Part shown: positions 1 through 64,000 of the stretch, one piece after another
Numbering within the stretch: the stretch's first letter is position 1
Layout: each line of letters begins with the position of its first letter
Source of the DNA: Gemmataceae bacterium
GTDB lineage: Bacteria; Planctomycetota; Planctomycetia; Gemmatales; Gemmataceae
Assembly: GCA_035266225.1 (NCBI GenBank)
Contig: DATFNV010000336.1
Span: 134-64,133 of the forward strand
Direction: 5' to 3'
Length of the DNA: 64,000 bases
Translations under genes and position numbers: made by a program
The notes under the pieces: generated by a model
What the model saw: only the letters and a program-made list of their open reading frames with translations
Told to the model about the DNA's origin: nothing
The model's database searches: none

Positions 1-523
1 TCGCGAACTCCTCCAGGAGCGCCTGCAGGCGCTCGACGCCGTAGGCCGCCGGCACGACGGCGACCTTTTCGTCCAGCCGGGCGATCGGCACTTCCGCCCG
101 CGCCGCCGCAGCGCTGGCCGACGTGACACCCGGGATGATCTCGATCCGGACCTCCGGAAAGCGACGCAACTCTTCGTAGAGGTGCAAGAACGTGCTGTAA
201 AACAGCGGGTCGCCTTCGGTGATCCAGGCCGCCGACCTGCCCTGGCGCAGCTCCGCCGCAATCTCTTCGGCCGCACGCCGGTACGCCTGCCGGTCCGCCC
301 CTCGGTCGCGAGACATGCACAGCGACACCGGCCGAAACTTGGCGGGCGCCAGGCCGAGCGGCTCGACGATGCGGCGGGCCAAGCCGGTCCCGCCGCTCGT
401 CCCGGCCGGGTGGAAGATCCAATCGACCGCGCGCAGCACGCGCTCGGCCTTGCGCGTCATCAGTTCCGGGTCGCCCGGCCCGACGCCCACCCCGTAGAAC
501 CGGCCCATGCTGCCGTCGCTCAT
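1..523 (-). CDS. cbiL: precorrin-2 C20-methyltransferase (CbiL/CobI type); 3' end lies beyond the window edge
   Basis: Not in the ORF track because it is open at the edge. My minus-strand translation from ATG 523 reads MSDGSMGRFYGVGVGPGDPELMTRKAERVL...WITEGDPLFYSTF...IIPGVTSASAAAA, a corrin/tetrapyrrole methylase signature. ATGA overlap with the cobA stop at 520. Confidence 0.75.
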   Translation of the reverse strand, partial: MSDGSMGRFYGVGVGPGDPELMTRKAERVLRAVDWIFHPAGTSGGTGLARRIVEPLGLAPAKFRPVSLCMSRDRGADRQAYRRAAEEIAAELRQGRSAAWITEGDPLFYSTFLHLYEELRRFPEVRIEIIPGVTSASAAAARAEVPIARLDEKVAVVPAAYGVERLQALLEEFA

Positions 524-1290
524 GGCTCCTCGCGCCCCCCAGCGTGCTCTCCCAATTCCTTCCAGAACCTCACGACGTTGCCGACCACCAGCAGGGCCGG
601 CGTGTCCTCCGCCGCGGCCGACGATTCCCTGCCGATCTCCGCCAGCGGCGCCGCCAGGAGCCGCTGCGACGGGCAGGCGATGCGCGAGGCGCACAGGGCG
701 TAGGTCGCGGGGTCCATCCCCTGCCGCAGCAGGTCGTCGGCGATGGCCGCGACGTGCCGCGCCCCCATGTAGAAGACAAGCGTCTGCGAGCCGTCCACGG
801 CGAAGGGCCGGACCAGCCCGCGGAAATCGCCGCGGATCGCCTGGCTGCCCGTGAACAGCGCGACCGAGGAGGCCAGGTCGCGGTGCGTCAGCGGCAGCCC
901 CAGCGACGAGAGCCCGCCGACGCCGGCGCTGACCCCGGGGACGACCTCCCAGGGAATGCCGCGCTCGACCAGGAACGCCAACTCCTCGCCGCCGCGGCCG
1001 AACACGCCGGGGTCGCCGCCCTTGAGGCGGACGACGACGGCGTACCGCCGTGATGCCTCGTCCAGCAGGCAGTGGATCATTTCCTGTCGGCCCTCGGCAG
1101 GCAGGCCACAGCGTTTCCCGACCGGCACGATCTCACAACCGGCCGGGCAGAGGCGCAGCACGTCGTCGGTGACGAGGGCGTCGTGGAAGACGGCCTCCGC
1201 GCGGGCCAGGACGCGGGCGGCACGCACGGTGAGCAGGTCGGCCGCGCCGGGACCGGCCCCCGTGAGATAGACTGTGCCGCGCCGCATCAT
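520..1290 (-). CDS. cobA: uroporphyrinogen-III C-methyltransferase (SUMT)
   Basis: 256 aa. Motifs TVYLTGAGPGAADLLTVRA, LKGGDPGVFGRGGEE and VVPGVSAG match CobA / CysG C-terminal methylase. Lies in the cob operon. Confidence 0.88.
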   Translation of the reverse strand: MMRRGTVYLTGAGPGAADLLTVRAARVLARAEAVFHDALVTDDVLRLCPAGCEIVPVGKRCGLPAEGRQEMIHCLLDEASRRYAVVVRLKGGDPGVFGRGGEELAFLVERGIPWEVVPGVSAGVGGLSSLGLPLTHRDLASSVALFTGSQAIRGDFRGLVRPFAVDGSQTLVFYMGARHVAAIADDLLRQGMDPATYALCASRIACPSQRLLAAPLAEIGRESSAAAEDTPALLVVGNVVRFWKELGEHAGGREEP

Positions 1291-1305
1291 GGTCCCTCCG
1301 CCCGC

Positions 1306-2229
1306 TCAATGATGATGCCCGTGCCCGTGCCCGTGCCCGTGATGATGGTCTCCCTCCTCGTCCTGGCCGATGCCGCGGACATGGTGGTGGTGTCCGACCT
1401 GCGGTTGGCCGACCGCCTCCTCGAAGCCGGGCAGTCGCACCCGGTATTTGCACAATTCGCAGTTCATGTTGGGGCTGCCGTGGACCGCCTCCTCGGCCCT
1501 CTCCGCGAAGGCGTCGAAGAGCAGCGGGTGGACGTTGAGGTAGCCGGCACACAGGAACTCGCTGCCGGGGTGCTGCCGGCCGAATTCCTCGGTCTGCCGG
1601 CGGATGCGCTTCTCCAGTACGCCGGTGAACAGGAAGAAGGGGAAGACCACGACGCGGCGGAAGCCCATGCGCTGGCAGCGCTCCAGTGCCTCCGGCAACA
1701 GCGGCGTGGTCACCCCAATGTAGCAGGCACTGCCCCAGCCAAAGCCCATCCCTTCCCAAAGGAGACGAGCCAGCTTGGCGACGTCGGCGTTGGCGTCGGG
1801 GTCGCTGCTGCCGCGGCCGACGACGAGGAGCAGCGTGTCCTTGCGCTCGGCCGGCGCCGCGGCGCGCTCGGTTTCCTCGATGCGCAGCCGGCAGAGCTGG
1901 ACGATGTTCGGGTGCAGGTGCAGGTGCCGGCCGTAGTGGAAGCTCACGTCGGGGTAGCGCCGCCGTGCCTCGTGGATCTCGCTGGGGATGTCGTTTTTGG
2001 CGTGGCCGGCCGCCATGAGCATGCCGGGCAGCACCGCGACGGTCCTGGCCCCGCGCTCGACGCAGCGGCTGACGCCCTCGTCGATGACCGGCCGGGCGAA
2101 CTCGAGGAAGCCGCACTCGATGACCCGTTCCGGGTCGCGGGCGCGGAACAGCTCCACGATCTGGAGGAATTCCTGCGTGCCTTCCGCGTCGCGACTGCCG
2201 TGCCCGACGAACAACACCGCTGGTTTCAT
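1306..2229 (-). CDS. cbiX: sirohydrochlorin cobalto/ferrochelatase, long-form CbiX with His-rich tail
   Basis: 307 aa. Two CbiX-like halves (VLFVGHGSRD..., LLLVVGRGSSDPDAN...). C-terminus is GHHHHVRGIGQDEEGDHHHGHGHGHGHHH. Confidence 0.85.
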   Translation of the reverse strand: MKPAVLFVGHGSRDAEGTQEFLQIVELFRARDPERVIECGFLEFARPVIDEGVSRCVERGARTVAVLPGMLMAAGHAKNDIPSEIHEARRRYPDVSFHYGRHLHLHPNIVQLCRLRIEETERAAAPAERKDTLLLVVGRGSSDPDANADVAKLARLLWEGMGFGWGSACYIGVTTPLLPEALERCQRMGFRRVVVFPFFLFTGVLEKRIRRQTEEFGRQHPGSEFLCAGYLNVHPLLFDAFAERAEEAVHGSPNMNCELCKYRVRLPGFEEAVGQPQVGHHHHVRGIGQDEEGDHHHGHGHGHGHHH

Positions 2230-2247
2230 GGATACGCCTTTTGTGGT

Positions 2248-2369
2248 GTTTAGCCGCCGCCCGCTCGTAGTGACCCGATTTATCGGGTCCAGCTCAAACG
2301 GACCCGATAAATCGGGTCACTACGAGCGGGCGGCGGGGAAGAGCGCCGCCCCGAGGGCGGCGGCTAAAC
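2248..2369. repeat. nested palindromic element bounded by GTTTAGCCGCCGCCC ... GGGCGGCGGCTAAAC
   Basis: The outer inverted repeat encloses a 31-bp-arm inner palindrome (GCCCGCTCGTAGTGACCCGATTTATCGGGTC / reverse complement). The right end GCGCCGCCCCGAGGGCGGCGGCTAAAC is shared with the copies at 22976-23004 and 51828-51856. The element abuts the cobO stop codon (2370) exactly. Confidence 0.9.
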
Positions 2370-2972
2370 TCAAAACTCGACGCCCTTCTGCGCTTTGATG
2401 CCGGATCGGTACGGGTGCTTGACGAGCTTCATCTCCGTCACCAGGTCGGCCAGGTCGATCAATTCGTCGCGGGCGTTGCGGCCGGTGACGACGACGTGCA
2501 GCATCTCGCGCTTGCGCCGCAGCTCGTCGAGGACCTCGTCCAGGGGCAGGTAGCCGTGCTTGATGACCACGTTCAACTCGTCGAGAATGACCATGTCGAA
2601 GGACGGGTCGCGCAAGAGCGCGACGCCCCTGTCCCATGCCTTGCGCGCCGAGGCCGTGTCCTGGTCGCGGTCCTGCGTGTTCCAGGTGAAGCCGTCGCCC
2701 ATCGTGTGCATTTCCAGGCCGGGCAGCCGCGCCGCCAGGGCCGCCTCGCCGGTCGGGATGGCGCCTTTGATGAACTGCACGACGCCGACCTTTAGCCCCT
2801 GGCCCAGCGCCCGGAAGGCGAGGCCGAGGGCGGCGGTCGTCTTGCCCTTGCCCGCTCCGGTGTGGACGATGATCAGCCCCTTCTCGCGCGTGGCCTTCGC
2901 CTTGCGCTCCTCGAAGGCTTCCTTCTGTCGCGCCATACGCTGGCGGTGCAGTTCGTCGTTGTCCTGGGTCAT
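2370..2972 (-). CDS. cobO: ATP:cob(I)alamin (corrinoid) adenosyltransferase, CobO/BtuR type
   Basis: ORF 2370..3245 trimmed to ATG 2972 (MTQDNDE...). P-loop GLIIVHTGAGKGKTTAALG, then DMVILDELN and HVVVTGRNA. Confidence 0.88.
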   Translation of the reverse strand: MTQDNDELHRQRMARQKEAFEERKAKATREKGLIIVHTGAGKGKTTAALGLAFRALGQGLKVGVVQFIKGAIPTGEAALAARLPGLEMHTMGDGFTWNTQDRDQDTASARKAWDRGVALLRDPSFDMVILDELNVVIKHGYLPLDEVLDELRRKREMLHVVVTGRNARDELIDLADLVTEMKLVKHPYRSGIKAQKGVEF

Positions 2973-2987
2973 GGATACGCTCCCTCC

Positions 2988-3049
2988 GTTTAGCGGCCGC
3001 TCGCAGAGCGGCGCGGACGAAAGCGCCGCTCTGCGAGCGGCCGCTAAAC
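2988..3049. repeat. palindromic element GTTTAGCGGCCGCTCGCAGAGCGGCGC-loop-GCGCCGCTCTGCGAGCGGCCGCTAAAC
   Basis: Perfect 27-bp arms read directly. The last 6 nt (CTAAAC = GTTTAG on the minus strand) encode the final Val and the TAG stop of cobQ. Confidence 0.9.
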
Positions 3050-4552
3050 GGACTCTTGAATCATCGTTTCCAATCGTGTCATGTCCAGCGCCGCCTCGAC
3101 CACGTCGGCCAACCGCTCTAAGGAGTCGTGGAGCGAGGCGCCGGGGGCGGTCGCCGCATGTCCCCCGGCCCCCTCGCATAGGCTGTCGAGCCACGCCCGA
3201 CGCAGCCCTGTGTTGTGGAACAGCCCGTGCAGGTAGCATCCCCACACCCGGCCGTCGTCGCTCACAGCCCCGTCGGGCAGGCCGGCCCGCTGCCCGTTGC
3301 GCGTGGCGACGTCGAGCCAGGGGCGCCCGCCGGCAGTCCGTCCCACGTGAATTTCATAGCCGTCCACCTCCTGGCCGGCCGCGGCGCTCAACCAACCCGG
3401 CCCCCCCAGCACTTGTGCCTTTACCCGGAAGGTCGCCTTGTTCTCCGCGAATGTCGTTTCGACCGGCAACAGTCCCAGGCCGGCCGACTCCACCACCCGC
3501 GATTCGACACCGCACGGGTCGCGGATCACTCGTCCGAGCAGTTGGTAGCCGCCGCAGATGCCGGCGACCGCGGCGCCCCGGGCGGCCCGCTCGCGGACCG
3601 CCTCGGCCAACCCCGTGGCGCGCAGCCAGCCCATGTCGGCGACGGTACTCTTGGTGCCGGGCAGGATGATCGCGTGCGGGTCGCCCAGCTCGCCCGGCAT
3701 CTGTACGTAGCGCAGGGTGACGCCCGGTTCGGCGATCAGCGGATCGAAATCATCGAAATTCGCGACGTGCGGTAGCCGGATGACCGCGATGTCGATGCCC
3801 CCTCTCGCCGGCGCGGGCACGAACGAATCCAGGGCCACGGCATCCTCCTCCGGGACGGCGAGTGCCGGCAGGTGCGGAATGACTCCCAGCACCGGCACGC
3901 CGCCGCGCTCCTCCAGGATGCGGACGCCGTCGGCGAAGAGCGCCGGGTCGCCGCGGAACTTGTTGACCACCAGGCCGCGGACCAGGGCACGTTCCTCCGG
4001 CTCCAGCAGCCAGAGTGTACCGAGAAGCTGGGCGAAGATGCCGCCGCGGTCGATGTCCCCCGCCAGCAGCACCGGGGCGCGGGCGTAGCGCGCCAGGCGC
4101 ATATTCACGATGTCGAGCGCCCGCAGGTTCAGCTCCGCCGGGCTGCCGGCCCCCTCGATCAGCACCAGCTCGTAAACGGCCCGCAGCCGGTCGAGCGCCG
4201 CCGTGACGACCGGCCACAATGCCTCCTTGCGCCGGTAGTAATCGGCCGCGCGCAGCGTCTGCCAGGGTCGGCCGAGGACGATGACCTGTGAGCGCGAATC
4301 CCCCTCCGGTTTGAGGAGGACGGGGTTCATGTCGGCGGCCGGCTCGATGCCGGACGCCGCCGCCTGGACCGCCTGGGCCCGGCCGATCTCGGCGCCGTCG
4401 GGGCAGACGGCCGCGTTGTTCGACATGTTCTGCGCCTTGAACGGTGCCACCCGCATCCCCCGGCGGGCGAAGACGCGACACAGCGCCGCCGTCAGCAGGC
4501 TCTTGCCGACCGACGAACTGGTCCCTTGGATCATTAGCACCCGCGCGGGCAT
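3044..4552 (-). CDS. cobQ: cobyric acid synthase
   Basis: 502 aa. N-terminal ATPase domain (MIQGTSSSVGKSLLTAALCR...FKAQNMSNN) and C-terminal glutamine amidotransferase (ICGGYQLLG, GYEIH). Confidence 0.92.
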   Translation of the reverse strand: MPARVLMIQGTSSSVGKSLLTAALCRVFARRGMRVAPFKAQNMSNNAAVCPDGAEIGRAQAVQAAASGIEPAADMNPVLLKPEGDSRSQVIVLGRPWQTLRAADYYRRKEALWPVVTAALDRLRAVYELVLIEGAGSPAELNLRALDIVNMRLARYARAPVLLAGDIDRGGIFAQLLGTLWLLEPEERALVRGLVVNKFRGDPALFADGVRILEERGGVPVLGVIPHLPALAVPEEDAVALDSFVPAPARGGIDIAVIRLPHVANFDDFDPLIAEPGVTLRYVQMPGELGDPHAIILPGTKSTVADMGWLRATGLAEAVRERAARGAAVAGICGGYQLLGRVIRDPCGVESRVVESAGLGLLPVETTFAENKATFRVKAQVLGGPGWLSAAAGQEVDGYEIHVGRTAGGRPWLDVATRNGQRAGLPDGAVSDDGRVWGCYLHGLFHNTGLRRAWLDSLCEGAGGHAATAPGASLHDSLERLADVVEAALDMTRLETMIQESV

Positions 4553-4554
4553 GG

Positions 4555-5634
4555 TTACAGCACCTCCCGGATCGCGGTCAGGAGGCGCTCGTTCTCTTCC
4601 GGCCGGCGCGTGCTGATGCGGACGTGCTCGGGCAGGCCGAAGGAGGCACAGTCGCGGACCAGCAGGCCCCGCGTCAGAAGTCGATGCCGGAAGGCGGCGC
4701 CGTCGCCGACGTGGACCAGGAAGAACGGGACCGCCGACGGCAGCGGACGCAGGCCGAGCCCCGTCAGTCCGGCCGTCAGCGCCGCCTTCGCCTCAGCGAG
4801 CATCTCCAGGGACCGGGCCCGGTGCGCCGGGTCGCCGAGGGCGGCTACTCCCGCGGCCTGAGCCAGGGCGTTGACGCTCCAGGGCGATTGCACCCGCCGC
4901 AGCGCTTCGACCAGCGGCCCCGGCCCGACCGCGTAGCCGAGGCGCAGGCCGGCCAGGCCGCAGTCCTTCGTCAGAGAGCGCAGCACCAGGAGGTTCTCTG
5001 CCGCCACGTCGAGGGCCGAGCCGAAGTCCGCGGCGAAGGGCTGGTAGGCCTCGTCCACGACGAATAGCGCCGCCGGATACCGCCGAACCAGCCTCCCGAG
5101 GACGTCGGAACGGAGAACGGCTCCCGTTGGGTTGTTCGGATTGCACACGAACACGACCCGTGGCCGCAGTCGCTCAAGCGCACAGGCGAAGGGCATGAGG
5201 TCCGGCTGAAAATCGTCCTCGGCGCGAGCCTGCCACAGGGTCAGATGGCCCCCCATCAAGCGGGCGGCGCGGACATATTCGCCGTAGGTCGGCCCGAGTA
5301 CCACCACCACATCACCGGGCCGGACGAAGGCCAGCGCCGCCAGGAAAATCAATTCCGAGGCCCCATTGCCGGCGATAAGGCAGCCGATGGCGACGCCCAG
5401 CGATTCGGCCAGCGCCGTGCAGAGAGCCAGCGCCTCGCGGTCGGGGTAGCGGTCCAGAGAAACTTGGATCAGCGCCGCGCGCACGGCTGGCGACGGACCA
5501 TACGGATTGGTGTTGGCGCTGAAGTCGATGACCTTGTCGGGGTCGAGCCCGAGGCACCGCAATTCGCCGAAGTCCAGGGCACCGTGGACGACAGGGGGAA
5601 CACTCCGGATCGGACGACGCGGCTCAGGTGGCAT
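4555..5634 (-). CDS. cobD: threonine-phosphate decarboxylase (CobD/CobC, class I/II aminotransferase fold)
   Basis: ORF trimmed to ATG 5634 (MPPEPRR...), overlapping the cobS stop by 11 nt. Motifs FSANTNPYGP, VCNPNNPTG and SLTKDCGLAGLRLGY (PLP lysine context). Confidence 0.8.
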   Translation of the reverse strand: MPPEPRRPIRSVPPVVHGALDFGELRCLGLDPDKVIDFSANTNPYGPSPAVRAALIQVSLDRYPDREALALCTALAESLGVAIGCLIAGNGASELIFLAALAFVRPGDVVVVLGPTYGEYVRAARLMGGHLTLWQARAEDDFQPDLMPFACALERLRPRVVFVCNPNNPTGAVLRSDVLGRLVRRYPAALFVVDEAYQPFAADFGSALDVAAENLLVLRSLTKDCGLAGLRLGYAVGPGPLVEALRRVQSPWSVNALAQAAGVAALGDPAHRARSLEMLAEAKAALTAGLTGLGLRPLPSAVPFFLVHVGDGAAFRHRLLTRGLLVRDCASFGLPEHVRISTRRPEENERLLTAIREVL

Positions 5635-6442
5635 GGTTTCCTCCCGCCACGAAGAGCAGCAAGGTCGCCACCTCCAGCAACTCGCAGAGGGCGCCGTAGA
5701 CGTCGCCGGTGAGTCCCGGCAGACGGCGCAGCACGAAACGCCCACCGATCCATGTCATCCCCGCCGCCAGCGGGATCGCCAGGAGTGCGCGCCAACCGCC
5801 CGGCACCACGACGGCGATGCCAGCCACGACAGTCCCGGCGAACAAACTGGCGAGCAAGGCTTGCGGCCAGCGTGCGTGATCCTTCATGGCTCGTCCCAGC
5901 CCCTCGGGCCGCCCATAGGGGAAGCCGACCACCGCCACGGCCATCCCCCAGCGGCCGACCACGGGGGCCAGGACCAGCGCCGCCAGTCGCTCCGGGTTGC
6001 CGGCGAGGGCCGCGTACTTGAGCAGCAGCAGGAGAATTCCGCCGATGACGGCGAACGCCCCCGCGCGCTCATCGCGCATGATCCGCAACCGGGCCTCCGG
6101 CGTGTGGCCGCCGAACAGGCCGTCACAGGAATCGAGGAAGCCGTCCAGGTGCAGCGCCCCCGTAACCAGGACCCAGGCGGCCAGCACCAGCGCGGCCGTC
6201 ACGCCCGGCGGGAAGGCCAGTCCCAGGAGCCAATCCAGCCCGGCCAGCAACCCGCCAAGGAGGGCGCCGACCAGCGGGAACCAGCCGACCGACCGGCCCA
6301 GCTCCTTGGGGGAGAATGGCCGGCGCACCAGCGGCAGCACCGTCAGGAATTGCACGGCGGCCGCAAGCCCCAGTCCGCTGCGCTCTTCCTTATCCCCCGG
6401 GCGAGCCGGCGTCGCCTGTTTCTCCTGGAGAGAGGAGGTCAT
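5624..6442 (-). CDS. cobS: adenosylcobinamide-GDP ribazoletransferase (cobalamin synthase)
   Basis: Start at ATG 6442, in ATGA overlap with the cbiA stop. Polytopic membrane protein with LTVLP, FPLVG and HLDGFLDSCDGLFG motifs. Confidence 0.88.
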   Translation of the reverse strand: MTSSLQEKQATPARPGDKEERSGLGLAAAVQFLTVLPLVRRPFSPKELGRSVGWFPLVGALLGGLLAGLDWLLGLAFPPGVTAALVLAAWVLVTGALHLDGFLDSCDGLFGGHTPEARLRIMRDERAGAFAVIGGILLLLLKYAALAGNPERLAALVLAPVVGRWGMAVAVVGFPYGRPEGLGRAMKDHARWPQALLASLFAGTVVAGIAVVVPGGWRALLAIPLAAGMTWIGGRFVLRRLPGLTGDVYGALCELLEVATLLLFVAGGNHAT

Positions 6443-7821
6443 GCCCAACCTCCCTCGGTCCCCCCGCATGCCGCTACGAAGCGATCAGCCAGCCCCGGCC
6501 GCGCGGCGAAATGCAGGTGGACATACGATGCCCTCAGGCTGCCCAGCCGAGCGCCTTCCGGCCGCGCGTCCCCTTCCCCCGTGCGCGGCAGAAGGAACCA
6601 GGCCGGCGGCAGGTCGGTTGGCCGGTCCTCCCAGGCGGAGTAATGGAACTCGTGGCCGCGCACCGTCTCGCCCCCGGGAAGCAGCCACGAATCTCCCGCC
6701 ACCCGCGCCAGCCGGTAGCCGAGCGTCAGCCGGCCGCTCATGACCGAGCGCCCCGGCAGCAGGCCGACCATCTCATGTCGCCGCCCGTCGCAATCCACGA
6801 TCGCCTGAGTCAGGTACATCAGTCCGCCGCATTCGGCATAGATCGGCAGCCCGCGCCGATGGGCAGCGTGCAGGGCGGCGTGCAGGGGGCGGTTTGCCGC
6901 CAGGGCCTCGGCGTAGACCTCTGGGAAACCGCCGCTGAGGATGATCGCGCCCGTCCCCGCCGGCAGCATCGTGTCATTCAGCGGGCTGAAGAAGACGACA
7001 TCGGCACCGGCCGCGCGAAGCAGGTCCAGGTTGTCCTCGTAAGTGAACTGGAACGCCTCGTCGCGCGCCACCCCGATCACCGGACGGTTCCCGGCCGGCC
7101 GGCATTCGGCGTCAGGCGTCGTAGGCAAGGCTGGTGCCTGTTGGGCGATGGCCAGGAGCTGATCGATGTCCAGGTACTGGGCCACGACGTCACCGGCGGC
7201 GCGCACGAACTCCTCCCAGCGACCGGGCTCGCGGGTCGGGATCAGGCCAAGGTGCCGTTCGGGGATGCACAGCGCTTCGTCGCGCGTGACCCAGCCGAGG
7301 ACGGGGAGCCCGGTGGCCTTCGCAACGACCGAGGCGACTCCGCGGCCGTGTCCTTCCCCCGCGACGCGATTGATGATGAATCCGGCCAGCGGAACCCTCT
7401 CGTCGAAGCGCCGGCAGCCGAGAGCCACGGCGCCGGCGCTGCGTGCCATCTTCGAGGCATCCAGCACGACGATGACGGGCGCCCTGAGCAGCTTCGCCAC
7501 TTCGGCGGTGCTGCCGCACTCGTCGTCGTAATCGGCGCCGTCGTACAGCCCCATGACTCCCTCGATAATCGCAATATCGGCATCACGCGCGGCGCGGCTG
7601 AACAGCGAGCGGACGCGCTCCGGCGGCAGCATCCAGGTGTCGAGGTTGCGGCACGGCCGGCCGGCGGCCAGCGCATGGTAAGTCGGGTCGATGTAATCGG
7701 GGCCGACCTTGAACGGCTGGACGGTCAGTCCGCGCCGGCGCAGGGCGGCGATGATGCCCGTCGTCAGCGTGGTCTTGCCGACTCCGCTGTGCGTCCCCGC
7801 GATGACCAAGCGTCCTCCCAC
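6439..7821 (-). CDS. cbiA: cobyrinate a,c-diamide synthase
   Basis: ORF 6439..8031. There is no ATG upstream of the P-loop, so I chose GTG 7821, which is preceded by GGGGATGGGGGGA. Motifs VIAGTHSGVGKTTLTTG, PFKVGPDYIDP and the amidotransferase ECGGLMYL. Exact start is uncertain. Confidence 0.85.
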   Translation of the reverse strand: MGGRLVIAGTHSGVGKTTLTTGIIAALRRRGLTVQPFKVGPDYIDPTYHALAAGRPCRNLDTWMLPPERVRSLFSRAARDADIAIIEGVMGLYDGADYDDECGSTAEVAKLLRAPVIVVLDASKMARSAGAVALGCRRFDERVPLAGFIINRVAGEGHGRGVASVVAKATGLPVLGWVTRDEALCIPERHLGLIPTREPGRWEEFVRAAGDVVAQYLDIDQLLAIAQQAPALPTTPDAECRPAGNRPVIGVARDEAFQFTYEDNLDLLRAAGADVVFFSPLNDTMLPAGTGAIILSGGFPEVYAEALAANRPLHAALHAAHRRGLPIYAECGGLMYLTQAIVDCDGRRHEMVGLLPGRSVMSGRLTLGYRLARVAGDSWLLPGGETVRGHEFHYSAWEDRPTDLPPAWFLLPRTGEGDARPEGARLGSLRASYVHLHFAARPGLADRFVAACGGTEGGWA

Positions 7822-7844
7822 AGTGGGATCCCCCCATCCCCAGG

Positions 7845-8195
7845 TCAGGCGACCAATTGTTTCTCCTCCAGCAGCTTCAGACACAGCGAGCGCAGCGCTG
7901 CCAGTTCCCGCTGAAACTCGCGCTGCGCTTCCTCGGCTGGCAGCGCATCGAACAGGTCCGGCAACTGGACACCGCGACTCATGATCTCGTCGGCCGTCTT
8001 GTCCCGCAATCGTTTGCGGACGAACGAGCAATTCTCGGCATTGAAGAAGACCCGCAGCGCATTGCTGGCGCCGATCAGGCCGTTGGCCAACAGGTCCGTG
8101 ATGCCCAGGCTCAGCAGGCCGAAGAGGGCCAGTTGCTGCCTTCCCGTGCCGGCCGAGGCCGCGAGCAAGGCTTCAAGGTGGATGCCGTCGTTCAT
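7845..8195 (-). CDS. hypothetical 116-aa protein inside the cob operon
   Basis: ATG 8195 (MNDGIHLEALLAAS...LKLLEEKQLVA). Fills the gap between the chlI/D fusion and cbiA on the same strand. Visibly lower GC than its neighbours. I recognise no motif. Confidence 0.5.
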   Translation of the reverse strand: MNDGIHLEALLAASAGTGRQQLALFGLLSLGITDLLANGLIGASNALRVFFNAENCSFVRKRLRDKTADEIMSRGVQLPDLFDALPAEEAQREFQRELAALRSLCLKLLEEKQLVA

Positions 8196-8244
8196 GCGCG
8201 TACACGTCGGGGTACAGGTGCAGTGGCATGCCACTCTCGGGGTA

Positions 8245-10215
8245 TTAACGGACCGTCTGTCGCACCTTCAGTACCAAGGATTCCTCTGACAACCCATCCA
8301 GCGGCAGGCACTCGGCGCCGAGCGCCTGCGCCAGTTCGGCCCCGCGCCCCAGGCGGACGAATCCCGCATCCGCATCCAGCACCAGCGCCGGCAGCCCTTC
8401 TGCAACCAGTTCCCGCGCCGCCGCGAGCGCCTGCTGCCACGGATCACCGGTCGTATCGGGCAAGGGCACATTGGCCTTGCCGTCGCTTAGCACCACCAGC
8501 AGGGCCGGCACCTCGGGCCTGGCTCGCCGGGCACGACGGACCACCTCGCCGGCCGTGACCAGGGCGTGCGCCAGCGGCGTGCGCCCCCCGGTGGGCAACT
8601 CGCGCAGAGAACGGTCGGCCAACTCCACGCTTCCGGTCGGGGGCAGCAGCACCTCGGCGAGTGGCCCGCGGAAGGCGATGACGCCGACCTCGTCGCGCTG
8701 CTCGTAAGCGCTCTGCAACAGGCCGAGCACCGCCCCCTTAACCAGTTCCATCCGTCGCCGCGCCGCCATCGACCCCGAGGCATCGACCGCGAACAGGATG
8801 AGCGTCCCCGTCCGTCCGGCGCGCTCCTTGCGATGCAGGTCAGCCCGCTCGATCACCGGCCGCCCATCGGCCTGTCCCCCGCGCAGGACGGCGGCGCGGA
8901 TCGTGGCATCGACGGCCAGGTCGGTCGCCTTCTCGTCGGGGACGGCTCGGACGTAGTGACCGCGCTCGCGGGTCGGCGTCGGGTTGCGCCGGCCTCGCGG
9001 CGTCGAGCAGGAGACGCCGGCCGGCGCCGCCACCTCGATCCGCCGTACAGGCTGGGGCGCGGCCGGATCGAAGACACGCTCGCCCTCCATGTTCTCCGCA
9101 TCTTGCGGGGATGACTCGGAAGGCGGCGCCGTCTCTCCTTCCTCCTCCGCGGGCGATTGCAGACGCGCCAAGGAGTCGTCGAGTCGCTGGCGGTCCAGGT
9201 GCGGCTGCTCGAACGGCCGCCGGCGCTGGCGGTGCGGCAGGACCAGCTCCGCGGCCCGCCTGACGTCGTCCGATGTCGCTGCCGTGCGTCCGTCGAGGGC
9301 GGCCAGCGCCCGTGCCGTCTTATGCATCACGATGTCGGCGCGCAGGCCATCGACCTCAAACTCGCAGCACAAGCGGCTGATGACCGCCAGCAGTGCGTCA
9401 TCCAGGACCACGCGCGGCAGCCGTTCCCGCGCCTCCGCGATGCGGCGGCGCAGCAGCTCCTGCTCGCCTTCCCAGCGGGCGGCGAAGGCCGTGGGATCGG
9501 ACTCGAACGCCAGCCGGCGGCGCACCACCTCGGCCCGCACCTCGGGATCGCGCGGGCCAACCACCTCGACCATCAGGCCGAAGCGGTCGAGCAGCTGCGG
9601 CCGCAGGTCGCCCTCCTCGCGGTTCATCGTGCCGATCAGCAGGAACCGAGCCGGGTGCGCGGCCGAGATCCCCTCGCGCTGCACCGTGTTGACGCCGAGC
9701 GCGGCCGCGTCGAGCAGCACGTCCACCAGATGATCGGGGAGCAAATTGACCTCGTCGATATATAGGATGCCGCGGTGCGCCGCCGCCAGCAGCCCCGGCT
9801 GAAAGGCGCGCCGCCCCTCCCGCAGGGCGCGCTCGAAGTCGAGCGTGCCGAGAACGCGGTCCTCGGTCGCTCCGAGCGGCAGGTCGATGAATGGTACAGG
9901 TGCCTCGACGGCACGGCGCTCGGGGATGGCGCCGCAGTGAGGACATTCCGGCCAGGGCGCGTCTGGGTCGCAGCGGAACGGGCAGCCCTCGACCAGGCGC
10001 AGCGGCGGCAGCAGGGCGCGCAGGGCGCGGGCGGCGGTGCTCTTGGCGGTTCCCTTCTCGCCGCGCACCAGCACGCCGCCGATGGCCGGGTAGACGGCGT
10101 TCAAGAGCAGCGCTGTCTTGAGCTGCTCCTGACCGACCAGTGCGCTGAAGGGATATTCCACGGATGACTCCCGCCGCTTGCCGCGACCATTAGGCTCTGT
10201 CTGAGAAATCGCCAT
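8245..10215 (-). CDS. ChlI-ChlD fusion (AAA+ ATPase plus vWA), presumed ATPase partner of CobN
   Basis: ATG 10215 (MAISQTEPNG...). Has a ChlI-like region YPFSALVGQEQLKTALLL..VLVRGEKGTAKST, an acidic/Pro linker, and a C-terminal vWA/MIDAS region LILFAVDASGSM. Confidence 0.85.
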   Translation of the reverse strand: MAISQTEPNGRGKRRESSVEYPFSALVGQEQLKTALLLNAVYPAIGGVLVRGEKGTAKSTAARALRALLPPLRLVEGCPFRCDPDAPWPECPHCGAIPERRAVEAPVPFIDLPLGATEDRVLGTLDFERALREGRRAFQPGLLAAAHRGILYIDEVNLLPDHLVDVLLDAAALGVNTVQREGISAAHPARFLLIGTMNREEGDLRPQLLDRFGLMVEVVGPRDPEVRAEVVRRRLAFESDPTAFAARWEGEQELLRRRIAEARERLPRVVLDDALLAVISRLCCEFEVDGLRADIVMHKTARALAALDGRTAATSDDVRRAAELVLPHRQRRRPFEQPHLDRQRLDDSLARLQSPAEEEGETAPPSESSPQDAENMEGERVFDPAAPQPVRRIEVAAPAGVSCSTPRGRRNPTPTRERGHYVRAVPDEKATDLAVDATIRAAVLRGGQADGRPVIERADLHRKERAGRTGTLILFAVDASGSMAARRRMELVKGAVLGLLQSAYEQRDEVGVIAFRGPLAEVLLPPTGSVELADRSLRELPTGGRTPLAHALVTAGEVVRRARRARPEVPALLVVLSDGKANVPLPDTTGDPWQQALAAARELVAEGLPALVLDADAGFVRLGRGAELAQALGAECLPLDGLSEESLVLKVRQTVR

Positions 10216-10362
10216 CGGGATGCTATACTGCTTGCTTCCCGACCACTGGCTCGCGGGGGGCGAGTCCGAAGTTGAAAACTGTCGTAGGTGAAAGAGGCGG
10301 TCGCGGGATAGCCGCACGCGTGCCGCACGTTCGGCGGCCTATGTGGGCCTACGAACCCCCCA

Positions 10363-13300
10363 TCACGGGTTTCCCGACAGCGCCTGGACGGGCGCCCGGT
10401 CGCCCCGCGCCTCCAGCATCTCCTCACTCTTCAGCAGCGCCTCCCGCAGGTCCGCCAGCGTCTCCGCGCCCGGCGCCGCCCACATCCCCCGTTGCGCCGC
10501 CTCCAGCAACCGCTCGGCCACCGCGTGCAGCGCCCACGGATTACTGCGGGCGAAGAACTCCTGCATGGCCGGGTCCAGGGCGTAGGCCTGCGCCACCTGC
10601 TCGTACATCCAATCCTCCGCCACCCCTGCCGTGGCGTCGTAGCCGAACAGGTAATCGACGGTCGCCGCCAATTCCAGACCGCCCTTGTAGCCGTGCCTGG
10701 TGATACCCTCCAGCCACTTCGGGTTGACGACGCGCGTGCGGAAGACGCGCAGCGCCTCCTGCTTCAGGTCGCGCACCGCCGGCCGCGCCGGGTCGTGCGT
10801 GTCGCCGAAGTAGTGCCGCGGCTGCCGGCCGGTCAGGGCGCGGATGGCGGCAATCATGCCTCCGTGAAATTGGAAATAGTCGTCGCTGTCGAAGATGTCG
10901 TGCTCGCGGTTGTCCTGGTTGTGCAGCGCCACCTGCACCTCGCCCAGCCGCCGGCGGAAGGCGTCGCGCGCGTCCACCCCCTGGGCGTCGGCCGCGTAGG
11001 CGTAGCCGCCCCAGTTGACGTAGGTCTCGGCGAAGTCGGCGTCGTCGCGCCAGTTGCGCTCATCGATCAGCGGCAGCAGCCCCGCCCCGTACGAACCGGG
11101 CTTCGAGCCGAAGATGCGGTAACGCGCCTGCCGCTCCGGCTCCGGCAGCCCGGCCGCGACGTTGGCCGCCAGGTCGGCGAGGTAGTGCTTGCGCACGAAG
11201 TTCCGCTCCGGCGGCTCGTCGAGCAGGACGACCGCCTGCACGGCATCGTCGAGTAATTTGATGAGGTGCGGGAAAGCGTCGCGGAAAAAGCCGCTGATGC
11301 GCACCGTCACGTCGATCCGCGGCCGACCGAGTGCGTCCGGCGGCACCACCTCGACGCCGACGACCCGGCGGTTCTCCTTCTGCCACACCGGCCGCACCCC
11401 GAGCAGCGCCAACACCTCGGCCACGTCGTCGCCGTGGGTGCGCATGGCGCTGGTGCCCCAGGCACTGATGCCGACCGTCTCCGGGTAGGCGCCGGTCTCG
11501 GCGCGGTAGCGCTCCAGTACCTCGCGGGCCAACTCCTGTCCCACCTGCCACGCCGCGGCCGACGGCAGGGCGCGCGGATCGACGGCGTAGAAGTTGCGGC
11601 CGGTCGGCAGGACGTGGGCCATACCGCGCGTCGGCGCCCCGCTCGGCCCGGCGGGGACGTAACGTCCCTCCAGAGCGGCAAGGAGATTCTCGATCTCGTC
11701 CGTCGTCTGCCGCAGCGCCGGCACCAGGCGCTCGCAGACGAAGGACAGCACGGCGCGCACGTCGGCCCCGTCCCCGAGTCCGGGGACCGTGTGTGCGATG
11801 ACTGCCTCCACGGCGTCCGCCCGGAAGTCGTGCCGCTGCAGGAGCGCCAGCAGGTGCCGGCACAGGTCGTCGATGGTTTCCAGCGCGTCGGCGTGCGTCA
11901 CCAGCGGGCGGTCGGCCAACCGGGCGAGCGCCGGCGGCACCACCGCGAGAGGCCGGCCGCGCTCCGCGAGCAGCATGTCGAGGTCGAGCCCAAACAGTCC
12001 GGCCACGGCGGCGCGCAGGCTCGGCACGTCGAGATTGGGGATGCGCGTCAGCGCTTGAAGGAGCCCGACCATCTGCTCGCCCTCGGGCACCTGACCCAGG
12101 ACGTGCAGGCCGTCGCGGATCTGCGCCCCCGCCAGCTCGCACAAATAGCCGTCCAGTTCCTGGACGAGGTGCGACACCTCGCGGCCGCGCATCTGCGCCA
12201 GCGTCACCGGGGTGCCGTCGGCGGTGACGGCGTCGTCCCACTCGTGCGTGTGGCCGTCCTCGCCCTTCTGCATCAGATATTTCAGGTCGTCTTCGAGGTG
12301 GGCGTGCCGGATCAGGTCCCAGATTTGCTGCTGGACCAGCGGCATCTTCGACGGGTCGAGCAACTCCACCTGGTAATACTCGTCCACGAGTTGCATCAAC
12401 TCGGCCAATTCGCCGTGGGCGTCGGCCGTCGTCATCGGCGGCGTCAGGTGGTCGATGATGACGGCGTGGCCGCGGCGCTTGGCCTGCGCCCCCTCGCCCG
12501 GGTCGTTGAGGATGAAAGGGTAGAACAAGGGCAGGTCGCCCAGGAAGGTGTCGGGGTAGCAGTCCGCCGACAACCCGACCCCCTTGCCCGGGAGCCATTC
12601 GAGCGTGCCGTGCTTGCCGAGGTGGACGATCGCATCGGCTCGCCAGACGTCGCGCAGCCAGCGGTAGAGGGCGTAGTAGTTGTGCGGCGGCGGCAGGTCG
12701 GGCTGGTGGTAGATGGCGTTCGGGTCCATGCCGTGGCCGCGCGGCGGCTGCAGGGCCACGAACACGTTGCCGAAGTCGAGGCCGGCCAGGGCGACGTGGT
12801 CGTCGTGGACGTATGCCTCCCCCGGCGGCGCTCCCCATTGTCCCGTCATCTGGCGCCGTTGCCCCTCCGGGAGGTCGTCGAACCAGCGCCGGTACTCGGC
12901 GGTCGAGACACGGCCGGCGGCGTTGGCCAGCTGCCCGGCCGTCAGGAGGGTTTCGTCGTAGGAACAGCGGTCGATGAGCGCGTGGATCAGGGCGTCGCCG
13001 TCGGGGGGCAATTCGCCGACGTGGTAACCGGCGTCGCGCAGTGCCGCCAGGACGTACAGCAGCGAGGCCGGGGCGTCGAGGCCGACGGCGTTGCCGACCT
13101 TCGCCGCCTTGCCCGGCGAGTTGGTGAGGACGAAGGCCACGCGCTTGTCGCGGTTCGGCTTGCGCCGCAGGGCCGCGAAGCGCAGGGCCAACCCCGCCAG
13201 GCGGCTGACGCGGTCGAGCACCGGACGGTAGATTGCAGATTGCAGATTGCAGATTGCAGATTGAGCTTCTGCAATCTGCAATCTGCAATCTGCAATCTGC

Positions 13301-14751
13301 AATCCTGACGTTGGCTCCTTGAAGGAGATGGGCACGGTGATAATTCGACCGTCGAATTCCGGCAGGGCGACGTTCATGGCGGTGTCGAGCGGGTTAAGCC
13401 CGCGCTGCGACGCCTCCCATTGCCAACGGGCGGTGCCGCCGCAGATCGCTTGCAGGACCGGCACGCCAAGGGCGGCGAAGGCGCTCACCGACCAGCCGGC
13501 CGGCGTCGGGCCGTCCGCCCGCACCTCACACACGGCGAAGGAGACGGTCGTGATCAGCACGTCGATCAACGGCCGGCCCTCCGCGACGAACGGCGCCAGG
13601 GCCGCGGGCCAGCGCGCCGCAGCCAGGCCCGGGGGCGGCGCGGTCTCCTCCTTCAGCGAGGCGGTAAAGACGGGGAGGACGTCGGCCCCGCGCGCCTCCA
13701 GCTCGCGGACGCAGGCGTCGATGAAAGCGAGGTTGCCGCTCATCCAGTGCGAGCGATAGAAGAGCAGGCCGATCGCGGGCCGGGCCGGGTCGCGCCGGGC
13801 GAGCCAGTCGGCCAGCGCGGCGCCGCGCGGCAGGTCGGGGTGGTAGACGCCGTGCTGCGGCTGCTCGGCCGGCGGGGCGTAACCGAAGCCGGTCAGCAGC
13901 AGGTGATCGGCCAGGAAGCGCAGCAGATGGGCGAGGTTGTCCGGCCCGCCCGCCTGGAGGTAGGCGGTCGCCTCGTGGACGACGGCCGGCGACACGGTGG
14001 AAGCGGCGGTCAATTCGGGGTCGGGGCTGCCGGTGCCGCTGACGACGAGCAGGTGCTGGCCGCGGGTGCGGGCCGCCTCGGACAGGGCGCGGAAGCCCGG
14101 CACGCTCTGTACCCCGCCCAGCAGGCGCGTCACGACCACGCGCGGCGTCGCCCCGGGCCAGGCCAGGGCGGCGGCCAGGTGCTCCTCGGTCGCCACCTGG
14201 CCCAGGCTCAGCGCCCGCACCGGCGGGAAGCCGGCCGGCAACTCGGCCACGGCCGGCCGTAGGGCCAGCAGGTCGGTGTCGGCGTGCGTCAAGAAGAGGA
14301 TGCCGTCGGCACCGCCCGGCAGGGTCGAGCGCACGGGGGAGTCGGCGTGAGTCCAGGCGTAGTAGGTGAAGACGTACTCGGCCAGTTCCGGCGGCGGCGG
14401 CAGGTAGCCGTCGGCTGCGAGCATCTGGTCGATGTAATCGAAGACGGCCCGGACCTGCGCCTCACCGTTGATCGACTGGAACCAGACCGGCCGGCCGTCG
14501 AAGAAGAGCAGCGCAACGTTCGACAGCGGACACGGCCCCAGACAGCCGCTCATGGTCAGCTGGACGAGTTTGCGAATCTTGCGCTTCTTGTACTCCTCCT
14601 TGTAGAAGTCCACCGGGACGGCGGCGTGGCCGCGGTCGGTTCGGCCGCAGCAGCACCCCTTGGCGCAGACCATCAGGTGGGCACGCTTGGCCACCAGGTG
14701 GATCGGCTTGCCGTCGAGGCGCAGGATGCGGTTGCGTCGCTTGCGGGGCAT
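10363..14751 (-). CDS. cobN: cobaltochelatase large subunit CobN with an extra N-terminal Cys-rich ferredoxin-like domain
   Basis: 1462 aa. The CobN body starts at about [14 protein letters not shown] and runs to the C-terminal ...YEQVAQAY...NPWAL. Residues 1-145 carry CAKGCCCG ... [11 protein letters not shown]. It also contains the in-frame heptamer palindrome at 13230-13305. Confidence 0.9.
13230..13305. repeat. heptamer palindrome (AGATTGC)x4 AGATTGA GCTTCT (GCAATCT)x4 GCAATCC inside the cobN CDS
   Basis: Read directly. Translated in the cobN frame as [26 protein letters not shown]. Same unit as the intergenic array at 34729-34830. Confidence 0.95.
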
Positions 14752-14763
14752 GGAGTCCGTGTA

Positions 14764-14825
14764 GCCGCTTGCGGCTTAGCGTTCGCGCCATCCTTCGATG
14801 GCGCGAACGCTAAGCCGCAAGCGGC
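14764..14825. repeat. palindromic element GCCGCTTGCGGCTTAGCGTTCGCGCC-loop-GGCGCGAACGCTAAGCCGCAAGCGGC
   Basis: 26-bp arms. Same family as 42808-42867 and 58159-58218. Lies between the second mini-ORF and the cobN start. Confidence 0.9.
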
Positions 14826-14836
14826 CCCAAAGGGTT

Positions 14837-14962
14837 TCAGGCGCGCTTGCGCGTCAGCCAGCGCGAAAGCAACGACCAGCCGACGAAGAAGCCGGCGGCG
14901 AACAGCACCAGCAGCACCGGAACGTGCTGCGCCTCGACGTGGTGCGCGAAGAGCGGCGTCAT
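14837..14962 (-). CDS. 41-aa single-TM peptide (MTPLFAHHVEAQHVPVLLVLFAAGFFVGWSLLSRWLTRKRA)
   Basis: ATG 14962 is in ATGA overlap with the stop of the upstream mini-ORF. One hydrophobic helix, a His-rich N-terminus and a basic tail. Lies between the B12 riboswitch and cobN. Confidence 0.4.
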   Translation of the reverse strand: MTPLFAHHVEAQHVPVLLVLFAAGFFVGWSLLSRWLTRKRA

Positions 14963-15087
14963 GACGGCCTCCTTTCGCGCAGGGCGGCCAGCCAGCGGCC
15001 GGCGGCGCCGACGACGATCCCGATCAGCAGCACCAGGCCGCACATGAGGATTTCGTCTTCCGGGAGCATTTCGTGCCATCGGTCCAT
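14959..15087 (-). CDS. 42-aa single-TM peptide (MDRWHEMLPEDEILMCGLVLLIGIVVGAAGRWLAALRERRPS)
   Basis: ATG 15087 is preceded by GGGAGGAC 8 nt upstream. It is the first start codon with a Shine-Dalgarno sequence after the riboswitch. One hydrophobic helix and a basic RWL..R tail like its neighbour. Confidence 0.4.
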   Translation of the reverse strand: MDRWHEMLPEDEILMCGLVLLIGIVVGAAGRWLAALRERRPS

Positions 15088-15264
15088 GCGATCGGTCCTC
15101 CCTGGCCGCCGCACGACGGCGGCGAGCCGGCAAACTATGCACCTCGGCGGAACTGGCTGGGGGAGGAAGAAAGGCGGTGGCGAAGTGAGGCCGTCATCGG
15201 CCACGTGAGCCGGTCCGGAGTCCGCACACCGTTGCTCCCGTCCCCTTGCCGCGAGGTTACGTCA

Positions 15265-15400
<136 letters not shown>

Positions 15401-15461
15401 CACTTACCGTAGACGAGTCTATCGAGCGGCCGGACGAAGGCAACGGCGCGGCGCGCGGAAA

Positions 15462-16583
15462 CTAACTGACGGCCGCGGCCACGGCGTTGGAGACGTGCCG
15501 CAAGGACCGATGCGAGTTCTCGTGCGGCTCCGTCGTCAGGAGGAGGCAGAAGGCTTCCCGGTCGGGGTCGATCCAGCAGAGGGTGCCGGTGGCGCCCCAG
15601 TGGCCGTAGGCGCGCGGGCCCGGCAGGTCGCCGAAGTTCTCGGTCCCGGAGGGCCATTGCAGTTTCCAGCCCAACCCCCACGGCCGGCAGCGCCGGTCCT
15701 CTTCCGGGACCAGCGGCATCCCCAATAGCTGGTTCGTCGTCATCGCCCGCACGGCCGCCGGGCTGAGCAGCCGAACGCCCCCCAGCGACCCGCCGTTGAG
15801 CATCAGCCGGCAGAAGACGGCCAGGTCGGCCGGCGACGTGATCAGCCCGCCCCACGGCGCTCCGAAGCCCAGCCAGTACGGCGTGTTCCAGTGCCAGTCG
15901 GTCTTTTCCCGCTCCGCCCCGACCCGGATGACCGCGATGCGCTCCTTCTTCTCCGGCCGCCAGCCGAGCGAGGTGTCCGACATTCCCAGCGGCTCGAACA
16001 CCTCCTTGCGGAGGAAGTCGGCCAGCGCCGTCCCCGTCACCTGGTGGACGATTTCCGCCAGCAGCGCGAAACCCGTACTCTGGTAATTGACCTTGGTGCC
16101 GGGGGGAAATAGCAGCGGCAGTTCGCATGCCTCCTCGACGAAAGCGGCCAGAGGCTTGTGGGCGGCGCGGAGCTTGGCGTCGTTGGGCAGCATGTCCGGC
16201 AGGCCGGAGGTGTGCGTCAGCAGGTGGCGGACCAGCACCGTCTCCTTGCCGCGGCGGCCGAACGTCGGCACCCACTCGACCACCGGGTCTTCCAGGCTGA
16301 GCCGGCCGCGCTCCAGAAGCATCATCACCGCGACGGCCGTCACCGGTTTGGTGATCGAGGCGACGAGGAACAGGGCGTCCTTGCGCAGGGCCGCGGCGGC
16401 GGGGTCCGGGCGCTGCCGGCCGAAGAAGCGCGGCTCCAGTCCGGCCCCCTTGCGGCCCACGCACAGGGCCGCTCCGGGGATTTTGTCCGCCCGCACCGCC
16501 TGTTCCAGCAGATCGCAGACATGCTGAAGTCGCTCGGGGGACAGGCCGATCTCCTCGGCTCGAGCCAGCGGAATGTCCGGCAT
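15462..16583 (-). CDS. serine hydrolase, beta-lactamase/PBP4-like family
   Basis: ORF trimmed to ATG 16583 (MPDIPLARAEEIGL...). S-x-x-K motif in LFLVASITKPVTAVAVMML, followed by LLTHTSGLPD. Confidence 0.85.
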   Translation of the reverse strand: MPDIPLARAEEIGLSPERLQHVCDLLEQAVRADKIPGAALCVGRKGAGLEPRFFGRQRPDPAAAALRKDALFLVASITKPVTAVAVMMLLERGRLSLEDPVVEWVPTFGRRGKETVLVRHLLTHTSGLPDMLPNDAKLRAAHKPLAAFVEEACELPLLFPPGTKVNYQSTGFALLAEIVHQVTGTALADFLRKEVFEPLGMSDTSLGWRPEKKERIAVIRVGAEREKTDWHWNTPYWLGFGAPWGGLITSPADLAVFCRLMLNGGSLGGVRLLSPAAVRAMTTNQLLGMPLVPEEDRRCRPWGLGWKLQWPSGTENFGDLPGPRAYGHWGATGTLCWIDPDREAFCLLLTTEPHENSHRSLRHVSNAVAAAVS

Positions 16584-16746
16584 GGGAACGCCTCTCGTTA
16601 CGCCAGGATGTCGTGGATCGGCTTGCCCCTGGGCGATCACGGAAGGCACGTCAGGGGCGACTGCCTGAATGTACGGCGAGCGGCGCGTTGCTGCAAGCGA
16701 ATGCCGGCGCCGGACTTCCCCATGACACCCCCGTTGGGTTTTCTGC

Positions 16747-16775
16747 TTGACAGACCCCCCGCGGCGGCTGAAAAT
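16747..16775 (+). promoter_or_regulatory. candidate sigma-70-type promoter TTGACA-N17-GAAAAT upstream of the CHAT gene
   Basis: Perfect -35 at 16747-16752, 17-nt spacer, GAAAAT at 16770-16775. Lies 125 nt upstream of ATG 16901. Sequence match only. Confidence 0.35.
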
Positions 16776-16900
16776 CCACCGCCTCTCCCGAAGCGCTCGC
16801 GGCCGACCGAATAGAATCAGGGTGTCCGGGCCGCCCGCGGTTCGCGTTCCTCTGTGTAGAACCCGATGCTGACCCGACCCCGACCTGTGAAGGGACCGCG

Positions 16901-19900
16901 ATGAGCAAGCCATTCGCGCCGAACCGCCTGGTGTGCTGTACCCTGCTGGCCGTGCTCGGCCTGGCGACGGCGGCGGCCCCGCCCGCCGCGGCCGACGAGG
17001 AGGTGCGCGCCGTCCTGATCACCCTGGAGAAGCCCGGCAAGCTCGCCGTGATCCCGGTCGAGCCGGACAAGCTCGCCGCCCTGTCCGCCCGCGGCGGCTT
17101 GCTGATCTGGGCCCACCCGGAGCAGCCGGAGCGCTGGCGGTTCGTCGCCGCGGGCTGGTCGATCCCCACCGCCGCCCCGGGGGCGGCAGCGGCGCCCGCG
17201 GCAGCGGCGGCCCCGACGCGCGGCCAGGGTGACGGCTCAAGCGGCGCGGCCGACAGTGGCCTGTTCCTCGTGCAGCTCGATCAACTCAGCCCGTCATTGA
17301 CGGCCCGCGACATCCCCAATTTCCTCACCCCCGCCAACGGCACCACACTGCTGAACACCCGCCCGGCGCTGCGCCGCCTGCCCCGCGAGGAGGGGCCGAA
17401 ATATCCGGAAGGCGTGGCCGTCATTTCCTCCAAGAACCTGGCGAAGGAACTGCGCGTCCCCTTCAAGGCCGGCGAGTCGGAGGTCGCCTTCGCCGACTTC
17501 CCGGGGCTGGCCTCGGAGTTGGCCGACGGCCTGCCGCCCGGCGCGTACACCCTGCGCCTGGAGGGAGGCGACCCGGGGCTGGCCACGTTCTTCATCGAGG
17601 ACGAGGCGAAGCGGCGGCAGGTGTTGCGGCCACTCGACGAACTGGCCGGGCTGACCGGCGGCCGCACAGGCACCCTCTACGCCCAGTTCGCCCTGGATCA
17701 CTTGTTGGCGCAGAAGCAAGACGGCCTGCCCCTGTACCTGAGCGACGCCTTCGACCTGCTGAACGGCCTCCCCGAGCGCTCGCTGACACCGCACCTGAAG
17801 ACCCAGCGCCAGATGCTGCTCCGCTGGCTGCGAACGGAGCCCAAGGACCGCGGCGGCGCGCTGTTCGCCGGCGAGGCCCCGGGGGACGCCACCGGCATCG
17901 AGCCGCTGGATAACGCCCGGCGGCTGATCGCCGCCGCGAAGTGGCGCGAGGCCCTCAAGGCCCTGGACGACGCGGACTTCAAGCAGCTCCAGGTCAAGGA
18001 CAAGAGGGCCCGCGGGCTGGCCAACCTCTACCGCGGCGTCATCTTCGCCGAGGCCGGGCAGGGGCAGGAGGAGCAGGCGCGAACCGCCTTCGAGGAGGCC
18101 ATTGCCGACCTCGAGGGGGGCGCGCCGGCCGACCTCTTCCGCGCCCACAACAACTTCGCCAACTTCCTCCAGCACCAGGCCCAGGATCGCCTCTCGAACC
18201 CCGCCTTGCAGATGGCCGCCGGGGTGAGCCAGATCTTCCTGGGCGCCGCCGCTGATTGGGAGGCGGCACGGCAGCATTACGAAATCGCCCTGGGCCTGGC
18301 GGACAAGCTCGGCGCCGGCGGACAGCGCGCGGCCGTGGAGGTGAACCTGGCCGGGCTCTACGCCCTGCTCGCCGACCTGGTCCGCACGCTGGACGCCCCG
18401 CAGGAGGGACGCCGCCAGTTCCTGGCCGGGGAACAGGCCGCGATCAAACAGGCCGAGACGTTGGCCGGACGGCTTGTCGAGGCGAAGCCGGAGGCCAAGG
18501 TCGAGCCGCTGGTCCGCTCCATGGCCGAGGAGATGCTCGCGCACCTGGCGTACCGCGCGGGGGACTTCGCTGCCTGCCGGACCCATGCGGAACGGGCCCG
18601 CGACGGCTATCTCGAGGCCGGCCACCTGGCCGGGGTGGAAAACGTCGAGCGCGTCCTGGGACTGACCTATTTGCGCCCCACCGGGTCCGACGCGGCGGTC
18701 CGGGCCGAGGCCCGACAGACGGCGCTGAAGCACCTCAAAACCGCGCTGCTGATCTCCGAGGCGCTGCGCGAGCGCTTCCCGCCGGACAGGACGGGCCGGA
18801 CCCGAGCCGGTTTCTTCGCCCGCAAGGCGTTCGTCAGCGAGAAGATCGTCGAGTTGCTGCTCGAGGACAGCAAGGACGCCGAGGCCCTGGGTTATGCGGA
18901 GCTAGCCAAGGCCCGGGCGCTGCAGGACCTGCTGGCGGTGGGCGGCACCAGCACCGCCGCGCGAGGAGAGCGGGGGCTGGCCGACCTGCTGGCCCACTGG
19001 CCCACCGAGGCCGCGGCCCTGGAATACTTCCTCGGCGCCGAAACGGCGTGGGTCTTCGTGGTCGCGCCCACCGGCAAGGTCAAGGCGTACCGGCTCACCG
19101 CTGGTGAGGGCCAGCCGATCACGCCCCGCGAGCTGGTGACCCGGGTGCAGCGCATCTTGCACAACACCGAGAACCAGGCGGAACGGATGGCGAACCGGCT
19201 CTTGGCCGGCCGCGGCCTCGACCACAGCTGGCAGGACGATTTGTACGAACTCAAAAACACCTTGCTGCCGGCCGACGCCCTGACGGAGCTTCGCCGGGCC
19301 AAGGTGGCGGTCGTGGTACCACAGCACGTCCTGCACTACTTCCCCTTCGCCGCCTTGGTCACCGAGCCGGATCGCAAGGCGGGTCCGAAGGACATGGTCA
19401 AGCCGCACTTCCTCATCGACGAGCCGTTCGACCTGGTGTACGCCCCGTCGCTGACGGCCTGGGGGCTGCTGCACCAGAAGGCGGCGGGGGTCATCCGCCG
19501 CGTTAACGCCGTCGGACTGGTGCAGGCGCCCGGGTCGCCGGAATTGCCCGGCGTCGCCGAGGACCTGAAGAACCTGAGCACGGTCTTCGCCGGCAAACTG
19601 GGCACGGTTTATGACGGCGACAAGGCCCTCGAAGCCAACGCCAAGAAGATGCTGGCGCAGCCCGGCCTGCTCTTCTTCGGCACGCACGGCTGGAACGACG
19701 CCGACCACCCCCTCGACAGCCACCTTATCCTGCTGCCCGACCCGGATCGAGAAGCCGCCAAGACGGAGGTATTGACGGGCGATTCGCAGGACGTCAACGA
19801 CGGCCGCCTGACCGCCCGCGAGATCTTCGCCCGGAGGGTCGGCGCCGACCTGACGGTGATGAGCTGCTGTTATTCCGGCCTGGGCGACCGCTCGCCGCTG

Positions 19901-20185
19901 CCGGGGGACGACCTGTTCGGCCTGCAGCGGGCCTTCCTGCAGGCCGGTTCGCGTACCGTCGTCTCAGGGCTCTGGGACGTCTACGACGGCACCGCCCCCG
20001 ACCTGATGCGCGGTTTCTTCGAGCGCCTGGCGGCGGGCACGCCGACCGCCTCCGCACTGGCGGCATCGCAGCGGGCGTTCCTGGAGAAGTACCGCGCCTC
20101 GGACAAGGTGGAGCCCTACGTCCACCCGTACTTCTGGGCCGTGTACACCTGCGCCGGCGACGAGCGGACGCGCTGCGTCCGGTGA
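16901..20185 (+). CDS. secreted TPR-repeat CHAT-domain protein (caspase-like peptidase fold)
   Basis: 1094 aa. Signal-like N-terminus LLAVLGLATAAAPPAAA, helical repeat middle, and C-terminal CHAT motifs VVVPQHVLHYFPFAAL, LLFFGTHGW (His) and TVMSCCYSGLG (Cys). Confidence 0.85.
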   Translation: MSKPFAPNRLVCCTLLAVLGLATAAAPPAAADEEVRAVLITLEKPGKLAVIPVEPDKLAALSARGGLLIWAHPEQPERWRFVAAGWSIPTAAPGAAAAPAAAAAPTRGQGDGSSGAADSGLFLVQLDQLSPSLTARDIPNFLTPANGTTLLNTRPALRRLPREEGPKYPEGVAVISSKNLAKELRVPFKAGESEVAFADFPGLASELADGLPPGAYTLRLEGGDPGLATFFIEDEAKRRQVLRPLDELAGLTGGRTGTLYAQFALDHLLAQKQDGLPLYLSDAFDLLNGLPERSLTPHLKTQRQMLLRWLRTEPKDRGGALFAGEAPGDATGIEPLDNARRLIAAAKWREALKALDDADFKQLQVKDKRARGLANLYRGVIFAEAGQGQEEQARTAFEEAIADLEGGAPADLFRAHNNFANFLQHQAQDRLSNPALQMAAGVSQIFLGAAADWEAARQHYEIALGLADKLGAGGQRAAVEVNLAGLYALLADLVRTLDAPQEGRRQFLAGEQAAIKQAETLAGRLVEAKPEAKVEPLVRSMAEEMLAHLAYRAGDFAACRTHAERARDGYLEAGHLAGVENVERVLGLTYLRPTGSDAAVRAEARQTALKHLKTALLISEALRERFPPDRTGRTRAGFFARKAFVSEKIVELLLEDSKDAEALGYAELAKARALQDLLAVGGTSTAARGERGLADLLAHWPTEAAALEYFLGAETAWVFVVAPTGKVKAYRLTAGEGQPITPRELVTRVQRILHNTENQAERMANRLLAGRGLDHSWQDDLYELKNTLLPADALTELRRAKVAVVVPQHVLHYFPFAALVTEPDRKAGPKDMVKPHFLIDEPFDLVYAPSLTAWGLLHQKAAGVIRRVNAVGLVQAPGSPELPGVAEDLKNLSTVFAGKLGTVYDGDKALEANAKKMLAQPGLLFFGTHGWNDADHPLDSHLILLPDPDREAAKTEVLTGDSQDVNDGRLTAREIFARRVGADLTVMSCCYSGLGDRSPLPGDDLFGLQRAFLQAGSRTVVSGLWDVYDGTAPDLMRGFFERLAAGTPTASALAASQRAFLEKYRASDKVEPYVHPYFWAVYTCAGDERTRCVR

Positions 20186-20216
20186 GGTCTCGTCCATGCC
20201 GCTTCCGGCTTGTCAA

Positions 20217-20308
20217 CCGTAACAACACTGTCTTCGCCGCTTGCGGCTTCGCAGGAAAGAGTGCGAAGCCGCAAGCGGCGAAGACAGTGTTGTTACGGAT
20301 TCTAAACG
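20217..20308. repeat. palindromic element with perfect 37-bp arms around GCCGCTTGCGGCTTCGCA, plus a CTAAAC end
   Basis: CCGTAACAACACTGTCTTCGCCGCTTGCGGCTTCGCA-GGAAAGAG-reverse complement, followed by ATTCTAAACG. Lies between the convergent CHAT and cytochrome genes. Related to 22840-22935. Confidence 0.9.
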
Positions 20309-20333
20309 GATTCCAGGCTTCCGGAACAGACTC

Positions 20334-21686
20334 TTATAGCGTCTTCAGGTACTCGATCACCGCCATGCGATCCTCCTCGGTCAGCTTGTCGCCGAAGGTG
20401 TGGCCGCCGTTGCTGCGGCCCGGCTGCGTGGTGTCGTACATCTTGCGGCGCTCGATCCCCGGCAGTTTCGGGTCCGCCGGCCCGTCCAGCACCTTGACCT
20501 TCCAGCCGAGCTTCTCCTTGTCGTAGTCCTCTTCCTCGGTGCGGTAGGAGCGCGTGAAGACCTTCGGCCGCGCCTTCGAGGTGAGCACGTCGTGGACGGT
20601 CGGCGCCGAGCCGTTGTGGAAATACGGCGCCGTCGCCCAGATGCCGTCCAGCGGCGGCGCCTGGTAGCCTGCCGTCGTCGTCGCCTTGTAGCCGTCCTCG
20701 CCCTTCTCCTTGGCGAACCAGGTCTGGTTGTAGTAGTCGCCGACCTTCTTCGTGAGGCCCTCGTAGCGCTTCGGGTCGGTGCCGATGTCCTTGATCGGCA
20801 CGATGCGGTTGGGGTAAGTCCACTTTTCGCCGTAGGTGCCGTGGCAGCGCGAGCAGGTCGCCTCGAACACCTCTTGCCCCTTCTTCGCCAGGGGGGCGTT
20901 GACGGCGAACGGGTACTTCGGTGGCTCCAGGCTGAGGAGATACGCCTGGATGTCGCGGAAGGTCGCCTCCTCCTTCATGATCGTCGGCCCCGAATTGAGC
21001 GGGGTCAACATGAACTGCATCAGGGAGCGCACCGAGCGCGCGTCGCCGGTGCCGGTGTGGTACATGGTCTTCTTCTTCTTGAGCAGCCACCAGGCCGGCG
21101 CGTCCTCGCACAGGTCCTCGTGAATGTCCAGGTCGAGGCGGGGCGAGCGCAGCCGCAGGTCGGGCTCGCGGAGGCCGAGCAGGTAGACGGTGCCCGCGGC
21201 CGCCTCCGTGGTGCCGCGGACGTTGCTGAAGAGTATGGGCGACGTCTTCGGCATCCCCCCGGCCTGGGCCAGCTCTTCGTAGATCCCCTGGAAATCGAGG
21301 GAGCTGTTGCCCAGGCCGACGTAGCTCTTGCCGAGGATCGAGCCGCCGTGACAGAACATGCAGTCCATCGCCAACGCCTTGCCGAGCAGCCCCGGCGCCA
21401 GGCGCAGCCCCATCGGGTAGCCGTCGTTGGGGTACGGCGCGGGGTGCAGGCCGTAGCGATCCCGGAAGCGGGCGGCGTAGTCGGCGGGCGGCTCCTTGGC
21501 CGTGGGATCCCAGACCTTCCAGGCGTTCTCGTAGGCGGCCAGCGAGATCGTTGGCGGGGTGAAGTGGCGCCCCAGCAAGGCCTTGCGGCCGCGCTCCGCC
21601 GACGGCGAGTCGTCCGCGCACGGGCCGGCCGCGGGGAGGGCCGCCAGGGCCACGGCCGCCGTCAGCACCAACCGAAGACGAATCAT
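20334..21686 (-). CDS. di-haem cytochrome c (peroxidase/MauG-like or DUF1111-like oxidoreductase)
   Basis: 450 aa. Signal peptide MIRLRLVLTAAVALAALPAAG. Two CxxCH motifs (CMFCH, CSRCH). Also PLDGIWATAPYFHNGSAPT. Confidence 0.75.
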   Translation of the reverse strand: MIRLRLVLTAAVALAALPAAGPCADDSPSAERGRKALLGRHFTPPTISLAAYENAWKVWDPTAKEPPADYAARFRDRYGLHPAPYPNDGYPMGLRLAPGLLGKALAMDCMFCHGGSILGKSYVGLGNSSLDFQGIYEELAQAGGMPKTSPILFSNVRGTTEAAAGTVYLLGLREPDLRLRSPRLDLDIHEDLCEDAPAWWLLKKKKTMYHTGTGDARSVRSLMQFMLTPLNSGPTIMKEEATFRDIQAYLLSLEPPKYPFAVNAPLAKKGQEVFEATCSRCHGTYGEKWTYPNRIVPIKDIGTDPKRYEGLTKKVGDYYNQTWFAKEKGEDGYKATTTAGYQAPPLDGIWATAPYFHNGSAPTVHDVLTSKARPKVFTRSYRTEEEDYDKEKLGWKVKVLDGPADPKLPGIERRKMYDTTQPGRSNGGHTFGDKLTEEDRMAVIEYLKTL

Positions 21687-21890
21687 GACCCCGACCTCCT
21701 TCGTGTGCGTGCGAAGCCCTCTTTCATTGTACCAACCGCAAGCGCGGCGGTGTCAGTAACAGGCCCCGGCACCGGCACGGTTGCTTGCGTCGGGGGCGGA
21801 TCGACTCTAGGTTATATGTGCCCAGTTTCCCCTCACCCCCGGCCCCCCTTCCCCAGGGGCGAGGGGGGGGCACCTTTCGAGGGAGCGACC

Positions 21891-22829
21891 GTGACGATCC
21901 GCACCTTTCAGCCCGGCGACGACGCCGTCCAGGTCGCCATCTACAACGAGACAGCGGCCGGCCTGCCGAAGTTCAAGGCGGCGACGCTCGACGAAGTCCG
22001 CCGTCGGGTCCGCGCCGCCGACTTCGACCCCGGCACGCGCTTCTTCGCCGACGAGGGCGGCCCGCCGGTCGGCTACGCCACGTTCCACGCCAACGGCCGC
22101 GTCAGCTTCCCGTGGTGCCGCCCGGGACACGAGGCGCACGCCGAGGCGCTCTTCGAGGCGGTGTTGCAGGAGATGCGCCGCCGGGGTATCTCCGCCGCCT
22201 TCGCCGCCTACCGGGCCGACTGGCCGGCGCAGCGCGACTTCTTCCTCGGCCACGGCTTTCGGGCGGCGCGCGAGATGGTCAATTTCGTCCTCGACCTCAA
22301 CGACATGCCGACGCCCGGGTCACGGGCCGGCGCCGCGGTCGAGTCCCTGCGGCCCGAGGACGTGCCGTCGGTCTTCGCCCTCGGCGAGGGGGTGATCCGC
22401 TGTCGCACGCCGCAGGAACTGACGGCGCACCTGTTCCACAACCCCTACTTCGGTGGCGACAGCGCCGTCGTGCTGCGCGGGCGTGCCGGCCGTCCGCCCC
22501 TCGCGGCGGCCATCGTCGTCGCCGACGGCACCTACGCCGACCCGCGCGCGGTCGATGCCAACATGCCCTGTTTCCGCCTGGGGGCCTTCGGTACGGAGGG
22601 GACGCAGTGGAAGCGCCTCAACGGGGTGTTCAGCTTCGTGGCGCGCCCCGGCGGCGACCTGAACCCGCTCGGCCTGGAAATGCTGGCGCACGCGGCGTCG
22701 CGCCTGAGCGGGACCGCAGTGTGTACCCTGGCCGCGCAGGTGCCGTCGGACGCGCCGCACCTGCTGCTCTTCTACCAACAAATCTGGCGCCGGCAGGGCG
22801 CCTTTCCGGTCTATGAGCTGGCGCTGTAG
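21891..22829 (+). CDS. GNAT-family N-acetyltransferase (two-lobed, 312 aa)
   Basis: This is the tail of the 809-aa ORF. GTG 21891 is preceded by GAGGGAGCGACC; an alternative ATG lies at 21816. Sequence VTIRTFQPGDDAVQVAIYNE...GYATFHANG...LFEAVLQEMRRRGI...FFLGHGF. Confidence 0.7.
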   Translation: MTIRTFQPGDDAVQVAIYNETAAGLPKFKAATLDEVRRRVRAADFDPGTRFFADEGGPPVGYATFHANGRVSFPWCRPGHEAHAEALFEAVLQEMRRRGISAAFAAYRADWPAQRDFFLGHGFRAAREMVNFVLDLNDMPTPGSRAGAAVESLRPEDVPSVFALGEGVIRCRTPQELTAHLFHNPYFGGDSAVVLRGRAGRPPLAAAIVVADGTYADPRAVDANMPCFRLGAFGTEGTQWKRLNGVFSFVARPGGDLNPLGLEMLAHAASRLSGTAVCTLAAQVPSDAPHLLLFYQQIWRRQGAFPVYELAL

Positions 22830-22839
22830 AATGCCGATC

Positions 22840-23004
22840 GTTTAGAAACTGTAACAACAATGACTTCGCCGCTTGCGGCTTCGCAATCTTTGCTGCGAAG
22901 CCGCAAGCGGCAAGAGGGTTGTTGAGACGGTTCTTAGCGGCCGCCCACGATTGATCGTTTCGCGAAACGATCAATCCGCGCCGCCCCGAGGGCGGCGGCT
23001 AAAC
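22840..23004. repeat. composite of two abutting palindromic elements (GCCGCTTGCGGCTTCGCA type plus GTTTAGCGGCCGCC...GGCGGCGGCTAAAC type)
   Basis: Starts with GTTTAG and ends with CTAAAC. The inner 18-nt perfect palindrome ATCGTTTCGCGAAACGAT is at 22957-22974. Fills the whole GNAT-FIST intergenic space. Confidence 0.9.
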
Positions 23005-23020
23005 ACAAGAGGACTCTCCC

Positions 23021-24196
23021 ATGCCATTCGCCGCCGCCGTGTCCACGGAGTCCGCCACCTCCCGGGCGCTCGACGCCGTCTGCCCTCCGGCCCTCGAACA
23101 ACTCGGGGGCCGGCCCGACCTGGCCCTGCTCTTCTTTTCGCCGCACCACCTGGCCGCCGCCGAGTTGCTCGCGGCCTCGGCGCAGCAGCAACTCGGGGCG
23201 CGCTGCCTCGTCGGTTGCGTCGGCGAGTCAATCATCGGCAACGATCGCGAGGTCGAGGCCGCGCCCGCCCTCAGCGTGTGGTTGGCGCGCTGGCCGTCGG
23301 CCGTCGAGCTGACGCCGTTCCACCTCACCCTCGAAGAGACGTCGGAGGGGTATGGTCTGCTCGGCTGGCCCGACGCCCTGCAAGAAGCCGACCCGGCGCG
23401 CTCGGCGGTGCTGCTCCTGGGCGACCCCTACACCTTCCCGGCCGACGTCTTCCTCGAGGAGATGAACGAGTCGCATCGTGGCCTGCGCGTCATGGGCGGC
23501 ATGGCCAGCGGCACCCAGGCGCCGGGGCAGTGCCGGCTGGTCCTCGGCGACCGCGTCGTCCACCAGGGCGCCGTCGGCGTGCTGCTCCAGGGCGACCTCG
23601 GCCTGCGCTGCATCGTGTCGCAGGGGTGCAAGCCGGTCGGCCGGCACATGGTCGTCACCAAAGGGCACGACAACGTCATCGCCGAACTGGGGGGCAAGCC
23701 GGCGCTGCGGCAGCTGCAGGAGCTGTTGCCGCAGCTGTCCTCGCGCGACCAGCAGGTGATGCGCCGCGGCGGGCTGCACGTCGGCCGGGTCATCAACGAG
23801 TACCAGGGCGACTTCCAGCGCGGCGACTTCCTCATCCGCAACGTGCTCGGCTTCGACCAGGAGAGCGGGGCGCTGGCGATCACCGACCGGGTGCGCGTCG
23901 GCCAGACGGTGCAATTCCACGTCCGCGACGCTGAGACGGCGGACGAGGACCTGCGCGACCTGCTGCGCCTGGACCTGGTCGCCCACGAGAAGCGGCCGGC
24001 CGGGGCATTGCTGTTCAGTTGCAACGGCCGCGGCACGCGCCTCTTCCCGGTGCCGAACCACGACGCCGGTGCCGTCCGCGGCGAGGCGGGCGAGCTGCCG
24101 CTGGCCGGCTTCTTCGCGCAGGGCGAACTCGGCCCGGTCGGCGGGCAGAACTTCATCCACGGGTTCACCGCCAGCGTGGCACTCTTCGAGGAATAA
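23021..24196 (+). CDS. FIST-domain (FIST_N + FIST_C) sensory protein
   Basis: 391 aa. Motifs PDLALLFFSPHH, VGCVGESIIG, RVMGGMASG and ALLFSCNGRG...LAGFFAQGELGP are typical FIST architecture. Confidence 0.8.
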   Translation: MPFAAAVSTESATSRALDAVCPPALEQLGGRPDLALLFFSPHHLAAAELLAASAQQQLGARCLVGCVGESIIGNDREVEAAPALSVWLARWPSAVELTPFHLTLEETSEGYGLLGWPDALQEADPARSAVLLLGDPYTFPADVFLEEMNESHRGLRVMGGMASGTQAPGQCRLVLGDRVVHQGAVGVLLQGDLGLRCIVSQGCKPVGRHMVVTKGHDNVIAELGGKPALRQLQELLPQLSSRDQQVMRRGGLHVGRVINEYQGDFQRGDFLIRNVLGFDQESGALAITDRVRVGQTVQFHVRDAETADEDLRDLLRLDLVAHEKRPAGALLFSCNGRGTRLFPVPNHDAGAVRGEAGELPLAGFFAQGELGPVGGQNFIHGFTASVALFEE

Positions 24197-24211
24197 GGGC
24201 GAGATTAAGAG

Positions 24212-24284
24212 TCTGTTGCGCAAGCCGCTTGCGGCTTAGCGGATTCCAGGCTTCCGCTAAGCCGCAAGCGGCTTGTGCAACAGA
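24212..24284. repeat. palindromic element TCTGTTGCGCAAGCCGCTTGCGGCTTAGCGGA-loop-reverse complement
   Basis: 32-bp arms with 1 mismatch. The loop region GGATTCCAGGCTTCC also occurs at 20308-20322. Lies between convergent genes. Confidence 0.9.
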
Positions 24285-24357
24285 GTTGCCGCCGGGGACA
24301 CTGCACTCCACCACCGAATCCGAGCGACTTTGTCCGTCTCCCGGCGATTCCTTCGGG

Positions 24358-24903
24358 TCACGCCGCCTTCGTCACCCCCATCTTGCGTGCCTCCCCCATC
24401 GCTTCCCTGATCCGCGCAAACGGCTCCGCAGGATCGACCATCCCATCCACGCTGTCCAGCATCTCCCGCACCATCGTCACGTCTGCCGCGAAGCGCGGGT
24501 GACACAGGACGGCACCGCGCCCGTTCCTGGCCGGGGACACGCATAGGCCCGCCGCGCTCATCGTCACCACGGCGGGATCCTCGGCCGGCGCCAACCACAC
24601 CACCGGCGATTCCACCCGCAACCGCAGGTCGAGAGCCGACGCGCAATCCGTCAGGATTAGCCCCGCCGCTACGGACGTTTTCTCCACCAGGGTCTTGCCG
24701 ATCAGGTCGGCGCAGATGTACGGCTCCAGGGTACCGCCATAGAGGATCTGCTGCACGCGGTTGGGCTGCACCGCCGTGCTAAGGCGGAACTCCAGGGGGC
24801 GGCCCCACGGGTTCGTCACCAGGTAGCCCCCCGCGTAACCGGTCGGGTCGTGAACGATCCTTAGAAATCCCAGGTTCAGCGTTGACGGCGCAGTCGAGGC
24901 CAC
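24358..24903 (-). CDS. hypothetical 181-aa protein
   Basis: Clean ORF with non-artefactual composition: MASTAPSTLNLGFLRIVHDPTGYAGGYLVTNPWGRPLEFRLSTAVQPNRVQQILYGGTLEPYICADLIGKTLVEK... I cannot name a family. Confidence 0.6.
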   Translation of the reverse strand: MASTAPSTLNLGFLRIVHDPTGYAGGYLVTNPWGRPLEFRLSTAVQPNRVQQILYGGTLEPYICADLIGKTLVEKTSVAAGLILTDCASALDLRLRVESPVVWLAPAEDPAVVTMSAAGLCVSPARNGRGAVLCHPRFAADVTMVREMLDSVDGMVDPAEPFARIREAMGEARKMGVTKAA

Positions 24904-25198
24904 GGCTCGGTCCTCTCAGGGTCGTTGTCATCACACGGCACTTATTCCCTTCGGGCGGCGGACGGAGGCGACTTGAATCCCGGCACTTGCGCGAGGCACC
25001 GGCCTTCGCACCGCCCGCAACCCTTGCCCAGGTGCAATAGCTCACCTGAAGCCCCAAAGTGGGCCGATAAACGGGAGAGAGAGCGCAAGCGCCTCTGGAT
25101 TTTCCGCCCCGGCCTGCTAGAGTTATGTAGACTGATCGGGTTAGTGATAATTCCGAATCTTGCCTTGCCGGGTGGCGTCACCCGAGGATTGATCGACC

Positions 25199-27475
25199 AT
25201 GACTGAGACGCGCATCGCTGCGGAGGCGGAGACGGCCAAGGCTCCGGCCAAGCCTTCCCCCGTCGAGGGAATCAAGGAGGGTAGCCGGCAGTTGCGCGGC
25301 ACCATCGCCCTGGAGTTGGCCCGCGACACGGACCACTTCGGCGAGGCCGACAAGCAGCTGCTGAAGTTCCACGGCACCTACCAGCAGGAAGACCGCGACG
25401 CCCGCAAGGCCCGCAAGAAGGACGGCGTCGGCAAGCATCACATGTTCATGGTCCGCTGCAAGATTCCCGGCGGGCGCCTGACGGCGGCGCAGTACCTGAC
25501 GCTGGACGGGCTGGCTGGCCGCTGCGGCAACGGCACTCTGCGCTTCACCAGCCGCCAGGGCATCCAGTTCCACGGCGTCCTCAAAACCCACTTGCAGGAC
25601 ACCATCGCCGGTATCAACGCCTGCCTGCTGAGCACGTTGGGCGCCTGCGGCGACGTGGAGCGCAACGTGATGGCCTGCCCGGCGCCGCACCGGCAGGACG
25701 CGGCCCACGACGAACTGCAGGAGACGGCGAAGGTCCTCGCCGCCCACCTCGCCCCGCGGACGCGCGCCTACCACGAGATCTGGCTCAACGGCAAGCCGAT
25801 CAGCGAGACGGACACCTCGCCGCACGACCTCGAGCCGCTGTACGGCCAGGTGTACCTGCCGCGCAAGTTCAAGACCGGCCTGGCCTTGCCGGAGGACAAC
25901 TGCATCGACGTGTACGCCCAGGACCTCGGCCTGCTGGCCATCGTCGAGGGCGGCCACGTCGCCGGCTACAACGTGCTGGTTGGCGGCGGCATGGGCATGA
26001 CCCACGGCAACGCCAGCACCTTCCCGCACGTGGGCCGGCCGATCTGCTGGGTGCCGGCGGGGTCGGTGGTGACGGCGGCCGAGGCGGTGGTGCGGCTGTT
26101 CCGCGACCACGGCAACCGCTCCGACCGCAAGCGCGCCCGCATCAAGTACCTGGTCCACGACTGGGGCGTCGAGAAGTTCCGCGAGGTGCTGTCCGGCTAC
26201 CTCGGCGGCACCTCCTTGACGCCTCCGAGGCCGGTCGAGGTGAGCGGCTTCGACCTGCACCTCGGCTGGCACCCGCAGGGCGACGGCAAGTGGTACTACG
26301 GCCTGAGCGTCGAGAACGGCCGCGTCAAGGACGAGGGCAACCAGCGGCTGCGCTCCGGCCTGCGCGCCGTTGTCGAACGCTTCCAGCCGGGCATCCGCCT
26401 GACGCCGCTGCAAGACGTCCTGCTGTGCGACCTGGATCCGAAGGAGCGGCCCGAGCTGGAGCAAGTGCTGCGCGAATACGGCGTCCGGCCGTCGGAGGAG
26501 GTGTCGCAGGTGCGCCGGCACAGCATGGCCTGCCCGGCGATCCCGACGTGCGGCCTGGCCCTTTCGGAGTCGGAACGGGCGCTGCCCGGCATCATCGACG
26601 AATTGGAGGCGGAATTGAAGCGCCTCGGCCTGGGTGACGAGAAGATCAGCGTGCGCATGACCGGCTGCCCCAACGGCTGCGTGCGGCCCTACCAGAGCGA
26701 CGTCGGCCTCGTCGGCCGCAGCGGCGACAAGTACACGCTCTTCGTCGGCGGACACGTCCTGGGCCACCGCCTGAACTTCCTGCTCAAAGACCTGATCCCG
26801 CGTGCGGAGGTGGTGCCGGCGCTGGCGCTGATACTGGAGCGCTTCAAGGCCGAGCGCCAGGCCAACGAGAGCTTCGGCGACTACTGCCATCGCCAGGGGG
26901 CCGAGAAGCTGCAAGCCCTGCTGCCCTCGGAAGGGGACAGGTCCGAGCCGCACGGGACGAACGGGGACGGGCAGCACAAGCCGGCGGCCGTGCGTTCGGC
27001 GCCGGCGGAGGGTGCCGCCCTGGCCAAGCCGCAGACGCTCGTCGTGCCACTGCCGCCGACCTCCGTGCCGCCGCGGATGACGGCCGAGACCTTCTACGCC
27101 GGCTCGCCGGGCGAGGAGCTGCGCGACCACGCCTTCCGCTACAACAGCGACGGCAGCGTCCGCGAAACGGTCGTCTACTTCTACGCCAGCGACCAGCGCG
27201 CCGCCACCGCCGCGGCCGGCGACGCGCTGCGGCGCGAGGCGGTCTACCCCGGCCGCGTCGATGCTCAGCGATTGTACGCGGCCCGCAAAGTCAGCGACAC
27301 CTACCACGTCGGTGACGCCGGGCACGAGAGGCGCGACTACCGCGTGGAGTACCTGCCGGACGGCGTGGTGTCACAAACGGTAGTGTTCCACTACGAGGGC
27401 GACGCCCGTGCCGCCGACGCCCCATCGGGGGCGGCGCTGCGCCGCCAGGCGGCTTACGCTGGGCGGCTGCCCTGA
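25199..27475 (+). CDS. cysI: assimilatory sulfite (or nitrite) reductase haemoprotein, sirohaem/4Fe-4S, with about 180-aa C-terminal extension
   Basis: 758 aa. Motifs LLKFHGTYQQEDRD, MFMVRCKIPGGRL and TSRQGIQFHGV. Cluster cysteines are in ACPAIPTCGLA and MTGCPNGCVRP. The canonical fold ends near FGDYCHRQGAEKL. Confidence 0.88.
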   Translation: MTETRIAAEAETAKAPAKPSPVEGIKEGSRQLRGTIALELARDTDHFGEADKQLLKFHGTYQQEDRDARKARKKDGVGKHHMFMVRCKIPGGRLTAAQYLTLDGLAGRCGNGTLRFTSRQGIQFHGVLKTHLQDTIAGINACLLSTLGACGDVERNVMACPAPHRQDAAHDELQETAKVLAAHLAPRTRAYHEIWLNGKPISETDTSPHDLEPLYGQVYLPRKFKTGLALPEDNCIDVYAQDLGLLAIVEGGHVAGYNVLVGGGMGMTHGNASTFPHVGRPICWVPAGSVVTAAEAVVRLFRDHGNRSDRKRARIKYLVHDWGVEKFREVLSGYLGGTSLTPPRPVEVSGFDLHLGWHPQGDGKWYYGLSVENGRVKDEGNQRLRSGLRAVVERFQPGIRLTPLQDVLLCDLDPKERPELEQVLREYGVRPSEEVSQVRRHSMACPAIPTCGLALSESERALPGIIDELEAELKRLGLGDEKISVRMTGCPNGCVRPYQSDVGLVGRSGDKYTLFVGGHVLGHRLNFLLKDLIPRAEVVPALALILERFKAERQANESFGDYCHRQGAEKLQALLPSEGDRSEPHGTNGDGQHKPAAVRSAPAEGAALAKPQTLVVPLPPTSVPPRMTAETFYAGSPGEELRDHAFRYNSDGSVRETVVYFYASDQRAATAAAGDALRREAVYPGRVDAQRLYAARKVSDTYHVGDAGHERRDYRVEYLPDGVVSQTVVFHYEGDARAADAPSGAALRRQAAYAGRLP

Positions 27476-27481
27476 CCTGTC

Positions 27482-27826
27482 ATGGGATGGCTCCGCAACT
27501 CGCACGACACCGACGAGCCGGGCGCCGACCCCGGCCCGCTCGACCTGCCGCTGCCGCTGGCCGAGGGGCTGGCGCGGGTGGAGTCGGCCATCGGCGGCCT
27601 GCCGCGCTGGCGCGTCGAGACTCGCGACGCCTCGGCCGGGACGGTCACGGCAACGCGGCGCACCCGCTTCCTCCGTGCCCCCGATGACGTGACAATCCGG
27701 CTGGAACCGACTCCCGGTGGGACGCGGGTCCACGTGCGGAGCAAGAGCCGCTTCGGCCTCATCGACTTCGGCCAGAATCGGCGGAACGTGCTGGAGTTGT
27801 TCGCCGCCCTTCGGACGGTTGGGTAA
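27482..27826 (+). CDS. DUF1499-family protein
   Basis: 114 aa. TRFLRAPDDVTIRLEP...VHVRSKSRFGLIDFGQNRRNVLELF matches what I recall of DUF1499. Starts 6 nt after the cysI stop. Confidence 0.65.
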   Translation: MGWLRNSHDTDEPGADPGPLDLPLPLAEGLARVESAIGGLPRWRVETRDASAGTVTATRRTRFLRAPDDVTIRLEPTPGGTRVHVRSKSRFGLIDFGQNRRNVLELFAALRTVG

Positions 27827-27917
27827 CTGCCTCCCCGTTCTCGCTCCCTCGTACACGATTCCCACTTGATCCGATGCCCACACTCGTCATGATGGGAGCG
27901 AGAGGAGGTGTGCAACC

Positions 27918-28136
27918 GTGAGTAACGCCAAGATCACTCCCGAGGACGAGCAGCGCTTCCCCGAGGAGGACATGCCGATGCAGTTGTCCGAGCGTGACGC
28001 GAAGAAGCTGCTCGAAATGCTGGAGAACCCACCGAAGCCGAACGCGGTGGCGAAGCGCGCGGCGGAGCGGTTCAAGAAGGACTATGGCTGTGTGGGTCAT
28101 CGACCTATCCGACCCACCGGAAGGAAGGCACCATGA
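27918..28136 (+). pseudogene. DUF1778/TacA-like antitoxin fragment (C-terminal half only)
   Basis: LSERDAKKLLEMLENPPKPNAVAKRAAERF resembles the C-terminal helix region of DUF1778 antitoxins. No ribbon-helix-helix N-terminus. The tail GCVGHRPIRPTGRKAP reads through a 5' stub (ATG 28084, MAVWVIDLSDP) of a lost partner gene. Confidence 0.4.
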
Positions 28137-28372
28137 TCGAACTCACCGAGCAGCAGCAGCGCGAGATCGCCGAGGCGGGCTGACCGCCGCGCGTCATCAA
28201 CCCCACCACGCGGGAGACGTTCGTGCTGCTCCACGCCGAGATGTACGAGCGCGTGAGGGCGACCCTTGAAGCCGAGGACGAACTCGATGCCGTCCGGGAA
28301 ATGCAGCCGCTGGTCAACGAGGCCCTCGACCAGGTCGAGCGGGAGGACGCGGATTCCAGGGAGAGCGCATGA
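28133..28372 (+). pseudogene. small antitoxin-like gene with an in-frame TGA at codon 17
   Basis: ATG 28133, with AGGAAGG upstream. Reads MIELTEQQQREIAEAG-TGA(28181)-PPRVINPTTRETFVLLHAEMYERVRATLEAEDELDAVREMQPLVNEALDQVEREDADSRESA-TGA. An ATGA overlap at 28369 leads into a truncated MSRRGDVV... stub. Confidence 0.55.
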
Positions 28373-28411
28373 GCAGGCGAGGCGACGTCGTCACAGGAAT
28401 GAGGGGACGTA

Positions 28412-29215
28412 TCATTCTCGCGGGGTGTCATCCGCCGCCAGGACCACCATTCTCACCCACTCCGCCTCGGAAATCTTGGCATCGATGAAGCGCACGGAGC
28501 CGTCCGCGAACCCCACCTGGCACCCGCCGCAGTGATTGCCCCCGAAGTGTGCCGTAGCCGGGTCGTAGCCGCGCACGGTCGCCGGCCCGGCAGCGGTCCA
28601 GGCCCCTTGCGCGGCGCTCGTTTCCGTCGCCATCGCCGTCTGGCTTTCGCCGCGGACAAGGTCTTTCTTGTAGAGTGTCCGGTCGTAGCCGAAGAATCCG
28701 GCGCGCCGGTCACCGGAAGGTAACCACGCGGCGCCCTCGCCGACGCCGGTGATGCCGACGTAGTGCGACGGCCAGAGCGTGCTGGCGGGTGGCCCTTCCG
28801 GGTAGCCGGGGCAGTGGAACAATTTGCATGCGAGGAGGGCGGCGAAGCGATTCTCCTCCGCGTCCCAGCCCTTCTTCTTATCGATCCGGCGGTAGATATT
28901 ATCTTGCTCGATGTAAGGAATGAGATCGACGAGCCAACCCAGGCGCTTCTCCGTAGGCAACTGCCCGTTCAACATCAAGGAGACCGAGTAGGGGCCGTTC
29001 TCCGGGGACAACTCCGGGCTTGGCATCGCGGCGGCCGGATAGCGGCCTTGGTTGGAGTCCTGGTAATTCCCGACGGAGAGGCCGATTTGTCGCAGGTTAT
29101 TCGCGCACTCCATTCGCCGGCCTGACTCGCGGACCTTAACGACGGCGGGGAGAATCAGGGCGGCACAGGACCCCAGGATCAAGAGGACAACAAGTGCCTG
29201 AACGGTCTGCCTCAT
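28412..29215 (-). CDS. DUF1559-domain protein (planctomycete pseudopilin-like)
   Basis: 267 aa. N-terminal hydrophobic helix plus LPAVVKVRESGRRMECANNLRQIGLSVGNY, and C-terminal FADGSVRFI. Hallmark of the DUF1559 family. Confidence 0.85.
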   Translation of the reverse strand: MRQTVQALVVLLILGSCAALILPAVVKVRESGRRMECANNLRQIGLSVGNYQDSNQGRYPAAAMPSPELSPENGPYSVSLMLNGQLPTEKRLGWLVDLIPYIEQDNIYRRIDKKKGWDAEENRFAALLACKLFHCPGYPEGPPASTLWPSHYVGITGVGEGAAWLPSGDRRAGFFGYDRTLYKKDLVRGESQTAMATETSAAQGAWTAAGPATVRGYDPATAHFGGNHCGGCQVGFADGSVRFIDAKISEAEWVRMVVLAADDTPRE

Positions 29216-29257
29216 GGAAACCTCCTTCCGAGCCCATCGGGCCCGGTGCCCCGGGCG

Positions 29258-29836
29258 TCAGCGGATTTGCTCCAGCGCCCGGGCTGCGTTCTGACGCACT
29301 TCAGAATCTTCGTCGTTCAGCAGGTCATGCAGCAACGGGAGCAACGGCTCTGCCTGGGCGGCCGTCACCTCCCGCCCCGACATACCGTTGGGCGCCCAGC
29401 TTAGGGCGAAGGCCGCACCGGCGCGGACGCGAGGGTCGGAATCTGTCAGGGCCTCGGTCAGGGCCTTCTCGGTGGCCGGCCACAGCTCGCCCAGCGATTC
29501 GGCCGCCGCCCGGCGAACGCCCGCGTGTCGATCCTTGAGCGCCTCGATCAGGGCTGGCGCCTTCCTCTCGGCACCGATCCCAGGCTTCCCTGATGGCCGT
29601 GCCCCCAACCGCATGGCGCTCAACAGGCGCACGTCAGAGTCGTCATCCTTCAGGGACGAGAGCAAGCGGTCTGCGTCCGAGTCAACATTGAGGCGGCGTA
29701 CGGCAGCTGCTCGCACGGCCGGATTGGGGTCGCGCAATTCCGCATCGACTCGCGGGGATCGGAACACGATCACGAGGACGCCGCTGACGACGGCGGCCAG
29801 GACGACGGCCACGACGACGGCGCGGCGCGCTTTCAT
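29258..29836 (-). CDS. membrane-anchored HEAT-repeat protein
   Basis: ATG 29836 (MKARRAVVVAVVLAAVV...). Repeated D.NP.VR.AA..AL units (DPNPAVRAAAVRRL, DSDVRLLSAMRL, HAGVRRAAAESL, DPRVRAGAAFAL, DSEVRQNAARAL). Confidence 0.8.
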   Translation of the reverse strand: MKARRAVVVAVVLAAVVSGVLVIVFRSPRVDAELRDPNPAVRAAAVRRLNVDSDADRLLSSLKDDDSDVRLLSAMRLGARPSGKPGIGAERKAPALIEALKDRHAGVRRAAAESLGELWPATEKALTEALTDSDPRVRAGAAFALSWAPNGMSGREVTAAQAEPLLPLLHDLLNDEDSEVRQNAARALEQIR

Positions 29837-29848
29837 GGGCCGTCCCCC

Positions 29849-29885
29849 GTTTAGGGCCGCGCGGCTCTGCGAGCCGTCGCTAAAC
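29849..29885. repeat. short palindromic element GTTTAGGGCCGCGCGGCTCTGCGAGCCGTCGCTAAAC
   Basis: GTTTAG/CTAAAC termini. The core GGCTCTGCGAGCC resembles the core of the 2988-3049 copy. Confidence 0.8.
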
Positions 29886-29892
29886 ACTATCA

Positions 29893-31809
29893 TCACTCCC
29901 ACGCCAGCGCGTACAACTTACCATCATCTGATCCGTAATACAACACGCCATCCGCGATGGCGCACGTCCCCCATGCCGGCCCCGTCGCCGCCGACCACAC
30001 CGCCTTGCCCGTCGCCGCATCCAGTGCCACCACGCCTGCCGCCTTGCCGTCCACGCTCCCCTCGCGCAACGTCAGGTACAGATACTTCCCCGACGCCACC
30101 GGCGAGCCACCGCCCCAGCCCTTGCCGAGGCGCGTCTCCCACACCTGCGTCCCCTTCTTCGCATCGACGCACACCACCTGTCCGCCACCATCCCCGAAGA
30201 CGCAGACGTGTCCCCCGCGGACCGTCGGCGCCCCGCAGACGAGGTTCTTCATCCCGAAGCGCCAGACCTCCTTGCCGTCCTTCGCGTCGAGGGCGAGCAG
30301 CGGGCCGTCGTAGCCACTGCCGACATAAACGGTCCCGTCATGCACCGCCGGCGAACTCATCATGTGGTCGGAGTGCTTGCCGGCCAGGGCCTTCTCCCAG
30401 ACGACCTTGCCATCCTTCGCGTCCCAGCAGTGCAGGGTACCGTCCGCCGTGCCAAGGTAGACGCGACCGCCGGCCACCGCGGGCGAGCCGTAGTGTACCG
30501 GCCCCTTCGCCTGGGCGCTCCAAACGAGTTTGCCCGTTTTCAGGTCGAGGCAGTACGCCTTGCCGTCCCAGGCGCCGAAGTAGACGCGGCCGTCCACCAC
30601 GGCGGCGCTCGAATCGATGCCCTGCTTGACGTCGTCGATGCCGGGAAAGCCGGCGATGCGCGGCCCGGTTGCGAAATCCCATCGCTTCTTCCCCGTCGCC
30701 GCGTCGAGGCAGTACACCTTGCCGTCGAACGAGCCGAAGACCACGCCGTCACCGGCGACGGCCGGCGTCGATTCCACCTGGTCGCCGGTGGCGAAGTCCC
30801 ACAGCTTGTTGCCGGTCGCGGCCTCGACGCAGTACAGCTTGCGGTCGTTGTTGCCGATGAAGACGCGGCCGCCGGCCACCACGGGCGAGCCGGCGAACTC
30901 CTTGTCGCCCTTGAAGGTCCATTTTACCTTCAGCGGTGGGGGCAATTCCGAATCGGCGGCATTGGGGTGGTGCGGGCCGTTGTAGATCATCGGCCAACCG
31001 CGGCCCCAGCCCACCGGCGCCTCCTGCGTCAGCAGGACGAGGCCCTTCTCGTCGGGGACGGCGTCGTGGCCGCCGCTCTTGTCGTTCTTGACGAAGACGT
31101 GGATCAATTCCAGGCCCCAGCCGTGCTTGCCGCCGGCGTCCTTGACGACGCGGCCGTGGTAGGCGCGCCAGTTGGGATACTTTTCGACGAGCTTTTTCGA
31201 TTTCTCGGTCAGGTCGGCGGTGATGTCGCCCTTGAAGCCGTAGACGTCGAAGGTCGGCGACGGCCGATCGACGTAGTGCGACACGATCAGCGCCGCGTCG
31301 GCCGGGGTGCCCCACTTGTGGAACCAGTTGTTGACGTACCACGGCACCCAGCGGCCGTCGCGCTCCACCTCCACGATCAGGGCGGTGATGATCCTGTCGG
31401 CGTCGAGCTTGTAGTCCTGGAACTTCGCCGGCAGGCGGTCGATGGTCTTGACGCCCAGGACGCGTACGCGCGGCTGCTTCGACCAATCGACGTCGAGGCC
31501 GGTGTAGGTGGTGCCGAAGCGCCACGTCTCGAAGGGCGTCGGCTCGCGCGAGATGAGCGGCCAGTCGCCGTGGTCGTCGCTGGCGAAGGTGAAGGAGAAG
31601 TCCTCGGCGACGTAGTAGCCGGCGTTCTGGCGGAAGAAGCGGAAGTCCTTGGCCTTGCCGGTCCAGTGGACGTAGAGCCTCGTCGGCCCCAGGTTCAGCT
31701 TCTCGACGGTCGTCGTCGGGTCGGCGGCCGGCAAGTCTTTCGGCTCCGCGGCCTGTCCGTCGATGGTCGTCCCCCAGCACAGCGCAACCAGCAACAGCGT
31801 GCGTCTCAT
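29893..31809 (-). CDS. secreted protein: unknown N-terminal domain plus PQQ-like beta-propeller (BamB-like repeats)
   Basis: ATG 31809 (MRRTLLLVALCWG...). The C-terminal half has repeated G.VY.G..DG.LYCLDA.TGK..W motifs. Confidence 0.85.
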   Translation of the reverse strand: MRRTLLLVALCWGTTIDGQAAEPKDLPAADPTTTVEKLNLGPTRLYVHWTGKAKDFRFFRQNAGYYVAEDFSFTFASDDHGDWPLISREPTPFETWRFGTTYTGLDVDWSKQPRVRVLGVKTIDRLPAKFQDYKLDADRIITALIVEVERDGRWVPWYVNNWFHKWGTPADAALIVSHYVDRPSPTFDVYGFKGDITADLTEKSKKLVEKYPNWRAYHGRVVKDAGGKHGWGLELIHVFVKNDKSGGHDAVPDEKGLVLLTQEAPVGWGRGWPMIYNGPHHPNAADSELPPPLKVKWTFKGDKEFAGSPVVAGGRVFIGNNDRKLYCVEAATGNKLWDFATGDQVESTPAVAGDGVVFGSFDGKVYCLDAATGKKRWDFATGPRIAGFPGIDDVKQGIDSSAAVVDGRVYFGAWDGKAYCLDLKTGKLVWSAQAKGPVHYGSPAVAGGRVYLGTADGTLHCWDAKDGKVVWEKALAGKHSDHMMSSPAVHDGTVYVGSGYDGPLLALDAKDGKEVWRFGMKNLVCGAPTVRGGHVCVFGDGGGQVVCVDAKKGTQVWETRLGKGWGGGSPVASGKYLYLTLREGSVDGKAAGVVALDAATGKAVWSAATGPAWGTCAIADGVLYYGSDDGKLYALAWE

Positions 31810-32047
31810 GGCGTGTTCCCCCTTGTGGTCGAAGGCGCAGAATACCACACCGGCGGGCGCTTTTCAGCGCTGCGCGAACGCCAGGCCGCAGGCGGCCAAT
31901 CGTAACCTATACTCCTCTCAGAGCGGTCGGGGGCGCTTGCGCTCGTGGATCGCTCGTCGGGAGCCGGCCGCGCCGCCCGCAACGCCGTCCTTTCCCCTCT
32001 CGACCCGTCGTGACCGCCCCGACGTCTTTCTTGCAGGTGTGTCAGGC

Positions 32048-33067
32048 ATGGCGATGGTCTGCCCCAAGTGTAACGGGTCGTTCAAGCAGCGCTGGCAGTG
32101 TCCGACCTGCGGCGTCCGCCTCGCCTACCAGTCGGGGTCGCGGCCCGTGATCGGCGAGGAGGCCCAGGCCAGCCCGTGGGGGCAAACGCCGTGGGGCCGC
32201 ATCCTCGTCGGCGTCCTGCTGTCGCAGGGGCTCTACCACGGCCTGCGCCAGCTGGCCACCGCCGGCCTGCTCGTCAGCGGCGACGAGGCGGCCCGCAGCG
32301 TGTGGTCCACCCTATACGGCCTCGTCATCCTCCAGGCCATCCAGGCGCTGTGCCTGGTCGTCGCCGGCATGTTGGCCGGCGCCGGCTTGCGCCAGGGGAT
32401 CGTTTTCGGCGCCATCGTCGGCGTGTGGAACGGGGTGTTGTCGGTGGTCATCCAGAGCGCCGGCGGCGTGCCGCACACGGCCGTCACCCTGCTGGGGCAG
32501 CCGATCCTGCACACGGTGTTCGGCGCCGCGGGCGGGCTCCTCGGCAGCCACATCTGGAAGCCGCTGCCGGTCCTCGCCGGCCCGGCCTCGCCGCAGGTCG
32601 CCCCGCCCATCGCGACTGCCCGCGTCCGCCGGCCGCTGTTCGAGGGACCGGTCGCCTGGGGCCGCATGCTGCTGGGGGCCGCCCTGGCCGTCGGCGGCGC
32701 CGTCTGGGCGCACGTCATCCTCGAAATGGTCCTCGACGCCAGCCAGGGGACGCTCGACATCACCGACCACCTGCAGGCGCAGCTGGTCACCTGGGAAGTG
32801 ACCGGGTTGGCCATGCTCGCTGGCAGCGCCCTGGCCGGGGCCGGCACCGCCAACAGCCTCAAGCAGGGGTTGTGCGTCGGCCTCGCCGTCGCCGCGGTGC
32901 TGCTTGGCTTTCGGCTGGGCGTCCGGGAAGCCCCCCTGCACGACCTGGTGCTGACCGCGGCCTGCTCGCTGGCCCTGGGACTGGCCGGCGCCTGGTTCGG
33001 CGGCAGCCTCTTCCCGCCGCTGGTCAAGGGACCGCACCGCAAGAAACTCGGGCCGGAAGCCACCTGA
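32048..33067 (+). CDS. zinc-ribbon N-terminus plus polytopic Gly/Ala-rich membrane protein
   Basis: ATG 32048. MAMVCPKCNGSFKQRWQCPTCGVRL (CxxC...CxxC) followed by about 8 hydrophobic segments. Confidence 0.65.
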   Translation: MAMVCPKCNGSFKQRWQCPTCGVRLAYQSGSRPVIGEEAQASPWGQTPWGRILVGVLLSQGLYHGLRQLATAGLLVSGDEAARSVWSTLYGLVILQAIQALCLVVAGMLAGAGLRQGIVFGAIVGVWNGVLSVVIQSAGGVPHTAVTLLGQPILHTVFGAAGGLLGSHIWKPLPVLAGPASPQVAPPIATARVRRPLFEGPVAWGRMLLGAALAVGGAVWAHVILEMVLDASQGTLDITDHLQAQLVTWEVTGLAMLAGSALAGAGTANSLKQGLCVGLAVAAVLLGFRLGVREAPLHDLVLTAACSLALGLAGAWFGGSLFPPLVKGPHRKKLGPEAT

Positions 33068-33110
33068 CCTCTCATCCCGACCCTTCACGCGACACCGACA
33101 AACCGCTCGC

Positions 33111-33138
33111 TTGACGATGCCCCACCCGCGCCTATAAC
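33111..33138 (+). promoter_or_regulatory. candidate promoter TTGACG-N16-TATAAC upstream of nuoA
   Basis: Sequence match only. It lies upstream of the hairpin at 33159-33188, which complicates interpretation. Confidence 0.3.
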
Positions 33139-33158
33139 CAAATCGCAGGGCGATCCTC

Positions 33159-33188
33159 ACCTCGACCTACGGAGTCGAGGTTCTTTTT
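33159..33188 (+). terminator. intrinsic-terminator-like hairpin ACCTCGAC-CTACGGA-GTCGAGGT followed by TCTTTTT
   Basis: 8-bp GC-rich stem, 7-nt loop and a T-tract. Lies 92 nt after the stop of the 32048..33067 gene and 53 nt before the nuoA ATG. Confidence 0.45.
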
Positions 33189-33240
33189 CGCACGACTTCG
33201 TGAAAAAAATCACGATCTTCCTGTCGGGGGGATAGGTCGG

Positions 33241-33642
33241 ATGGATTTCAGCCTTTCGACATACTATCCGATCTTCATCTACCTGATTGCCGTGGTGCTG
33301 TTCGCCGCCGGCGTGATGGTGGTGACGCACCTCCCTTTCCTCAAGCCGAAGAAGCGCACCGCGGTGAAGCTGATGCCCTACGAGTCGGGCATGGACCCGA
33401 TCGGCGACGCCCGGCAGCGCTTCGACGTGAAATTCTACCTCGTCGCCATCTTGTTCCTGGTGTTCGACGTCGAGCTGCTCTTCCTCTATCCGTGGGCGGT
33501 GGTGGCGTACGGCCAGTCGGACGATCCGCTCTTGCCGCCGCAGTTCCGGGCCATCGTCTTCTGGGAGGTGATCGTCTTCCTCGTGACGCTGGCGGTGGCC
33601 TACGTCTACGCCTGGCGGAAGGGGGTCTTCACATGGCGCTGA
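33241..33642 (+). CDS. nuoA: NADH-quinone oxidoreductase subunit A
   Basis: 133 aa, 3 TM. Motifs YESGMDP and [22 protein letters not shown]. Confidence 0.93.
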
Positions 33643-34226
33643 GAGACTTCTTCGTCACGACACTCGACTGGGCGGCCAGCCTGGCGCGGAAGAACAGCCT
33701 GTGGCCGATGCCGTTCGGGACGGCGTGCTGCGCCATCGAGCTGATGGCGGCGGGGGCCTCGCGCCACGACATCGCCCGCTTCGGCGCCGAGGCCATGCGC
33801 TTCAGCCCGCGGCAGTGCGACCTGATGATCGTCGCCGGCCGCGTGGTCATGAAGATGGTGCCGGTGATGCAGCGCATCTGGCTGCAGATGCCGGAGCCCA
33901 AGTGGTGCATCTCGATGGGCGCCTGCGCCTCCAGCGGCGGCGTCTTCGACACCTACTGCACCGTGCAGGGCATCGACCGCTTCATCCCGGTGGACATTTA
34001 CATCCCCGGCTGCCCGCCACGGCCCGAACAGATCCTGCAAGCGATCATCGACTTGCAGGAGCGCATCCAGAAAGGCGGCACGCTGACCGGCAAGGAGTTC
34101 GCTGCCCGCACCCGGCCGAAGAATCCGGCCCCGCTGGCGCTGGAGGTGCTGCCGGCGGACAAAATGGTGGCGCCCGGCGACTTCGCCACGGCGACGCGCC
34201 TGCGCGAGGGGGAGAAGTCACCGTGA
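33633..34226 (+). CDS. nuoB: NADH-quinone oxidoreductase subunit B
   Basis: ATG 33633, overlapping the nuoA end. Motifs [22 protein letters not shown] and IPGCPPRPE (N2 cluster cysteines). Confidence 0.93.
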
Positions 34227-34726
34227 CCCACGACGAAATCCTCGCCGGGCTGCGCGAGCGCTTCGGGCCGGACTCGTTCGCGACGGCAGAGTTCCGCGAC
34301 AACCGGCGCGTCATCGTGCCCGCCGAGCGCGTCCACGCCGTGCTGGCATTCCTCAAGGGACAGTGCGGCTTCGACATGCTCGCCGAAATGACGGCTGTCG
34401 ATTACCTGCGCTACCCCAACGCCAAGGACCGTTACGGCGTCGTCTACTGTCTGCTCGACACCAGGGCGGGGACGCGCCTGGTGGTCAAGACGTTCGTGAA
34501 CGATCCCGAGCCGGTGCTGCCGTCGGCCTACCCCCTGTGGAAGGCGGCCGACTGGCTGGAGCGCGAGGTGTACGACATGTACGGCATCCGCTTCGACGGA
34601 CACCCGGACCTGCGCCGCATCCTGATGCCGGAGGAGTTCACCGCCTACCCGCTGCGCAAGGACTACCCGCTGCGCGGCAAGGGGGAGCGGCACAACCTGC
34701 CGGTGCTGACGAGGGCGGAAGGTTAA
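34223..34726 (+). CDS. nuoC: NADH-quinone oxidoreductase subunit C
   Basis: GTG 34223 in GTGA overlap with the nuoB stop. Motifs [39 protein letters not shown] and [10 protein letters not shown]. Confidence 0.9.
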
Positions 34727-34728
34727 GG

Positions 34729-34830
34729 CAATTGCAGATTGCAGATTGCAGATTGGAAGACAAATCTGCAATCTGCAATCTGCAATCTGCAATCTGCAAT
34801 CTGCAATCTGCAATCTGCAATCTGCAATCT
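34729..34830. repeat. asymmetric heptamer palindrome: about 3.5 x AGATTGC, spacer, about 9-10 x GCAATCT
   Basis: Read directly. Starts 3 nt after the nuoC TAA and ends immediately before the GGAGGG Shine-Dalgarno sequence of nuoD. Confidence 0.95.
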
Positions 34831-34839
34831 GGAGGGATC

Positions 34840-36060
34840 ATGCCACTGGAAACGCTCGATCCCCTGGCCGACGAGGTGGCCGAGAAAGACTACCAGTGGA
34901 CCCTCAACTTCGGCCCACAGCACCCGGCCACGCACACGACGCTGCGCCTGCTCCTGACGATTGACGGCGAGACCGTCATCAAGGCGGTGCCGGACATCGG
35001 CTACCTGCACAGCGGCTTCGAGAAGCTCGGCGAGCACCTCGACTACAACCAGTACGTCACCATCGTGGACCGGATGAACTACATCTCGCCGGTCATGAAC
35101 GAGATCGCCTGGTTCCACGTCGTCGAGAAGCTGATGGGCGTCGAGATCACGCCGCGCTGCAAGTACCTGCGCGTCATCCTGGGCGAATTGTCGCGTATCT
35201 CCGACCACCTGCTCTGCACCGGGGCGGCGGCGCTCGACCTGGGGGCCCTCACCGCCTTCCTGTACGCCTTCTACCAGCGCGAGAAGCTCTACGACATCTT
35301 CGAGTTCGCCTCGGGGCAGCGCTTCCACCCCAGCTATTTCCGCGTCGGCGGGCTGACCCGCGACGTGGACGACGCCTGGATCGACCGGGTGCGCGACTTC
35401 ATCAAGGGCTTCCCGCGGGCGCACGCCGACGTAACGAAGCTGCTCAACCGCAACCGCATCTTCATCGACCGCACCCACGGCATCGGCGTCCTGACCCGCG
35501 AGGAGGCGATCAACCGCGGCGCCACCGGCCCCGTCGCCCGCGCCAGCGGTGTGGTCCGCGACCTGCGCAAGGACGAGCCGTACCTCGCCTACAAGGATTT
35601 CGACTTCAAGGTCGTCTGCTCGACCGCCGGCGACAGCTACGCCCGCTACCTGGTACGCATGGAAGAGATGCTCGAGTCGCTGAAGATCGTCGCGCAGGCG
35701 GTCGAGAATTTGCCGGGCGGCCCGGTCAACGTGGACGTGGAAGGCAAGGCGGTGCTGCCCGACCAGCTGGCGGTGTACCGCAGCATCGAGTCGCTGATCC
35801 AGCACTTCGAGTTGGTCATGACCAACCGGCAATGGCAGCCGCCGGTCGAGGAACTCTACGGGGCGGTCGAGTCGCCGAACGGGGAGCTGGGCTTCTACGT
35901 CGTCAGCGACGGCAGCGGGCAGGCGTACCGGGCGCGGACGCGGCCGCCGTCGTACATCCATTTCGCCCTGTTCCCGCAGCTGATCGTCGGACACCAGGTA
36001 AGCGACGTGGTGGCGGTGCTGGGGAGCCTGAACATCATCGCGGCGGAGCTGGACCGGTAG
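34840..36060 (+). CDS. nuoD: NADH-quinone oxidoreductase subunit D
   Basis: ATG 34840, with GGAGGG at -9. Motifs LNFGPQHPATHTTLRL, IGYLHSGFEKL and RPPSYIHF. Confidence 0.93.
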   Translation: MPLETLDPLADEVAEKDYQWTLNFGPQHPATHTTLRLLLTIDGETVIKAVPDIGYLHSGFEKLGEHLDYNQYVTIVDRMNYISPVMNEIAWFHVVEKLMGVEITPRCKYLRVILGELSRISDHLLCTGAAALDLGALTAFLYAFYQREKLYDIFEFASGQRFHPSYFRVGGLTRDVDDAWIDRVRDFIKGFPRAHADVTKLLNRNRIFIDRTHGIGVLTREEAINRGATGPVARASGVVRDLRKDEPYLAYKDFDFKVVCSTAGDSYARYLVRMEEMLESLKIVAQAVENLPGGPVNVDVEGKAVLPDQLAVYRSIESLIQHFELVMTNRQWQPPVEELYGAVESPNGELGFYVVSDGSGQAYRARTRPPSYIHFALFPQLIVGHQVSDVVAVLGSLNIIAAELDR

Positions 36061-36118
36061 GTCAGGCTTTCCAGCCTGACCGGGCTTGGGGTCAGGCTGG
36101 AAAGCCTGACCTACGATG
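36059..36118. mobile_element. 60-nt twin-hairpin insertion flanked by a 14-nt direct repeat (MITE/REP-like, non-autonomous)
   Basis: Hairpins GGTCAGGCTTTCCAGCCTGACC (36060-36081) and GGTCAGGCTGGAAAGCCTGACC (36090-36111). The direct repeat GGAGCTGGACCGGT occurs at 36045-36058 and 36119-36132. Confidence 0.7.
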
Positions 36119-36610
36119 GGAGCTGGACCGGTGAGCGTACTGAGCGAAGACCTGCGGCAGAAGATCCTGGCGTACCTCCCGCGCTACCCGAGCAAGCAGG
36201 CGGTGACGCTGCCGGCGCTGCACGTCGTGCAGGACGCCCTGCGCTGCGTGCCGCTGGAGGCGGTCCGGGAGATCGCCGACCTGCTCGACCTGAGCCCGGC
36301 CGAGGTCGCCGACACGATGACCTTCTACGGCTTCTTCCGCCCCGAGGACAAGCCGCTCGGCAAGACTCGCCTGTGGGTGTGCCGGGGATTGGCCTGCGCC
36401 CTCCGCGGCGGCGAGGAGCTGCTGTCGGACCTGTGTCAGCGGCTGAACGTCCGGCCCGGCCAGACGAGCGCGGACGGCAAGGTCACCGTCGAGTTCGCCG
36501 AGTGCATCGGCGTGTGCGAGGGAGCGCCGGCGGTGCTGATCGACGACGCCGGGCGCGGGGACGTGACGCCGGATCGGGTGGACGCCCTGCTGGCAGAACT
36601 GCGACAATGA
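36116..36610 (+). CDS. nuoE: NADH-quinone oxidoreductase subunit E
   Basis: 164 aa. 2Fe-2S cysteines in VCRGLAC and ECIGVCEGAP. The ancestral start was probably the in-frame GTG 36131. Confidence 0.9.
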   Translation: MGAGPVSVLSEDLRQKILAYLPRYPSKQAVTLPALHVVQDALRCVPLEAVREIADLLDLSPAEVADTMTFYGFFRPEDKPLGKTRLWVCRGLACALRGGEELLSDLCQRLNVRPGQTSADGKVTVEFAECIGVCEGAPAVLIDDAGRGDVTPDRVDALLAELRQ

Positions 36611-36638
36611 CGGCGGCCCGCGAGAGGAGGGTTCAGCC

Positions 36639-36992
36639 ATGCAACTGGAAGATTACTTCGAGTTCGAGAAGTTCACGACCCCGTTTGGGCCGGTCGAGCG
36701 CATCCGGATCAAGGGACACCGGATCGCTATCGAGAACGTCATCGACTACTTCAATCAAGGGATGCAGCCGAGGGAGATTTGCGAGAAATTGCCGACCCTT
36801 ACGCTGGAGGAGGTTTACGCGACGGTCACGTACTACCTCCACAACAAGGAAAAGGTAGACGCCTACAACGAGGAGGGCGAGAAGATCGCGGACGCGTGGT
36901 ATCAGGAGTACCTCAAATACGGGCCGTACTTCTTGCGGGACCGGGCGAGCGAGTACGTTGTTGGACCGGAAGTCCCACCCGACCATGACTAA
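36639..36992 (+). CDS. DUF433-domain protein (putative antitoxin)
   Basis: 117 aa. IRIKGHRIAIENVIDYFNQGMQPREICEKLPTLTLEEVYATVTYY fits the DUF433 helix-turn-helix pattern. About 55% GC versus about 70% in the flanks. Confidence 0.7.
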   Translation: MQLEDYFEFEKFTTPFGPVERIRIKGHRIAIENVIDYFNQGMQPREICEKLPTLTLEEVYATVTYYLHNKEKVDAYNEEGEKIADAWYQEYLKYGPYFLRDRASEYVVGPEVPPDHD

Positions 36993-37344
36993 ACCGCGGT
37001 TTCTATGCGATGAGAACATCGACCCGGACCTCGTCGATGCCATCCGGCAGATGGGGCCCGCCATCGACGTCATTCGGGTCGGCGATCCCGGCGCTCCGCC
37101 CTTGGGTACAAAGGATCCCGATCTCCTTATCGCTGCCGAGGCGTCGGGGCGTGTCTTTGTTTCCCACGACCGGCGCTCGATGTCAGGCCACTTGGCAAAC
37201 CACTACGCTGCCGGACGACACACGGCAGGGATCATTCTGTTGCGGCGAAGGTTTTCGATCGGGCAGTACGCCCGAGAAATCGTCAATCAGTGGGCAACCA
37301 CGACTGCTGACGAGTGGGTTGATCGCACGATGTACTTGCCCTAA
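36985..37344 (+). CDS. DUF5615 / Mut7-C-like PIN-fold protein (putative toxin)
   Basis: ATG 36985, overlapping the DUF433 stop by 8 nt. MTKPRFLCDENIDPDLVDAIRQMG...DPDLLIAAEASGRVFVSHDRR...AGIILLRR. Confidence 0.7.
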   Translation: MTKPRFLCDENIDPDLVDAIRQMGPAIDVIRVGDPGAPPLGTKDPDLLIAAEASGRVFVSHDRRSMSGHLANHYAAGRHTAGIILLRRRFSIGQYAREIVNQWATTTADEWVDRTMYLP

Positions 37345-37373
37345 CGATTGGAACGTGCCTTGATGCTGGGTGA

Positions 37374-38708
37374 ATGCTGATGCCTGACTTTGAACCCGTG
37401 CTCCTGCGCCGCATCCTCCGCAACGCGGACGTCTCCCTGGAGGCGTACCGGGCCGACGGCGGCTACCGCGCCCTGGCGAAGGCGCTGGGCGAGATGGCCC
37501 CGGCGCAGGTCATCGACGTGGTCAAGGCGTCGGGGCTGCGCGGCCGCGGCGGCGCCGGCTTCCCGTGCGGCGTCAAGTGGACCTTCCTGCCCAAGGACCA
37601 CCCCGGCCCCATTTACATGTGCGTCAACGCCGACGAAAGCGAGCCCTGCACCTTCAACAACCGCATCTTGATGGAACAGGATCCGCACCAGATCCTCGAA
37701 GGCATCATCCTGTCGTGCTACGCCGTCAAGGCGACGACGGCTTACGTCTACGTCCGCTACGAGTACGGCCCCGCCGCCCGCGCCATGCAGCGCGCCATCG
37801 ACGAGGCCTACGCCGCGAACCTCCTGGGCCGCCACGTCCAGGGCAAGGACATCCACCTCGACGTCTTCGTCCACCGCGGGGCCGGCGCCTACATCTGTGG
37901 CGAGGAGACCGGCCTGATCGAAAGCCTGGAGGGCAAGCGCGCCTGGCCGCGCATCAAGCCGCCGTTCCCGGCCGTCGAAGGCGCCTTCCGCAAGCCGACC
38001 ATCGTCAACAACATCGAGACGATGGCCTGCGTCACGCACGTCGTCGATCGCGGCGCCGACTGGTTCAAGTCGATCGGCGTGCCGCCCGACCCGAAGAACC
38101 CGCGCGACGCCGGCAGCTACGGGCCGAAGCTGTACTGCCTCAGCGGCCACGTCAACAGGCCGGGCTGCGTCGAATTGCCGCTGGGCATCACGGTGCGCGA
38201 GCTGGTCGAGAAACACGGTGGCGGCGTCTGGAAGGGCAAGAAGGCCAAGGGCTGCATCCCCGGCGGCATCAGCATGGGCCTGATGACCGAGGCCGAGTTC
38301 GACACGCCGCTGGACTTCAACGGCCCCGGCAAGGTCGGCTGCCTCGGCCTCGGCACGGCCGCGGTCACGGTGTTCGACGAGGACACGAGCATTGTCGATG
38401 TCCTGTACAACGTCTGCCGCTTCTTCGCCCACGAGTCGTGCGGCCAGTGTACCCCGTGCCGCGAGGGGACCGGCTGGATGCTGAAGATCGCCGAGCGCCT
38501 GCGCCGCGGCCAGGGCCGGCTGGAAGACCTAAAAATCCTCGAAGAAGTCGGCCACGGCATGGGCATCATGCCGGGCACGACGATCTGCGGGTTGGCGGAC
38601 GGGGCCGGCTGGCCGGTGAAGATGGCCGTCCGCAAGTTCCGGGCGGAGTTCGAGGACTACCTGCGTGCCGGGAAGAAGAGCACGGCGGCGCTGGCTGGCG
38701 TGCATTAG
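37374..38708 (+). CDS. nuoF: NADH-quinone oxidoreductase subunit F
   Basis: 444 aa. Motifs GLRGRGGAGFPCGVKW, NADESEPCTFNNR, YICGEETGLIESLEG and ESCGQCTPCREG. Confidence 0.95.
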   Translation: MLMPDFEPVLLRRILRNADVSLEAYRADGGYRALAKALGEMAPAQVIDVVKASGLRGRGGAGFPCGVKWTFLPKDHPGPIYMCVNADESEPCTFNNRILMEQDPHQILEGIILSCYAVKATTAYVYVRYEYGPAARAMQRAIDEAYAANLLGRHVQGKDIHLDVFVHRGAGAYICGEETGLIESLEGKRAWPRIKPPFPAVEGAFRKPTIVNNIETMACVTHVVDRGADWFKSIGVPPDPKNPRDAGSYGPKLYCLSGHVNRPGCVELPLGITVRELVEKHGGGVWKGKKAKGCIPGGISMGLMTEAEFDTPLDFNGPGKVGCLGLGTAAVTVFDEDTSIVDVLYNVCRFFAHESCGQCTPCREGTGWMLKIAERLRRGQGRLEDLKILEEVGHGMGIMPGTTICGLADGAGWPVKMAVRKFRAEFEDYLRAGKKSTAALAGVH

Positions 38709-38724
38709 CCGCTTGCGGCTTAGC
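38705..38724. repeat. small palindrome TTAGCCGCTTGCGGCTTAGC (half-site of the GCCGCTTGCGGC family)
   Basis: Contains the nuoF TAG stop (38706-38708). Confidence 0.7.
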
Positions 38725-38738
38725 GAGGAGGACTTGCC

Positions 38739-39227
38739 ATGCGTGGGATCCGTTGTGTGCTGCTGGCGGTCGTGCTGGTCGTGACGCTCGGCGCCTGCGG
38801 GTGCAAAAACAAGAACAAAGACACGGCCCCCGAAACGGGAGGCAACCCGCTCAGGCTGGACCAGGCCGGCGGCGCGCCGGCGCAGGGCGTGGTCCGGCGC
38901 GGGGCGCAGCGGCAGGAGATTCAGGGCATCCTGGAAAACCTCGCCAAATACTACGAACTGTACCGAGGCGAAAACGGGCGGCCGCCCAAGAGCCTTCAGG
39001 AATTCAGGGCGTACCTGGCGAGCGACCCCAACGCCCGCAAACTCGTGGAGGCCGTGGACAAGGGCTGGCTCGTGTGGGTCTTCGACCCTCCACCGAACAC
39101 CAACCAGGTGCTGGCCTACGAGAAGGAGGAGTTCGAGCAGTTCCATAACCGGCTTGTCCTCTTCGGCGGCGGTGCGGTCAAGTTGATGACCGACGCGGAA
39201 TTCCAGGCGGCGCTCAAGGGGCAGTAG
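38739..39227 (+). CDS. hypothetical lipoprotein encoded between nuoF and nuoG
   Basis: 162 aa. MRGIRCVLLAVVLVVTLGACGCKNK has a lipobox L-G-A-C. Same strand, short spacers on both sides. Confidence 0.65.
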   Translation: MRGIRCVLLAVVLVVTLGACGCKNKNKDTAPETGGNPLRLDQAGGAPAQGVVRRGAQRQEIQGILENLAKYYELYRGENGRPPKSLQEFRAYLASDPNARKLVEAVDKGWLVWVFDPPPNTNQVLAYEKEEFEQFHNRLVLFGGGAVKLMTDAEFQAALKGQ

Positions 39228-39247
39228 CTCAGCGAGGCGAGGCGCTC

Positions 39248-40888
39248 ATGGCAGTCGTTTACGTCAACGGCACGCCGGTCGATATCGGTGCCGAGAGGCT
39301 GAACCTGATTCAGGCCGCCGAGAAGGCCGGGGTGTTCATTCCCCGCTACTGCTGGCACCCGGCGCTGACCGTGGTGGCGTCGTGCCGCATGTGCCTGGTC
39401 GAGGCCGGCGAGATGAAGGACGGCAAGCCGACCCTGCAGCCGCGCGTCGTTCCCGCCTGCCAGACGCCGGCCAAGGACGGCAGCGTCATCGTCACCAACA
39501 GCGACAAGGCCAAGGCCGCCCAGGCCGGTACCCTGGAAGACCTGCTCCTCAACCATCCCCTCGACTGCCCCGTCTGCGACAAGGCCGGCGAGTGCATGCT
39601 CCAGGACTTCAGCTACCGCTTTGGCCGGTCCGAGAGTCGTATGATCGACCCGAAGCACACGCCGCCCAACAAGCCGCACATCGGGCCGAATGTCACGCTG
39701 TTCACCGACCGCTGCATCATGTGTACCCGTTGCGTCCGCTTCGCGCGCGAGGTCAGCGGTGAGGCCGAACTGCTGGTCGCGAACCGCGGCGACCACGAAG
39801 AAATCGACACCTTCCCCGGCATCCCGCTCGACAACAAGCTGGCCAGTAACGTCGTGGACCTGTGCCCCGTCGGCGCCCTGTGCAGCAAGGACTTCCTCTA
39901 CAAACAGCGCGTCTGGTTCCTCAAGGAGCAGAAGAGCGTCTGCCCCGATTGCAGCACCGGCTGCAGCGTCTGCCTCGACACCAACAAGAGCGTCGTCTAC
40001 CGCCTGCGGCCGCGCTACAACCCGCAGGCCCAGGGGCACTTCATGTGCGACGACGGCCGACTCGGCTACCACTACATCAACTCCGACCAGCGGCTGACGC
40101 AACCCTACTCCCGGCGCGACGGCCGGTTGCAACCGGCCGAGTGGCCGGAGGTGCTGGCGGGGGTGCGGCGCGAGTTCGCCGAGGCTGTGCGGCGGGACGG
40201 CTCCGCGGTCGCCGGCGTCCTGTCGCCGTTCCTGACGTGCGAGGAGGCGTTCCTGCTCGCCAAGTTCCTCAAGGGTCTGTCGGGGGAGGTGCGCCTGGCG
40301 CTGGGTCCGGTGCCGGTCGTCGGCGAGGACGATACCTATCCCAAGGACCGCCGCGGCCGGCCGGCCCAGCCGGTGAAATTCATCATTCGGGCGGAGAAAT
40401 GTCCGAACCGCCGCGGCGTCGAGGAGGTGCTACGTCACTTCCAGGGGGACGTGGTCAAGTTCGACGACGTCCTGCGCGACGCGGCGGCCGGCAAGGTGCA
40501 GGCGCTCTACCTCGCGGCCGGCTACCCGCCGCGCGGAGGCTGGATCACCGAGGCGCAGGCGAAGTCGCTGGAGAAGGTGCCGCTCCTGGTGGTGCAGGAC
40601 CTGTTCTTCACGCCGGCCACCGGCCCGGCGAAGTACGTCATCCCCGCGGTCAGCTTCGCGGAGAAGGACGGCACCTTCGTCAACCACGCTGGGCTGGCGC
40701 AGGCGATCCACTGGGGCGCAACGCCGCCTGGCGAGTGCCGCACTGACGGGCAAGTGTTCCTCGACCTGCTGGAGCGCCGCGGGCTGGCGCACGCGCCGAC
40801 CTTTAGGAAGGAATTGGCCGGCGAAGTGCCGTACTTCGCGCCGCTGGCGCCGGGGGAGATCGGCGAATACGGGGTAATGCTCGTTTAG
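39248..40888 (+). CDS. nuoG: NADH-quinone oxidoreductase subunit G (short form)
   Basis: 546 aa. 2Fe-2S region CWHPALTVVASCRMCLVE, then HPLDCPVCDKAGEC, CIMCTRCVRF and LCPVGAL. Confidence 0.92.
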   Translation: MAVVYVNGTPVDIGAERLNLIQAAEKAGVFIPRYCWHPALTVVASCRMCLVEAGEMKDGKPTLQPRVVPACQTPAKDGSVIVTNSDKAKAAQAGTLEDLLLNHPLDCPVCDKAGECMLQDFSYRFGRSESRMIDPKHTPPNKPHIGPNVTLFTDRCIMCTRCVRFAREVSGEAELLVANRGDHEEIDTFPGIPLDNKLASNVVDLCPVGALCSKDFLYKQRVWFLKEQKSVCPDCSTGCSVCLDTNKSVVYRLRPRYNPQAQGHFMCDDGRLGYHYINSDQRLTQPYSRRDGRLQPAEWPEVLAGVRREFAEAVRRDGSAVAGVLSPFLTCEEAFLLAKFLKGLSGEVRLALGPVPVVGEDDTYPKDRRGRPAQPVKFIIRAEKCPNRRGVEEVLRHFQGDVVKFDDVLRDAAAGKVQALYLAAGYPPRGGWITEAQAKSLEKVPLLVVQDLFFTPATGPAKYVIPAVSFAEKDGTFVNHAGLAQAIHWGATPPGECRTDGQVFLDLLERRGLAHAPTFRKELAGEVPYFAPLAPGEIGEYGVMLV

Positions 40889-40932
40889 CGGCGGGTCGCA
40901 GACCCGCGCGGGTCTGCGACCCGCCGCTAAAC
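40883..40932. repeat. palindromic element GTTTAGCGGCGGGTCGCAGACCCGCG / CGCGGGTCTGCGACCCGCCGCTAAAC
   Basis: A near-perfect 50-nt palindrome. The first 6 nt encode the last Val and the TAG stop of nuoG. Confidence 0.9.
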
Positions 40933-40946
40933 AAGGACGGATATCC

Positions 40947-42161
40947 ATGCACTACCTATACGACACCGAGCATTTCTGGTGGACGATCATCACGGTCGCC
41001 GTCATCATGGGCGTCCTCCAGGGGACGTGCGCCTACCTGATCCTGCTGGAGCGCAAGGTGGCGGCGTGGGTGCAGGACCGCATCGGCCCCAACCGCGTCG
41101 GCCCCTTCGGCCTGCTGCAGCCCATCGCCGACGGTGTCAAGTTCCTCCTCAAGGAGGACATCGTCCCCTCCCACGTCGATAAGGTCTTCTTCCTCATCGC
41201 CCCGGCGATCGCCATCGGCACCGCGACCTTGGCCTTCGCCGTCGTCCCCTTCGGCCCGACCAGCGAGCCGCCCCAGGTCAAGTGGGCGCAATCGACGACC
41301 GAGGCTGCCCAGGTCTACACGCCAGAAGTGGTCAAGGAGAAAGACGAGTACAACGACCGGTATCAGGCGGTGATTGCGCCGCACGTGGACATCGGCTTCC
41401 TGTTCCTGTTCGCGGTGAGCAGCCTCGCGGTATACGGCATCATCCTGGGCGGCTGGTCGTCCAACGACAAGTACAGCCTCATGGGCGCCCTGCGCTCCAG
41501 CGCCCAGCTCATCAGCTACGAGATCCCGATGGGCCTGTCGATCCTTGGCGTCGTCATTCTGACGGGGTCGCTGAACCTGGAACGGATCATCGGGGCCCAG
41601 CTCAACCACGGTTGGAACGTCGTCTATCAACCTCTGGCCTGTCTGCTGTTTCTGACGAGCATCTTTGCCGAGTGCAACCGCCTGCCGTTCGACCTGCCCG
41701 AGGCCGAGCAGGAACTGGTCGGCGGCTACCACACCGAGTACAGCGCTATGAAGTTCGCGCTGTTCTTCCTCGGCGAGTACACGCACATGATCACCACGAG
41801 CTTCCTGTTCGTGACCCTGTTCTTCGGCGGCTGGCACCTCCCGTGGGTCGCCACGCCGGAATCGTTCTGGGTGGTGAAGCTGATCGTCTTCGCCGGGAAG
41901 ATGTTCCTCATCATCCTCTTCTACATGCTGGTGCGCTGGACCCTCCCGCGCTTCCGCTTCGACCAGCTCATGGGCATTGCCTGGAGGGTGCTCATCCCGC
42001 TGTCGCTGGCGAACCTGCTGGTGGTCATGGTGGTGAAGGAAGTCGCGCTGACGTACGGCTGGGCGAACTGGGCGCAGGCCGTCGTGCTGTTCGCGCTGTC
42101 GGTCGGCCTGATCGTGGTGACGGGGGCGCTGGCGCTGAGGCAGCGGCCGCTTGCGGCTTAG
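40947..42161 (+). CDS. nuoH: NADH-quinone oxidoreductase subunit H
   Basis: 404 aa. Motifs ERKVAAWVQDRIGPNRVGPFGLLQPIADGVK, AECNRLPFDLPEAEQELVGGYHTEYS and FFLGEY. Confidence 0.95.
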   Translation: MHYLYDTEHFWWTIITVAVIMGVLQGTCAYLILLERKVAAWVQDRIGPNRVGPFGLLQPIADGVKFLLKEDIVPSHVDKVFFLIAPAIAIGTATLAFAVVPFGPTSEPPQVKWAQSTTEAAQVYTPEVVKEKDEYNDRYQAVIAPHVDIGFLFLFAVSSLAVYGIILGGWSSNDKYSLMGALRSSAQLISYEIPMGLSILGVVILTGSLNLERIIGAQLNHGWNVVYQPLACLLFLTSIFAECNRLPFDLPEAEQELVGGYHTEYSAMKFALFFLGEYTHMITTSFLFVTLFFGGWHLPWVATPESFWVVKLIVFAGKMFLIILFYMLVRWTLPRFRFDQLMGIAWRVLIPLSLANLLVVMVVKEVALTYGWANWAQAVVLFALSVGLIVVTGALALRQRPLAA

Positions 42162-42176
42162 CGCGAAACGATAAAC
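42146..42176. repeat. hybrid half-element GCCGCTTGCGGCTTAGCG + CGAAACGATAAAC
   Basis: Joins modules seen separately elsewhere in the window. Encodes the last residues (PLAA) and the TAG stop of nuoH. Confidence 0.75.
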
Positions 42177-42194
42177 AAAGACAGGGGTCATGTC

Positions 42195-42797
42195 ATGCCC
42201 ATCGCCGAGAGTGACGTCCGCTGGGTCGATGTGCCGAAGCTGAATCTCCTGGAGCAGCTTTACGTCCCGGCCGTGCTGTCGGGCCTGGTGACGACCGGCC
42301 GACACTTCGTCCGCACCATCACCGGCAAGGACGTGACGACGCAGTTCCCCGAGGAACGCCCGAAGCTCCCCGCCAACTACCGCGGCGTCCACCGCCTCAA
42401 CCGCGACGAGCAGGGGCGCGTCAAGTGCGTCGCCTGCTACATGTGCTCGACCGCCTGCCCCGCCCACTGCATCGACATCGTCGCCGCCCCGTCTCCCTGG
42501 CCCGACCGCGAGAAGTACCCCGAGACGTTCGTCATCGACGAGCTGCGCTGCATCTACTGCGGCATGTGCGAGCAGGCGTGTCCCGTGGACGCCATCGAGC
42601 TGACCACCCTCTTCGACCTGACTGGGCTCAGCCGCGAGGAGATGATGTTCGACAAGGAAAAGCTGCTGAGCGTCTTCGACGAGACGGTCAGGGCGGGGAC
42701 CGACCCGGTGCGGACCAAGTCGGGGCGGCTAAGCGTCGCGTCGGAGCTGGCGCAGCCGGGCGGACTGCCCGACTCCTCGACGGGGACGATGTCGTAA
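42195..42797 (+). CDS. nuoI: NADH-quinone oxidoreductase subunit I
   Basis: 200 aa. Two 4Fe-4S motifs: CVACYMCSTACP and CIYCGMCEQACP. Confidence 0.93.
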   Translation: MPIAESDVRWVDVPKLNLLEQLYVPAVLSGLVTTGRHFVRTITGKDVTTQFPEERPKLPANYRGVHRLNRDEQGRVKCVACYMCSTACPAHCIDIVAAPSPWPDREKYPETFVIDELRCIYCGMCEQACPVDAIELTTLFDLTGLSREEMMFDKEKLLSVFDETVRAGTDPVRTKSGRLSVASELAQPGGLPDSSTGTMS

Positions 42798-42807
42798 CGC
42801 CTACAAA

Positions 42808-42867
42808 GCCGCTTGCGGCTTAGCGTTCGCTTCACCCCGATGAAGCGAACGCTAAGCCGCAAGCGGC
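42808..42867. repeat. palindromic element GCCGCTTGCGGCTTAGCGTTCGCTTCA-loop-reverse complement
   Basis: Same family as 14764-14825 and 58159-58218. Ends 1 nt before the nuoJ ATG. Confidence 0.9.
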
Positions 42868-42868
42868 C

Positions 42869-43999
42869 ATGGAATCACATATGGATAATCCCGTACTCCG
42901 CTTCCTGCGCTTCCTCGTGATGGACAACTGGCCCATCACCCTGGTGGCGGCGCTCGGGTTCGTCGCCATCTATCTGCTGCTGCCGCGGCCGCGCGGCGGC
43001 GCCCGGGCGGTGGGCGTGGCGGCCGCCGGCCTGGCACTGCTGCTCACCGGCGCGCTCATCGTCCGCGCCGGCGCGTTCACGGCGGAGGTAGTCCTCTTCT
43101 ACGCCTTCTCGGGCATTGCCGTTATCGCCGGCGGCCTGCTCGTCACCCAGAGCAACCCGGCCCGCGCCGCCCTGTCGTTCGCCCTGGTGGTCCTCAGCAC
43201 CTGCGGCCTGTTCCTGCTCCAGGCGGCGCCGTTCCTCATGGCGGCCACCACCATCATCTACGCCGGGGCCATCGTCGTCACCTTCCTGTTCGTCATCATG
43301 CTCGCCCAGCAGGAAGGCGTCTCCGACGCCGACCAGCGCTCGCGCGAGCCGCTGCTGGCCTCGCTGACCGGCTTCGTCCTCTTGGGGGCGATCCTCTACG
43401 TCCTCCACGCCGGCTACGGCACCGGCGACATCGACGACGCCATCGCCCGGGTGCGCCAGGCGAAGACGAAGCCGAGCGCGAAGGAGATGGCCGCGGTGTT
43501 CGGCGACGAGGGCCACAATTTCAAGGCGTTCTTCGACGGCTTCCGGCAGGCGATCAAGAAGGGCGGCGATTCGAGCGAAGCCCGCGCCCTGTCGGACGCG
43601 GTGGACGACCTCCAGGACCGCTGGGTGGGGAAGGTGGTGCGCAATGACGACGCCGCCGAGGGCCGAGACGTCTGCGAGCGCCTCGAAGAGGTCGGCCTGC
43701 GCGCCCGCGCCTCCTATGGCATCCTGCAGCCGCCGGCCGACACGCGGTTGTCCGCCTACAGCGGGCCGCCAGCCAACGCGCCCCTGTTCCCGCCCGCCGA
43801 CGGCAAACCCGACCCCGGCGCCCTGCGCCGCGACCGGGACAGCCGCGTCCCGCAGATGCCGCACGAGAACACCGCCTACCTCGGCCGGGCGCTCTTCACC
43901 GACTACCTGCTGGCCGTCGAGTTGGGCGGCACCCTGCTGCTCGTCGCCACCGTCGGCGCCATCGCCATCGCCGGCCGGCGCGGGGGGAGAAACGCATGA
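42869..43999 (+). CDS. nuoJ: NADH-quinone oxidoreductase subunit J with a large internal soluble insertion
   Basis: 376 aa. NuoJ-like helices (NPARAALSFALVVLSTCGLFLLQAAPFLMAATTIIYAGAIVVTFLFVIML ... LLAVELGGTLLLVATVGAIAI) are separated by about 155 hydrophilic residues. Confidence 0.85.
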   Translation: MESHMDNPVLRFLRFLVMDNWPITLVAALGFVAIYLLLPRPRGGARAVGVAAAGLALLLTGALIVRAGAFTAEVVLFYAFSGIAVIAGGLLVTQSNPARAALSFALVVLSTCGLFLLQAAPFLMAATTIIYAGAIVVTFLFVIMLAQQEGVSDADQRSREPLLASLTGFVLLGAILYVLHAGYGTGDIDDAIARVRQAKTKPSAKEMAAVFGDEGHNFKAFFDGFRQAIKKGGDSSEARALSDAVDDLQDRWVGKVVRNDDAAEGRDVCERLEEVGLRARASYGILQPPADTRLSAYSGPPANAPLFPPADGKPDPGALRRDRDSRVPQMPHENTAYLGRALFTDYLLAVELGGTLLLVATVGAIAIAGRRGGRNA

Positions 44000-44424
44000 A
44001 TCCGATCCCGCTGCACCACTACCTCGTTGTCGGCGCCATCCTCTTCGCCCTCGGCGCGATCGGCTTCCTCGCCCGCCGCAACCTGATCGTCATGTTCCTG
44101 TCGGCGGAAATGATGCTGCAGGGGGTCGCGGTCAACCTGGTGGCCTTCGCCCGCTACCGCGGCAACCTCCAGGGGCAGGCGTTCACCCTGTTCATCCTCA
44201 CCGTGGCGGCGTGCGAGGCGGCCATCGCCCTGGCCCTGATCCTGATGCTCTTCCGCCGCCGCGGCTCGCTCGACGTCAGCTTGTGGCAGGAGCTGCGCGA
44301 GCCGGGTCAGGAGCCGACCGTGGACGAGGAGCCGCTGCCGCCGCCGCCGAAGGAGGAGCCTCTGCCGGAACTGACACCGTCGGGCTTCGAGCCCCCGGCC
44401 CGCGAGGAGACCAGCCATGTCTAA
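43996..44424 (+). CDS. nuoK: NADH-quinone oxidoreductase subunit K with a Pro/Glu-rich C-terminal tail
   Basis: 142 aa. Motifs LVVGAILFALGAIGFLARRNLIVMFLSAEMMLQGV and TVAACEAAIALALIL. ATGA overlap with nuoJ. Confidence 0.9.
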   Translation: MNPIPLHHYLVVGAILFALGAIGFLARRNLIVMFLSAEMMLQGVAVNLVAFARYRGNLQGQAFTLFILTVAACEAAIALALILMLFRRRGSLDVSLWQELREPGQEPTVDEEPLPPPPKEEPLPELTPSGFEPPAREETSHV

Positions 44425-46366
44425 CGTCGGCAGTTACCTGTGGCTGATCCCGGCGCTGCCGTTGCTTGCTGCCGCGCGCATCGCCTTCCTCGGGCCGCGC
44501 GGCCTGCGCCCCTCCAGCGACTGGCCGTGCGTCGCCGCCATCGGGGTGTCGTGCCTGCTGTCGTTCTGGGTGCTATTCGCGGTCGGCGGGCTGCCCCCGA
44601 TGGGGGAGGGCGATGGCCACATGAAGCCGGAACAGGAAATCGTCGCGGCCCACCCGTGGGTCCACGTCGGCAACATGGACCTCGGCTTCACGCTCCGAGC
44701 GGACGGATTGACGGCGATCATGCTGGTGACGGTCACGTTCGTCGGCTTCTTCATCGCGGTCTACTCGATCGGCTACATGCGCGACGATCCCGGATATCCG
44801 CGCTTCTTCGCGGAGGTGTCGCTGTTCATAGCGGCCATGACACTGCTGGTGCTGGCGGACAACTTTCTGGTGCTCTACGCGGGCTGGGAAGGCGTCGGCC
44901 TGTGCAGCTACCTGCTCATCGGCTTCTGGTTCCAGAAACCGTCAGCGGCCGACGCGGCGCGCAAGGCATTCCTCGTCACGCGCCTCGGCGACATGGGCCT
45001 GCTGCTGGGGATCATCCTGCTCTGGGTGAAGTCCGGATCCCTCGACTACGACAGGGTCTTCGAGGCGATGAAGGCGCCGGGTATGGACTCCTATTACGTC
45101 GCCGCGGCCTGCCTGCTGCTCCTGTGCGGCGCCGTCGGCAAGTCGGCGCAGTTCCCGCTGCACGTCTGGCTGCCGGACGCGATGGAAGGCCCCTCGCCCG
45201 TCAGCGCCCTCATCCACGCCGCCACGATGGTCACCGCCGGCGTCTACCTGGTGGCCCGCTGCACCCCCCTCTTCGTCCTGGTGCCCGGGGTGCAACTCGT
45301 GGTCGCCCTGATCGGCTGCTTCACCGCCCTTTTGGGGGCGCTGATCGCGCTGACGCAGAACGACCTGAAGCGCGTGCTGGCCTACTCGACGATCAGCCAG
45401 CTCGGCTACATGTTCCTCGGCCTGGGCAGCGGGGCGGTGGTGGCCGGCATCTTCCACCTGTTCACGCACGCCTTCTTCAAGGCGCTGCTCTTCCTCGCGG
45501 CCGGCAGCGTCATGCACGCGATGGGCGGCGTCATCGACCTGCGCCGCTTCTCCGGCCTGCGCAAACTCATGCCGTGGACCGGCGCGACCTTCCTCATGGG
45601 CGCCCTGGCCCTGTCCGGCTTCCCCGGCTTCTCCGGCTTCTGGAGCAAGGACGAGATCATGGCCGGTACGCTGGAACGGTCGGAGGCTCCCGGCCCCTAC
45701 GCGGCGTGGTACTTGCTGCTGTTTGTCGTCGCCCTGGTGACCGCGGGGCTGACGGCGTTCTACACCTTCCGCGCCTACCTGCTCACCTTCGAGGGCCCCG
45801 AGAAGGTCCCCGAGGAGGCCGGCCACCACGCCCACGAGTCGCCGCGGGTGATGACCGTCCCGCTAGTGGTCCTCGCCGCCGGCGCCGTCCTGGTCGGGTT
45901 CATGGAGCCGCTGACGCACGTCTTCAGCGACCTGCTGCGGCAGCACACCGCCGGCATCAGCGAGCTGTCCCCGCAACGGCCGGACTACACCGTGATGGCC
46001 GTCACCACTCTGTTCGCCCTCGCCGGCATCGCTGGGGCGGTCTACGTCTACAGGCTCCGCGTGGGACTGGCAGACCGCCTGGCCCGGGCGGCACCGGCGC
46101 TGTATCAGCTGTCGTTGAACAAGTTCGGCTTCGACGAGATGTACCAGACGTTCGTCGTCAAGCCGCTCGACGGCTTCGCCGAGTTCTGCCGCGTGTTCGA
46201 CCTGTACGTCCTCGACAAGATCGTGGATATCGTCGGTATGATACCGCGGTTGTTCGGCGCCCTGTTCCGACCGGTGCAGAACGGCCTGGTGCAGTTCTAC
46301 GCCCTGGCCATGATCCTCGGGCTGACGGTGTTCCTGCTGGCACTGGTGTCGAAACTCAACCCGTGA
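44417..46366 (+). CDS. nuoL: NADH-quinone oxidoreductase subunit L
   Basis: 649 aa antiporter-like subunit. Motifs WEGVGLCSYLLIGFW, GKSAQFPLHVWLPDAMEGPSPVSALIHAATMVTAG and a long C-terminal helix. Confidence 0.95.
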   Translation: MSNVGSYLWLIPALPLLAAARIAFLGPRGLRPSSDWPCVAAIGVSCLLSFWVLFAVGGLPPMGEGDGHMKPEQEIVAAHPWVHVGNMDLGFTLRADGLTAIMLVTVTFVGFFIAVYSIGYMRDDPGYPRFFAEVSLFIAAMTLLVLADNFLVLYAGWEGVGLCSYLLIGFWFQKPSAADAARKAFLVTRLGDMGLLLGIILLWVKSGSLDYDRVFEAMKAPGMDSYYVAAACLLLLCGAVGKSAQFPLHVWLPDAMEGPSPVSALIHAATMVTAGVYLVARCTPLFVLVPGVQLVVALIGCFTALLGALIALTQNDLKRVLAYSTISQLGYMFLGLGSGAVVAGIFHLFTHAFFKALLFLAAGSVMHAMGGVIDLRRFSGLRKLMPWTGATFLMGALALSGFPGFSGFWSKDEIMAGTLERSEAPGPYAAWYLLLFVVALVTAGLTAFYTFRAYLLTFEGPEKVPEEAGHHAHESPRVMTVPLVVLAAGAVLVGFMEPLTHVFSDLLRQHTAGISELSPQRPDYTVMAVTTLFALAGIAGAVYVYRLRVGLADRLARAAPALYQLSLNKFGFDEMYQTFVVKPLDGFAEFCRVFDLYVLDKIVDIVGMIPRLFGALFRPVQNGLVQFYALAMILGLTVFLLALVSKLNP

Positions 46367-46371
46367 GGGCG

Positions 46372-46465
46372 CTCTGTGATTTATCGTTTCGCGCTCGCTT
46401 GATCCTGCCGGGGAGAAGGGACTCTCCGGCAGGATCAAGCGAGCGCGAAACGATAAATCACAGAG
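46372..46465. repeat. 94-nt palindromic element with perfect 40-bp arms
   Basis: CTCTGTGATTTATCGTTTCGCGCTCGCTTGATCCTGCCGG-14 nt loop-reverse complement. Shares the GATTTATCGTTTCGCG module with 51784-51856 and 56427-56499. Confidence 0.95.
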
Positions 46466-46477
46466 CCGAGGTTTGTC

Positions 46478-48178
46478 ATGCAAGACTACTCGCCGCTGAT
46501 CTGGCTAGCGCTGGTCGTGCCCGCCGTCGCCGCCGTCGTCGCCGCCGCCCTCGGCCCGCGCCGCGGCGACCTGGTGCGCTGGGTGGCGCTGGTCGCGACG
46601 CTCATCACGCTGGTCCTCGTCGCCGTCATCACGGTCGAGTTCGCCGCCCACCCGCGAGACCCGGACCCGGCCGCCGCGAAGGAGGGGAGGTACTTCGAGC
46701 CGATGATGACCACCCAGCGCGTCATCCTGCCCCTGCAAGTGACCGGCCCCGAGCCCGAGCGGAAGCCGGTCGCCATCGAGTTCTACGTCGGCATCGACGG
46801 CCTCAACGTCTGGCTGGTGGCGCTGACGGCGGTGCTCATGGTGCCGTCGGTCCTCGTCTCGTGGAAGGCCGTCAGCGAGCGCGTCAACGAGTATTACGCC
46901 TGGCTGCTGCTCTTGCAGGTGGGCATGACGGGCGTCTTCGTCGCCTTCGACATCGTCCTCTTCTACGTCTTCTTCGAGCTGACGCTGGTGCCGCTGTTCT
47001 TCCTCATCGGCATCTGGGGCGGGCCGCAGCGGCAGCACGCGGCGCGCAAGTTCTTCATCTACACCCTGGCCGGCTCGCTCATCACCCTGCTGGGAGTCTT
47101 CGGCGCCGTCCTCGCCTGCCACACGGCGGCCCACGAACTGACCTTCTCCATCCCGCGGCTGGTGGCGATCGTGCAGGAACAACTCGCGACCAGCACGGGC
47201 GAGCACCTGGCGTTCTGGCGGTCGGTGCAGCTGTACGTGTTCCTGGGCCTGATGGCCGGTTTTGCCGTCAAGGTGCCGCTGGTGCCGCTGCACACCTGGC
47301 TGCCGCTGGCCCACGTCGAGGCGCCCACCGCCGGCTCGGTCCTGCTCGCCGGCGTCCTGCTGAAGCTCGGCACCTACGGCTTCCTGCGCCTGGCCCTGCC
47401 GCTGGCCCCCGACACCGCCCTCAGTCTCGGCGTGCCCCTCATCGGCACCCTGGCCGTCGTCGGCGTCATCTACGGCGCCCTCTGCGCCCTCGCCCAGAAC
47501 GACGTCAAGAAGCTGGTGGCCTACAGCTCGGTCAGCCACCTCGGCCTGTGCATGCTCGGCATGTTCGCGCTGAACGAGACTGGCCTGGGCGGCAGCCTCA
47601 TTCAGATGATCAACCACGGCCTCTCTACGGGCGGCCTCTTCCTCCTGGTCGGCATGCTCTACGAGCGCTACCACACGCGCCTGATGGCCGACTACGGCGG
47701 AATGGCCGCGAAGCTGAAATTACTCGGCGTGTCGATGGTCTTCATCTGCCTGTCGAGTGCCGGCCTGCCGGGGTTGAACGGCTTCTGGGGTGAGGTGCTG
47801 TCGCTCATGGGCATTGGCTCGCTACGGGGGTCGCGCGTGTCCGGCGCCTTGCTGTGCGGGCTGGGCGCGACCGGCGTGGTGCTGGGGGCCTGGTACCTGC
47901 TGACGATGCTGCGGCGCGTCTTCTTCGGCCCGCTCAAGGAGCCGAGCCACGAGGGGCACGAGCCGGTACGCGACCTCAACGTGCGCGAGTTGGCGGCGCT
48001 GGTCCCCATCGGCGTCCTGTGCGTCGCCCTGGGCGTCTACCCGCAGCCGTTCTTCAGCGCCGCCGACCGCGACCTGAAGGTGATGGCGGGCATCGCCGAC
48101 GCGGCCCGCGCCCGGGCGGAATTGCGCCTCGAGGATCGGGCCGCCGCGCCGGCGCCGGCCGGGGAGGGAGTGCGGTGA
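46478..48178 (+). CDS. nuoM: NADH-quinone oxidoreductase subunit M
   Basis: 566 aa. Motifs FFELTLVPLFFLIGIWGG, AVKVPLVPLHTWLPLAHVEAPTAGSVLLAGVLLKLG and SVSHLG. Confidence 0.95.
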   Translation: MQDYSPLIWLALVVPAVAAVVAAALGPRRGDLVRWVALVATLITLVLVAVITVEFAAHPRDPDPAAAKEGRYFEPMMTTQRVILPLQVTGPEPERKPVAIEFYVGIDGLNVWLVALTAVLMVPSVLVSWKAVSERVNEYYAWLLLLQVGMTGVFVAFDIVLFYVFFELTLVPLFFLIGIWGGPQRQHAARKFFIYTLAGSLITLLGVFGAVLACHTAAHELTFSIPRLVAIVQEQLATSTGEHLAFWRSVQLYVFLGLMAGFAVKVPLVPLHTWLPLAHVEAPTAGSVLLAGVLLKLGTYGFLRLALPLAPDTALSLGVPLIGTLAVVGVIYGALCALAQNDVKKLVAYSSVSHLGLCMLGMFALNETGLGGSLIQMINHGLSTGGLFLLVGMLYERYHTRLMADYGGMAAKLKLLGVSMVFICLSSAGLPGLNGFWGEVLSLMGIGSLRGSRVSGALLCGLGATGVVLGAWYLLTMLRRVFFGPLKEPSHEGHEPVRDLNVRELAALVPIGVLCVALGVYPQPFFSAADRDLKVMAGIADAARARAELRLEDRAAAPAPAGEGVR

Positions 48179-49782
48179 ACAATCCCGAGACGATCGACGC
48201 CCTGACAAACTGGGTGCCGCTGGTGCTGCCGGAAATCCTCCTGGTGGCCGCCGCGTGCGTCCTCTTCCTGGGCGGCACCTTCCGGGCCGGCCGCAATCTC
48301 TGGGGCAGCGTGGCCCTGGCCTCGCTGGCCGCCGCCGCCCTGGCCGCCTGGCTGACGCCCGGCCCGGCCGACCCCGGTCCCGCGCAACTCTACGCCGCCC
48401 CGGTGCTGCTCGACAGCCTGGCCGTGCTGGTCAAGGGGCTCGCCCTGGCCGGCGGCGGCGTCCTGGTCCTGCTCGGCTGGGACGAGGTGCCCGAGAAACA
48501 GGCGGCCGAGTATCACGCCTGCCTCCTGGTCATCGTCGCGGGGACCAGCCTGACCGGCATGGCCAACGAGCTGATTACGCTCTTCCTCGCCCTGGAGCTG
48601 ATCTCTATTCCGACCTACATTCTCCTCTACCTGCCGCGGCACGACAACGCGGCGCAGGAAGCGTCGCTGAAGTACTTCCTGCTCAGCGTCTTCTCGTCGG
48701 CGCTGATGCTCTTCGGCTTCAGCTACCTCTACGGCGTCGGCGGCACCACCAACATCCCGGCGCTGACGCGGGCGCTGGCCACGGTGGAGTCGGGGGCGCT
48801 GCCGGCGGCGGCGCTGGTCGCGCTGGTCATGGTGGTGGCCGGCCTCGGCTTCCGCATCGCGGCGGTGCCGTTCCACTTCTACGCCCCGGACGTGTACCAG
48901 GGGACCACGGCGGGGGCCGCCGCCCTGCTCGCCTTCATCCCCAAGGTCGCCGGCTTCGTCGCTCTGGTGCGCGTGCTCGGCTTCGCCCCGGAGGGGAGCC
49001 TCCTGGAGGCGCTGACCCTGGGCCGGGCCAAGGTCGTGCCCGGCCTGCTGCTGGGGTCGCAGGTCTCGACGCTCTTCTGGATCCTGGCGGCGGTGACGAT
49101 GACGCTCGGCAACGTGCTGGCGCTGTTGCAGGACAACCTCAAGCGCTTGCTGGCCTATTCGAGCGTGGCCCACGCCGGCTACATGCTCATCGGCCTGGCG
49201 GTGGCGCCGTACCTGCGCGGCGTGGACTCGCCGGGGGGCGTCGAGGCACTGCTGTTCTACCTGGCGGCCTACGGGGCCATGACCATTGGCGCCTTCGCCG
49301 TGATTTCGTACCTGAATACGCCGCAGCACCCGATCGAAACGGTGGACGACCTCGCCGGCCTGAGCCGCAGTCATCCGGGTGTGGCGCTGCTGATGATGAT
49401 CTTCCTGTTCAGCCTGATCGGCATTCCGTTGACCGGCGGCTTCGCGGGCAAGTTCCTGCTCTTCTGGGGGGCGATGTCGGTGCCGGTCGATGTCGGCGAC
49501 CCCAGTTCGCTGGAGCAGGCGCGGCTGTTCCGCATCCTGGCGCTGATCGGGGTGATCAACGCGGCCGTCGGCGCCTGGTACTATCTGCGCATCGTGGCGG
49601 CGATGTACCTGCGCAACCCGCTGCGGCCGGCGCAGGGGGGGCGCCGCTGGCCGGCGCTGGCGACGATCGGGATTTGCGCCGTGCTGACCCTGGCGCTCGG
49701 CGTGCCGCCGCTGTTGGGACTGCTGGTCGGCGCCGCTCGCGACGCGGTCCCGCACGTCCCGCAGCTGCGGGCCGAACGGTAA
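48175..49782 (+). CDS. nuoN: NADH-quinone oxidoreductase subunit N
   Basis: GTG 48175 in GTGA overlap with the nuoM stop (VNNPETIDAL...). Motifs LALELISIPTYILL, FRIAAVPFHFYAPDVYQG and YSSVAHAGYML. Confidence 0.92.
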   Translation: MNNPETIDALTNWVPLVLPEILLVAAACVLFLGGTFRAGRNLWGSVALASLAAAALAAWLTPGPADPGPAQLYAAPVLLDSLAVLVKGLALAGGGVLVLLGWDEVPEKQAAEYHACLLVIVAGTSLTGMANELITLFLALELISIPTYILLYLPRHDNAAQEASLKYFLLSVFSSALMLFGFSYLYGVGGTTNIPALTRALATVESGALPAAALVALVMVVAGLGFRIAAVPFHFYAPDVYQGTTAGAAALLAFIPKVAGFVALVRVLGFAPEGSLLEALTLGRAKVVPGLLLGSQVSTLFWILAAVTMTLGNVLALLQDNLKRLLAYSSVAHAGYMLIGLAVAPYLRGVDSPGGVEALLFYLAAYGAMTIGAFAVISYLNTPQHPIETVDDLAGLSRSHPGVALLMMIFLFSLIGIPLTGGFAGKFLLFWGAMSVPVDVGDPSSLEQARLFRILALIGVINAAVGAWYYLRIVAAMYLRNPLRPAQGGRRWPALATIGICAVLTLALGVPPLLGLLVGAARDAVPHVPQLRAER

Positions 49783-49788
49783 GGGCAA

Positions 49789-49829
49789 GCCGCTTGCGGC
49801 TTCGCAGGGCATGCGAAGCCGCAAGCGGC
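49789..49829. repeat. palindromic element GCCGCTTGCGGCTTCGCA-GGGCA-TGCGAAGCCGCAAGCGGC
   Basis: 18-bp arms. Lies between the nuoN stop and the kinase-like gene. Confidence 0.9.
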
Positions 49830-49841
49830 AGGATCGTTCCC

Positions 49842-50813
49842 ATGTCCTCCGCACTCGACGTCCTGGGCCGCTATGCGCTGCCGGCCGCGTCGTTGCAGCC
49901 GTTGGGCAACCACGGCGGCTTCAGCGGCGCCCGCCTTTGGCGCGTCGAGGCTGGCACCGCCTCGTTCTGCCTGCGCGCCTGGCCTCCGGATGACCCCACC
50001 CCCGAGCGCCTGCGCTGGCTGCACGACCTCATGGCCGCGGCGCGCGCGGCCGGGTTGACGTTCGTCCCCCAGCTCGTTCCGATCGGCGGCGCCACCTTCA
50101 CCCATCACGCGGGCCGCCTCTGGGAACTAACCGCCTGGCTGCCCGGCCGTGCCGACTTTCACGAGCATCCAGGGCCGGGCCGCCTCCGCGCCGCCTGTGC
50201 CGCGCTGGCCCGGTTGCATTCCGCCTGGGCCGGCTTATTCGCCGCGCGGGGCACCTGCCCGGCCGTTGCCCGCCGGCTCGACCGGGCCGGCGAGTGGCTC
50301 ACCCTCGTGTCCGCCGGCTGGCGCCCGCACCTCGACAAGGGCGATCCCGTGGCCCCGTGGGCGGAGGCGGCCTGGCGCCTGCTGGCCGTGTGGGCCGAGC
50401 GCGTCGGCGTCCTGCTGGCCCCGTGGACCGGCCGGCCCTGCGCCCTGCACCCCTGCCTGTGCGACGTCTGGCACGATCACGTGCTTTTCGAGGGCGACGC
50501 CGTTTCGGGGATCCTTGATTATGGCAGCGTCAAGGTCGATCATCCCGCCGCGGACCTGGCGCGCCTCCTCGGCAGCCTGGTCGGCGACGACGCGGCCGGC
50601 TGGGCCGCCGGACTCGACGCCTACGGGTCGCTCCGTCCCCTTTCGCCGGACGAACAGGCCCTGGCTCGCGCCCTGGACCGCACCGGGGTCATCCTTGCGG
50701 CGGCCAACTGGCTGAAGTGGCTGTACCGTGACGCCCGGGTCTTCGACGACCGGCTACGGATCGCCGGTCGGCTCGCGGGGCTCGTCCGACGGTTACAAGC
50801 CTGGCCGATCTGA
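49842..50813 (+). CDS. aminoglycoside-phosphotransferase (APH)/homoserine-kinase-II-like kinase-fold protein
   Basis: ATG 49842 (the tail of the 852-aa ORF). Motifs FCLRAWPP, HPCLCDVWHDHVLFEG and GILDYGSVKVDHPAADLARLL (catalytic loop plus a DxG/DLA-like segment). Confidence 0.65.
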   Translation: MSSALDVLGRYALPAASLQPLGNHGGFSGARLWRVEAGTASFCLRAWPPDDPTPERLRWLHDLMAAARAAGLTFVPQLVPIGGATFTHHAGRLWELTAWLPGRADFHEHPGPGRLRAACAALARLHSAWAGLFAARGTCPAVARRLDRAGEWLTLVSAGWRPHLDKGDPVAPWAEAAWRLLAVWAERVGVLLAPWTGRPCALHPCLCDVWHDHVLFEGDAVSGILDYGSVKVDHPAADLARLLGSLVGDDAAGWAAGLDAYGSLRPLSPDEQALARALDRTGVILAAANWLKWLYRDARVFDDRLRIAGRLAGLVRRLQAWPI

Positions 50814-50851
50814 TCGGCTCGCCCTCTTGGAGCAGGGCGATTTTCGCTTGA

Positions 50852-50885
50852 TCTTCACCGAATCTACACATAAGCCGGATAATAT
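50852..50885 (+). promoter_or_regulatory. candidate Pho-box-like direct repeats (TCTTCAC-N4-TCTACAC) plus TAATAT -10
   Basis: Two 7-nt repeats with 11-nt phasing at 50852 and 50863. TAATAT at 50880-50885 lies 10 nt downstream, which is the classical Pho promoter geometry. Located upstream of pstB-phoU-phoB. Similarity to the E. coli consensus is weak. Confidence 0.3.
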
Positions 50886-50945
50886 CACCCTCAACAACTG
50901 ACACCCGCCGGTCCCCCAGGCGACCGGCCTGCCCAGAGGTGCCTC

Positions 50946-51776
50946 GTGTCCACACTTTCCTATTCGGCCATCCTTACTGAGCGAAGCCAGAACGGCTTGC
51001 AGCCGTCGGACTTCCGGGCGGCCGCTCACAAGTTCGAGGTGCGGCACCTGGCGTTCTGGTACGGCTCGCGGCAGGCGCTTTTCGACGTGTCGCTGCCGGT
51101 GCCGGAGCGCTCCGTCGTCGCCCTGATCGGGCCGTCGGGCTGTGGCAAATCGACCTTTCTGCGCGTCCTCAACCGCATGAACGACCTGATCGAGGGGACG
51201 CGCCACAGCGGCGACGTGCTCCTCGACGGCGAGGACATTTACACCTCCGGGCTCAACCTCGTGGACCTGCGCCGCCGCGTCGGCATGGTCTTCCAGAAGT
51301 CGAACCCGTTCCCGAAAACCGTCTACGAGAACGTCGTGTTCGGCCCCAAGGTGGCTGGCCTGAGCAACCGGGTCCGCCTCATGGAAATCTGCGAGCGCTG
51401 TTTGCGCAGCGCCGCCCTCTGGGACGAAGTCAAGGACCGTCTGAACCACTCGGCGCTCGACCTGTCCGGCGGGCAGCAGCAGCGCCTGTGCATCGCCCGC
51501 GCCCTGGCGACTGACCCGGAAGTGCTGCTGCTCGACGAGCCGGCGTCGGCGCTCGACCCGGCTTCCACGGCGCGCATCGAGGACCTGATCTTCGAGTTGA
51601 AGCGCGATTACACGATCGTCATCGTGACGCACAACATGCAGCAGGCGGCGCGGGTCTCGGACCTGACCGCCTTCTTCTTCCAGGGGAAGCTGATCGAGGC
51701 CGGCCCGACCGACCAGCTGTACACGCGGCCCGCCGTCAAGCAGACGGAAGACTACATCACCGGCCGGTTCGGATGA
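50946..51776 (+). CDS. pstB: phosphate ABC transporter ATP-binding protein
   Basis: 276 aa (GTG start). Motifs [60 protein letters not shown] and a C-terminal DYITGRFG. Confidence 0.93.
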
Positions 51777-51783
51777 TGCCATC

Positions 51784-51856
51784 GTTTAGCGGCCGCCGTC
51801 GATTTATCGTCTCGCGAAACGATGAATCCGCGCCGCCCCGAGGGCGGCGGCTAAAC
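51784..51856. repeat. palindromic element GTTTAGCGGCCGCC...GATTTATCGTCTCGCGAAACGATGAATC...GGGCGGCGGCTAAAC
   Basis: Near-identical in architecture to 22934-23004. Lies between pstB and phoU. Confidence 0.9.
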
Positions 51857-51868
51857 GGGAGATGCCGA

Positions 51869-52546
51869 ATGTCCAAACACCTCGAGCGCGATCTGGACAA
51901 CCTGCAAAAGGACCTGCTGGCGCTGGCGGCCTCGGTGGAGGAGGCGATCCACAAGGCGATCCGGGCGCTGCAGGAGCGCGACGTACCCCTGGCGAATGAG
52001 GTCATCGACGGGGACAGCGACATCGACGAGGAGGAGAACCACGTCGAGGAGGAGTGTTTGAAGGTGCTGGCCCTGCACCAGCCGGTGGCGGTCGATTTGC
52101 GCCGGGTGACGTCGGTGTTACAGATCAACACCGACCTGGAGCGCATGGCCGACCTGGCCGAGGACATCGCCGAGCGCGCCGTCGCCCTGGCCCGCTGGCC
52201 GGCCATCCCCATCCCCGGCGACCTGCAGCGTATGACCGACCTGACCAGCAGCATGGTGCGCCAGGCGCTGGACGCCTTCGTCAACCTCGACGCCAAGCTA
52301 GCCCGCCTGGTGTGCCGGCTGGACGACGAGGTGGACCGCTACAACAAGAGCATCATCGACGAACTGATCCTGCTGATGCAGCGCTCGCCGGACATGGTCG
52401 AACCGGGGCTGTCGTTCTTCTCGGCGACGCGGCACTTGGAGCGGATCGCCGACCACGCGACCAACATCGCGGAGGACGTCATCTACCTGGTGGAAGGCGC
52501 CATCGTGCGGCATCGGCCGGCCGCGGTGCGCGGGGAGGACTCATAG
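51869..52546 (+). CDS. phoU: phosphate signalling regulator PhoU
   Basis: ATG 51869. Two PhoU repeats (DxxID...E, RxLERIADHATNIAEDVIY). Confidence 0.9.
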   Translation: MSKHLERDLDNLQKDLLALAASVEEAIHKAIRALQERDVPLANEVIDGDSDIDEEENHVEEECLKVLALHQPVAVDLRRVTSVLQINTDLERMADLAEDIAERAVALARWPAIPIPGDLQRMTDLTSSMVRQALDAFVNLDAKLARLVCRLDDEVDRYNKSIIDELILLMQRSPDMVEPGLSFFSATRHLERIADHATNIAEDVIYLVEGAIVRHRPAAVRGEDS

Positions 52547-52549
52547 GGA

Positions 52550-53287
52550 ATGGGGGCAACAACCTTGACCACCGTATCCGCCACGCCGACGACGGGGACG
52601 CCGCGCACCCGCGTCCTGGTCATCGAGGACGAGCGGGGGCTGACCGAGGTGCTCAGCTACAACCTCCAGCGCGAAGGGTACGACACCGTCGTGGCCCACG
52701 ACGGCCAGGAAGGGCTGCGCAAGGCGCAAACCCTGTTGCCCGACCTGATCCTCCTCGACCTGATGCTGCCGGTCATGAGCGGCCTGGAGGTCTGCCGCGA
52801 GTTGAAGGCCGGCGAGCGCACGCGCGACATCCCCATTGTGATGCTGACCGCCAAGGCCGAGGAGACCGACCAGGTGGTCGGCTTCTCGCTGGGCGCCGAC
52901 GACTACGTCACCAAGCCGTTCAGCGTCAAAGTGCTGATGCAGCGGATCAAGGTGCTGCAGCGCCGCCGCGAAGGGGTCAACGACCCGTCTTCGGTGGTCG
53001 AGCACCTGGGGGTGCGCATCGACCGGGTGCGGCACCGGGCCTTTGTCAGCGGCAAGGAATTGAGCCTGACGCCGACCGAGTTCCGCTTGCTGGAGTGCAT
53101 GCTGCGCCAGCCGGGCCGGGCCTTCTCGCGGCACCAGCTCATGGACGCGGCCATCGGCGAAGGGCAGATCGTCCTGGAGCGCACCATCGACGTCCACATC
53201 AAGACGCTGCGCAAGAAGATCGGCGACGCCGACCTGATCGAGACCGTGCGCGGCGTCGGCTACCGCTTCCGCGAGGCGCTGAGCTAA
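52550..53287 (+). CDS. phoB: OmpR/PhoB-family response regulator
   Basis: 245 aa. Receiver domain VLVIEDE...DLILLDLMLP...TAKA, and a winged-helix C-terminus LTPTEFRLLE...IETVRGVGYRF. The phoB name rests on the pstB-phoU context. Confidence 0.8.
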   Translation: MGATTLTTVSATPTTGTPRTRVLVIEDERGLTEVLSYNLQREGYDTVVAHDGQEGLRKAQTLLPDLILLDLMLPVMSGLEVCRELKAGERTRDIPIVMLTAKAEETDQVVGFSLGADDYVTKPFSVKVLMQRIKVLQRRREGVNDPSSVVEHLGVRIDRVRHRAFVSGKELSLTPTEFRLLECMLRQPGRAFSRHQLMDAAIGEGQIVLERTIDVHIKTLRKKIGDADLIETVRGVGYRFREALS

Positions 53288-53615
53288 CTGCGCGTCGGTC
53301 TGTTCCGCAACCCTGGGCCGCGCGGCGCGGCTGCGCGGGCAAACTGGGGAGACATTTACGAAAAATGCTTGACTGGCCTTGGCGCGAGGGTTACCGTTAC
53401 AGGATCGAACTCGCATCGTGGTAGACCACGGTATCGGTAACTCTTCCGCTGCACTGAGGCTTGGGAGAGTTGTTCGGTTTCCTGTCGGCTAAGCCTGTCG
53501 CTGCATGAACGATCTTCGTGAAGTCTGCTTCAGGTCTGTGGCAACGCCGCCGCCGTCCGTAACGAGCTTGGAGCGGCCCGCAAGTCCGGGTGCTCCCCCC
53601 CCTGGAGAATGCATC

Positions 53616-53912
53616 ATGTTTGGACACGACACGTTTGCTAATGGCGGTGCCGCCCTGTTATTACCCTCCGAGGCCCCGCACGTCGATCTCGCCGACCTGG
53701 GCGGGCGCGCCCTGCGCAGCAGTCCCTACCTGGCGCTGCGCAAGGTCGGCTGCGAATGCCAGGACGGGGTGCTGACCCTGCGCGGCTGCCTGCCGACCTA
53801 CTACCTCAAGCAGGTGGCCCAGTCGATCGTCGCCCGGGTCGAGGGCGTGCGCCAGGTTGTCAACGAGATCGACGTGGTTTGTCCGGGAATGCATCCGGCG
53901 CAACGAGTCTGA
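53616..53912 (+). CDS. BON-domain protein
   Basis: ATG 53616, with GGAGA upstream. DGVLTLRGCLPTYYLKQVAQSIVARVEGVRQVVNEIDV is a typical BON motif. Confidence 0.7.
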   Translation: MFGHDTFANGGAALLLPSEAPHVDLADLGGRALRSSPYLALRKVGCECQDGVLTLRGCLPTYYLKQVAQSIVARVEGVRQVVNEIDVVCPGMHPAQRV

Positions 53913-53952
53913 GTCGGGACGACCAGGGAAGACACGAATCCGATGCGGCGGC

Positions 53953-54003
53953 GCGGGCGGGCAGGAACAGGAGCCGCCCGCGCCCCCGGCGCCTTTCCGG
54001 GGG
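53953..54003. terminator. two adjacent GC-rich hairpins between convergent genes
   Basis: GCGGGCGG-13 nt-CCGCCCGC (53953-53981) and CCCCCGG-7 nt-CCGGGGG (53983-54003). No clear U-tract. Confidence 0.3.
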
Positions 54004-54006
54004 CGG

Positions 54007-54549
54007 TCAGGCGCGGTGTTTGCCGAAGGCGAGGGTGCCGGGGACGCGCTCGTCGAGCCAGAAGCCCAGGAGCAGCGTGAGGTAGTACAGCGGCGAGAGG
54101 TAGGAGCCCGAGCCGCCGAACGTGGGCAGCACGACGTACTGGTAGAGCGGTGTCCCGGCCGCGGACCAGATGACGGAGTTCCAGACCACTTCGTTGACCG
54201 GGCCGCTGACCACGAGGAACAGGCCGCGGTAAAGCCAGCGGCGCGGGCCGACGACCCCGGCCCGGTTCTCGCACAGTAAATAGACGGAGCAGTTGCCTCC
54301 GAGCACGGCGAAGACCATGCCCCAGCCGGCCAGGCTGGTCGTCTCCCAGAAGAGCGGCGTGATGCGGTAGGCCCACAGGCGGACGTTGAGGCCCAGGAAC
54401 GCCAGGCCGCCCAGGACCTCGCACGGGATCCACGCCAGCAGTGCCACCACGCTGGTCGCCACACAGCGTACCCACAGCGGCGCCCGGCCCGCCCTGGGCC
54501 GGAACACTTTCCCGCCACGCGGCGGCAAACAATCGGTCGAAGCGGACAT
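54007..54549 (-). CDS. hypothetical 4-5 TM membrane protein
   Basis: ATG 54549 (MSASTDCLPPRGG...). Hydrophobic segments VVALLAWIPCEVLGGLAFLGL, AGWGMVFAVLGG, LFLVVSGPV and LYYLTLLLGFW. Confidence 0.55.
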   Translation of the reverse strand: MSASTDCLPPRGGKVFRPRAGRAPLWVRCVATSVVALLAWIPCEVLGGLAFLGLNVRLWAYRITPLFWETTSLAGWGMVFAVLGGNCSVYLLCENRAGVVGPRRWLYRGLFLVVSGPVNEVVWNSVIWSAAGTPLYQYVVLPTFGGSGSYLSPLYYLTLLLGFWLDERVPGTLAFGKHRA

Positions 54550-54573
54550 ATTCTCCTTCCTCGGGCATCTGGG

Positions 54574-54614
54574 GTCGCTTGCGGCTTCGCACGTCCTGCC
54601 AAGCCGCAAGCGGC
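54574..54614. repeat. degenerate palindrome GTCGCTTGCGGCTTCGCA ... GCCAAGCCGCAAGCGGC
   Basis: An imperfect member of the GCCGCTTGCGGC family. Lies between two co-directional minus-strand genes. Confidence 0.7.
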
Positions 54615-54619
54615 GTCGG

Positions 54620-55264
54620 CTACACGGGCACCAGGCGCAGCACATCGAGCCACTGGTGCTGTTCGAGGTTGACGCGGTCGATGGTGTTGGGCTCGTCGGC
54701 CCACAGCCCCAGGCCGACCATCACCGGCTGCCGGCCGGCCTGGGCGCGCCCCGCCAGCAGCACCCAGCGCGACGGCTCGCCGCGCCCCGCCGCCTTCCGC
54801 GTGTGCCGGTGGAACGCCGCCGTGAACCCGTGGTGGCTCATCTGCGGCGGCCAGACGCGTACCCGCGGCCGGTCGGTCTGCGCCGCCGCCCCCAGCCCCG
54901 GCACCACCTTGTCCAGCAACTTCTCCACCGCCGTCGCGTCAATGGTCGCCTCCCGCCCGACCCCGGCCACCACGACCAGCCGCAGCCGGGCGGGCTGGTG
55001 GTAGACCGTCAGCTGCCGTTGGCCCACCGGCCGCGTCGGCAGCGGGCACTCGTCGAGGTTGACGTCCAGCTCGCGGTCCCAGGCGTCCGACTCCTTCGCC
55101 CGGCCGAACAGCGCCCGCCACAGCTTCCGCACCAGCAGCAGCAGCACGATCAGGAGGAGCACGCCCACCCCGGCCACGACGGCCCACGCGGGGACGCCGT
55201 CGGGGAGGATCGACTGCAACTGGTCGAGCGGGTCAGACGAGTCGGCGAACGGGGCTGCGCGCAT
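54620..55264 (-). CDS. hypothetical 214-aa protein with an N-terminal membrane anchor
   Basis: Only the last 214 codons of the 581-aa ORF (ATG 55264, MRAAPFADSSDPL...WAVVAGVGVLLLIVLLLLV...) have protein-like composition. The remainder is antisense to the PD40 gene. Confidence 0.55.
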   Translation of the reverse strand: MRAAPFADSSDPLDQLQSILPDGVPAWAVVAGVGVLLLIVLLLLVRKLWRALFGRAKESDAWDRELDVNLDECPLPTRPVGQRQLTVYHQPARLRLVVVAGVGREATIDATAVEKLLDKVVPGLGAAAQTDRPRVRVWPPQMSHHGFTAAFHRHTRKAAGRGEPSRWVLLAGRAQAGRQPVMVGLGLWADEPNTIDRVNLEQHQWLDVLRLVPV

Positions 55265-55366
55265 GGCTGGTCTCGGTGATCGCGGGACGGCGGTGGATCG
55301 CGACGCCCCTATAATGGTCTGAACAACGCCCCCGACGATCAAGGTCCGACCTTCAAGGAGCCGTCG

Positions 55367-56407
55367 ATGCTTCCCCTCCTCGCCGCCCTCGCCCTGGCCG
55401 CCGAACCCGCCCCCCCCGAGTGGGCCAAGCCCGAGAGCGAACACCTCAGCAACGTCCGACAGCTCACGCGCGATTTCGTTCGCGCCGGCGAAGGCTACTT
55501 CTCGCCCGACGGCAAGACCATCATTTTCCAGGCCGAAGAGAAGGACAGTGGCAACCCGTTCTACCAGATCTTCACGATGGACCTCGCCGGCGGAAAGGTC
55601 ACCCGCGTCAGCCCCGGCGTCGGCAAGACGACCTGCTCCTTCTTCCGCCCCGACGGCAAGAAGATCATCTTCGCCAGCAGCCACCTCGACCCCGACGCCA
55701 AGGCGAAGTACGCCGAGGAATACAAGCTGCGCGACGACGACAAGAAGGCCGGCCGACACCGCCGTTACAAGTGGGACTTCGACCCGCACATGGCCATCTT
55801 CGAGGCCGACCCTGACGGCGAGCACCTGAAGCGCCTTAGCGACGCCAAGGGCTACCACGCCGAGGGCAGTTACTCGCCCGACGGCCGGCAGATCGTCTTC
55901 TGCTCCAACCGCTCCGGCGCCGAGGACCTGGAGCTGTACGTTATGGACGCCGACGGCAAGAACGTGCGGCAGCTGACGCACGCGCCGGGCTGCTACAACG
56001 GCGGCCCGTTCTTCTCGCCCGACGGCAAGAAGGTGATCTTCCGTAGCGACCGCAAGAAGAAGGACCACCTGCAGCTGTACGTCATCGACGCCGACGGCAA
56101 GAACGAGAAGGCGCTGACCGACGACCTCAACTGGGTCAACTGGGGGCCGTACTGGTACAAGGACGGCAAGCACATTATCTACGCCGGCGCCGACCACAGC
56201 AACCCGGCGGTACGGCCCAACTACGACCTGTACTGGATGAATATCGACACGGGCAAGAAGGTGCGCATCACCTATGCCCCGGGGGCTGACATTCTCCCCG
56301 TCTTCAGCCCGGATTACAAGAAGCTGATGTGGACCTCGACGCGCGACGGGCGCGGGCCGGCCCAACTGTACCTCGCGGACTTTACGCCGCCCAGGGACGA
56401 GGATTGA
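55367..56407 (+). CDS. TolB-like PD40/WD40-like beta-propeller repeat protein
   Basis: 346 aa, with AAGGAG upstream. Repeated SPDGK.I.F motifs (YFSPDGKTIIF, FFRPDGKKIIF, SYSPDGRQIVF, FFSPDGKKVIF). Confidence 0.85.
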   Translation: MLPLLAALALAAEPAPPEWAKPESEHLSNVRQLTRDFVRAGEGYFSPDGKTIIFQAEEKDSGNPFYQIFTMDLAGGKVTRVSPGVGKTTCSFFRPDGKKIIFASSHLDPDAKAKYAEEYKLRDDDKKAGRHRRYKWDFDPHMAIFEADPDGEHLKRLSDAKGYHAEGSYSPDGRQIVFCSNRSGAEDLELYVMDADGKNVRQLTHAPGCYNGGPFFSPDGKKVIFRSDRKKKDHLQLYVIDADGKNEKALTDDLNWVNWGPYWYKDGKHIIYAGADHSNPAVRPNYDLYWMNIDTGKKVRITYAPGADILPVFSPDYKKLMWTSTRDGRGPAQLYLADFTPPRDED

Positions 56408-56426
56408 CCGATGAACTCACTTGAGC

Positions 56427-56499
56427 GGCGGCCCACGATTCATCGTTTCGCGACACGATGAGATTTATCGTTTCGCGACACGATAAATCGTGGGCGGCC
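56427..56499. repeat. palindromic element with a duplicated ATCGTTTCGCGACACGAT module
   Basis: GGCGGCCCACGATTCATCGTTTCGCGACACGATGAGATTTATCGTTTCGCGACACGATAAATCGTGGGCGGCC. Lies between convergent genes. Confidence 0.85.
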
Positions 56500-56514
56500 T
56501 CCCAACCGAGACGA

Positions 56515-58077
56515 TTAGAACGTGTTCACCAGCCGCCCGTCCTCGGCGGCCAACTGCCGGGCCAGGGTGTACTGGTGATAGTGCATGAGGCACTTGAACA
56601 GGTAGAGGACGAGGACGTTGGCGTCGGGCCGCGACTTCAGCAGTCGCCAGAGCCGCTTGCGGTACTCGCGGCGCAGGTCCCCCTCGGGGATGTTGCGCAT
56701 CAGGCGGACGAAGAGGACGACGGCGCTGACCAGGTTCTTCGTCTGCATGGTCAGCCACGACCAGGGGTGCCGCCGCCAGTAGCGCCTCACGCCGGCCCCG
56801 TAGGGCATCCGCTCCTTGAGGTACAACTCCTCCAGGCGGGCGAAGTACGCCTCCGGCTCGTAGAGGTCGCGCATCACCTTGACGTAGCCATCGCGCAGCT
56901 CCTCGCGGCTCATCTGCAAGGGGATGACGTTGGTGCCGTACTCCGGCTCGTCGGCCGAGTCGAGGCGGCCCTCCTCGGCCAGGCGGGCGTGCAGCGGCGT
57001 CTTGGGGATGGCCGCGAGCATGCCGACCATGGCGGTGGCGATGCGGGCCTCCTTGAGGAACTGCCGCTGGGCGTCGAAGATGGTCGTGTCGTCGTTGTCG
57101 AAGCCGACGATCATACCGCACCAAACCTCGATCCCCGCCCGCTGCACCTTGTGGACGCGCTCCAGGATCGTCCCCACCGGGCGGACGTTTTGAAACTTCT
57201 TGGTCTCGCGGAGGGACTTTTCGTTGGGGCTCTCGATGCCGATGAAGACGCTGATGATGTTGGCGTCCACCATCAGCCGCAGCAACTCGTCGTCCTCGGC
57301 CAGGTCGAGCGAGGCCTCCGTGAAGAAGTCGAACGGGTAGCCGTTGGCCTCCTGGTAGGCGATCAGGTCGCGCAGCAGGACCTTGACGGCCTTCTTGTTG
57401 CCGATCAGGTTGTCGTCCACGATGAAGGCGATCTCGATCTTCTGGGCGCGCAGCGCCTCCAACTCGGCGATGACCTGGGCGCTGGTCTTGAGGCGCGGCC
57501 GGCGGCCGAAGGTGACGATGATGTCGCAGAACTCGCACTGGAAGGGGCAGCCGCGCGAGAACTGCACGCTGCCGAACAGGTAGTGCCGCATCTTCAACAG
57601 GTCGAAGCGCGGCGTCGGTACCTTGGTCATGTCGGTCTTCTCGGCCTGCTCGTAGCGCGGCGCGTGCCGGCCCTGCTTCCAGTCGCTGAGGAATTGCGGC
57701 CAGGTTTCCTCCGCCTCGCCAATGAAGATGACGTCGGCCAGGTCGCCGAAGTAATCCTCCTGCACGGTGACCCACGGCCCGCCGACGACGGTGAAAACGC
57801 CGCGCCGCTTCAGCTCGGTCAGGATTTCGTGCATCCGGTGCCGCTGTACGCTCATGCCGGTCAGGCCGACGACGTCGGCGCGGGCCAGGCGCTCCCAGTT
57901 AAGGGCCTCGACGTTTTCGTCGATCAGGGTGACGGTGTGCTCCCCGGGAGTGAGGGCCGCCAGGAGCGGCAGGCAGGCGACGGGGAGGTTGGCGCGCTTG
58001 CCGACCAGCGGCAGGGCGTGCTCCATGCCCCAGTAGGACACCTCGAAGCGCGGGTTGATGATGACGATGTCGGCCAT
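56515..58077 (-). CDS. B12-binding-domain radical SAM protein with a DUF4070-like C-terminus
   Basis: ATG 58077 (MADIVIINPRF...). N-terminal cobalamin-binding-like domain. SRGCPFQCEFCD is a CxxxCxxC radical SAM motif. Long helical C-terminal region. Confidence 0.85.
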   Translation of the reverse strand: MADIVIINPRFEVSYWGMEHALPLVGKRANLPVACLPLLAALTPGEHTVTLIDENVEALNWERLARADVVGLTGMSVQRHRMHEILTELKRRGVFTVVGGPWVTVQEDYFGDLADVIFIGEAEETWPQFLSDWKQGRHAPRYEQAEKTDMTKVPTPRFDLLKMRHYLFGSVQFSRGCPFQCEFCDIIVTFGRRPRLKTSAQVIAELEALRAQKIEIAFIVDDNLIGNKKAVKVLLRDLIAYQEANGYPFDFFTEASLDLAEDDELLRLMVDANIISVFIGIESPNEKSLRETKKFQNVRPVGTILERVHKVQRAGIEVWCGMIVGFDNDDTTIFDAQRQFLKEARIATAMVGMLAAIPKTPLHARLAEEGRLDSADEPEYGTNVIPLQMSREELRDGYVKVMRDLYEPEAYFARLEELYLKERMPYGAGVRRYWRRHPWSWLTMQTKNLVSAVVLFVRLMRNIPEGDLRREYRKRLWRLLKSRPDANVLVLYLFKCLMHYHQYTLARQLAAEDGRLVNTF

Positions 58078-58158
58078 GACGCCGGCCCTCTGTGCCGAAA
58101 GGGACAACCGAGCCGAAGCGGATTACCACGCGAGGGCAAACCGCTCAAGATCAACCCG

Positions 58159-58218
58159 GCCGCTTGCGGCTTAGCGTTCGCTCCGTGAGAGTTGCGCGAA
58201 CGCTAAGCCGCAAGCGGC
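58159..58218. repeat. palindromic element GCCGCTTGCGGCTTAGCGTTCGC-loop-GCGAACGCTAAGCCGCAAGCGGC
   Basis: Same family as 14764 and 42808. It is the only copy located in a divergent promoter region (radical SAM gene / mutM). Confidence 0.9.
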
Positions 58219-58283
58219 ACGAACCGATGTGGTGCGAATTGCCGGTCTCGCCTATAATCACGGCCACGTTGGGGAGGTGGTGC

Positions 58284-59111
58284 GTGCCCGAACTGCCCGA
58301 AGTCGAAACCGTGGTGTGCGACCTGCGGCCGCTGCTGGTCGGCCGACATCTCGGATCGGTCCGGGTGAGCAAGCAGCGCCTGCGCCGCCCCTGGTCGAAG
58401 TCGTGGGCGGCCCTCCTGGACGGCCGGCGCGTCGAGGCCGTGGCCCGCCAGGGGAAATGGATCGTCCTGGCCCTGGACGAAACGGTGCGCCTCGTCTTTC
58501 ACCTGGGGATGACCGGCCAGCTGAGGGTGGTATCCGCCGCGGAACCCGTGGCGAAGCACACGCACCTGGTGATCGACCTGGACGGCGGCCAGGAACAGCT
58601 GCGCTTCCGCGACGTGCGCCGCTTCGGCAGCGCCACGGTCTTCCCGGATGGGCCGGCGCTGGCCCGATTCCTCAAACAATCGGGCCTGGGGCCCGAGCCG
58701 TTGGACCTCGACGCCGCGACCTGGCGCCAGAAACTGGGTCGCACCGACCGCTGTCTGAAGGCGGTCCTCCTCGACCAGCGCGTGGTGGCCGGCGTGGGCA
58801 ACATCTACGCCGACGAGTCGCTCTTCGAGGCACGCTTGCACCCCGCGCGGAAGGCGAGCGGCCTGAGCGCCGCCGAGGTTGGGCGGCTGGGCCGGGCGGT
58901 GGCGACGGTGCTGCGGCGAGCCATCGAGCGGCGCGGCTCGACCATCCGCGATTACGTCGGCGCCTCGGGCCAGCGCGGCGGCTACCAGGACGAGTTTCGC
59001 GTGTACAAGCGCACGGGCCAGTCCTGCCCCCGCTGCGACACCCCGATTGAGGCGGTGCGCCTGGCGGGGCGATCGACGCACTATTGTCCCAACTGTCAAC
59101 GGAGGCAGTAG
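58284..59111 (+). CDS. mutM: formamidopyrimidine-DNA glycosylase
   Basis: GTG 58284, preceded by GGGGAGGTGG. Canonical (M)PELPEVE N-terminus, GNIYADESLF, and the zinc finger CPRCDTPI...HYCPNCQ. Confidence 0.9.
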   Translation: MPELPEVETVVCDLRPLLVGRHLGSVRVSKQRLRRPWSKSWAALLDGRRVEAVARQGKWIVLALDETVRLVFHLGMTGQLRVVSAAEPVAKHTHLVIDLDGGQEQLRFRDVRRFGSATVFPDGPALARFLKQSGLGPEPLDLDAATWRQKLGRTDRCLKAVLLDQRVVAGVGNIYADESLFEARLHPARKASGLSAAEVGRLGRAVATVLRRAIERRGSTIRDYVGASGQRGGYQDEFRVYKRTGQSCPRCDTPIEAVRLAGRSTHYCPNCQRRQ

Positions 59112-59114
59112 TCC

Positions 59115-59149
59115 GTACTGAGTACTGAGTACTGAGTGCCGAGTACTGG
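59115..59149. repeat. tandem heptamer (GTACTGA)x3 GTGCCGA GTACTGG
   Basis: Read directly. Lies between the mutM stop and the histidine kinase ATG. Confidence 0.9.
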
Positions 59150-59155
59150 AGACGC

Positions 59156-60880
59156 ATGTCCTACCGCGCCTTCAAGCACCTGATCGGCGAGACGAGCCTG
59201 GAGCGCAAGTGCCGTTACCTCTTCGGCGGCTTCATTCTGGCCCTGATCAGCCTTAGCTTCTACCTGTACCTGCGGCAGACCGAGCACTTGGCCTACCTTC
59301 AACTGGCCACCAGTTCGCGGCTGCTGGTGCCGGCCCTGGTCGCCGAACAGCACCACCCCGAGCCGGACGAGAAGAAGGCCGCCGCGGTCGAGCGGGCGAT
59401 GGCCGACGTCCGCAGCTATTGGGATGTCAAGGCCTTCTCCAAACCCGGCAATGCCTACGAGCGCCGCTTCATCAAGCCCGACGACCCGGAGAAGAAGCCG
59501 CAAGACGGCGCCGGCTACCAGCGCCTGCTCCAGTTCCAGAACGACCCCGCCGCCGACGATTATAACGAGCAGGCCCTGTCCCAGGGCAAGAACCACTACT
59601 ACGCCGCCATCCGCGCCAGCGAGTCGTGCGTCGGCTGCCATCACAACGCCAAGGGCGGGGAGCTGAACCGGGGCGACCTGATCGCCGTCCTCAAGATCGA
59701 GATGACGACGGGGGAAATCGAGGACGCCGTCCAGCGCAACCGGGCCTGGCTGCTGACCACGGGGGTCATCACCGCCTTCCTCATCATGGGCGGCAGTTAC
59801 ATCATCGTCCGCTACGTCATCGTCAAACCGGTCAAGCACCTCAAGGAAGTCAGCGACGCCATCTCCGCCGGCGAGTTGAACGTGCGCAGTGAGATTCAGA
59901 CCGGCGACGAATTCGAGGACCTCAGCCACGCCTTTAACCGCATGCTGCGCAACCTCGTCAGCATGCAGGATCGGCTGCGCAAGGTGAACGCCGACCTCGA
60001 CCGCAAGGTGGACGAACTGGCCCAGGCGAACATGGCCCTGTACGAGTCCAACCGCCTCAAGGGCGACTTCCTGGCCACCATGAGCCACGAACTGCGCACG
60101 CCGCTGAACAGTATCCTTGGCTTCAGCGAGGTCCTCGTCTCGAGCAACGGCCTGACCGAGAAGCAGCAGCGCTGGGTGCGCAACATCCAGTCGTCGGGCG
60201 AGCGGCTGCTGAACCTGATCAACGACATCCTCGACCTGGCAAAGATCGAGGCCGGCAAGATGCAGGTGCGGCTGTCGGAGTTCAGCGCCTCCGACGTCTG
60301 CGAGGGGCTGCTGGCGATGTTCCGGCCGCTGGCCGAGAAGAAGAACATTGAGCTGCGCCACCAGCTCGACCAGGGCATCCCGCTGCTGCGCCAGGACGTG
60401 GTCAAACTGCAGCAACTCCTCTCCAACCTGCTGTCCAACGCCATCAAGTTCACGCCGGAGGGCGGCCGCGTCCTGCTCCGGGCGGAGGCCGACCCGCTTT
60501 GCATCGTCCTGACGGTGACCGACACCGGCGTGGGGATCGCCCCGGAGGAGCAGGAGTTGGTTTTCGAGAAGTTCCGCCAGTCGGGCAACCCGATGACGCG
60601 CGAGCACGCCGGCACCGGCCTCGGCCTGTCGATCGTGCGCGAGCTGTCGAAATTGCTCGGCGGCGAGGTGACGTTGCAGAGCGAGTTGGGCCGCGGCAGC
60701 ACGTTCACGGTGCGCTTACCGCTGCAGCTGAGCGAGGAGCCGCGGCTGGAGTTCGACCTGGCGCACGAGGGGATCGATCTGTCGAAGGCCCAGCGCGTGG
60801 ACGTTCGGCTGTACGCCGGTGCGACGGCGCCGGCGACCCGGCTGGACGGCCCGGCGGACACCAAGGTGGAGGGGAAATAA
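59156..60880 (+). CDS. sensor histidine kinase: TM, extracytoplasmic domain with CxxCH (DUF3365-like), TM, HAMP, HisKA, HATPase
   Basis: 574 aa. Motifs SCVGCHH and a HAMP region KPVKHLKEVSDAISAGEL...FNRM. H-box FLATMSHELRTPLNSI, N and G boxes LLSNAIKFT and DTGVGI...GTGLGLSIV. Confidence 0.88.
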   Translation: MSYRAFKHLIGETSLERKCRYLFGGFILALISLSFYLYLRQTEHLAYLQLATSSRLLVPALVAEQHHPEPDEKKAAAVERAMADVRSYWDVKAFSKPGNAYERRFIKPDDPEKKPQDGAGYQRLLQFQNDPAADDYNEQALSQGKNHYYAAIRASESCVGCHHNAKGGELNRGDLIAVLKIEMTTGEIEDAVQRNRAWLLTTGVITAFLIMGGSYIIVRYVIVKPVKHLKEVSDAISAGELNVRSEIQTGDEFEDLSHAFNRMLRNLVSMQDRLRKVNADLDRKVDELAQANMALYESNRLKGDFLATMSHELRTPLNSILGFSEVLVSSNGLTEKQQRWVRNIQSSGERLLNLINDILDLAKIEAGKMQVRLSEFSASDVCEGLLAMFRPLAEKKNIELRHQLDQGIPLLRQDVVKLQQLLSNLLSNAIKFTPEGGRVLLRAEADPLCIVLTVTDTGVGIAPEEQELVFEKFRQSGNPMTREHAGTGLGLSIVRELSKLLGGEVTLQSELGRGSTFTVRLPLQLSEEPRLEFDLAHEGIDLSKAQRVDVRLYAGATAPATRLDGPADTKVEGK

Positions 60881-60964
60881 AGCGAGCCCGGGGCGCCCGC
60901 GCGGGCGATTCGTTCCCTCGCGGGCGCCCCGGGCCCCGCCGCCGCGCTCGGCGGGGCGGGAGCG

Positions 60965-62221
60965 TCATGGGCTGGTGCCGCTGGCCGTGCGCGTCGAGGA
61001 CGAGTTGCATTGCCCGTAGTAATCGACGAGCTTATCTTGCAGGTACTTGTAGGCCCGCTCGCTGCCCGGGGTGGCGGGGGCGAACTTCAGGCCGTTGCCG
61101 CTCATGTTCTTGACGAGTTCGGCGACGGTCTTGCCCCTGGCGGCGAGCTTGCCGTTGACGTAGTCTGTGGCGTCGGGGCCCGAGAGCGCCCTGACCGCCT
61201 TGGTGAGCATCTGCAAGTAGTTCTTGGCTTCGATGTACTGCGACGGCGTCATCTCGCCGATCTGCGCGCCGAGCGTTTCGGTCATCTTGTTCAGGTCGTC
61301 CTGGAGGTTCTTCAGCAGACCCGAGGTGACGGGACCGTTGCCGGCCTGGCTAATGGCCCGATCGAGGTTGCGCGCGACCGCCTGGCAATCCTCGGTGAAC
61401 TCGGACCCCGTCAGCCCGAGCGGCCAGGTGAGCCGGTCGCTCTTGAGCAGGCCGGGGTTGGCGCCGGCGCCCCCGGTGACGTTGATCAGTTTCAGCATTT
61501 CTTCGCTGAGAGTAACGGGCTCTCCGCGGGCCGGCGTCTGCTTGAGGCTGTCGAGGAGGATGTTGAGCGAGATACCGTCGAGGACTTCACCCCCCGGGGC
61601 ATTGAGGGCGGCGCGGACGTTCAGCTTGCGCTGGCGCTCCATGTCGTCCAGCCAGGTGGGGGTGTTGGCGCGCTCGTAGAGGAACTCGTCGAAGGCCTTG
61701 CGGCGATTGTCGAGGTGGGCCGACTTGACCTGCTCGCGGAGCACGTTGGCTTGCTGGTTGTTGATGCGGAACCTGCCGTCGGCGTTGATGACGCTGGCCG
61801 CCCCCTGGAGGAAGCCGCTGTACGGGTCGTAGGAGGGATAGTACGAACTCCCGTAGCCCGTGTCCGAGTAGCCGGGGCTGTAGCCGGGACTGTAGCCGGG
61901 GCTGGTGGCCGCCGCGGGGTTGTTCATGATCGTGCCGGCGCCGTAGTAGGGGCCGTACGGCGTGTACGGCGTGTACGGCGTGTTGACGATCTGCGGATAG
62001 GGGTTGTAGCCCAGGGCGTAGGGCGGCACCTGGGACATCGCCCGGCCATAAAGGGCGATGTTGAAGGCGGCCTGGCGCGAGAGGCCATACGGGTCGTAGT
62101 AGTTGTAGGGGTTCAAGGTGCCGCCGACACCCGGGGGGCGTCCGTGAGCCGGCGCGGCCAGCACCAGGACCAGCAAGGCGACGCCGAAGGCCGCCAGGGT
62201 CAACCGTTTCACGCTGCACAT
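60965..62221 (-). CDS. secreted hypothetical protein with a Tyr/Pro/Gly-rich low-complexity N-terminal region
   Basis: ATG 62221 (MCSVKRLTLAAFGVALLVLVLAAPAHG...). Contains TPYTPYTPYGPYYG and PGYSPGYSPGYS repeats, followed by a helical C-terminal domain. Confidence 0.65.
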   Translation of the reverse strand: MCSVKRLTLAAFGVALLVLVLAAPAHGRPPGVGGTLNPYNYYDPYGLSRQAAFNIALYGRAMSQVPPYALGYNPYPQIVNTPYTPYTPYGPYYGAGTIMNNPAAATSPGYSPGYSPGYSDTGYGSSYYPSYDPYSGFLQGAASVINADGRFRINNQQANVLREQVKSAHLDNRRKAFDEFLYERANTPTWLDDMERQRKLNVRAALNAPGGEVLDGISLNILLDSLKQTPARGEPVTLSEEMLKLINVTGGAGANPGLLKSDRLTWPLGLTGSEFTEDCQAVARNLDRAISQAGNGPVTSGLLKNLQDDLNKMTETLGAQIGEMTPSQYIEAKNYLQMLTKAVRALSGPDATDYVNGKLAARGKTVAELVKNMSGNGLKFAPATPGSERAYKYLQDKLVDYYGQCNSSSTRTASGTSP

Positions 62222-62790
62222 GCGACGGACCTCCCGGAACAGGGGACGAAACTTAACGATCCTTCTTGCGGACCGAACCCCGGGCGCCCGGGGATGGAGT
62301 TGCGACCCCACCAAGGACGGGATAGACTCTGCTATCGTCATCCTATGCAGCCCCGTCCTCCAAAGCAAGCAAGTTCAGCGCCCCTTTCTTCGCCCCCGCT
62401 CCCTCGGGCGCCCGGCGCCGTCCCGGCGGCGCGGGGACGGGCGAATGGAGACGATTTCGCCAAAATCTCCAGCGAATCGGCGCCGAGCCGGCGTACAATG
62501 AGTAAGGCGTCGGGTCGGGCCGGGCCGGGCCGGCGCAGGCGCGCGGAAAAATGGGCAACCCCACCCTTGGTTTACGCGCGTATAATAGTAACATACTAAA
62601 GCCGCTTCAGAGGCCTCACGGCACATCCCCGGCGCAGAGAAGGGTGGGGCGAGTGGTGGGGCGCCCTCACTTGATGATCGTGGCTCGCGCTTGCCGATGC
62701 CGTCGGACCCGCTCAGGGCACCGGCGGCAGTGATTTTTTACGCCCCCCCTGAAGAGGCCCCGTGATCGACGAGACCAACAGGACCGACTG

Positions 62791-64000
62791 ATGAGACGGA
62801 CTAGCAATAAAGCCGCTGGAAAGGACGTCCGGCCGGAACAACCCCTGGCTTCGCCGCTTCGCCTTCCCCCCGAGGACGAGAAGCGGACGTCCGCGCTGTG
62901 GGACGATTCCCCTTCCTCCTTCGGCCAGGAAGAGGTTGCGCCCGCGGAGCTGGACGAGGAGGCGCCGGCCGCCCTGGAAGGACATGAGGAAGAGAACGCC
63001 CCCGACGACGCCCTGGGCCTCTACCTGCGGCAAATGGGAGCCATTCCGCTGCTGACCCGCGAGCAGGAGTTGGCCCTTGCCCAGCGCCTCGAACAGAAGC
63101 GCAACCGCTACCGCCGGGCCGCCCTCCTCAACTGGCGCACCCTGCGCAAGGTCGTCGAGACCTTCCAGCGCATCCAGGCCGGGCAGCTGCCGATCGACCC
63201 GAACATCGACGTGGTCACGACGCTCAACCTGAGCCGCGACAAGATTCTCGCGCGCATGCCGCACAATCTCGGCACGCTCCAGCCTCTGCTCGACAAGTCC
63301 GAGACGAAGTTCACTGAGTTCCTGCGCGAGCGCACCAGCGTGCGCCGCGGCCGGATGCGCCGCGAGTTGTGGCTCCTCCTCACCAAGTCCGTGAAGCTGG
63401 CCGAGGAACTGTCGCCGCGCATTGAGCTGCTCGACAAGTGGACCGACGAGCTAGTCGAGGTGTCCAAGAAGATGAACGGCTTGGACGAGGCCATCGACGT
63501 CGGCGACCGCACCGCCGCCGACCGCGAGCGCTCCACGCGGCTGAACAAGGAGTTGCGCGACCTGATGCACCTGGTGCAGACGACGCCGGAAGACCTCAAG
63601 CAGATGGTGGTCGTCCTGCTCAAGCGGCGCAAGCACTACCAGCAGGCGCGGCGCGAACTGGCCGAGGGGAATCTGCGGCTGGTGGTGTCGATCGCCAAGC
63701 GCTATCGCGGTCGTGGACTGCCGTTCTCGGACCTGATCCAGGAAGGGAACCGCGGCCTGATGCGGGCGGTGGACAAGTACGAGCACCGGCTCGGCTTCAA
63801 ATTCGGCACCTACGCGACGTGGTGGATCCGTCAAGGCATCACCCGGGCCCTGGCCGACCACGCCCGCACCGTGCGCGTGCCGTGTCACCAGGTCGGGACG
63901 CTGGCGGCGATCGAACGCGTCCGCGGTGAGCTTTCGGTGGCCAACGGCCGAGAGCCGAGTGTGGAAGAGATCGCGGCGGCGCTGGGCGTATCGACTGAGG
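62791..64000 (+). CDS. rpoD: RNA polymerase sigma-70 factor, RpoD type; 3' end beyond the window
   Basis: Not in the ORF track (open at the edge). My translation from ATG 62791 gives an acidic N-terminus, region 1.2 [25 protein letters not shown], and region 2 [71 protein letters not shown]. Confidence 0.8.

Follow-up and report, generated by a model that had tools for sequence, protein, structure and literature searches.

The closest described relatives of the repeats analysed here are the REP elements and REPINs associated with RAYT (TnpA_REP) transposases (Bertels and Rainey, 2011, PMC3116915; Di Nocera, 2013, PMC3733652; Quentin, 2018, PMC6006769). Canonical REPs are defined by a GT[AG]G tag, and the ones described are as a rule confined to one species or genus. 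The GTAG and CGTC REPs lie near the 3' ends of ORFs, use the TAG of their tag as a stop codon, occur as dimers and as intragenic in-frame copies, and are present as several families per genome (PMC3733652).

Other systems also deserve comparison. The BIMEs of E. coli combine Y and Z REPs in mosaics with linkers such as IHF-binding motifs, while the Rickettsia palindromic elements (RPEs) are in-frame palindromes in conserved genes. As for tandem repeats, the STRR heptamer arrays of cyanobacteria were reportedly described by Mazel et al. in 1990, and TAACTGA arrays occur in Beggiatoa and cyanobacteria.

The window, a 64-kb stretch of a Gemmataceae (Planctomycetota) metagenome-assembled genome with gene boundaries taken from JGI gene calls, contains repeats that probably represent several REP-type families located in gene-end gaps and linked to REPtrons elsewhere, the heptamer arrays standing apart.

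Repeat families of the window

The initial annotation listed 21 repeat loci, of about 1.4 kb, in four families. All 21 are present at their coordinates and the repeats exceed chance expectation by far, but a fifth family, C, had been missed, together with two elements (46371-46466 and 56416-56510); the present tally is 23 elements and 1,494 bp (Table 1). The B 17-mer GCCGCTTGCGGCTTMGC has 18 matches at ≤2 mismatches in the window, 16 of them exact, versus 0.15 expected; GTTTAGCGGCSGC has 11 matches at ≤1 mismatch, and GATTTATCGTTTCGCG, the sequence of family C, has 10 matches versus 0.24 expected.

Table 1. Coordinates, strand and context of the repeat elements in the window
Positions	Strand	Element	Context or remark
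2248-2369		A-type composite, GTTTAGCCGCCGCCC ... GGGCGGCGGCTAAAC around a perfect palindrome with 37-nt arms, core CCCGATTTATCGGG	
2988-3049		A doublet, 27-nt arms GTTTAGCGGCCGC-TCGCAGA-GCGGCGC	
13221-13305	-	Inverted pair of GATTGCA heptamer arrays	In frame within cobN (10363-14751, minus strand)
14764-14825		B1 doublet, GCCGCTTGCGGCTTAGCGTTCGC...GCGAACGCTAAGCCGCAAGCGGC	11 nt past stop of 41-aa ORF, 12 nt before cobN start
20217-20308		B2 doublet (20236-20279) inside outer arms CCGTAACAACACTGTCTTC / GAAGACAGTGTTGTTACGG, then CTAAAC	Convergent gap
22840-22932		GTTTAG, then B2 doublet with outer arms of the 20217 kind	84% to the 20217 composite over 94 nt
22933-23004		A+C composite: (T)TTAGCGGCCGCC, C palindrome GATTGATCGTTTCGCGAAACGATCAATC, CGCGCCGCCCCGAGGGCGGCGGCTAAAC	
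24212-24284		B doublet (24224-24272) inside outer inverted arms TCTGTTGCGCAA / TTGTGCAACAGA	Convergent gap
29849-29885		"Double-foot" single A unit, GTTTAG..GGC-TCTGCGA-GCC..CTAAAC	
31867-31897		Degenerate B relic, 74% to CGAACGCTAAGCCGCAAGCGGCC	Divergent gap 31810-32047
34729-34832		Inverted pair of GATTGCA heptamer arrays, 3.6 + 9.9 copies	Fills nuoC|nuoD gap
36057-36114		GTAG-tagged REP doublet (REPIN)	Between nuoD and nuoE
38705-38724	+	Single B unit	TAG of preceding TTAG is the nuoF stop
40883-40932		A doublet, perfect 50-nt palindrome	GTTTAG is last codon and stop of nuoG
42146-42177	+	Single B unit, then half C unit (CGCGAAACGATAAACA)	Kept in L129
42808-42868		B1 doublet	Between nuoI and nuoJ; DNA fold -39.2 kcal/mol, z -13.9
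46371-46466		C-type long palindrome, 45-nt arms (98% complementary)	nuoL|nuoM gap; DNA fold -59.7 kcal/mol, z -20
49789-49829		B2 doublet	6 nt past nuoN stop
51784-51856		A+C composite	93% identity to 22934-23004
54574-54614		B2 doublet, one mismatch per unit	Co-directional minus-strand gap
56416-56510		Degenerate A ends around tandem and inverted C units	Convergent gap
58159-58218		B1 doublet	Divergent gap 58078-58283
59115-59148	+	GTACTGA heptamer array, 4.9 copies	Between fpg and a histidine kinase gene

The family B unit is a hairpin of 4-5 bp (GCCG-CTTG-CGGC) followed by the tag TT(A/C)GC. Exact B 17-mers were found in Thermoguttaceae, Gemmataceae, Isosphaeraceae, Pirellulales, Phycisphaerae and Tepidisphaerales, and the family is present across the phylum Planctomycetota. 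In family A the order is reversed: the tag GTTTAGC precedes the hairpin, whose stem sequence differs between copies with the pairing kept. GTTTAGC-plus-hairpin units are rare in general, with 13 in 796 kb. Family C is found chiefly as the palindrome enclosed by A-type composites. A third copy of the 20217-type composite lies at 15216-15300 of another locus (L009). The view that the window has sequence families of its own is not supported, since other genomes widely share B, the tag GTTTAGC and the GTAG unit.

The twin hairpin at 36057-36114 is a canonical GTAG-tagged REP doublet, with the layout GTAG-GTCAGGCT-TTCC-AGCCTGAC ... GTCAGGCT-GGAA-AGCCTGAC-CTAC and a DNA fold of -30.4 kcal/mol (z -11). 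Its unit was found on at least 120 metagenome contigs, nearly always with the GTAG/CTAC foot and often as doublets.

Heptamer arrays share the niche and the palindromic habit of the REP elements and carry no tag; they are treated as a separate, STRR-like phenomenon. Among the tandem repeats of 0.8 Mb of planctomycete loci, a period of seven is the most frequent (109 arrays). The orthologous nuoC|nuoD array of a relative (L127) has variant heptamers mirrored between both arms, the cobN array accounts for approximately 20 aa that are extra with respect to the CobN of PDB entry 7c6o, and a second GTACTGA array lies at 19166-19204 of L012.

Comparison with described systems

The resemblance to REP/REPIN-RAYT systems is extensive. 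Here too the unit pairs a short hairpin with a conserved tag, doublets in inverted orientation form long hairpins, and a genome has several families; the elements are located near the 3' ends of ORFs, where neighbouring genes are co-directional or convergent, TAG is used as a stop, some copies are intragenic and in frame, the transposase gene is flanked by its own repeats (the REPtron), there is no target-site duplication and, in the twin hairpin, the tag itself is canonical. Of these habits, the location near 3' ends, the stop supplied by the tag, the in-frame copies, the dimers and the coexisting families are all described for GTAG and CGTC REPs (PMC3733652), which supports the REP reading. 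The differences concern mainly the tags, as families A and B lack GT[AG]G: that of A is GTTTAGC, 5' of the hairpin, and that of B is TT(A/C)GC, 3' of a very short hairpin. Unlike the usual narrow range of REPs, B is found as an exact 17-mer across two classes of the phylum; moreover, one copy has a 14-nt flanking duplication, and the RAYTs are known here from other genomes.

With E. coli BIMEs the repeats share nested palindromic mosaics that are extragenic and lie inside operons, but no Y or Z REP sequences or IHF-type linker motif were identified here, and the modules (A, B, C and outer arms) are unrelated in sequence. The likeness of the heptamer arrays to cyanobacterial STRR, noted in the initial annotation, holds in form: like STRR and TAACTGA arrays they are tandem heptamers dispersed in intergenic DNA, and GTACTGA resembles TAACTGA, whereas the arrays here often come as inverted pairs, perfect hairpins in which each arm mirrors the variant units of the other, and one is in frame within cobN. 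The HIP-type comparison fails, HIP1 (GCGATCGC) being not enriched (one occurrence versus 5.9 expected). RPEs and intragenic REPs find a parallel in in-frame palindromes of conserved genes, such as the heptamer palindrome of cobN, NuoH tails formed by reading through B doublets and, on other contigs, Ser/Thr kinase genes that contain GTAG-REP doublets; RPEs differ in sequence and host phylum, and the copies here are mostly extragenic.

Placement relative to genes

Gap occupancy was counted over intergenic gaps of ≥25 nt, from the gap table and the JGI gene calls. Of the co-directional gaps, 16 of 28 hold family elements; the figures are 3 of 6 for convergent and 2 of 7 for divergent gaps, so that 19 of the 34 gaps that follow a stop codon (co-directional and convergent) are occupied. 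The earlier positional claims are overstated: "almost every" post-stop gap had been said to be occupied and 20 of the 21 loci to follow a stop, yet the array at 13221-13305 is inside cobN and the doublet at 58159-58218 is in a divergent gap. Divergent regions had been described as free of repeats; their occupants are that intact element and one relic, at 31867-31897, in the gap 31810-32047 that had been listed among the clean ones.

The elements, placed at -16 to +11 nt relative to the preceding stop codon and 7-24 nt ahead of the following start, thus fill their gaps. B elements are approximately 14-fold enriched in intergenic DNA, with a median of about 8 nt downstream of the preceding stop. 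Element tags contain the stop codons of five genes (nuoD, nuoF, nuoG, nuoH and the one at 3044-4552): nuoD ends on the TAG of the GTAG tag, the minus-strand GTTTAG of the A doublet at 2988-3049 forms the last codon and TAG stop of gene 3044-4552, and the B unit at 42146-42177 encodes the NuoH C-terminus RPLAA and the stop codon. Seven of the loci listed earlier lie in or at the end of nuo, so that the eight claimed for the operon are reached only when the 46371 locus is counted.

Turnover between relatives and the question of host function

The alternative that survives best is that the hairpins are host RNA elements selected in place (as terminators or attenuators, as blocks to 3' exonucleases, or to tune termination and translational coupling) and not mobile DNA. 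Their placement right after stops and just ahead of the next ribosome-binding site favours it, as do their very high predicted stability in DNA folding and the fact that the gaps nuoC|D, nuoG|H and nuoL|M keep some hairpin in several relatives despite differing sequence. It is also consistent with the behaviour of E. coli REPs, which reportedly stabilise mRNA and lower expression if located no more than about 15 nt from a stop codon.

The remaining evidence points the other way. None of the repeat elements in the window carries a T-run, terminator-like sites occur at chance level, and the only convincing hairpin-plus-T-run sites, at 33159 and 50819, are not repeats; with eight elements within one operon as well, the terminator role proposed in the initial annotation finds no backing. 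Single B units show no strand bias relative to flanking genes (14 sense, 11 antisense), copies also occur in coding DNA and divergent gaps, no Rfam family matches the elements, and in other genomes they flank RAYT genes. The orthologous nuo gaps of three relatives (L127, L128 and L129) hold differing elements or none: nuoD|nuoE is empty in L127 and L128, nuoG|nuoH is empty in L128 and has an A doublet with another core in L127, and nuoI|nuoJ, empty in L127, holds one B unit in L129. Orthologous copies of the B unit after nuoF have decayed in L127 and L128 with no compensating changes, and the C-terminal tails of NuoH homologues are translated palindromes that differ from one homologue to another. 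Given the turnover of the nuo gaps, the lack of strand bias in B and the lack of T-runs, the elements behave as REPs mobilised in trans and not as dedicated terminators, and an origin as host RNA elements is unlikely.

Links to RAYT transposases

The proposed likeness to REP/BIME systems was well founded, one family being a canonical GTAG REP doublet and three families (GTAG, B and A) flanking Y1_Tnp/RAYT genes in other genomes, each of a different clade. The GTAG unit stands at both ends of a 226-aa Y1_Tnp gene (L252) and provides its TAG stop. For B and A, the link was seen in two independent genomes each. In a Phycisphaerales genome (L067), a 216-aa Y1_Tnp gene is immediately preceded by a B doublet, and in a Gemmataceae genome (L302) a homologue of this gene has a B doublet 18 nt before its start and a single unit 15 nt past its stop. 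The 216-aa RAYT has 2,961 homologues, 60-80% identical across both Planctomycetota classes and labelled "REP element-mobilizing transposase RayT" by JGI. As B is common in gaps, the probability that it flanks a RAYT by chance is not negligible (roughly 0.01-0.1 by our estimate). GTTTAGC-plus-hairpin units lie on either side of a 197-aa Y1_Tnp gene of a second clade (L046), and an inverted pair of them lies just past a gene of that clade in L306. No enzyme link was found for family C, the outer-arm composites or the heptamer arrays. The search for a RAYT-like gene advised in the initial annotation thus succeeded in other genomes, and none was found in 80 kb of this contig; hence we infer the cognate enzymes for this organism.

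The exactness of most B copies in the window could also reflect selection for a binding site, and B might be a DNA-uptake or other protein-recognition sequence comparable to the DUS of Neisseria or the USS of Haemophilus, kept identical by selection or biased uptake. Its density (approximately 0.28 exact 17-mers per kb of window), sharp boundaries, phylum-wide conservation and frequent inverted pairs after genes would fit this idea, which is nevertheless very improbable: B flanks RAYT genes in two genomes, is much less dense in most other genomes (few extra matches per 8-kb locus), and its orthologous single copies decay. To our knowledge, moreover, natural competence has not been established for Planctomycetes.

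It is just as improbable that the elements are DDE-type insertion sequences reduced by deletion (MITEs) and moved via terminal inverted repeats with target-site duplication: variable cores between inverted terminal units are in keeping with this, and the 14-nt direct repeat GGAGCTGGACCGGT around the GTAG doublet (36045-36058 and 36119-36132) is not predicted by RAYT-type insertion and counts against the REP reading, but 37 of 38 GTAG-REP doublets and all B elements of the window lack such a duplication, no transposase gene lies between distant inverted B units, no transposase family recurs near B (114 loci), and the units, of 17-60 nt, are under typical MITE length.

A model for the spread of the elements

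In the REP reading, each unit would consist of a short hairpin and a conserved single-stranded tag, present singly, nested, or as inverted doublets (REPINs) predicted to fold as long hairpins. A cognate RAYT, a single-copy HUH-Y1 transposase (Pfam Y1_Tnp) presumably encoded elsewhere in the genome, would recognise tag and hairpin in single-stranded DNA and copy or move the elements with no target-site duplication; one RAYT of each clade is probably present and active in this genome. Survival of a copy would depend on its doing little harm, which would restrict the elements to stop codons and the nucleotides just after them, to co-directional and convergent gaps, to the loops of hairpins already in place and, now and then, to in-frame positions within protein loops that tolerate them. 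Since TAG or TAA is part of the tags, a gene hit in its last codons would gain a new stop from the element. By-products at the mRNA level are plausible, such as stabilisation or changes in termination or translational coupling. The short hairpin repeats are probably bacterial selfish DNA of an already known kind, represented by new sequence families.

Identity and setting of the repeats

The palindromic repeats of the window are probably REP-type elements mobilised in trans by RAYTs, that is, by HUH-Y1 transposases (Pfam Y1_Tnp). The likeness to REP/BIME systems proposed in the initial annotation holds in the hairpin-plus-tag build of the units, in their inverted doublets, in their preference for gene ends and in the RAYT genes that they flank in other genomes.

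The window has a G+C content of 68.5% and is part of a JGI peat-metagenome contig (Ga0311301_10000782, 122,958 bp); its NuoH is the NCBI protein HKI34102.1, recorded under the name 'MAG TPA ... [Gemmataceae bacterium]'. Two further segments, L012 and L009, bring the contig sequence examined to approximately 80 kb, and ten further contigs that carry window proteins are 100% identical to the window and thus uninformative on strain polymorphism. The gene map, made from JGI gene calls and Pfam matches, contains the cobalamin-biosynthesis and nuo operons, a third main block formed by a pst/phoU/response-regulator group, and other genes; the window has no tRNA genes.

Coordinates of features in the window (strand where assigned)
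Feature	Position	Strand	Remarks
Cobalamin-biosynthesis operon (cobN to cbiX)	1-14751	-	JGI gene calls and Pfam
GATTGCA heptamer palindrome	13221-13305		in frame within cobN
Cobalamin riboswitch (Rfam RF00174)	15260-15405	-	52 bits; upstream of two tiny ORFs and the cobN-to-cbiX operon
B2 doublet within outer arms	20217		third copy in L009
B2 doublet within outer arms	22840		third copy in L009
C palindrome within A ends	22933		likewise nuoL/nuoM gap of L127
B doublet within arms	24212		arms TCTGTTGCGCAA/TTGTGCAACAGA
Degenerate B relic	31867-31897		divergent gap
Hairpin plus T-run, unique sequence	33159-33190		after the gene preceding nuoA
nuo operon, 14 subunits	33241-49782	+	JGI gene calls and Pfam
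GATTGCA array	34729
GTAG-tagged doublet (twin hairpin)	36057-36114		between nuoD and nuoE
Direct duplication GGAGCTGGACCGGT, 14 nt	36045-36058 and 36119-36132		flanks the GTAG doublet
DUF433/DUF5615 pair	36639-37344		between nuoE and nuoF
162-aa conserved ORF, no Pfam match	38739-39227		between nuoF and nuoG
Variable tail of NuoH	42141-42161		translated element
Palindrome	46371-46466		nuoL/nuoM gap; 45-nt arms, 98% complementary
Hairpin plus T-run, unique sequence	50819-50850		just after the APH gene
C palindrome within A ends	51784		likewise nuoL/nuoM gap of L127
Element from repeat search	56416-56510
Intact B doublet	58159		divergent gap
GTACTGA array	59115		also L012, 19166-19204

Number and anatomy of the units

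All 21 loci listed in the initial annotation were recovered in place, at an abundance far above chance. A repeat search of the window added two that had been missed (those at 46371 and 56416 in the table), and the inner palindrome motif C (GATTTATCGTTTCGCG) had not been treated as a family. In the 64-kb window, the B motif GCCGCTTGCGGCTTMGC has 18 matches, 16 of them exact, against 0.15 expected from shuffles, and motif C has 10 against 0.24; the A motif GTTTAGCGGCSGC has 11 matches at no more than one mismatch, and the ends of A elements number at least 11, far above the shuffles.

Each tagged family consists of a small hairpin and a conserved unpaired tag. In family B the hairpin is GCCG-CTTG-CGGC and the tag TT(A/C)GC lies 3' of it, which is the same as GCKAA on the 5' side of the other strand. 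The frequencies of the bases around B show that conservation ends sharply at the 5' G and that neither flank has a T-run or any enrichment in T. In family A, GTTTAGC(G/C)G precedes the hairpin, whose loop is TCTGCGA or CGA and whose stems vary from copy to copy with pairing kept (CCGC/GCGG, CGGG/CCCG, GGC/GCC, CCGCCC/GGGCGG). Outside the window, its A and C sequences were found in exact form only in the close relatives L127 and L128.

Units are found single, as inverted doublets (REPINs) or nested. In the window, B forms eight doublets, A three clean ones and GTAG one, and the arrangement recurs in other genomes; all doublets are predicted to fold into very stable single-strand hairpins (z from -6.5 to -20). 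The flanks of 38 GTAG doublets reveal that several sit within other palindromes, as happens in the window at 24212 and 20217; such placement suggests that elements insert into the loops of hairpins, which would account for the nested units. Mirrored variants are present in the arms of some palindromes, such as a heptamer array of L127 and a B2 doublet of the same locus with TTTG loops in both units, and they point to DNA-level palindromisation or arm-to-arm correction, or else to selection for pairing.

Position relative to genes

Among gaps of at least 25 nt in the gene map of the window, family elements are present in 16 of 28 co-directional, 3 of 6 convergent and 2 of 7 divergent ones. The positional claims of the initial annotation hold only in part and were overstated: of the divergent gaps described as free of elements, one carries a degenerate B relic, an intact B doublet occupies another divergent gap, and the first heptamer array, taken as intergenic, is actually in frame within cobN, where it lengthens a loop by approximately 20 residues compared with the CobN structure 7c6o. 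An element in a co-directional gap begins between -16 and +11 nt from the stop of the upstream gene and leaves 7-24 nt to the following start, and it makes up most of the gap length. In five genes the stop codon itself lies within an element tag: that of nuoD in a GTAG tag, those of nuoF and nuoH in TTAGC, and those of nuoG and the gene at 3044-4552 in GTTTAG.

Outside the window, B, GTAG and GTTTAGC units occur in other genomes and contigs, and B shows the same bias relative to stop codons there. Across 99 other loci with usable gene calls, the density of B per kb of gap is 0.72 in co-directional, 1.12 in convergent and 0.30 in divergent gaps, and 0.045 in coding DNA; overall, B is approximately 14-fold denser between genes than within them, and its start lies at a median of approximately 8 nt past the upstream stop, even where the downstream gap extends for hundreds of nucleotides.

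Elements can also mislead the calling of gene starts. The HEAT-repeat gene called by JGI from 29893 is read through an A element, and the more likely start is the ATG at 29836, for which a GGGGGA ribosome-binding site closely follows the element; this interval (29836-29893) is an example of element-induced mis-annotation.

The twin hairpin as a GTAG-tagged REP doublet

GTAG-tagged REPs are defined as hairpin units with a GTAG foot, and REPINs as their inverted doublets (PMC3733652, PMC3116915), and the twin hairpin between nuoD and nuoE, GTAG-GTCAGGCTTTCCAGCCTGAC...GTCAGGCTGGAAAGCCTGAC-CTAC, is a canonical GTAG-tagged REP doublet. The unit of its family (with its tag, GTAG-GTCAGGCT) was found in at least 120 contigs in a metagenome scan and, among the matches listed, nearly all copies have GTAG at the 5' foot or CTAC at the 3' foot, often as doublets. 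A GT[AG]G tag at the 5' foot is present in the twin hairpin and absent from A (GTTTAGC) and from B (TT(A/C)GC, 3').

In L252, a metagenome locus with a RAYT gene, a GTAG unit immediately precedes the gene of a 226-aa protein that matches Y1_Tnp (Pfam PF01797) above cut-off, another provides the TAG stop of the same gene and a second doublet is located farther downstream; this arrangement is a REPtron.

In 37 of the 38 distinct GTAG doublets there is no flanking direct repeat longer than 7 nt, which is the null level, and this lack of target-site duplication is what Y1-transposase chemistry predicts. The exception is the window copy, whose 14-nt duplication GGAGCTGGACCGGT remakes the 3' end of nuoD together with the nuoE start and its ribosome-binding site, and which we infer to be a selected rare event at an overlapping gene junction. 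Target-site duplication as a general habit was thus rejected, the nuoD/nuoE case being unique among the 38 doublets; no flanking duplication was seen on inspection of the B and A copies of the window.

GTAG-tagged doublets were also observed inside Ser/Thr protein kinase genes of three unrelated metagenome contigs (L235, 1860-1947; L208, 1180-1245; L274), in each case at the same site, between the HRDLKPxN catalytic loop and the DFG motif.

RAYT genes beside families B and A

The search for a cognate RAYT, recommended in the initial annotation, succeeded in other genomes for GTAG (L252), B (L067, L302) and GTTTAGC units (L046, L306), but the 80 kb of the window's own contig contain no Y1_Tnp gene.

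In one scan of a genome collection, the exact B 17-mer was found in Thermoguttaceae, Gemmataceae, Fimbriiglobus, Singulisphaera and Pirellulales MAGs, as well as in Lacipirellulaceae, Phycisphaerae and Tepidisphaerales MAGs, with the doublet architecture of the window. All fetched loci were screened for the HUH...Y protein motif, and Y1_Tnp genes appeared in two of the loci that had been selected for B, L067 and L046. The Y1_Tnp gene of L067 (Phycisphaerales JB063) starts 12 nt after the end of a B doublet, and its product has 2,961 homologues of approximately 216 aa, 60-80% identical across Phycisphaerales, Isosphaera and Gemmataceae, many of them named 'REP element-mobilizing transposase RayT' by JGI. 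In a Gemmataceae MAG (L302, GCA_035939715.1) the gene for a homologue lies between a B doublet, 18 nt from its start, and a single B, 15 nt beyond its stop. A conserved and probably vertically inherited RAYT would explain why the B 17-mer is identical across the phylum. The exact 17-mer also occurs in frame inside the L067 RAYT gene (7745-7761), encoding SRLRLS; this copy is probably not a REP insertion, as it aligns with the conserved SR..rL segment of the protein family.

The Y1_Tnp gene of L046 is 30% identical to the L067 clade and is bordered on both sides by AGCCGGTCGC-GGGC-GACCGG-GCTAAAC units, which on the other strand read as GTTTAGC plus a hairpin, that is, the architecture of family A. 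Its clade comprises 1,293 homologues of approximately 197 aa from Pirellulales, Tepidisphaeraceae and Phycisphaerae, often named RayT, and downstream of the clade's gene in a Pirellulales MAG (L306), two GTTTAGC-hairpin units form an inverted pair. The background frequency of these units is low (13 in 796 kb), so that flanking by chance is unlikely, and their stems differ between genomes, which makes the GTTTAGC tag the conserved part, as in GTAG REPs. No further RAYT contexts were found in viral contigs or plasmids.

The GTAG and CGTC REPs prefer unidirectional and convergent gaps, lie less than 20 bp from the end of the upstream ORF, give a TAG stop through their tag, and occur as dimers and as in-frame intragenic copies (Di Nocera et al., PMC3733652); several REP families may share a genome, that of the planctomycete R. 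baltica included (PMC3733652). Planctomycetes RAYT classes and a P. mikurensis REP with a CTTG loop have also been listed (Quentin et al., PMC6006769). The habits of the window repeats match these descriptions, and for this reason they are read as a REP/REPIN system. Searches of a literature library did not find the B 17-mer, the GTTTAGC tag, their links to the two RAYT clades or planctomycete palindromic heptamer arrays described; searches on the motifs GCCGCTTGCGGC, GCCGCAAGCGGC and GTCAGGCTGGAAAGCCTGAC returned nothing relevant, nor any paper on planctomycete heptamer repeats.

Turnover at orthologous nuo gaps

The window was compared with the nuo loci of three relatives, L127, L128 and L129, whose NuoH proteins are 80-85% identical to its own. 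At the nuoD/nuoE junction, occupied in the window by the REP doublet, L127 and L128 show a GTGA stop/start overlap; between nuoI and nuoJ, L127 has no element, L129 a single B and the window a B1 doublet. In the nuoG/nuoH gap, the window and L127 each have an A doublet with a core of its own, L129 has a different palindrome and L128 no element. A heptamer palindrome of GATTGCA units is present in the nuoC/nuoD gap of the window and of L127, and a C-type one in that of L128, which is also the only one with a palindrome, unrelated to the others, between nuoE and nuoF. A single B at the nuoF stop is common to three genomes and has decayed in two, without compensating changes. Elements that are gained, lost and replaced in this way are consistent with mobile DNA, or with DNA that is rapidly regenerated, but not with a conserved cis-element.

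The proteins record the same variety: after ...GALALR, the tails of NuoH homologues (P0001-P0041) are hypervariable and are translations of different palindromic elements, RPLAA* being B read forward, AACGLA...AKPQA a B doublet read through, and ARSASEG.PSLALRA and RPLQRVGL other palindromes.

Two other features of the operon were observed. The toxin-antitoxin-like DUF433/DUF5615 pair is missing from L127 and L128, whose nuoE/nuoF gap is only 13-70 nt, and it is thus a lineage-specific insertion; the 162-aa ORF of the nuoF/nuoG interval is present in every relative examined and duplicated in L127.

Heptamer arrays

The GATTGCA and GTACTGA arrays do not belong to the tagged families. Among tandem repeats in 0.8 Mb of planctomycete loci, a period of 7 is the most frequent (109 arrays, many of them inverted pairs of unrelated heptamers), which makes heptamer arrays a phylum-level habit; no enzyme or mechanism for them emerged from the window or these loci. 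The likeness to cyanobacterial STRR put forward in the initial annotation is formal, in that both are tandem heptamer arrays; the window arrays have no known sequence relation to STRR1-3. A HIP-type likeness is not supported: the HIP1 octamer GCGATCGC occurs once in the window against 5.9 expected from shuffles; this depletion, the opposite of HIP1 enrichment, may reflect avoidance of a restriction-type site.

In seven planctomycete and 'viral' contigs (L139, L133, L140, L040, L088, L101, L110), a single forward B is immediately preceded by a G-rich heptamer array, an association that, by a rough estimate, is no commoner than expected for two intergenic features.

Function and other identities

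The REPs of E. coli have documented effects on mRNA decay, termination and coupling. By analogy, and given the placement of the window elements 0-12 nt after stops and beside ribosome-binding sites, such effects are plausible here.

The more specific role of terminator, suggested in the initial annotation, is not borne out: the repeats lack a T-run, terminator-like sites are at chance level (11 against 9.8 expected; 16 against 9.3 expected), with one weak match overlapping an element, and the only two convincing hairpin-plus-T-run sites in the 40 kb scanned are unique sequences, which implies that the genome uses canonical terminators distinct from the repeats. As a test for RNA-level function, the orientation of single B units relative to flanking genes was compared and gave no strand bias (14 sense and 11 antisense). 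At the gathering score of Rfam, the cobalamin riboswitch alone passes in the window, and at E of 1 or less the elements match eukaryotic miRNA-precursor models only, far below their thresholds, as long hairpins generically do. The absence of strand preference, T-runs and Rfam matches indicates that the repeats are neither canonical terminators nor obviously strand-specific RNA elements.

As regards other mobile DNA, derivation from a DDE insertion sequence (MITE) was rejected, since there is no regular duplication, the inverted B pairs contain no transposase gene and no transposase family recurs near B: distant inverted B units in two other loci, L062 and L028, enclose ordinary genes rather than an IS-like parent, and clustering the 634 proteins of the B-selected loci gave common planctomycete paralogue families only. 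Integron attC sites (RYYYAAC 5', GTTRRRY 3') were dismissed, as family A has the reverse order, GTTTAG...CTAAAC, and sits in the housekeeping operons cob, nuo and pst.

Implications

Among replicators that are long-lived and vertically inherited within bacterial genomes, REP/REPIN-RAYT systems are the main example, and nearly all work on them has been done in Proteobacteria. What is known of them as a kind of system is unchanged by the window, which places at least three REP-type families side by side in one Gemmataceae genome, at a density that sets most gap lengths in the nuo and cob operons, the stops of five genes and the C-terminal tails of NuoH. The tags of two of these families are neither GTAG nor CGTC, and both families are linked to well-conserved RAYT clades in other genomes. 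As to annotation, many 'hypervariable C-termini' and mis-called starts of planctomycetes derive from elements.

Tentatively, the B 17-mer and the GTTTAGC tag could be the DNA partners of two RAYT clades co-inherited across Planctomycetota (Planctomycetia and Phycisphaerae), a doubtful proposal at present. If true, these would be the most deeply conserved REP-RAYT pairs described and would add a third and a fourth tag superfamily to GTAG and CGTC; conservation of such depth would imply that the REP-RAYT pair has been co-opted by the host to serve a role at the ends of genes, and hairpins there would have another source in Planctomycetota, mechanistically different from the first, in the palindromic heptamer arrays. 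For the study of their evolution, the exact 17-mer found phylum-wide provides a handle with which REP-RAYT co-inheritance can be dated and tested.

Follow-up and report, generated by a model that had tools for sequence, protein, structure and literature searches.

A REPIN, that is, a head-out doublet of a GTAG-tagged REP family found widely in Planctomycetota, has inserted into a former GTGA overlap between nuoD and nuoE in a Gemmataceae bacterium. The locus lies within a window of 64,000 nucleotides, the whole stretch of DNA that was analysed. The element is of a known kind and is otherwise an ordinary REP doublet, with one unusual footprint, an exact 14-nt duplication of the target on its two sides. 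Taken as a whole, the locus is probably best explained by insertion of the REPIN accompanied by a duplication specific to this event, and we read the duplication not as a trait of the REP family but as a one-off by-product of insertion at nuoD/nuoE that was kept by selection.

Results

The insert is a pair of mirror-image hairpins between two copies of its target

The initial annotation of this DNA had described two copies of a 14-nt sequence that enclose two 22-nt hairpins, each the reverse complement of the other. Both observations were confirmed (Table 1): the copies of GGAGCTGGACCGGT are exact, with no extension of the match on either side, and the hairpins span 36060-36081, with loop TTCC, and 36090-36111, with loop GGAA. 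The true inverted repeat is longer, consisting of GTAGGTCAGGCTTTCCAGCCTGACC and its complement as 25-nt arms that are 100% complementary, lie 8 nt apart and carry GTAG/CTAC at their outer ends, giving a pair of mirror-image hairpins that spans 58 bases. Chance occurrence was rejected on the basis of shuffled sequence, since 100 shuffles of the window gave a mean of 0.06 matches for the direct repeat with one mismatch allowed, and the hairpin pattern is matched twice in the 64-kb window against 0.03 matches expected. An assembly artefact was likewise rejected, because the identical insert with its repeats is present in 15 contigs from separate JGI and Logan samples that are 99.5-100% identical to the window.

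GATG, the four bases that follow the element on its right, may have been added as filler or brought along with the flank of a donor copy; the right flanks of other REP copies show no consensus resembling them. The possibility that CGATG at this position is the remnant of an ancestral ATGA overlap was rejected, as the closest relatives have GTGA.

Table 1. Features of the nuoD/nuoE junction (window coordinates).
Feature	Position	Strand	Description
nuoD	34840..36060	+	406 aa, ends ...AELDR; NCBIfam NuoD TIGR01962, E=4.5e-141; called at 210-1430 in L117, an identical contig
Left 14-nt repeat copy, GGAGCTGGACCGGT	36045..36058	+	Original last codons of nuoD; aligns to L211 813-826; its final GT also forms the first bases of the REP GTAG head
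REP unit 1	36057..36081	+	GTAG head, 9-bp stem GGTCAGGCT/AGCCTGACC, loop TTCC
Spacer, GGGCTTGG	36082..36089	.	8 nt between the REP units; loop of the long hairpin
REP unit 2	36090..36114	-	Exact reverse complement of unit 1; + strand end is CTAC
GATG	36115..36118	+	Outside both the REP consensus and the L211 empty site; makes the in-frame ATG 36116-36118
Right 14-nt repeat copy	36119..36132	+	Holds the SD-like GGAG 36119-36122 and the first 2 bases of the native GTG (36131-36133)
nuoE	36131..36610	+	159 aa from GTG 36131; 164 aa from ATG 36116; NCBIfam NuoE family matches

Close relatives carry the empty site

Comparison of the junction in close relatives, which the initial annotation had proposed together with the prediction of a GTGA empty site, bears out that the element was inserted. 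In a relative with 91% NuoE identity (L211) the junction is ...GGAGTTGGACCGGTGAGCGTA..., the predicted empty site, and its DNA reads GCGGCGGAGTTGGACCGGTGAGCGTACT; positions 813-826 of L211 align to both repeat copies of the window, the sequence being single-copy in L211. Five further close relatives (P0005, P0007, P0008, P0017 and P0023) have a 4-nt nuoD/nuoE overlap and a V (GTG) start, as read from gene coordinates, and about 20 more distant ones have an ATGA overlap at this position. The same GTGA coupling, said also to be in use at nuoB/nuoC and nuoM/nuoN, is found at 34223-34226 and 48175-48178. Judged from gene coordinates, nuoD and nuoE are separated by exactly 70 nt in one close relative (P0009), a layout matching that of the window; the nearest relatives of P0009, which are P0011 and P0017, are both empty at this junction. 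The 14-nt duplication without the hairpins was seen in none of about 60 relatives.

A separate observation concerns an 85% identical relative (L116), which has 15 extra in-frame bases at the junction that partly repeat TCGATG, with no hairpin. This assembly is error-prone, with frameshifts, and the extra bases differ in sequence from the duplication in the window. A duplication common to the two was set aside given the different sequence, the 85%-identical lineage and the frameshifted assembly.

The element belongs to a family of GTAG-tagged REPs

The element is not of a new kind. It is a head-out GTAG-tagged REP dimer, for which a RAYT-type Y1 transposase can be identified elsewhere. A genome scan for this REP returned at least 115 loci, mostly in Planctomycetota; among the matches listed, MAGs of Isosphaeraceae and Gemmataceae have several copies each, and nearly identical ones are present in MAGs labelled with several planctomycete family names. 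Within the 64-kb window this REP is present once, as one doublet. The short palindrome at 36057-36081 begins with the GTAG tag, and this head is found in 207 of the 256 family copies listed. The loop is TTCC or GGAA in 90 of 126 hairpins among the listed matches, and a GTA/TAC flank tracks loop orientation. The hairpin itself is kept via compensatory changes: among the copies listed, stem pair 10-19 is GC in 194 and CG in 55, with 7 of 256 lacking a standard pair, while pair 8-21 is AT in 240 and GC in 6.

Neighbouring REPs are predominantly arranged head-out (91 versus 14 for all other arrangements among the listed matches), with doublet spacers elsewhere of 0 to 167 nt in the same set, and the 25-bp stem at nuoD/nuoE folds as one long hairpin, as in an inverted doublet. 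A search for the donor copy in all fetched loci and viral contigs found no occurrence of the spacer GGGCTTGG; the flank CTACGATG had two matches there, both at REP heads with different spacers, neither being a donor.

A Y1 transposase lies between the same REPs in another planctomycete

As the initial annotation had indicated, the element is non-autonomous, and no RAYT or other transposase was found in the 64-kb window. The RAYT-type gene with matching ends that it suggested looking for is present in another planctomycete (L018), where a 221-aa ORF (6632-7294) matches Pfam Y1_Tnp (PF01797, E=8e-9, above cutoff), with three tandem REPs on its upstream side and a cluster of REPs on its downstream side. 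Homologues of this protein number more than 1000, and JGI gave many of them the name 'REP element-mobilizing transposase RayT'. A gene beside repeats in L095 gave only a weak tblastn match to the L018 protein. No parent insertion sequence with the same terminal inverted repeats was found; the transposase-type genes adjacent to the repeats match Y1 only, and no DDE transposase with these ends was seen. The REP copies and the RAYT compared here come from other genomes, the element's own genome being represented by its 64-kb window.

Other copies of the family lack flanking repeats

The 14-nt repeat had been taken for the target-site duplication of a transposase, with other copies lacking flanking duplications named as the finding that would speak against this. 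Such repeats are absent in about 75 doublets and 34 singletons. The longest flank repeat at 74 independent doublets follows the null distribution, and an adjacency test with mismatches allowed (75 doublets and 34 singletons) equals the null obtained from shuffled pairs, with the proviso that these comparison copies belong to other genomes, in which an old duplication might no longer be recognisable. Neither do these copies show the fixed-length duplication at most sites that marks a MITE. Flank repeats were also sought at 13 other palindromic elements in the window and at 11 palindromic sequences inserted between nuoD and nuoE in relatives, and only short chance matches were found. More generally, the genome and lineage are full of intergenic palindromes. 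The IS200/IS605-type enzymes, relatives of RAYTs, act without duplicating the target (PMC2817692). Because the other copies are without flank repeats and the related enzymes make none, the repeat cannot be read as a target-site duplication made by the transposase. The nuoD/nuoE copy thus departs from the REPIN pattern of no target-site duplication, its exact 14-nt repeat being single in the empty site.

The insert closes nuoD, and nuoE probably starts beyond it

The claim that the insert supplies the stop codon of nuoD was borne out: TAG at 36058-36060 combines the T of the target with AG from the element, and the nuoD and nuoE ORFs are both intact. The accompanying claim, that ATG 36116 is a new start for nuoE, needs correcting. 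This codon is in frame with nuoE (ORF 36116-36610), but only 2 nt separate it from the 25-bp stem, and it lacks a Shine-Dalgarno motif. The native GTG lies at 36131, not 36130, with GGAG 8 nt upstream; both of the other GTGA junctions likewise have an SD-like GGAG before their GTG. Most of the NuoE homologues listed are 159 aa long, the closest of them beginning with V, i.e. GTG. Gene calls disagree on the start (P0002 versus P0003). It is therefore more likely that nuoE starts from the duplicated GGAG and GTG 36131 than from ATG 36116.

The 25-bp stem has a computed folding energy of -69.9 kcal/mol as RNA (z=-6.8) and -34.9 as DNA. No T-run or terminator-like site was found in 35800-36400, the stem being followed by ACGATGGGAG, and neither a promoter pattern nor an Rfam family was found at the locus. 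On the mRNA, the stem is most likely to act as a neutral or stabilising structure and not as a terminator.

Discussion

We propose that a REPIN from a family linked to a RAYT (IS200-like Y1/HUH) entered the nuoD/nuoE GTGA overlap in a recent ancestor of this species. The same event would have duplicated 12-14 nt of the target (GGAGCTGGACCG[GT]) and added the four bases GATG. The duplication may have arisen through break repair or template switching as a side effect of the insertion, rather than as the signature of the mobilising enzyme, a one-step origin proposed from a single event. It would have survived as the only way in which such an insertion could be viable: the TAG of the REP remakes the nuoD stop directly after ...AELDR, and the duplicated segment, which starts exactly at GGAG and ends in GTG, would provide an independent initiation region for nuoE beyond a very stable hairpin. 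With nuoD closed by TAG and nuoE reopened by the duplicated GGAG/GTG, the original stop/start coupling would therefore have been replaced by de novo initiation. A donor with spacer GGGCTTGG followed by CTACGATGG, if one exists, would support a template-switch copy that carried donor flank with it.

The repeat could alternatively be a true target-site duplication, with the 25-nt arms acting as MITE-like terminal repeats and a DDE enzyme, or an unusual mode of RAYT, making 14-bp staggered cuts that were then filled in. That the repeat is exact, abuts the element and matches a single copy in the empty site would be expected from such a mechanism, and the 70-nt gap in the P0009 contig is maybe a second occurrence. 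We nevertheless consider it unlikely, as flank repeats are absent in 74-75 doublets and 34 singletons, GATG separates the element from the right repeat, and the enzyme linked to the family is of the Y1/HUH type, whose relatives make no duplications (PMC2817692), with no DDE transposase seen. There is similarly only an outside chance that REPIN integration itself can produce, at a defined site, a target duplication as long as 12-14 nt. Were P0009 to have the same element and repeat, this would indicate recurrent site-directed REPIN insertion and provide a footprint from which the mechanism of RAYT/REPIN integration could be deduced; the event would then reflect a reproducible site-specific mechanism, or recombination, and not a one-off accident.

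The normal absence of duplications in the REP family would also fit a history in two steps, in which slippage created a tandem duplication of the nuoD end and a REP doublet later landed between the copies without a duplication of its own. The 15 extra bases of L116, which lack a hairpin, suggest that small duplications can arise at this junction, although they differ in sequence and come from the frameshifted assembly described above. A bare 14-nt duplication would shift the nuoD frame, remove the stop and read into nuoE, such that the intermediate would probably be deleterious; moreover, the two repeat copies are still identical, and none of the roughly 60 relatives has the duplication by itself. 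This order of events is accordingly improbable. Slightly less probable still is a hairpin selected by the host to tune nuoA-D versus nuoE-N through mRNA stabilisation or processing, with the duplication as an adaptive rebuilding of the junction. Long perfect palindromes at other nuo junctions (34731-34831, 40880-40935, 42808-42867 and 46371-46466), unrelated palindromes at the same nuoD/nuoE junction in at least 11 relatives and the very stable fold are consistent with such a role. However, a plain 4-nt overlap serves the closest relatives well, the inserted sequences differ by lineage as would be expected for opportunistic landing in a tolerant site, and the locus has neither a terminator signature nor an Rfam family.

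This locus is a concrete data point for REPIN integration: the occupied site can be set against a matching empty one in close relatives, and its junctions are defined to the base (2 nt of GT in common, 4 filler bases and a duplication of 12-14 nt). It also illustrates how an important operon can tolerate an insertion at a stop/start overlap, with TAG from the element closing one gene and a duplicated ribosome binding site and start reopening the next.

Comparison with known systems

GTAG-tagged REPs occur in Planctomycetes; among such repeats head-out dimers predominate, and the TAG often gives stop codons (PMC3733652). The element shares with their 'HH' dimers (Di Nocera et al. 2013, PMC3733652) the 5′ GTAG, the 9-bp stem and 4-nt loop, the outside GTAG termini that are the main form and the use of TAG as the stop of the upstream ORF; it differs in its 14-nt flanking duplication. 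The exact 25-mer was not found in the main text of that paper or in a full-text literature search. With the RAYT-mobilised REPINs of Bertels & Rainey (2011, PMC3116915) and Nunvar et al. (2010, PMC2817692) it has in common the inverted REP doublet, the long hairpin, the non-autonomous character and a single-gene Y1 transposase between the same REPs, here seen in L018, whereas its spacer is only 8 nt. REPINs duplicate very rarely and their integration is described as unresolved (PMC3116915); the REPIN/RAYT literature searched yielded no description of an insertion footprint with target duplication.

Members of IS200/IS605 (IS608, ISDra2) use the same HUH/Y1 chemistry, sub-terminal hairpin recognition and single-strand intermediates. 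They insert without target duplication, in contrast to the 12-14-nt duplication at nuoD/nuoE. In bacterial MITEs such as Correia/NEMIS, most copies have a duplication of fixed length (TA for Correia), and the elements derive from DDE insertion sequences. They resemble the present element in small size, terminal inverted repeats, a flanking direct repeat, operon insertion and RNA hairpins, but the REP family shows neither a fixed-length duplication nor an origin from a DDE insertion sequence. Finally, Rickettsia palindromic elements are likewise palindromes that sit within essential coding regions or at their edges, tolerated as reading frames are kept. Those elements are translated in frame inside proteins, whereas the nuoD/nuoE element lies between two ORFs and contributes no more than its first bases (TAG) to them.

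Structure of the insert

The nuoD/nuoE junction carries the direct repeat and paired hairpins described in the initial annotation. GGAGCTGGACCGGT has no further exact copy in the window, and the hairpin pattern matches the whole window only twice (0.03 expected), both times in the insert. The inverted repeat is longer than the 22 nt originally proposed: its arms are 25 nt, fully complementary and separated by an 8-nt gap, with outer ends GTAG on the left and CTAC on the right. Four bases (GATG) that are absent from the repetitive extragenic palindrome (REP) consensus and from the empty site lie between the CTAC end and the right repeat. At the left junction GT fits the GTAG head as well as the target, so that the duplication amounts to 12-14 nt with 2-nt junction microhomology. 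Fifteen contigs of different JGI and Logan samples, matching the window at 99.5-100% identity, carry the insert and repeats unchanged, which excludes an assembly artefact.

Coordinates of features in the window
Feature	Position	Remarks
Direct repeat, left	36045-36058	GGAGCTGGACCGGT
Direct repeat, right	36119-36132	GGAGCTGGACCGGT
Hairpin 1	36060-36081	GGTCAGGCTTTCCAGCCTGACC, between repeat copies
Hairpin 2	36090-36111	GGTCAGGCTGGAAAGCCTGACC, between repeat copies
Inverted-repeat arm, left	36057-36081	
Inverted-repeat arm, right	36090-36114	
GATG	36115-36118	
nuoD stop	36058-36060	TAG
nuoE start, ATG	36116	
nuoE start, GTG	36131	
nuoB/nuoC overlap	34223	GTGA
nuoM/nuoN overlap	48175	GTGA
Long palindromic doublet	2254-2336	
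Long palindromic doublet	2985-3052	
Long palindromic doublet	14764-14825	
Long palindromic doublet	20217-20298	
Long palindromic doublet	22847-22932	
Long palindromic doublet	24212-24284	
Long palindromic doublet	40880-40935	
Long palindromic doublet	42808-42867	
Long palindromic doublet	46371-46466	
Long palindromic doublet	56416-56510	
Long palindromic doublet	58159-58218	
Inverted 7-nt tandem blocks	13223-13305	
Inverted 7-nt tandem blocks	34731-34831	nuoC-nuoD spacer
DUF433 gene and neighbour	36639-37363	between nuoE and nuoF
Cobalamin riboswitch	15260-15405 (- strand)	Rfam RF00174, 52 bits, E=4.5e-10

As proposed, the insert's TAG ends nuoD (NCBIfam NuoD match) and its ATG is in frame with nuoE (NuoE family match). 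However, the in-frame GTG 15 nt downstream is the more plausible nuoE start, since it has its own Shine-Dalgarno-like GGAG, which begins the duplicated segment 8 nt before it, whereas 2 nt separate the ATG from the stem and no GGAG-type motif precedes it. Similar GGAG motifs stand upstream of GTG at nuoB/nuoC and nuoM/nuoN, where the GTGA overlaps noted earlier are indeed seen. Gene callers are split between the two starts (164 aa in homologue P0002, 159 aa in P0003). The predicted fold of 36030-36150 is dominated by the hairpin (-69.9 kcal/mol, z=-6.8); at this locus no T-run follows the stem and no Rfam family matched it. REPs in E. coli operons are known as transcript-stabilizing or processing structures, and the stem may at most play such a role.

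Empty sites in relatives

NuoE homologues identify the source as a Gemmataceae MAG, with closest relatives at 89-92% NuoE identity. Insertion into a former GTGA overlap had predicted an empty site, and this was found in the junction DNA of locus L211 (...ATCGCGGCGGAGTTGGACCGGTGAGCGTACTAACC...), which equals the predicted restored sequence save one synonymous difference. The same 14 bases of L211 (813-826) align by BLAST to 36045-58 and also to 36119-32, the classical mark of target duplication. In five further close relatives (P0005, P0007, P0008, P0017, P0023) gene coordinates give a 4-nt nuoD/nuoE overlap and NuoE begins with V, implying GTGA from coordinates and protein rather than DNA; 20 more distant relatives (57-84% identity) have ATGA at the equivalent junction. 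Because relatives retain empty sites and the insert occurs in a population at least 99.5% identical, the insertion took place after the split from lineages ~88% DNA-identical but before the present population spread. By coordinates, nuoD and nuoE are exactly 70 nt apart on the contig of P0009 (JGI 3300047160; 91% NuoE identity) and nuoE has a GTG start, geometry identical to the window, although the site is empty, with the 4-nt overlap, in its nearest NuoE relatives P0011 and P0017.

The nuoD/nuoE junction is a repeated landing place of palindromes across lineages. Unrelated palindromic inserts occupy it in L137, L140, L145, L146, L151, L157, L164, L169, L173, L203 and L210; those of L137 (GTAGGGAACGCC...) and L169 (GTAGGGTGCACGG...) are head-out dimers of GTAG REPs from other families. 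Locus L116 (3790-3830; 85% DNA identity), from an assembly with evident frameshift errors, carries at the junction an in-frame addition of 15 bases (GGATCGATGAGCGGAGCGTCGATGGCC), with TCGATG partly repeated and no hairpin; this may represent duplication by slippage or the scar of an excision.

Origin of the 14-nt duplication

The locus had been read as a transposition footprint. Insertion and a duplicated target both hold, but the repeat as an enzyme-made duplication does not, as other copies of the element lack flank repeats. In most of 74 independent doublets the 40-nt flanks share a direct repeat of at most 4-6 nt, like randomly re-paired flanks; a few reached 8-10 nt, and those inspected sit inside larger or nested repeats. 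Under a stricter test, which tolerated mismatches but counted only repeats directly adjoining the element, 75 doublets and 34 singletons followed the null distribution with the window copy as the only outlier. Flank repeats were also absent from 11 palindromic inserts at the nuoD/nuoE junction of relatives (including the L137 and L169 dimers), and 13 other long palindromic elements in the window had none above 8 nt and none abutting. IS200/IS605 enzymes, which are related to RAYTs (Y1 transposases tied to REPs), make no target duplication (PMC2817692). The duplication is genuine yet idiosyncratic, and is not to be read as the mark left by the mobilizing enzyme.

A bare 14-nt tandem duplication would put nuoD out of frame and lose its stop, so insertion and duplication were probably one event or followed in quick succession. 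Had the element simply entered the GTGA overlap, the stop of nuoD or the start of nuoE would have been lost. In the observed configuration the element's TAG, directly after ...AELDR, re-makes the nuoD stop, and the duplicated segment, running from GGAG into the GTG itself, would keep the nuoE initiation region. Because this configuration alone keeps both, we infer that the long duplication was a rare by-product of this insertion, let through by selection. It might have arisen from staggered nicks that were filled in, or from a template switch in which a donor REPIN (inverted REP doublet) was copied together with a few bases of its flank before synthesis resumed 14 nt upstream; the loci compared and viral contigs yielded no donor copy. 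With the nuoD stop now 70 nt upstream and beyond the hairpin, nuoE would have to be translated by de novo initiation.

Other repeats and features of the window

The other palindromic doublets of the window have arms of 23-45 nt, mostly perfect, and belong to several families (for example GCCGCTTGCGGCTTAGCG..., GTTTAGCGGC... and the GTAGTGACCCGATTTATCGGGTC doublet). Several sit between nuo genes, and those tabulated have no flanking direct repeats. Inverted short-unit tandem arrays are a recurrent intergenic structure in this group: two in the window consist of (GATTGCA)n followed by (TGCAATC)n, and analogous arrays with differing units (CCACTGA, AGCTAnC) occur at the nuoD/nuoE junction of L140, L146, L164, L139, L156 and L176. 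The DUF433 gene (Pfam PF04255, E=4.8e-12) and its DUF5615-annotated neighbour resemble a toxin-antitoxin module. As nuoE directly adjoins nuoF in L211, L210 and the contigs of P0005, P0008, P0017 and P0023, the pair is a second lineage-specific insertion in the nuo operon.

The element is a GTAG-tagged REP doublet

A hairpin scan of representative genomes returned at least 115 loci (L001-L115). Nearly all of the matches listed are from Planctomycetota, and among them near-identical copies of the 25-nt REP span MAGs labelled Isosphaeraceae (including 'SH-PL62'), Gemmataceae, Pirellulales and Planctomycetales. REP specificity is usually at species or genus level, and judged by these labels the spread is broader. 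A few matches with the full GTAG consensus come from bins labelled Alcaligenaceae, Kuenenia or Geobacter, which may be mislabelled.

Among the matches listed the hairpin is directional: the loop reads TTCC in copies with GTA before the stem and GGAA in those with TAC after it, giving the consensus 5'-GTAGGTCAGGCTTTCCAGCCTGACC. At up to 4 mismatches the DNA compared contains 268 REP copies; adjacent copies form head-out inverted pairs in 91 cases and the other arrangements together account for 14, with spacers within doublets of 0 to 167 nt. The stem covaries at pair 10-19 (G-C in 194 copies, C-G in 55; no standard pair in 7 of 256). As first noted, no transposase is in view: the 64-kb window contains no RAYT. 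In another genome, a 221-aa ORF of L018 matches Pfam Y1_Tnp (PF01797, E=8e-9, above cutoff) and shows HVHVLL and YIENNP motifs. It sits between three tandem REP copies, immediately upstream, and a downstream REP cluster; homologues of its protein number more than 1000, and JGI names many of them 'REP element-mobilizing transposase RayT'. L095 gave a weak tblastn match to the L018 protein (27% identity, E=5e-5), situated between REPs.

The observation and its reading as an insertion are confirmed. The locus provides a clean natural before/after pair for a REPIN entering a gene overlap, and the junction is unusual. Only one such event is recorded, in a lineage whose nuoD/nuoE junction and nuo operon repeatedly gain palindromic elements. 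A directional hairpin, head-out doublets, a covarying stem and, in another genome, a REP-flanked Y1 gene assign the element, by sequence features, to a known kind, the GTAG-tagged REP doublet or REPIN. The family matches the defining features of GTAG-tagged REPs with head-out ('HH') dimers and of REPIN/RAYT systems (Nunvar et al, 2010, PMC2817692; Bertels & Rainey, 2011, PMC3116915). GTAG-tagged REPs occur in Planctomycetes, and the flanking ORF often terminates at the TAG of their tag (Di Nocera et al, 2013, PMC3733652).

Follow-up and report, generated by a model that had tools for sequence, protein, structure and literature searches.

A predicted DUF433/DUF5615 toxin-antitoxin cassette lineage at the nuoE-nuoF junction of the complex I operon in Gemmataceae

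Introduction

Pairs made up of a PIN-domain protein and a COG2442 (DUF433) protein were predicted as a new class of type II toxin-antitoxin modules by Makarova et al. (PMC2701414). In the 2017 classification of PIN domains, COG4634 and PIN_10 were classed as Mut7-C-group PIN-like potential toxins with DUF433 antitoxins; the Mut7-C group, including COG4634, has a reduced PIN-like fold and was without a solved structure as of that classification (PMC5499597). VapBC45 (Rv2018/Rv2019) of M. tuberculosis is an example of the COG4634/DUF5615 and PIN_10 toxins that are paired with DUF433 antitoxins (PMC5499597, PMC2701414). The PIN-COG2442 pair VapBC10 (ssr2962/slr1767) of Synechocystis PCC 6803 is toxic in E. 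coli, its toxin is neutralised by the DUF433 partner through complex formation, and the antitoxin is degraded by ClpXP, with toxicity and neutralisation established by experiment (PMC3834315). The two VapBC10 genes are co-transcribed (PMC3834315) as a bicistronic operon that stands alone and has a promoter of its own, activated by VapB10.

Known members of the COG4634/DUF5615 family are scattered in genomes or lie in defence islands, and they are not fixed in a respiratory operon. Hotspots flanked by core genes are familiar as sites of defence and toxin-antitoxin cargo, and some toxin-antitoxin pairs are co-transcribed with housekeeping genes, for example relA-mazEF in E. coli. No relevant report of a toxin-antitoxin module within a nuo operon emerged from a literature search.

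Here we describe a predicted module of this class within the nuo operon of a Gemmataceae bacterium, in a stretch of 64,000 nucleotides referred to as the window. As in VapBC10, a DUF433/COG2442 antitoxin gene stands 5' of a PIN-type toxin gene, a likeness at the PIN-COG2442 level. Unlike VapBC10, the window pair is embedded in the nuo operon and shows no promoter that could be recognised. The window toxin shares with the COG4634/DUF5615 and PIN_10 toxins the domain family, the DUF433 partner and a conserved N-terminal Asp, and from sequence profiles it would share their reduced PIN-like fold. The antitoxins differ in architecture: in Rv2018 the DUF433 domain is fused to a winged HTH, whereas the window protein consists of DUF433 alone with a C-terminal helical extension.

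Results and Discussion

A two-gene cassette between nuoE and nuoF

The nuo (complex I) operon occupies 33.2-42.2 kb of the window on the + strand, in the order nuoA, nuoB, nuoC, nuoD, nuoE, the pair, nuoF, a 162-aa ORF, nuoG and nuoH. The features surrounding the pair, in window positions, are as follows.

Ends at 36060, + strand: nuoD
36116..36610, + strand: nuoE, NADH dehydrogenase subunit E, 2Fe-2S thioredoxin-like (2Fe-2S_thioredx; Pfam PF01257, E=5.3e-40)
36611..36638, + strand: 28-nt spacer between nuoE and the DUF433 gene, with a GGAGG Shine-Dalgarno sequence at 36626-36630
36639..36992, + strand: DUF433/COG2442 gene, 117 aa, predicted antitoxin (Pfam PF04255)
36985..37344, + strand: DUF5615/COG4634 (Mut7-C group) PIN-like gene, 119 aa, predicted RNase toxin (Pfam PF18480)
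37345..37373, + strand: 29-nt spacer separating the DUF5615 gene from nuoF, with no terminator-like hairpin
37374..38708, + strand: nuoF, 51-kDa FMN subunit (Complex1_51K; Pfam PF01512, PF10589)
38739-39227, + strand: 162-aa ORF between nuoF and nuoG, with a lipoprotein-like N-terminus (…LGACGC…)
39248-40888, + strand: nuoG, part of the nuo operon

The DUF433 and DUF5615 genes lie on the same strand with the antitoxin gene first, and they overlap by 8 nt (ATGACTAA), which suggests translational coupling of antitoxin and toxin. An earlier reading of the DNA made from the letters and their open reading frames, here called the sequence-only reading, had described two small same-strand genes with an 8-nt overlap interrupting an otherwise contiguous nuo operon; this arrangement was confirmed, coordinates included. 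The GGAGG motif is positioned 8 nt 5' of the DUF433 start, and comparison of starts with those of relatives revealed GGAGG or GGAGGG before the start in most other cassettes as well. The ATG of the DUF5615 gene is also the start used by its homologues, and in the cassettes of relatives the two genes share 4-nt ATGA overlaps. The true start of nuoF is probably the ATG at 37380, because the NuoF proteins of relatives begin MPDFEP. Window NuoE is 61-87% identical to NuoE of relatives, and window NuoF is 69-90% identical across the 80 loci described below. No second copy of the DUF433 or DUF5615 gene was found elsewhere in the 64-kb window.

Using the E. coli consensus, which may not fit Planctomycetota, no sigma-70-like promoter was detected in 33000-41000. 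No intrinsic terminator was found near the pair in a scan, no palindrome is present in the 28-nt spacer upstream of the DUF433 gene, and Rfam identified no RNA family in or near the pair. The nuoE-nuoF gap contains no transposase, integrase or recombinase gene and no further ORF of such function, and a search around the pair for a target-site duplication, terminal inverted repeats and flanking direct repeats gave only short repeats at chance level. Delivery by a transposon, an IS or an integron was rejected in view of the missing target-site duplication, terminal inverted repeat and transposase. No promoter, terminator or mobility gene belonging to the pair itself was recognised, and the pair would most likely be a passenger of the nuo transcript.

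Domain content and predicted function of the two proteins

Both proteins matched their Pfam families above threshold, with 46 bits against a cut-off of 23.6 for DUF433 (PF04255) and 41.1 bits against 23.8 for DUF5615 (PF18480). The DUF5615 protein also matched PIN_10 just below threshold (24.4 versus 26.2). Assignment as a canonical VapC (Pfam PIN, PF01850) was rejected, as there was no PF01850 match and only the DUF5615 and sub-threshold PIN_10 matches. Neither protein matched a family in NCBIfam or an anti-phage defence model in PADLOC.

The DUF433 protein has at least 300 close homologues and matches PDB 2GA1, the only DUF433 crystal structure, by sequence (E=4.4e-4). In its AF2 model (pLDDT 87.8), a beta-hairpin at the N-terminus is followed by a three-helix HTH-like core, a long C-terminal helix spanning residues 70-94 and a disordered tail, and 2GA1 was also the best fold match of the model (probability 1.00). 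The AF2 model of the DUF5615 protein (pLDDT 95.7) consists of alternating beta and alpha elements and had no neighbour at E<=0.001 in a PDB fold search; matches to flavodoxin-, CheY- and TIR-like alpha/beta folds were discarded as generic (E>0.03). Sequence and profile searches of a 2026 copy of the PDB with this protein returned nothing meaningful and no structure of the Mut7-C group. Because there is no significant PDB neighbour, the PIN-like fold of the DUF5615 protein rests on sequence profiles and the literature.

A profile built from 30 DUF5615 homologues retrieved 2603 family clusters (50% identity) from 1.84 billion representatives. Conservation across 127 diverse DUF5615 representatives was 100% for D9, 93% for E10, 100% for D44, 75% for D62 and 78% for D113, and the window protein keeps each of these residues. 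Between cassettes, dN/dS was 0.03-0.27 for the DUF433 gene and 0.09-0.32 for the DUF5615 gene, values that are rough since dS is saturated for all cassette pairs. As these ratios of about 0.03-0.3 are well under 1, both genes are, as judged from sequence divergence, under purifying selection and both proteins maintained by it.

The order, size and overlap of the genes, their domain content and the conserved acidic residues all agree, and for this reason the pair is classed as a predicted DUF433(COG2442)/PIN-like(COG4634 = DUF5615, Mut7-C group) type II toxin-antitoxin module. The sequence-only reading had called it a toxin-antitoxin-like DUF433/PIN-like pair, a view upheld by the two Pfam matches and by the published class. 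By homology with characterised PIN-COG2442 modules, the DUF5615 protein would act as a metal-dependent RNase and, in its free state, arrest growth. The DUF433 protein would be made first from the shared message, would bind and neutralise the toxin, and would be the less stable of the two proteins.

Cassettes at the homologous junction of relatives

A NuoF scan of 185,579 species genomes yielded 80 loci. The best matches were Gemmataceae/Gemmatales metagenome-assembled genomes (MAGs), with up to 90% identity; Schlesneria, Pirellulales and others came next. These matches assign the window to a member of Gemmataceae (Planctomycetota). Among these NuoF-recruited loci, tblastn identified a DUF433 plus DUF5615 pair between nuoE and nuoF in eight (L002, L007, L013, L015, L018, L022, L030 and L032), with 47-68% identity to the window antitoxin and 35-60% identity to the window toxin. 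We also looked up the genomic context of homologous proteins. The order nuoE-pair-nuoF was found in 10 of 11 look-ups, for seven homologues of the DUF5615 protein (39-71% identical) and three of the DUF433 protein (L081, L083, L086, L088, L091, L093, L094, L095, L096 and a JGI contig without DNA). The junction comparison that the sequence-only reading had proposed thus places the pair at nuoE-nuoF in L002 and in at least 19 other Gemmataceae loci.

The sole exception among the 11 look-ups was L090, a 2.6-kb contig binned as Ktedonobacterales (binning taken at face value), where a homologous cassette lies outside nuo: positions 38-751 hold a DUF5615 gene 52% identical to that of the window, then a DUF433 gene, and metH follows. 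Several cassettes at the nuo site depart from the two-gene form. L007 carries two divergent DUF433/DUF5615 pairs in tandem (4025-5495; 45% different), and L091 has the order antitoxin, toxin, second DUF433-like gene (402-1484). In L095 (3342-3702) the toxin gene is frameshifted and the antitoxin gene is intact, which may reflect pseudogene decay or an assembly error.

Two genomes have NuoF proteins 90% identical to that of the window. The sister genome L002 carries the pair at the homologous junction with a spacer similar to that of the window, and in L001 the nuoE-nuoF junction is empty. The nuoE gene of L001 shows an apparent 1-nt deletion relative to the window at about position 5880, where the tblastn match stops at residue 136; this is probably a long-read assembly error.

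A composition bias shared by the cassette lineage

Analysis of base composition revealed a GC content of 58.4% for the pair compared with a window mean of 68.4%, and the pair is the lowest-GC 706-bp stretch of the whole 64 kb (z = -3.4). The sequence-only reading had put the difference at about 55% against about 70%, which was right in direction and somewhat overstated in size. The GC3 values of the two genes are 0.81 and 0.71, compared with 0.91-0.95 in nuoD, nuoE and nuoF. The GC and codon-usage comparison suggested earlier therefore came out as expected, with the pair atypical in composition for the window and not host-like in codon usage.

The low GC content of this stretch is what speaks for a recent, private horizontal gain from a lower-GC donor. 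However, L002 shares the homologous junction and the similar spacer, at least 19 other loci carry the pair at nuoE-nuoF, and no insertion scars were seen. In addition, a GC3 deficit relative to the cassette's own nuo genes was found in 14 of 14 cassettes measured, with mean GC3 values of 0.66 and 0.69 compared with 0.82-0.83 in the nuo genes. Contradicted by the L002 junction and by this lineage-wide deficit, a recent private acquisition is highly improbable. The GC dip is common to the cassette lineage as a whole, where weak codon bias and/or movement between hosts would account for it, and it does not date the insertion. The horizontal acquisition that the sequence-only reading had drawn from low GC holds insofar as the history of the cassette is not purely vertical, a result of the cassette tree described below, but low GC is no mark of a private or recent gain.

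Patchy distribution and conflict between cassette and host trees

A neighbour-joining tree was built from concatenated NuoD+E+F, and on it loci with the pair fall only within the Gemmataceae clade, where they are interleaved with empty relatives. Of the 29 Gemmataceae loci on this tree that had been recruited with NuoF, 7 carry the pair, leaving about three quarters without it. The combination that the sequence-only reading had named as telling against its proposal, family-wide presence with host-like codon usage, was not what we found. Empty nuoE-nuoF junctions measured 5-137 nt, and no cassette remnants were seen in those of relatives. Strong or long inverted repeats (hairpins) were observed in the empty spacers of L004, L006, L008, L010, L012, L024, L028 and L053; they could serve in RNA stability or processing, or could be REP-like repeats.

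The cassette tree, likewise built by neighbour joining and from short proteins, conflicted with the Nuo tree at several points. The window cassette grouped with that of L081 at 91% bootstrap and never with that of L002, whereas the Nuo tree joined the window and L002 at 100% bootstrap. L013 grouped with L030 and L032 at 98% bootstrap in the cassette tree versus 3% in the Nuo tree. The Nuo proteins of L007 and L088 differ by 4%, yet the difference between their cassettes ranges from 44% (same subclade) to 52%. In a sliding-window comparison of the window, L002 and L081, the window was nearer to L002 in nuoD, most of nuoE and nuoF, and the relationship flipped only inside the cassette; no clear recombination tract was detected in the cassette flanks by this comparison.

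As read from these trees, the conflict indicates either that cassettes were replaced at a fixed site or that old tandem paralogues were sorted. In the second case an ancestral tandem array would have undergone differential loss; L007 shows that arrays exist. We favour replacement combined with a degree of vertical descent, chiefly since hosts that are almost identical have very different cassettes.

The paralogue explanation can be extended to the whole distribution, as a single ancient insertion in Gemmataceae, possibly with tandem duplication, followed by strictly vertical descent, many losses and no lateral exchange, the toxin-antitoxin function being the same. The limitation of the cassette to the Gemmataceae clade fits this history, as do the overall correlation between cassette and Nuo distances (Mantel r=0.37, p=0.03; Spearman 0.62), the rise and fall of cassette GC3 with host GC3, and the 45%-different tandem cassettes of L007 as a case of a paralogous array. 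Such a history would, however, need roughly ten or more independent losses. It also sits poorly with the 44% difference between same-subclade cassettes in the closely related L007 and L088, with a GC3 deficit that persists despite the supposedly long residence, and with the 52%-identical homologue beside metH and outside nuo. On balance we consider strictly vertical inheritance rather unlikely, although it keeps a real share of our confidence.

Other cargo at nuoE-nuoF

Inserts of at least 300 bp were counted at four junctions of the operon. They were present at nuoE-nuoF in 23 of 79 loci (3 of the 23 having been recruited through the cassette itself), at nuoC-nuoD in 5 of 69, at nuoD-nuoE in 4 of 79 and at nuoF-nuoG in 34 of 71. 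In comparison with nuoC-nuoD and nuoD-nuoE, the nuoE-nuoF junction can be described as permissive. Six Schlesneria-clade loci (L054, L057, L058, L060, L066 and L074) carry an unrelated two-gene unit at nuoE-nuoF; four of the six MAGs are labelled Schlesneria, and L058 and L074 have broader labels. The unit encodes a P-loop protein of about 192-201 aa that matches Zeta_toxin and AAA_33, and an overlapping small downstream ORF without a family, so that from its sequence it looks like a putative toxin-antitoxin-like architecture.

Further proteins without a family were observed in this gap. A conserved 145-160-aa protein (MSIYATLWEI…) is encoded there in two Gemmataceae loci (L005, 2190-2672; L020, 5088-5525), preceded in L005 by a gene for a double-zinc-ribbon protein, and the Gemmataceae locus L016 (4487-5988) has a pair of 428 and 71 aa.

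The nuoE-nuoF site resembles core-gene hotspots in that variable selfish or defence cargo lies between conserved core genes and differs in type by lineage. It differs from them in being a junction inside a single essential-type operon rather than between independent transcription units, and no integrase or recombinase is associated with it. Because many relatives, though by no means every one, have related modules at nuoE-nuoF, the slot appears to have housed selfish cassettes over a long time rather than to have received a one-off insertion.

Passenger or part of complex I regulation

The explanation we consider reasonably probable is that the pair is a toxin-antitoxin passenger read through with nuo and belongs to a nuoE-nuoF cassette lineage that is exchanged via conserved flanks. 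Cassettes would be gained, replaced, duplicated, degraded and lost at one site, the nuoE-nuoF junction of Gemmataceae. The most likely route of exchange, as we infer it, would be homologous recombination through conserved nuoE and nuoF acting as homology arms. Retention may be due to toxin-antitoxin addiction together with the damage to complex I that imprecise deletions would cause. The cassette is dispensable for complex I itself, because most relatives are without it, and its patchy distribution argues against an essential role of the pair. The sequence-only reading had weighed a coupling of respiration to growth arrest against a selfish module stabilised by its location, and of these two ideas the selfish module is the better fit to the data.

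Site fidelity reaching down to 35-45% protein identity could instead reflect selection for a function tied to complex I. The module might be domesticated, its RNase processing or destabilising the nuo polycistron at the N-module boundary and thereby setting stoichiometry, or a fall in nuo transcription leading to growth arrest as the antitoxin runs down. The fidelity of such divergent cassettes to the site is consistent with this, as are the tight packing with a Shine-Dalgarno sequence and no promoter of its own, and the purifying selection on both genes. The strong hairpins frequent in the empty junctions of relatives would likewise make this plausibly an RNA-processing or stability site. Against domestication, about three quarters of Gemmataceae loci are without the pair, L001 with its 90%-identical NuoF among them; L095 has a frameshifted toxin gene; other loci have unrelated cargo at this junction; and no co-variation with any nuo feature was seen. 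We regard a domesticated function as doubtful.

A broader proposal is that the nuoE-nuoF junction of Planctomycetota serves as a dedicated, recombination-accessible landing site for toxin-antitoxin modules, and that a selfish module has been co-opted there as a respiration-linked checkpoint. Because the cassette has no promoter of its own, the supply of antitoxin would follow nuo transcription; shut-down of respiratory genes would then free the RNase and result in growth arrest or remodelling of the nuo mRNA. In Gemmataceae the cargo would be DUF433/DUF5615, and in Schlesneria it would be Zeta-like kinase cassettes. We put this forward as a speculation with little chance of being correct.

Taken as a module, the pair is unremarkable within a known toxin-antitoxin class that has hardly been characterised; the PIN-like toxins of the Mut7-C group have neither a solved structure nor biochemistry. 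What is unusual is the address, as the cassette lineage is found almost exclusively at one complex I operon junction of one family and turns over there, and in a sister family this junction is used by a toxin-like cassette of unrelated type. The fixed nuo address, the turnover at that site and its parallel use by the unrelated cassette appear to be undescribed in the literature searched. If confirmed, the passenger lineage would be a natural system for the persistence and spread of toxin-antitoxin modules using housekeeping genes as homology arms. It would also show the fate of such a module under the control of a host operon instead of autoregulation, and would allow one to ask whether passengers influence respiratory gene expression.

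Additional features of the operon and window

The 162-aa ORF between nuoF and nuoG has no family in Pfam or NCBIfam. Homologues with 52-56% identity occupy the same nuoF-nuoG position in L001, L006, L008 and L009, with weaker ones elsewhere, and unannotated genes of 134-179 aa are present at nuoF-nuoG in L083, L086, L093 and L096. The nuoC-nuoD spacer of the window (34731-34831) contains heptamer tandem repeats, ATTGCAG x3.6 followed by AATCTGC x9.9, of which the second is given as the reverse complement of the first. As RNA these repeats would form a long perfect hairpin (-55 kcal/mol, z = -7.2 versus shuffles) just 5' of the nuoD Shine-Dalgarno sequence and start. In the nuoG-nuoH spacer (40891-40924), a 17-nt unit that is itself palindromic, GCGGGTCTGCGACCCGC, occurs twice in tandem. 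Outside the operon, a cobalamin riboswitch (Rfam RF00174, 52 bits, E = 4.5e-10) was identified at 15260-15405 on the - strand.
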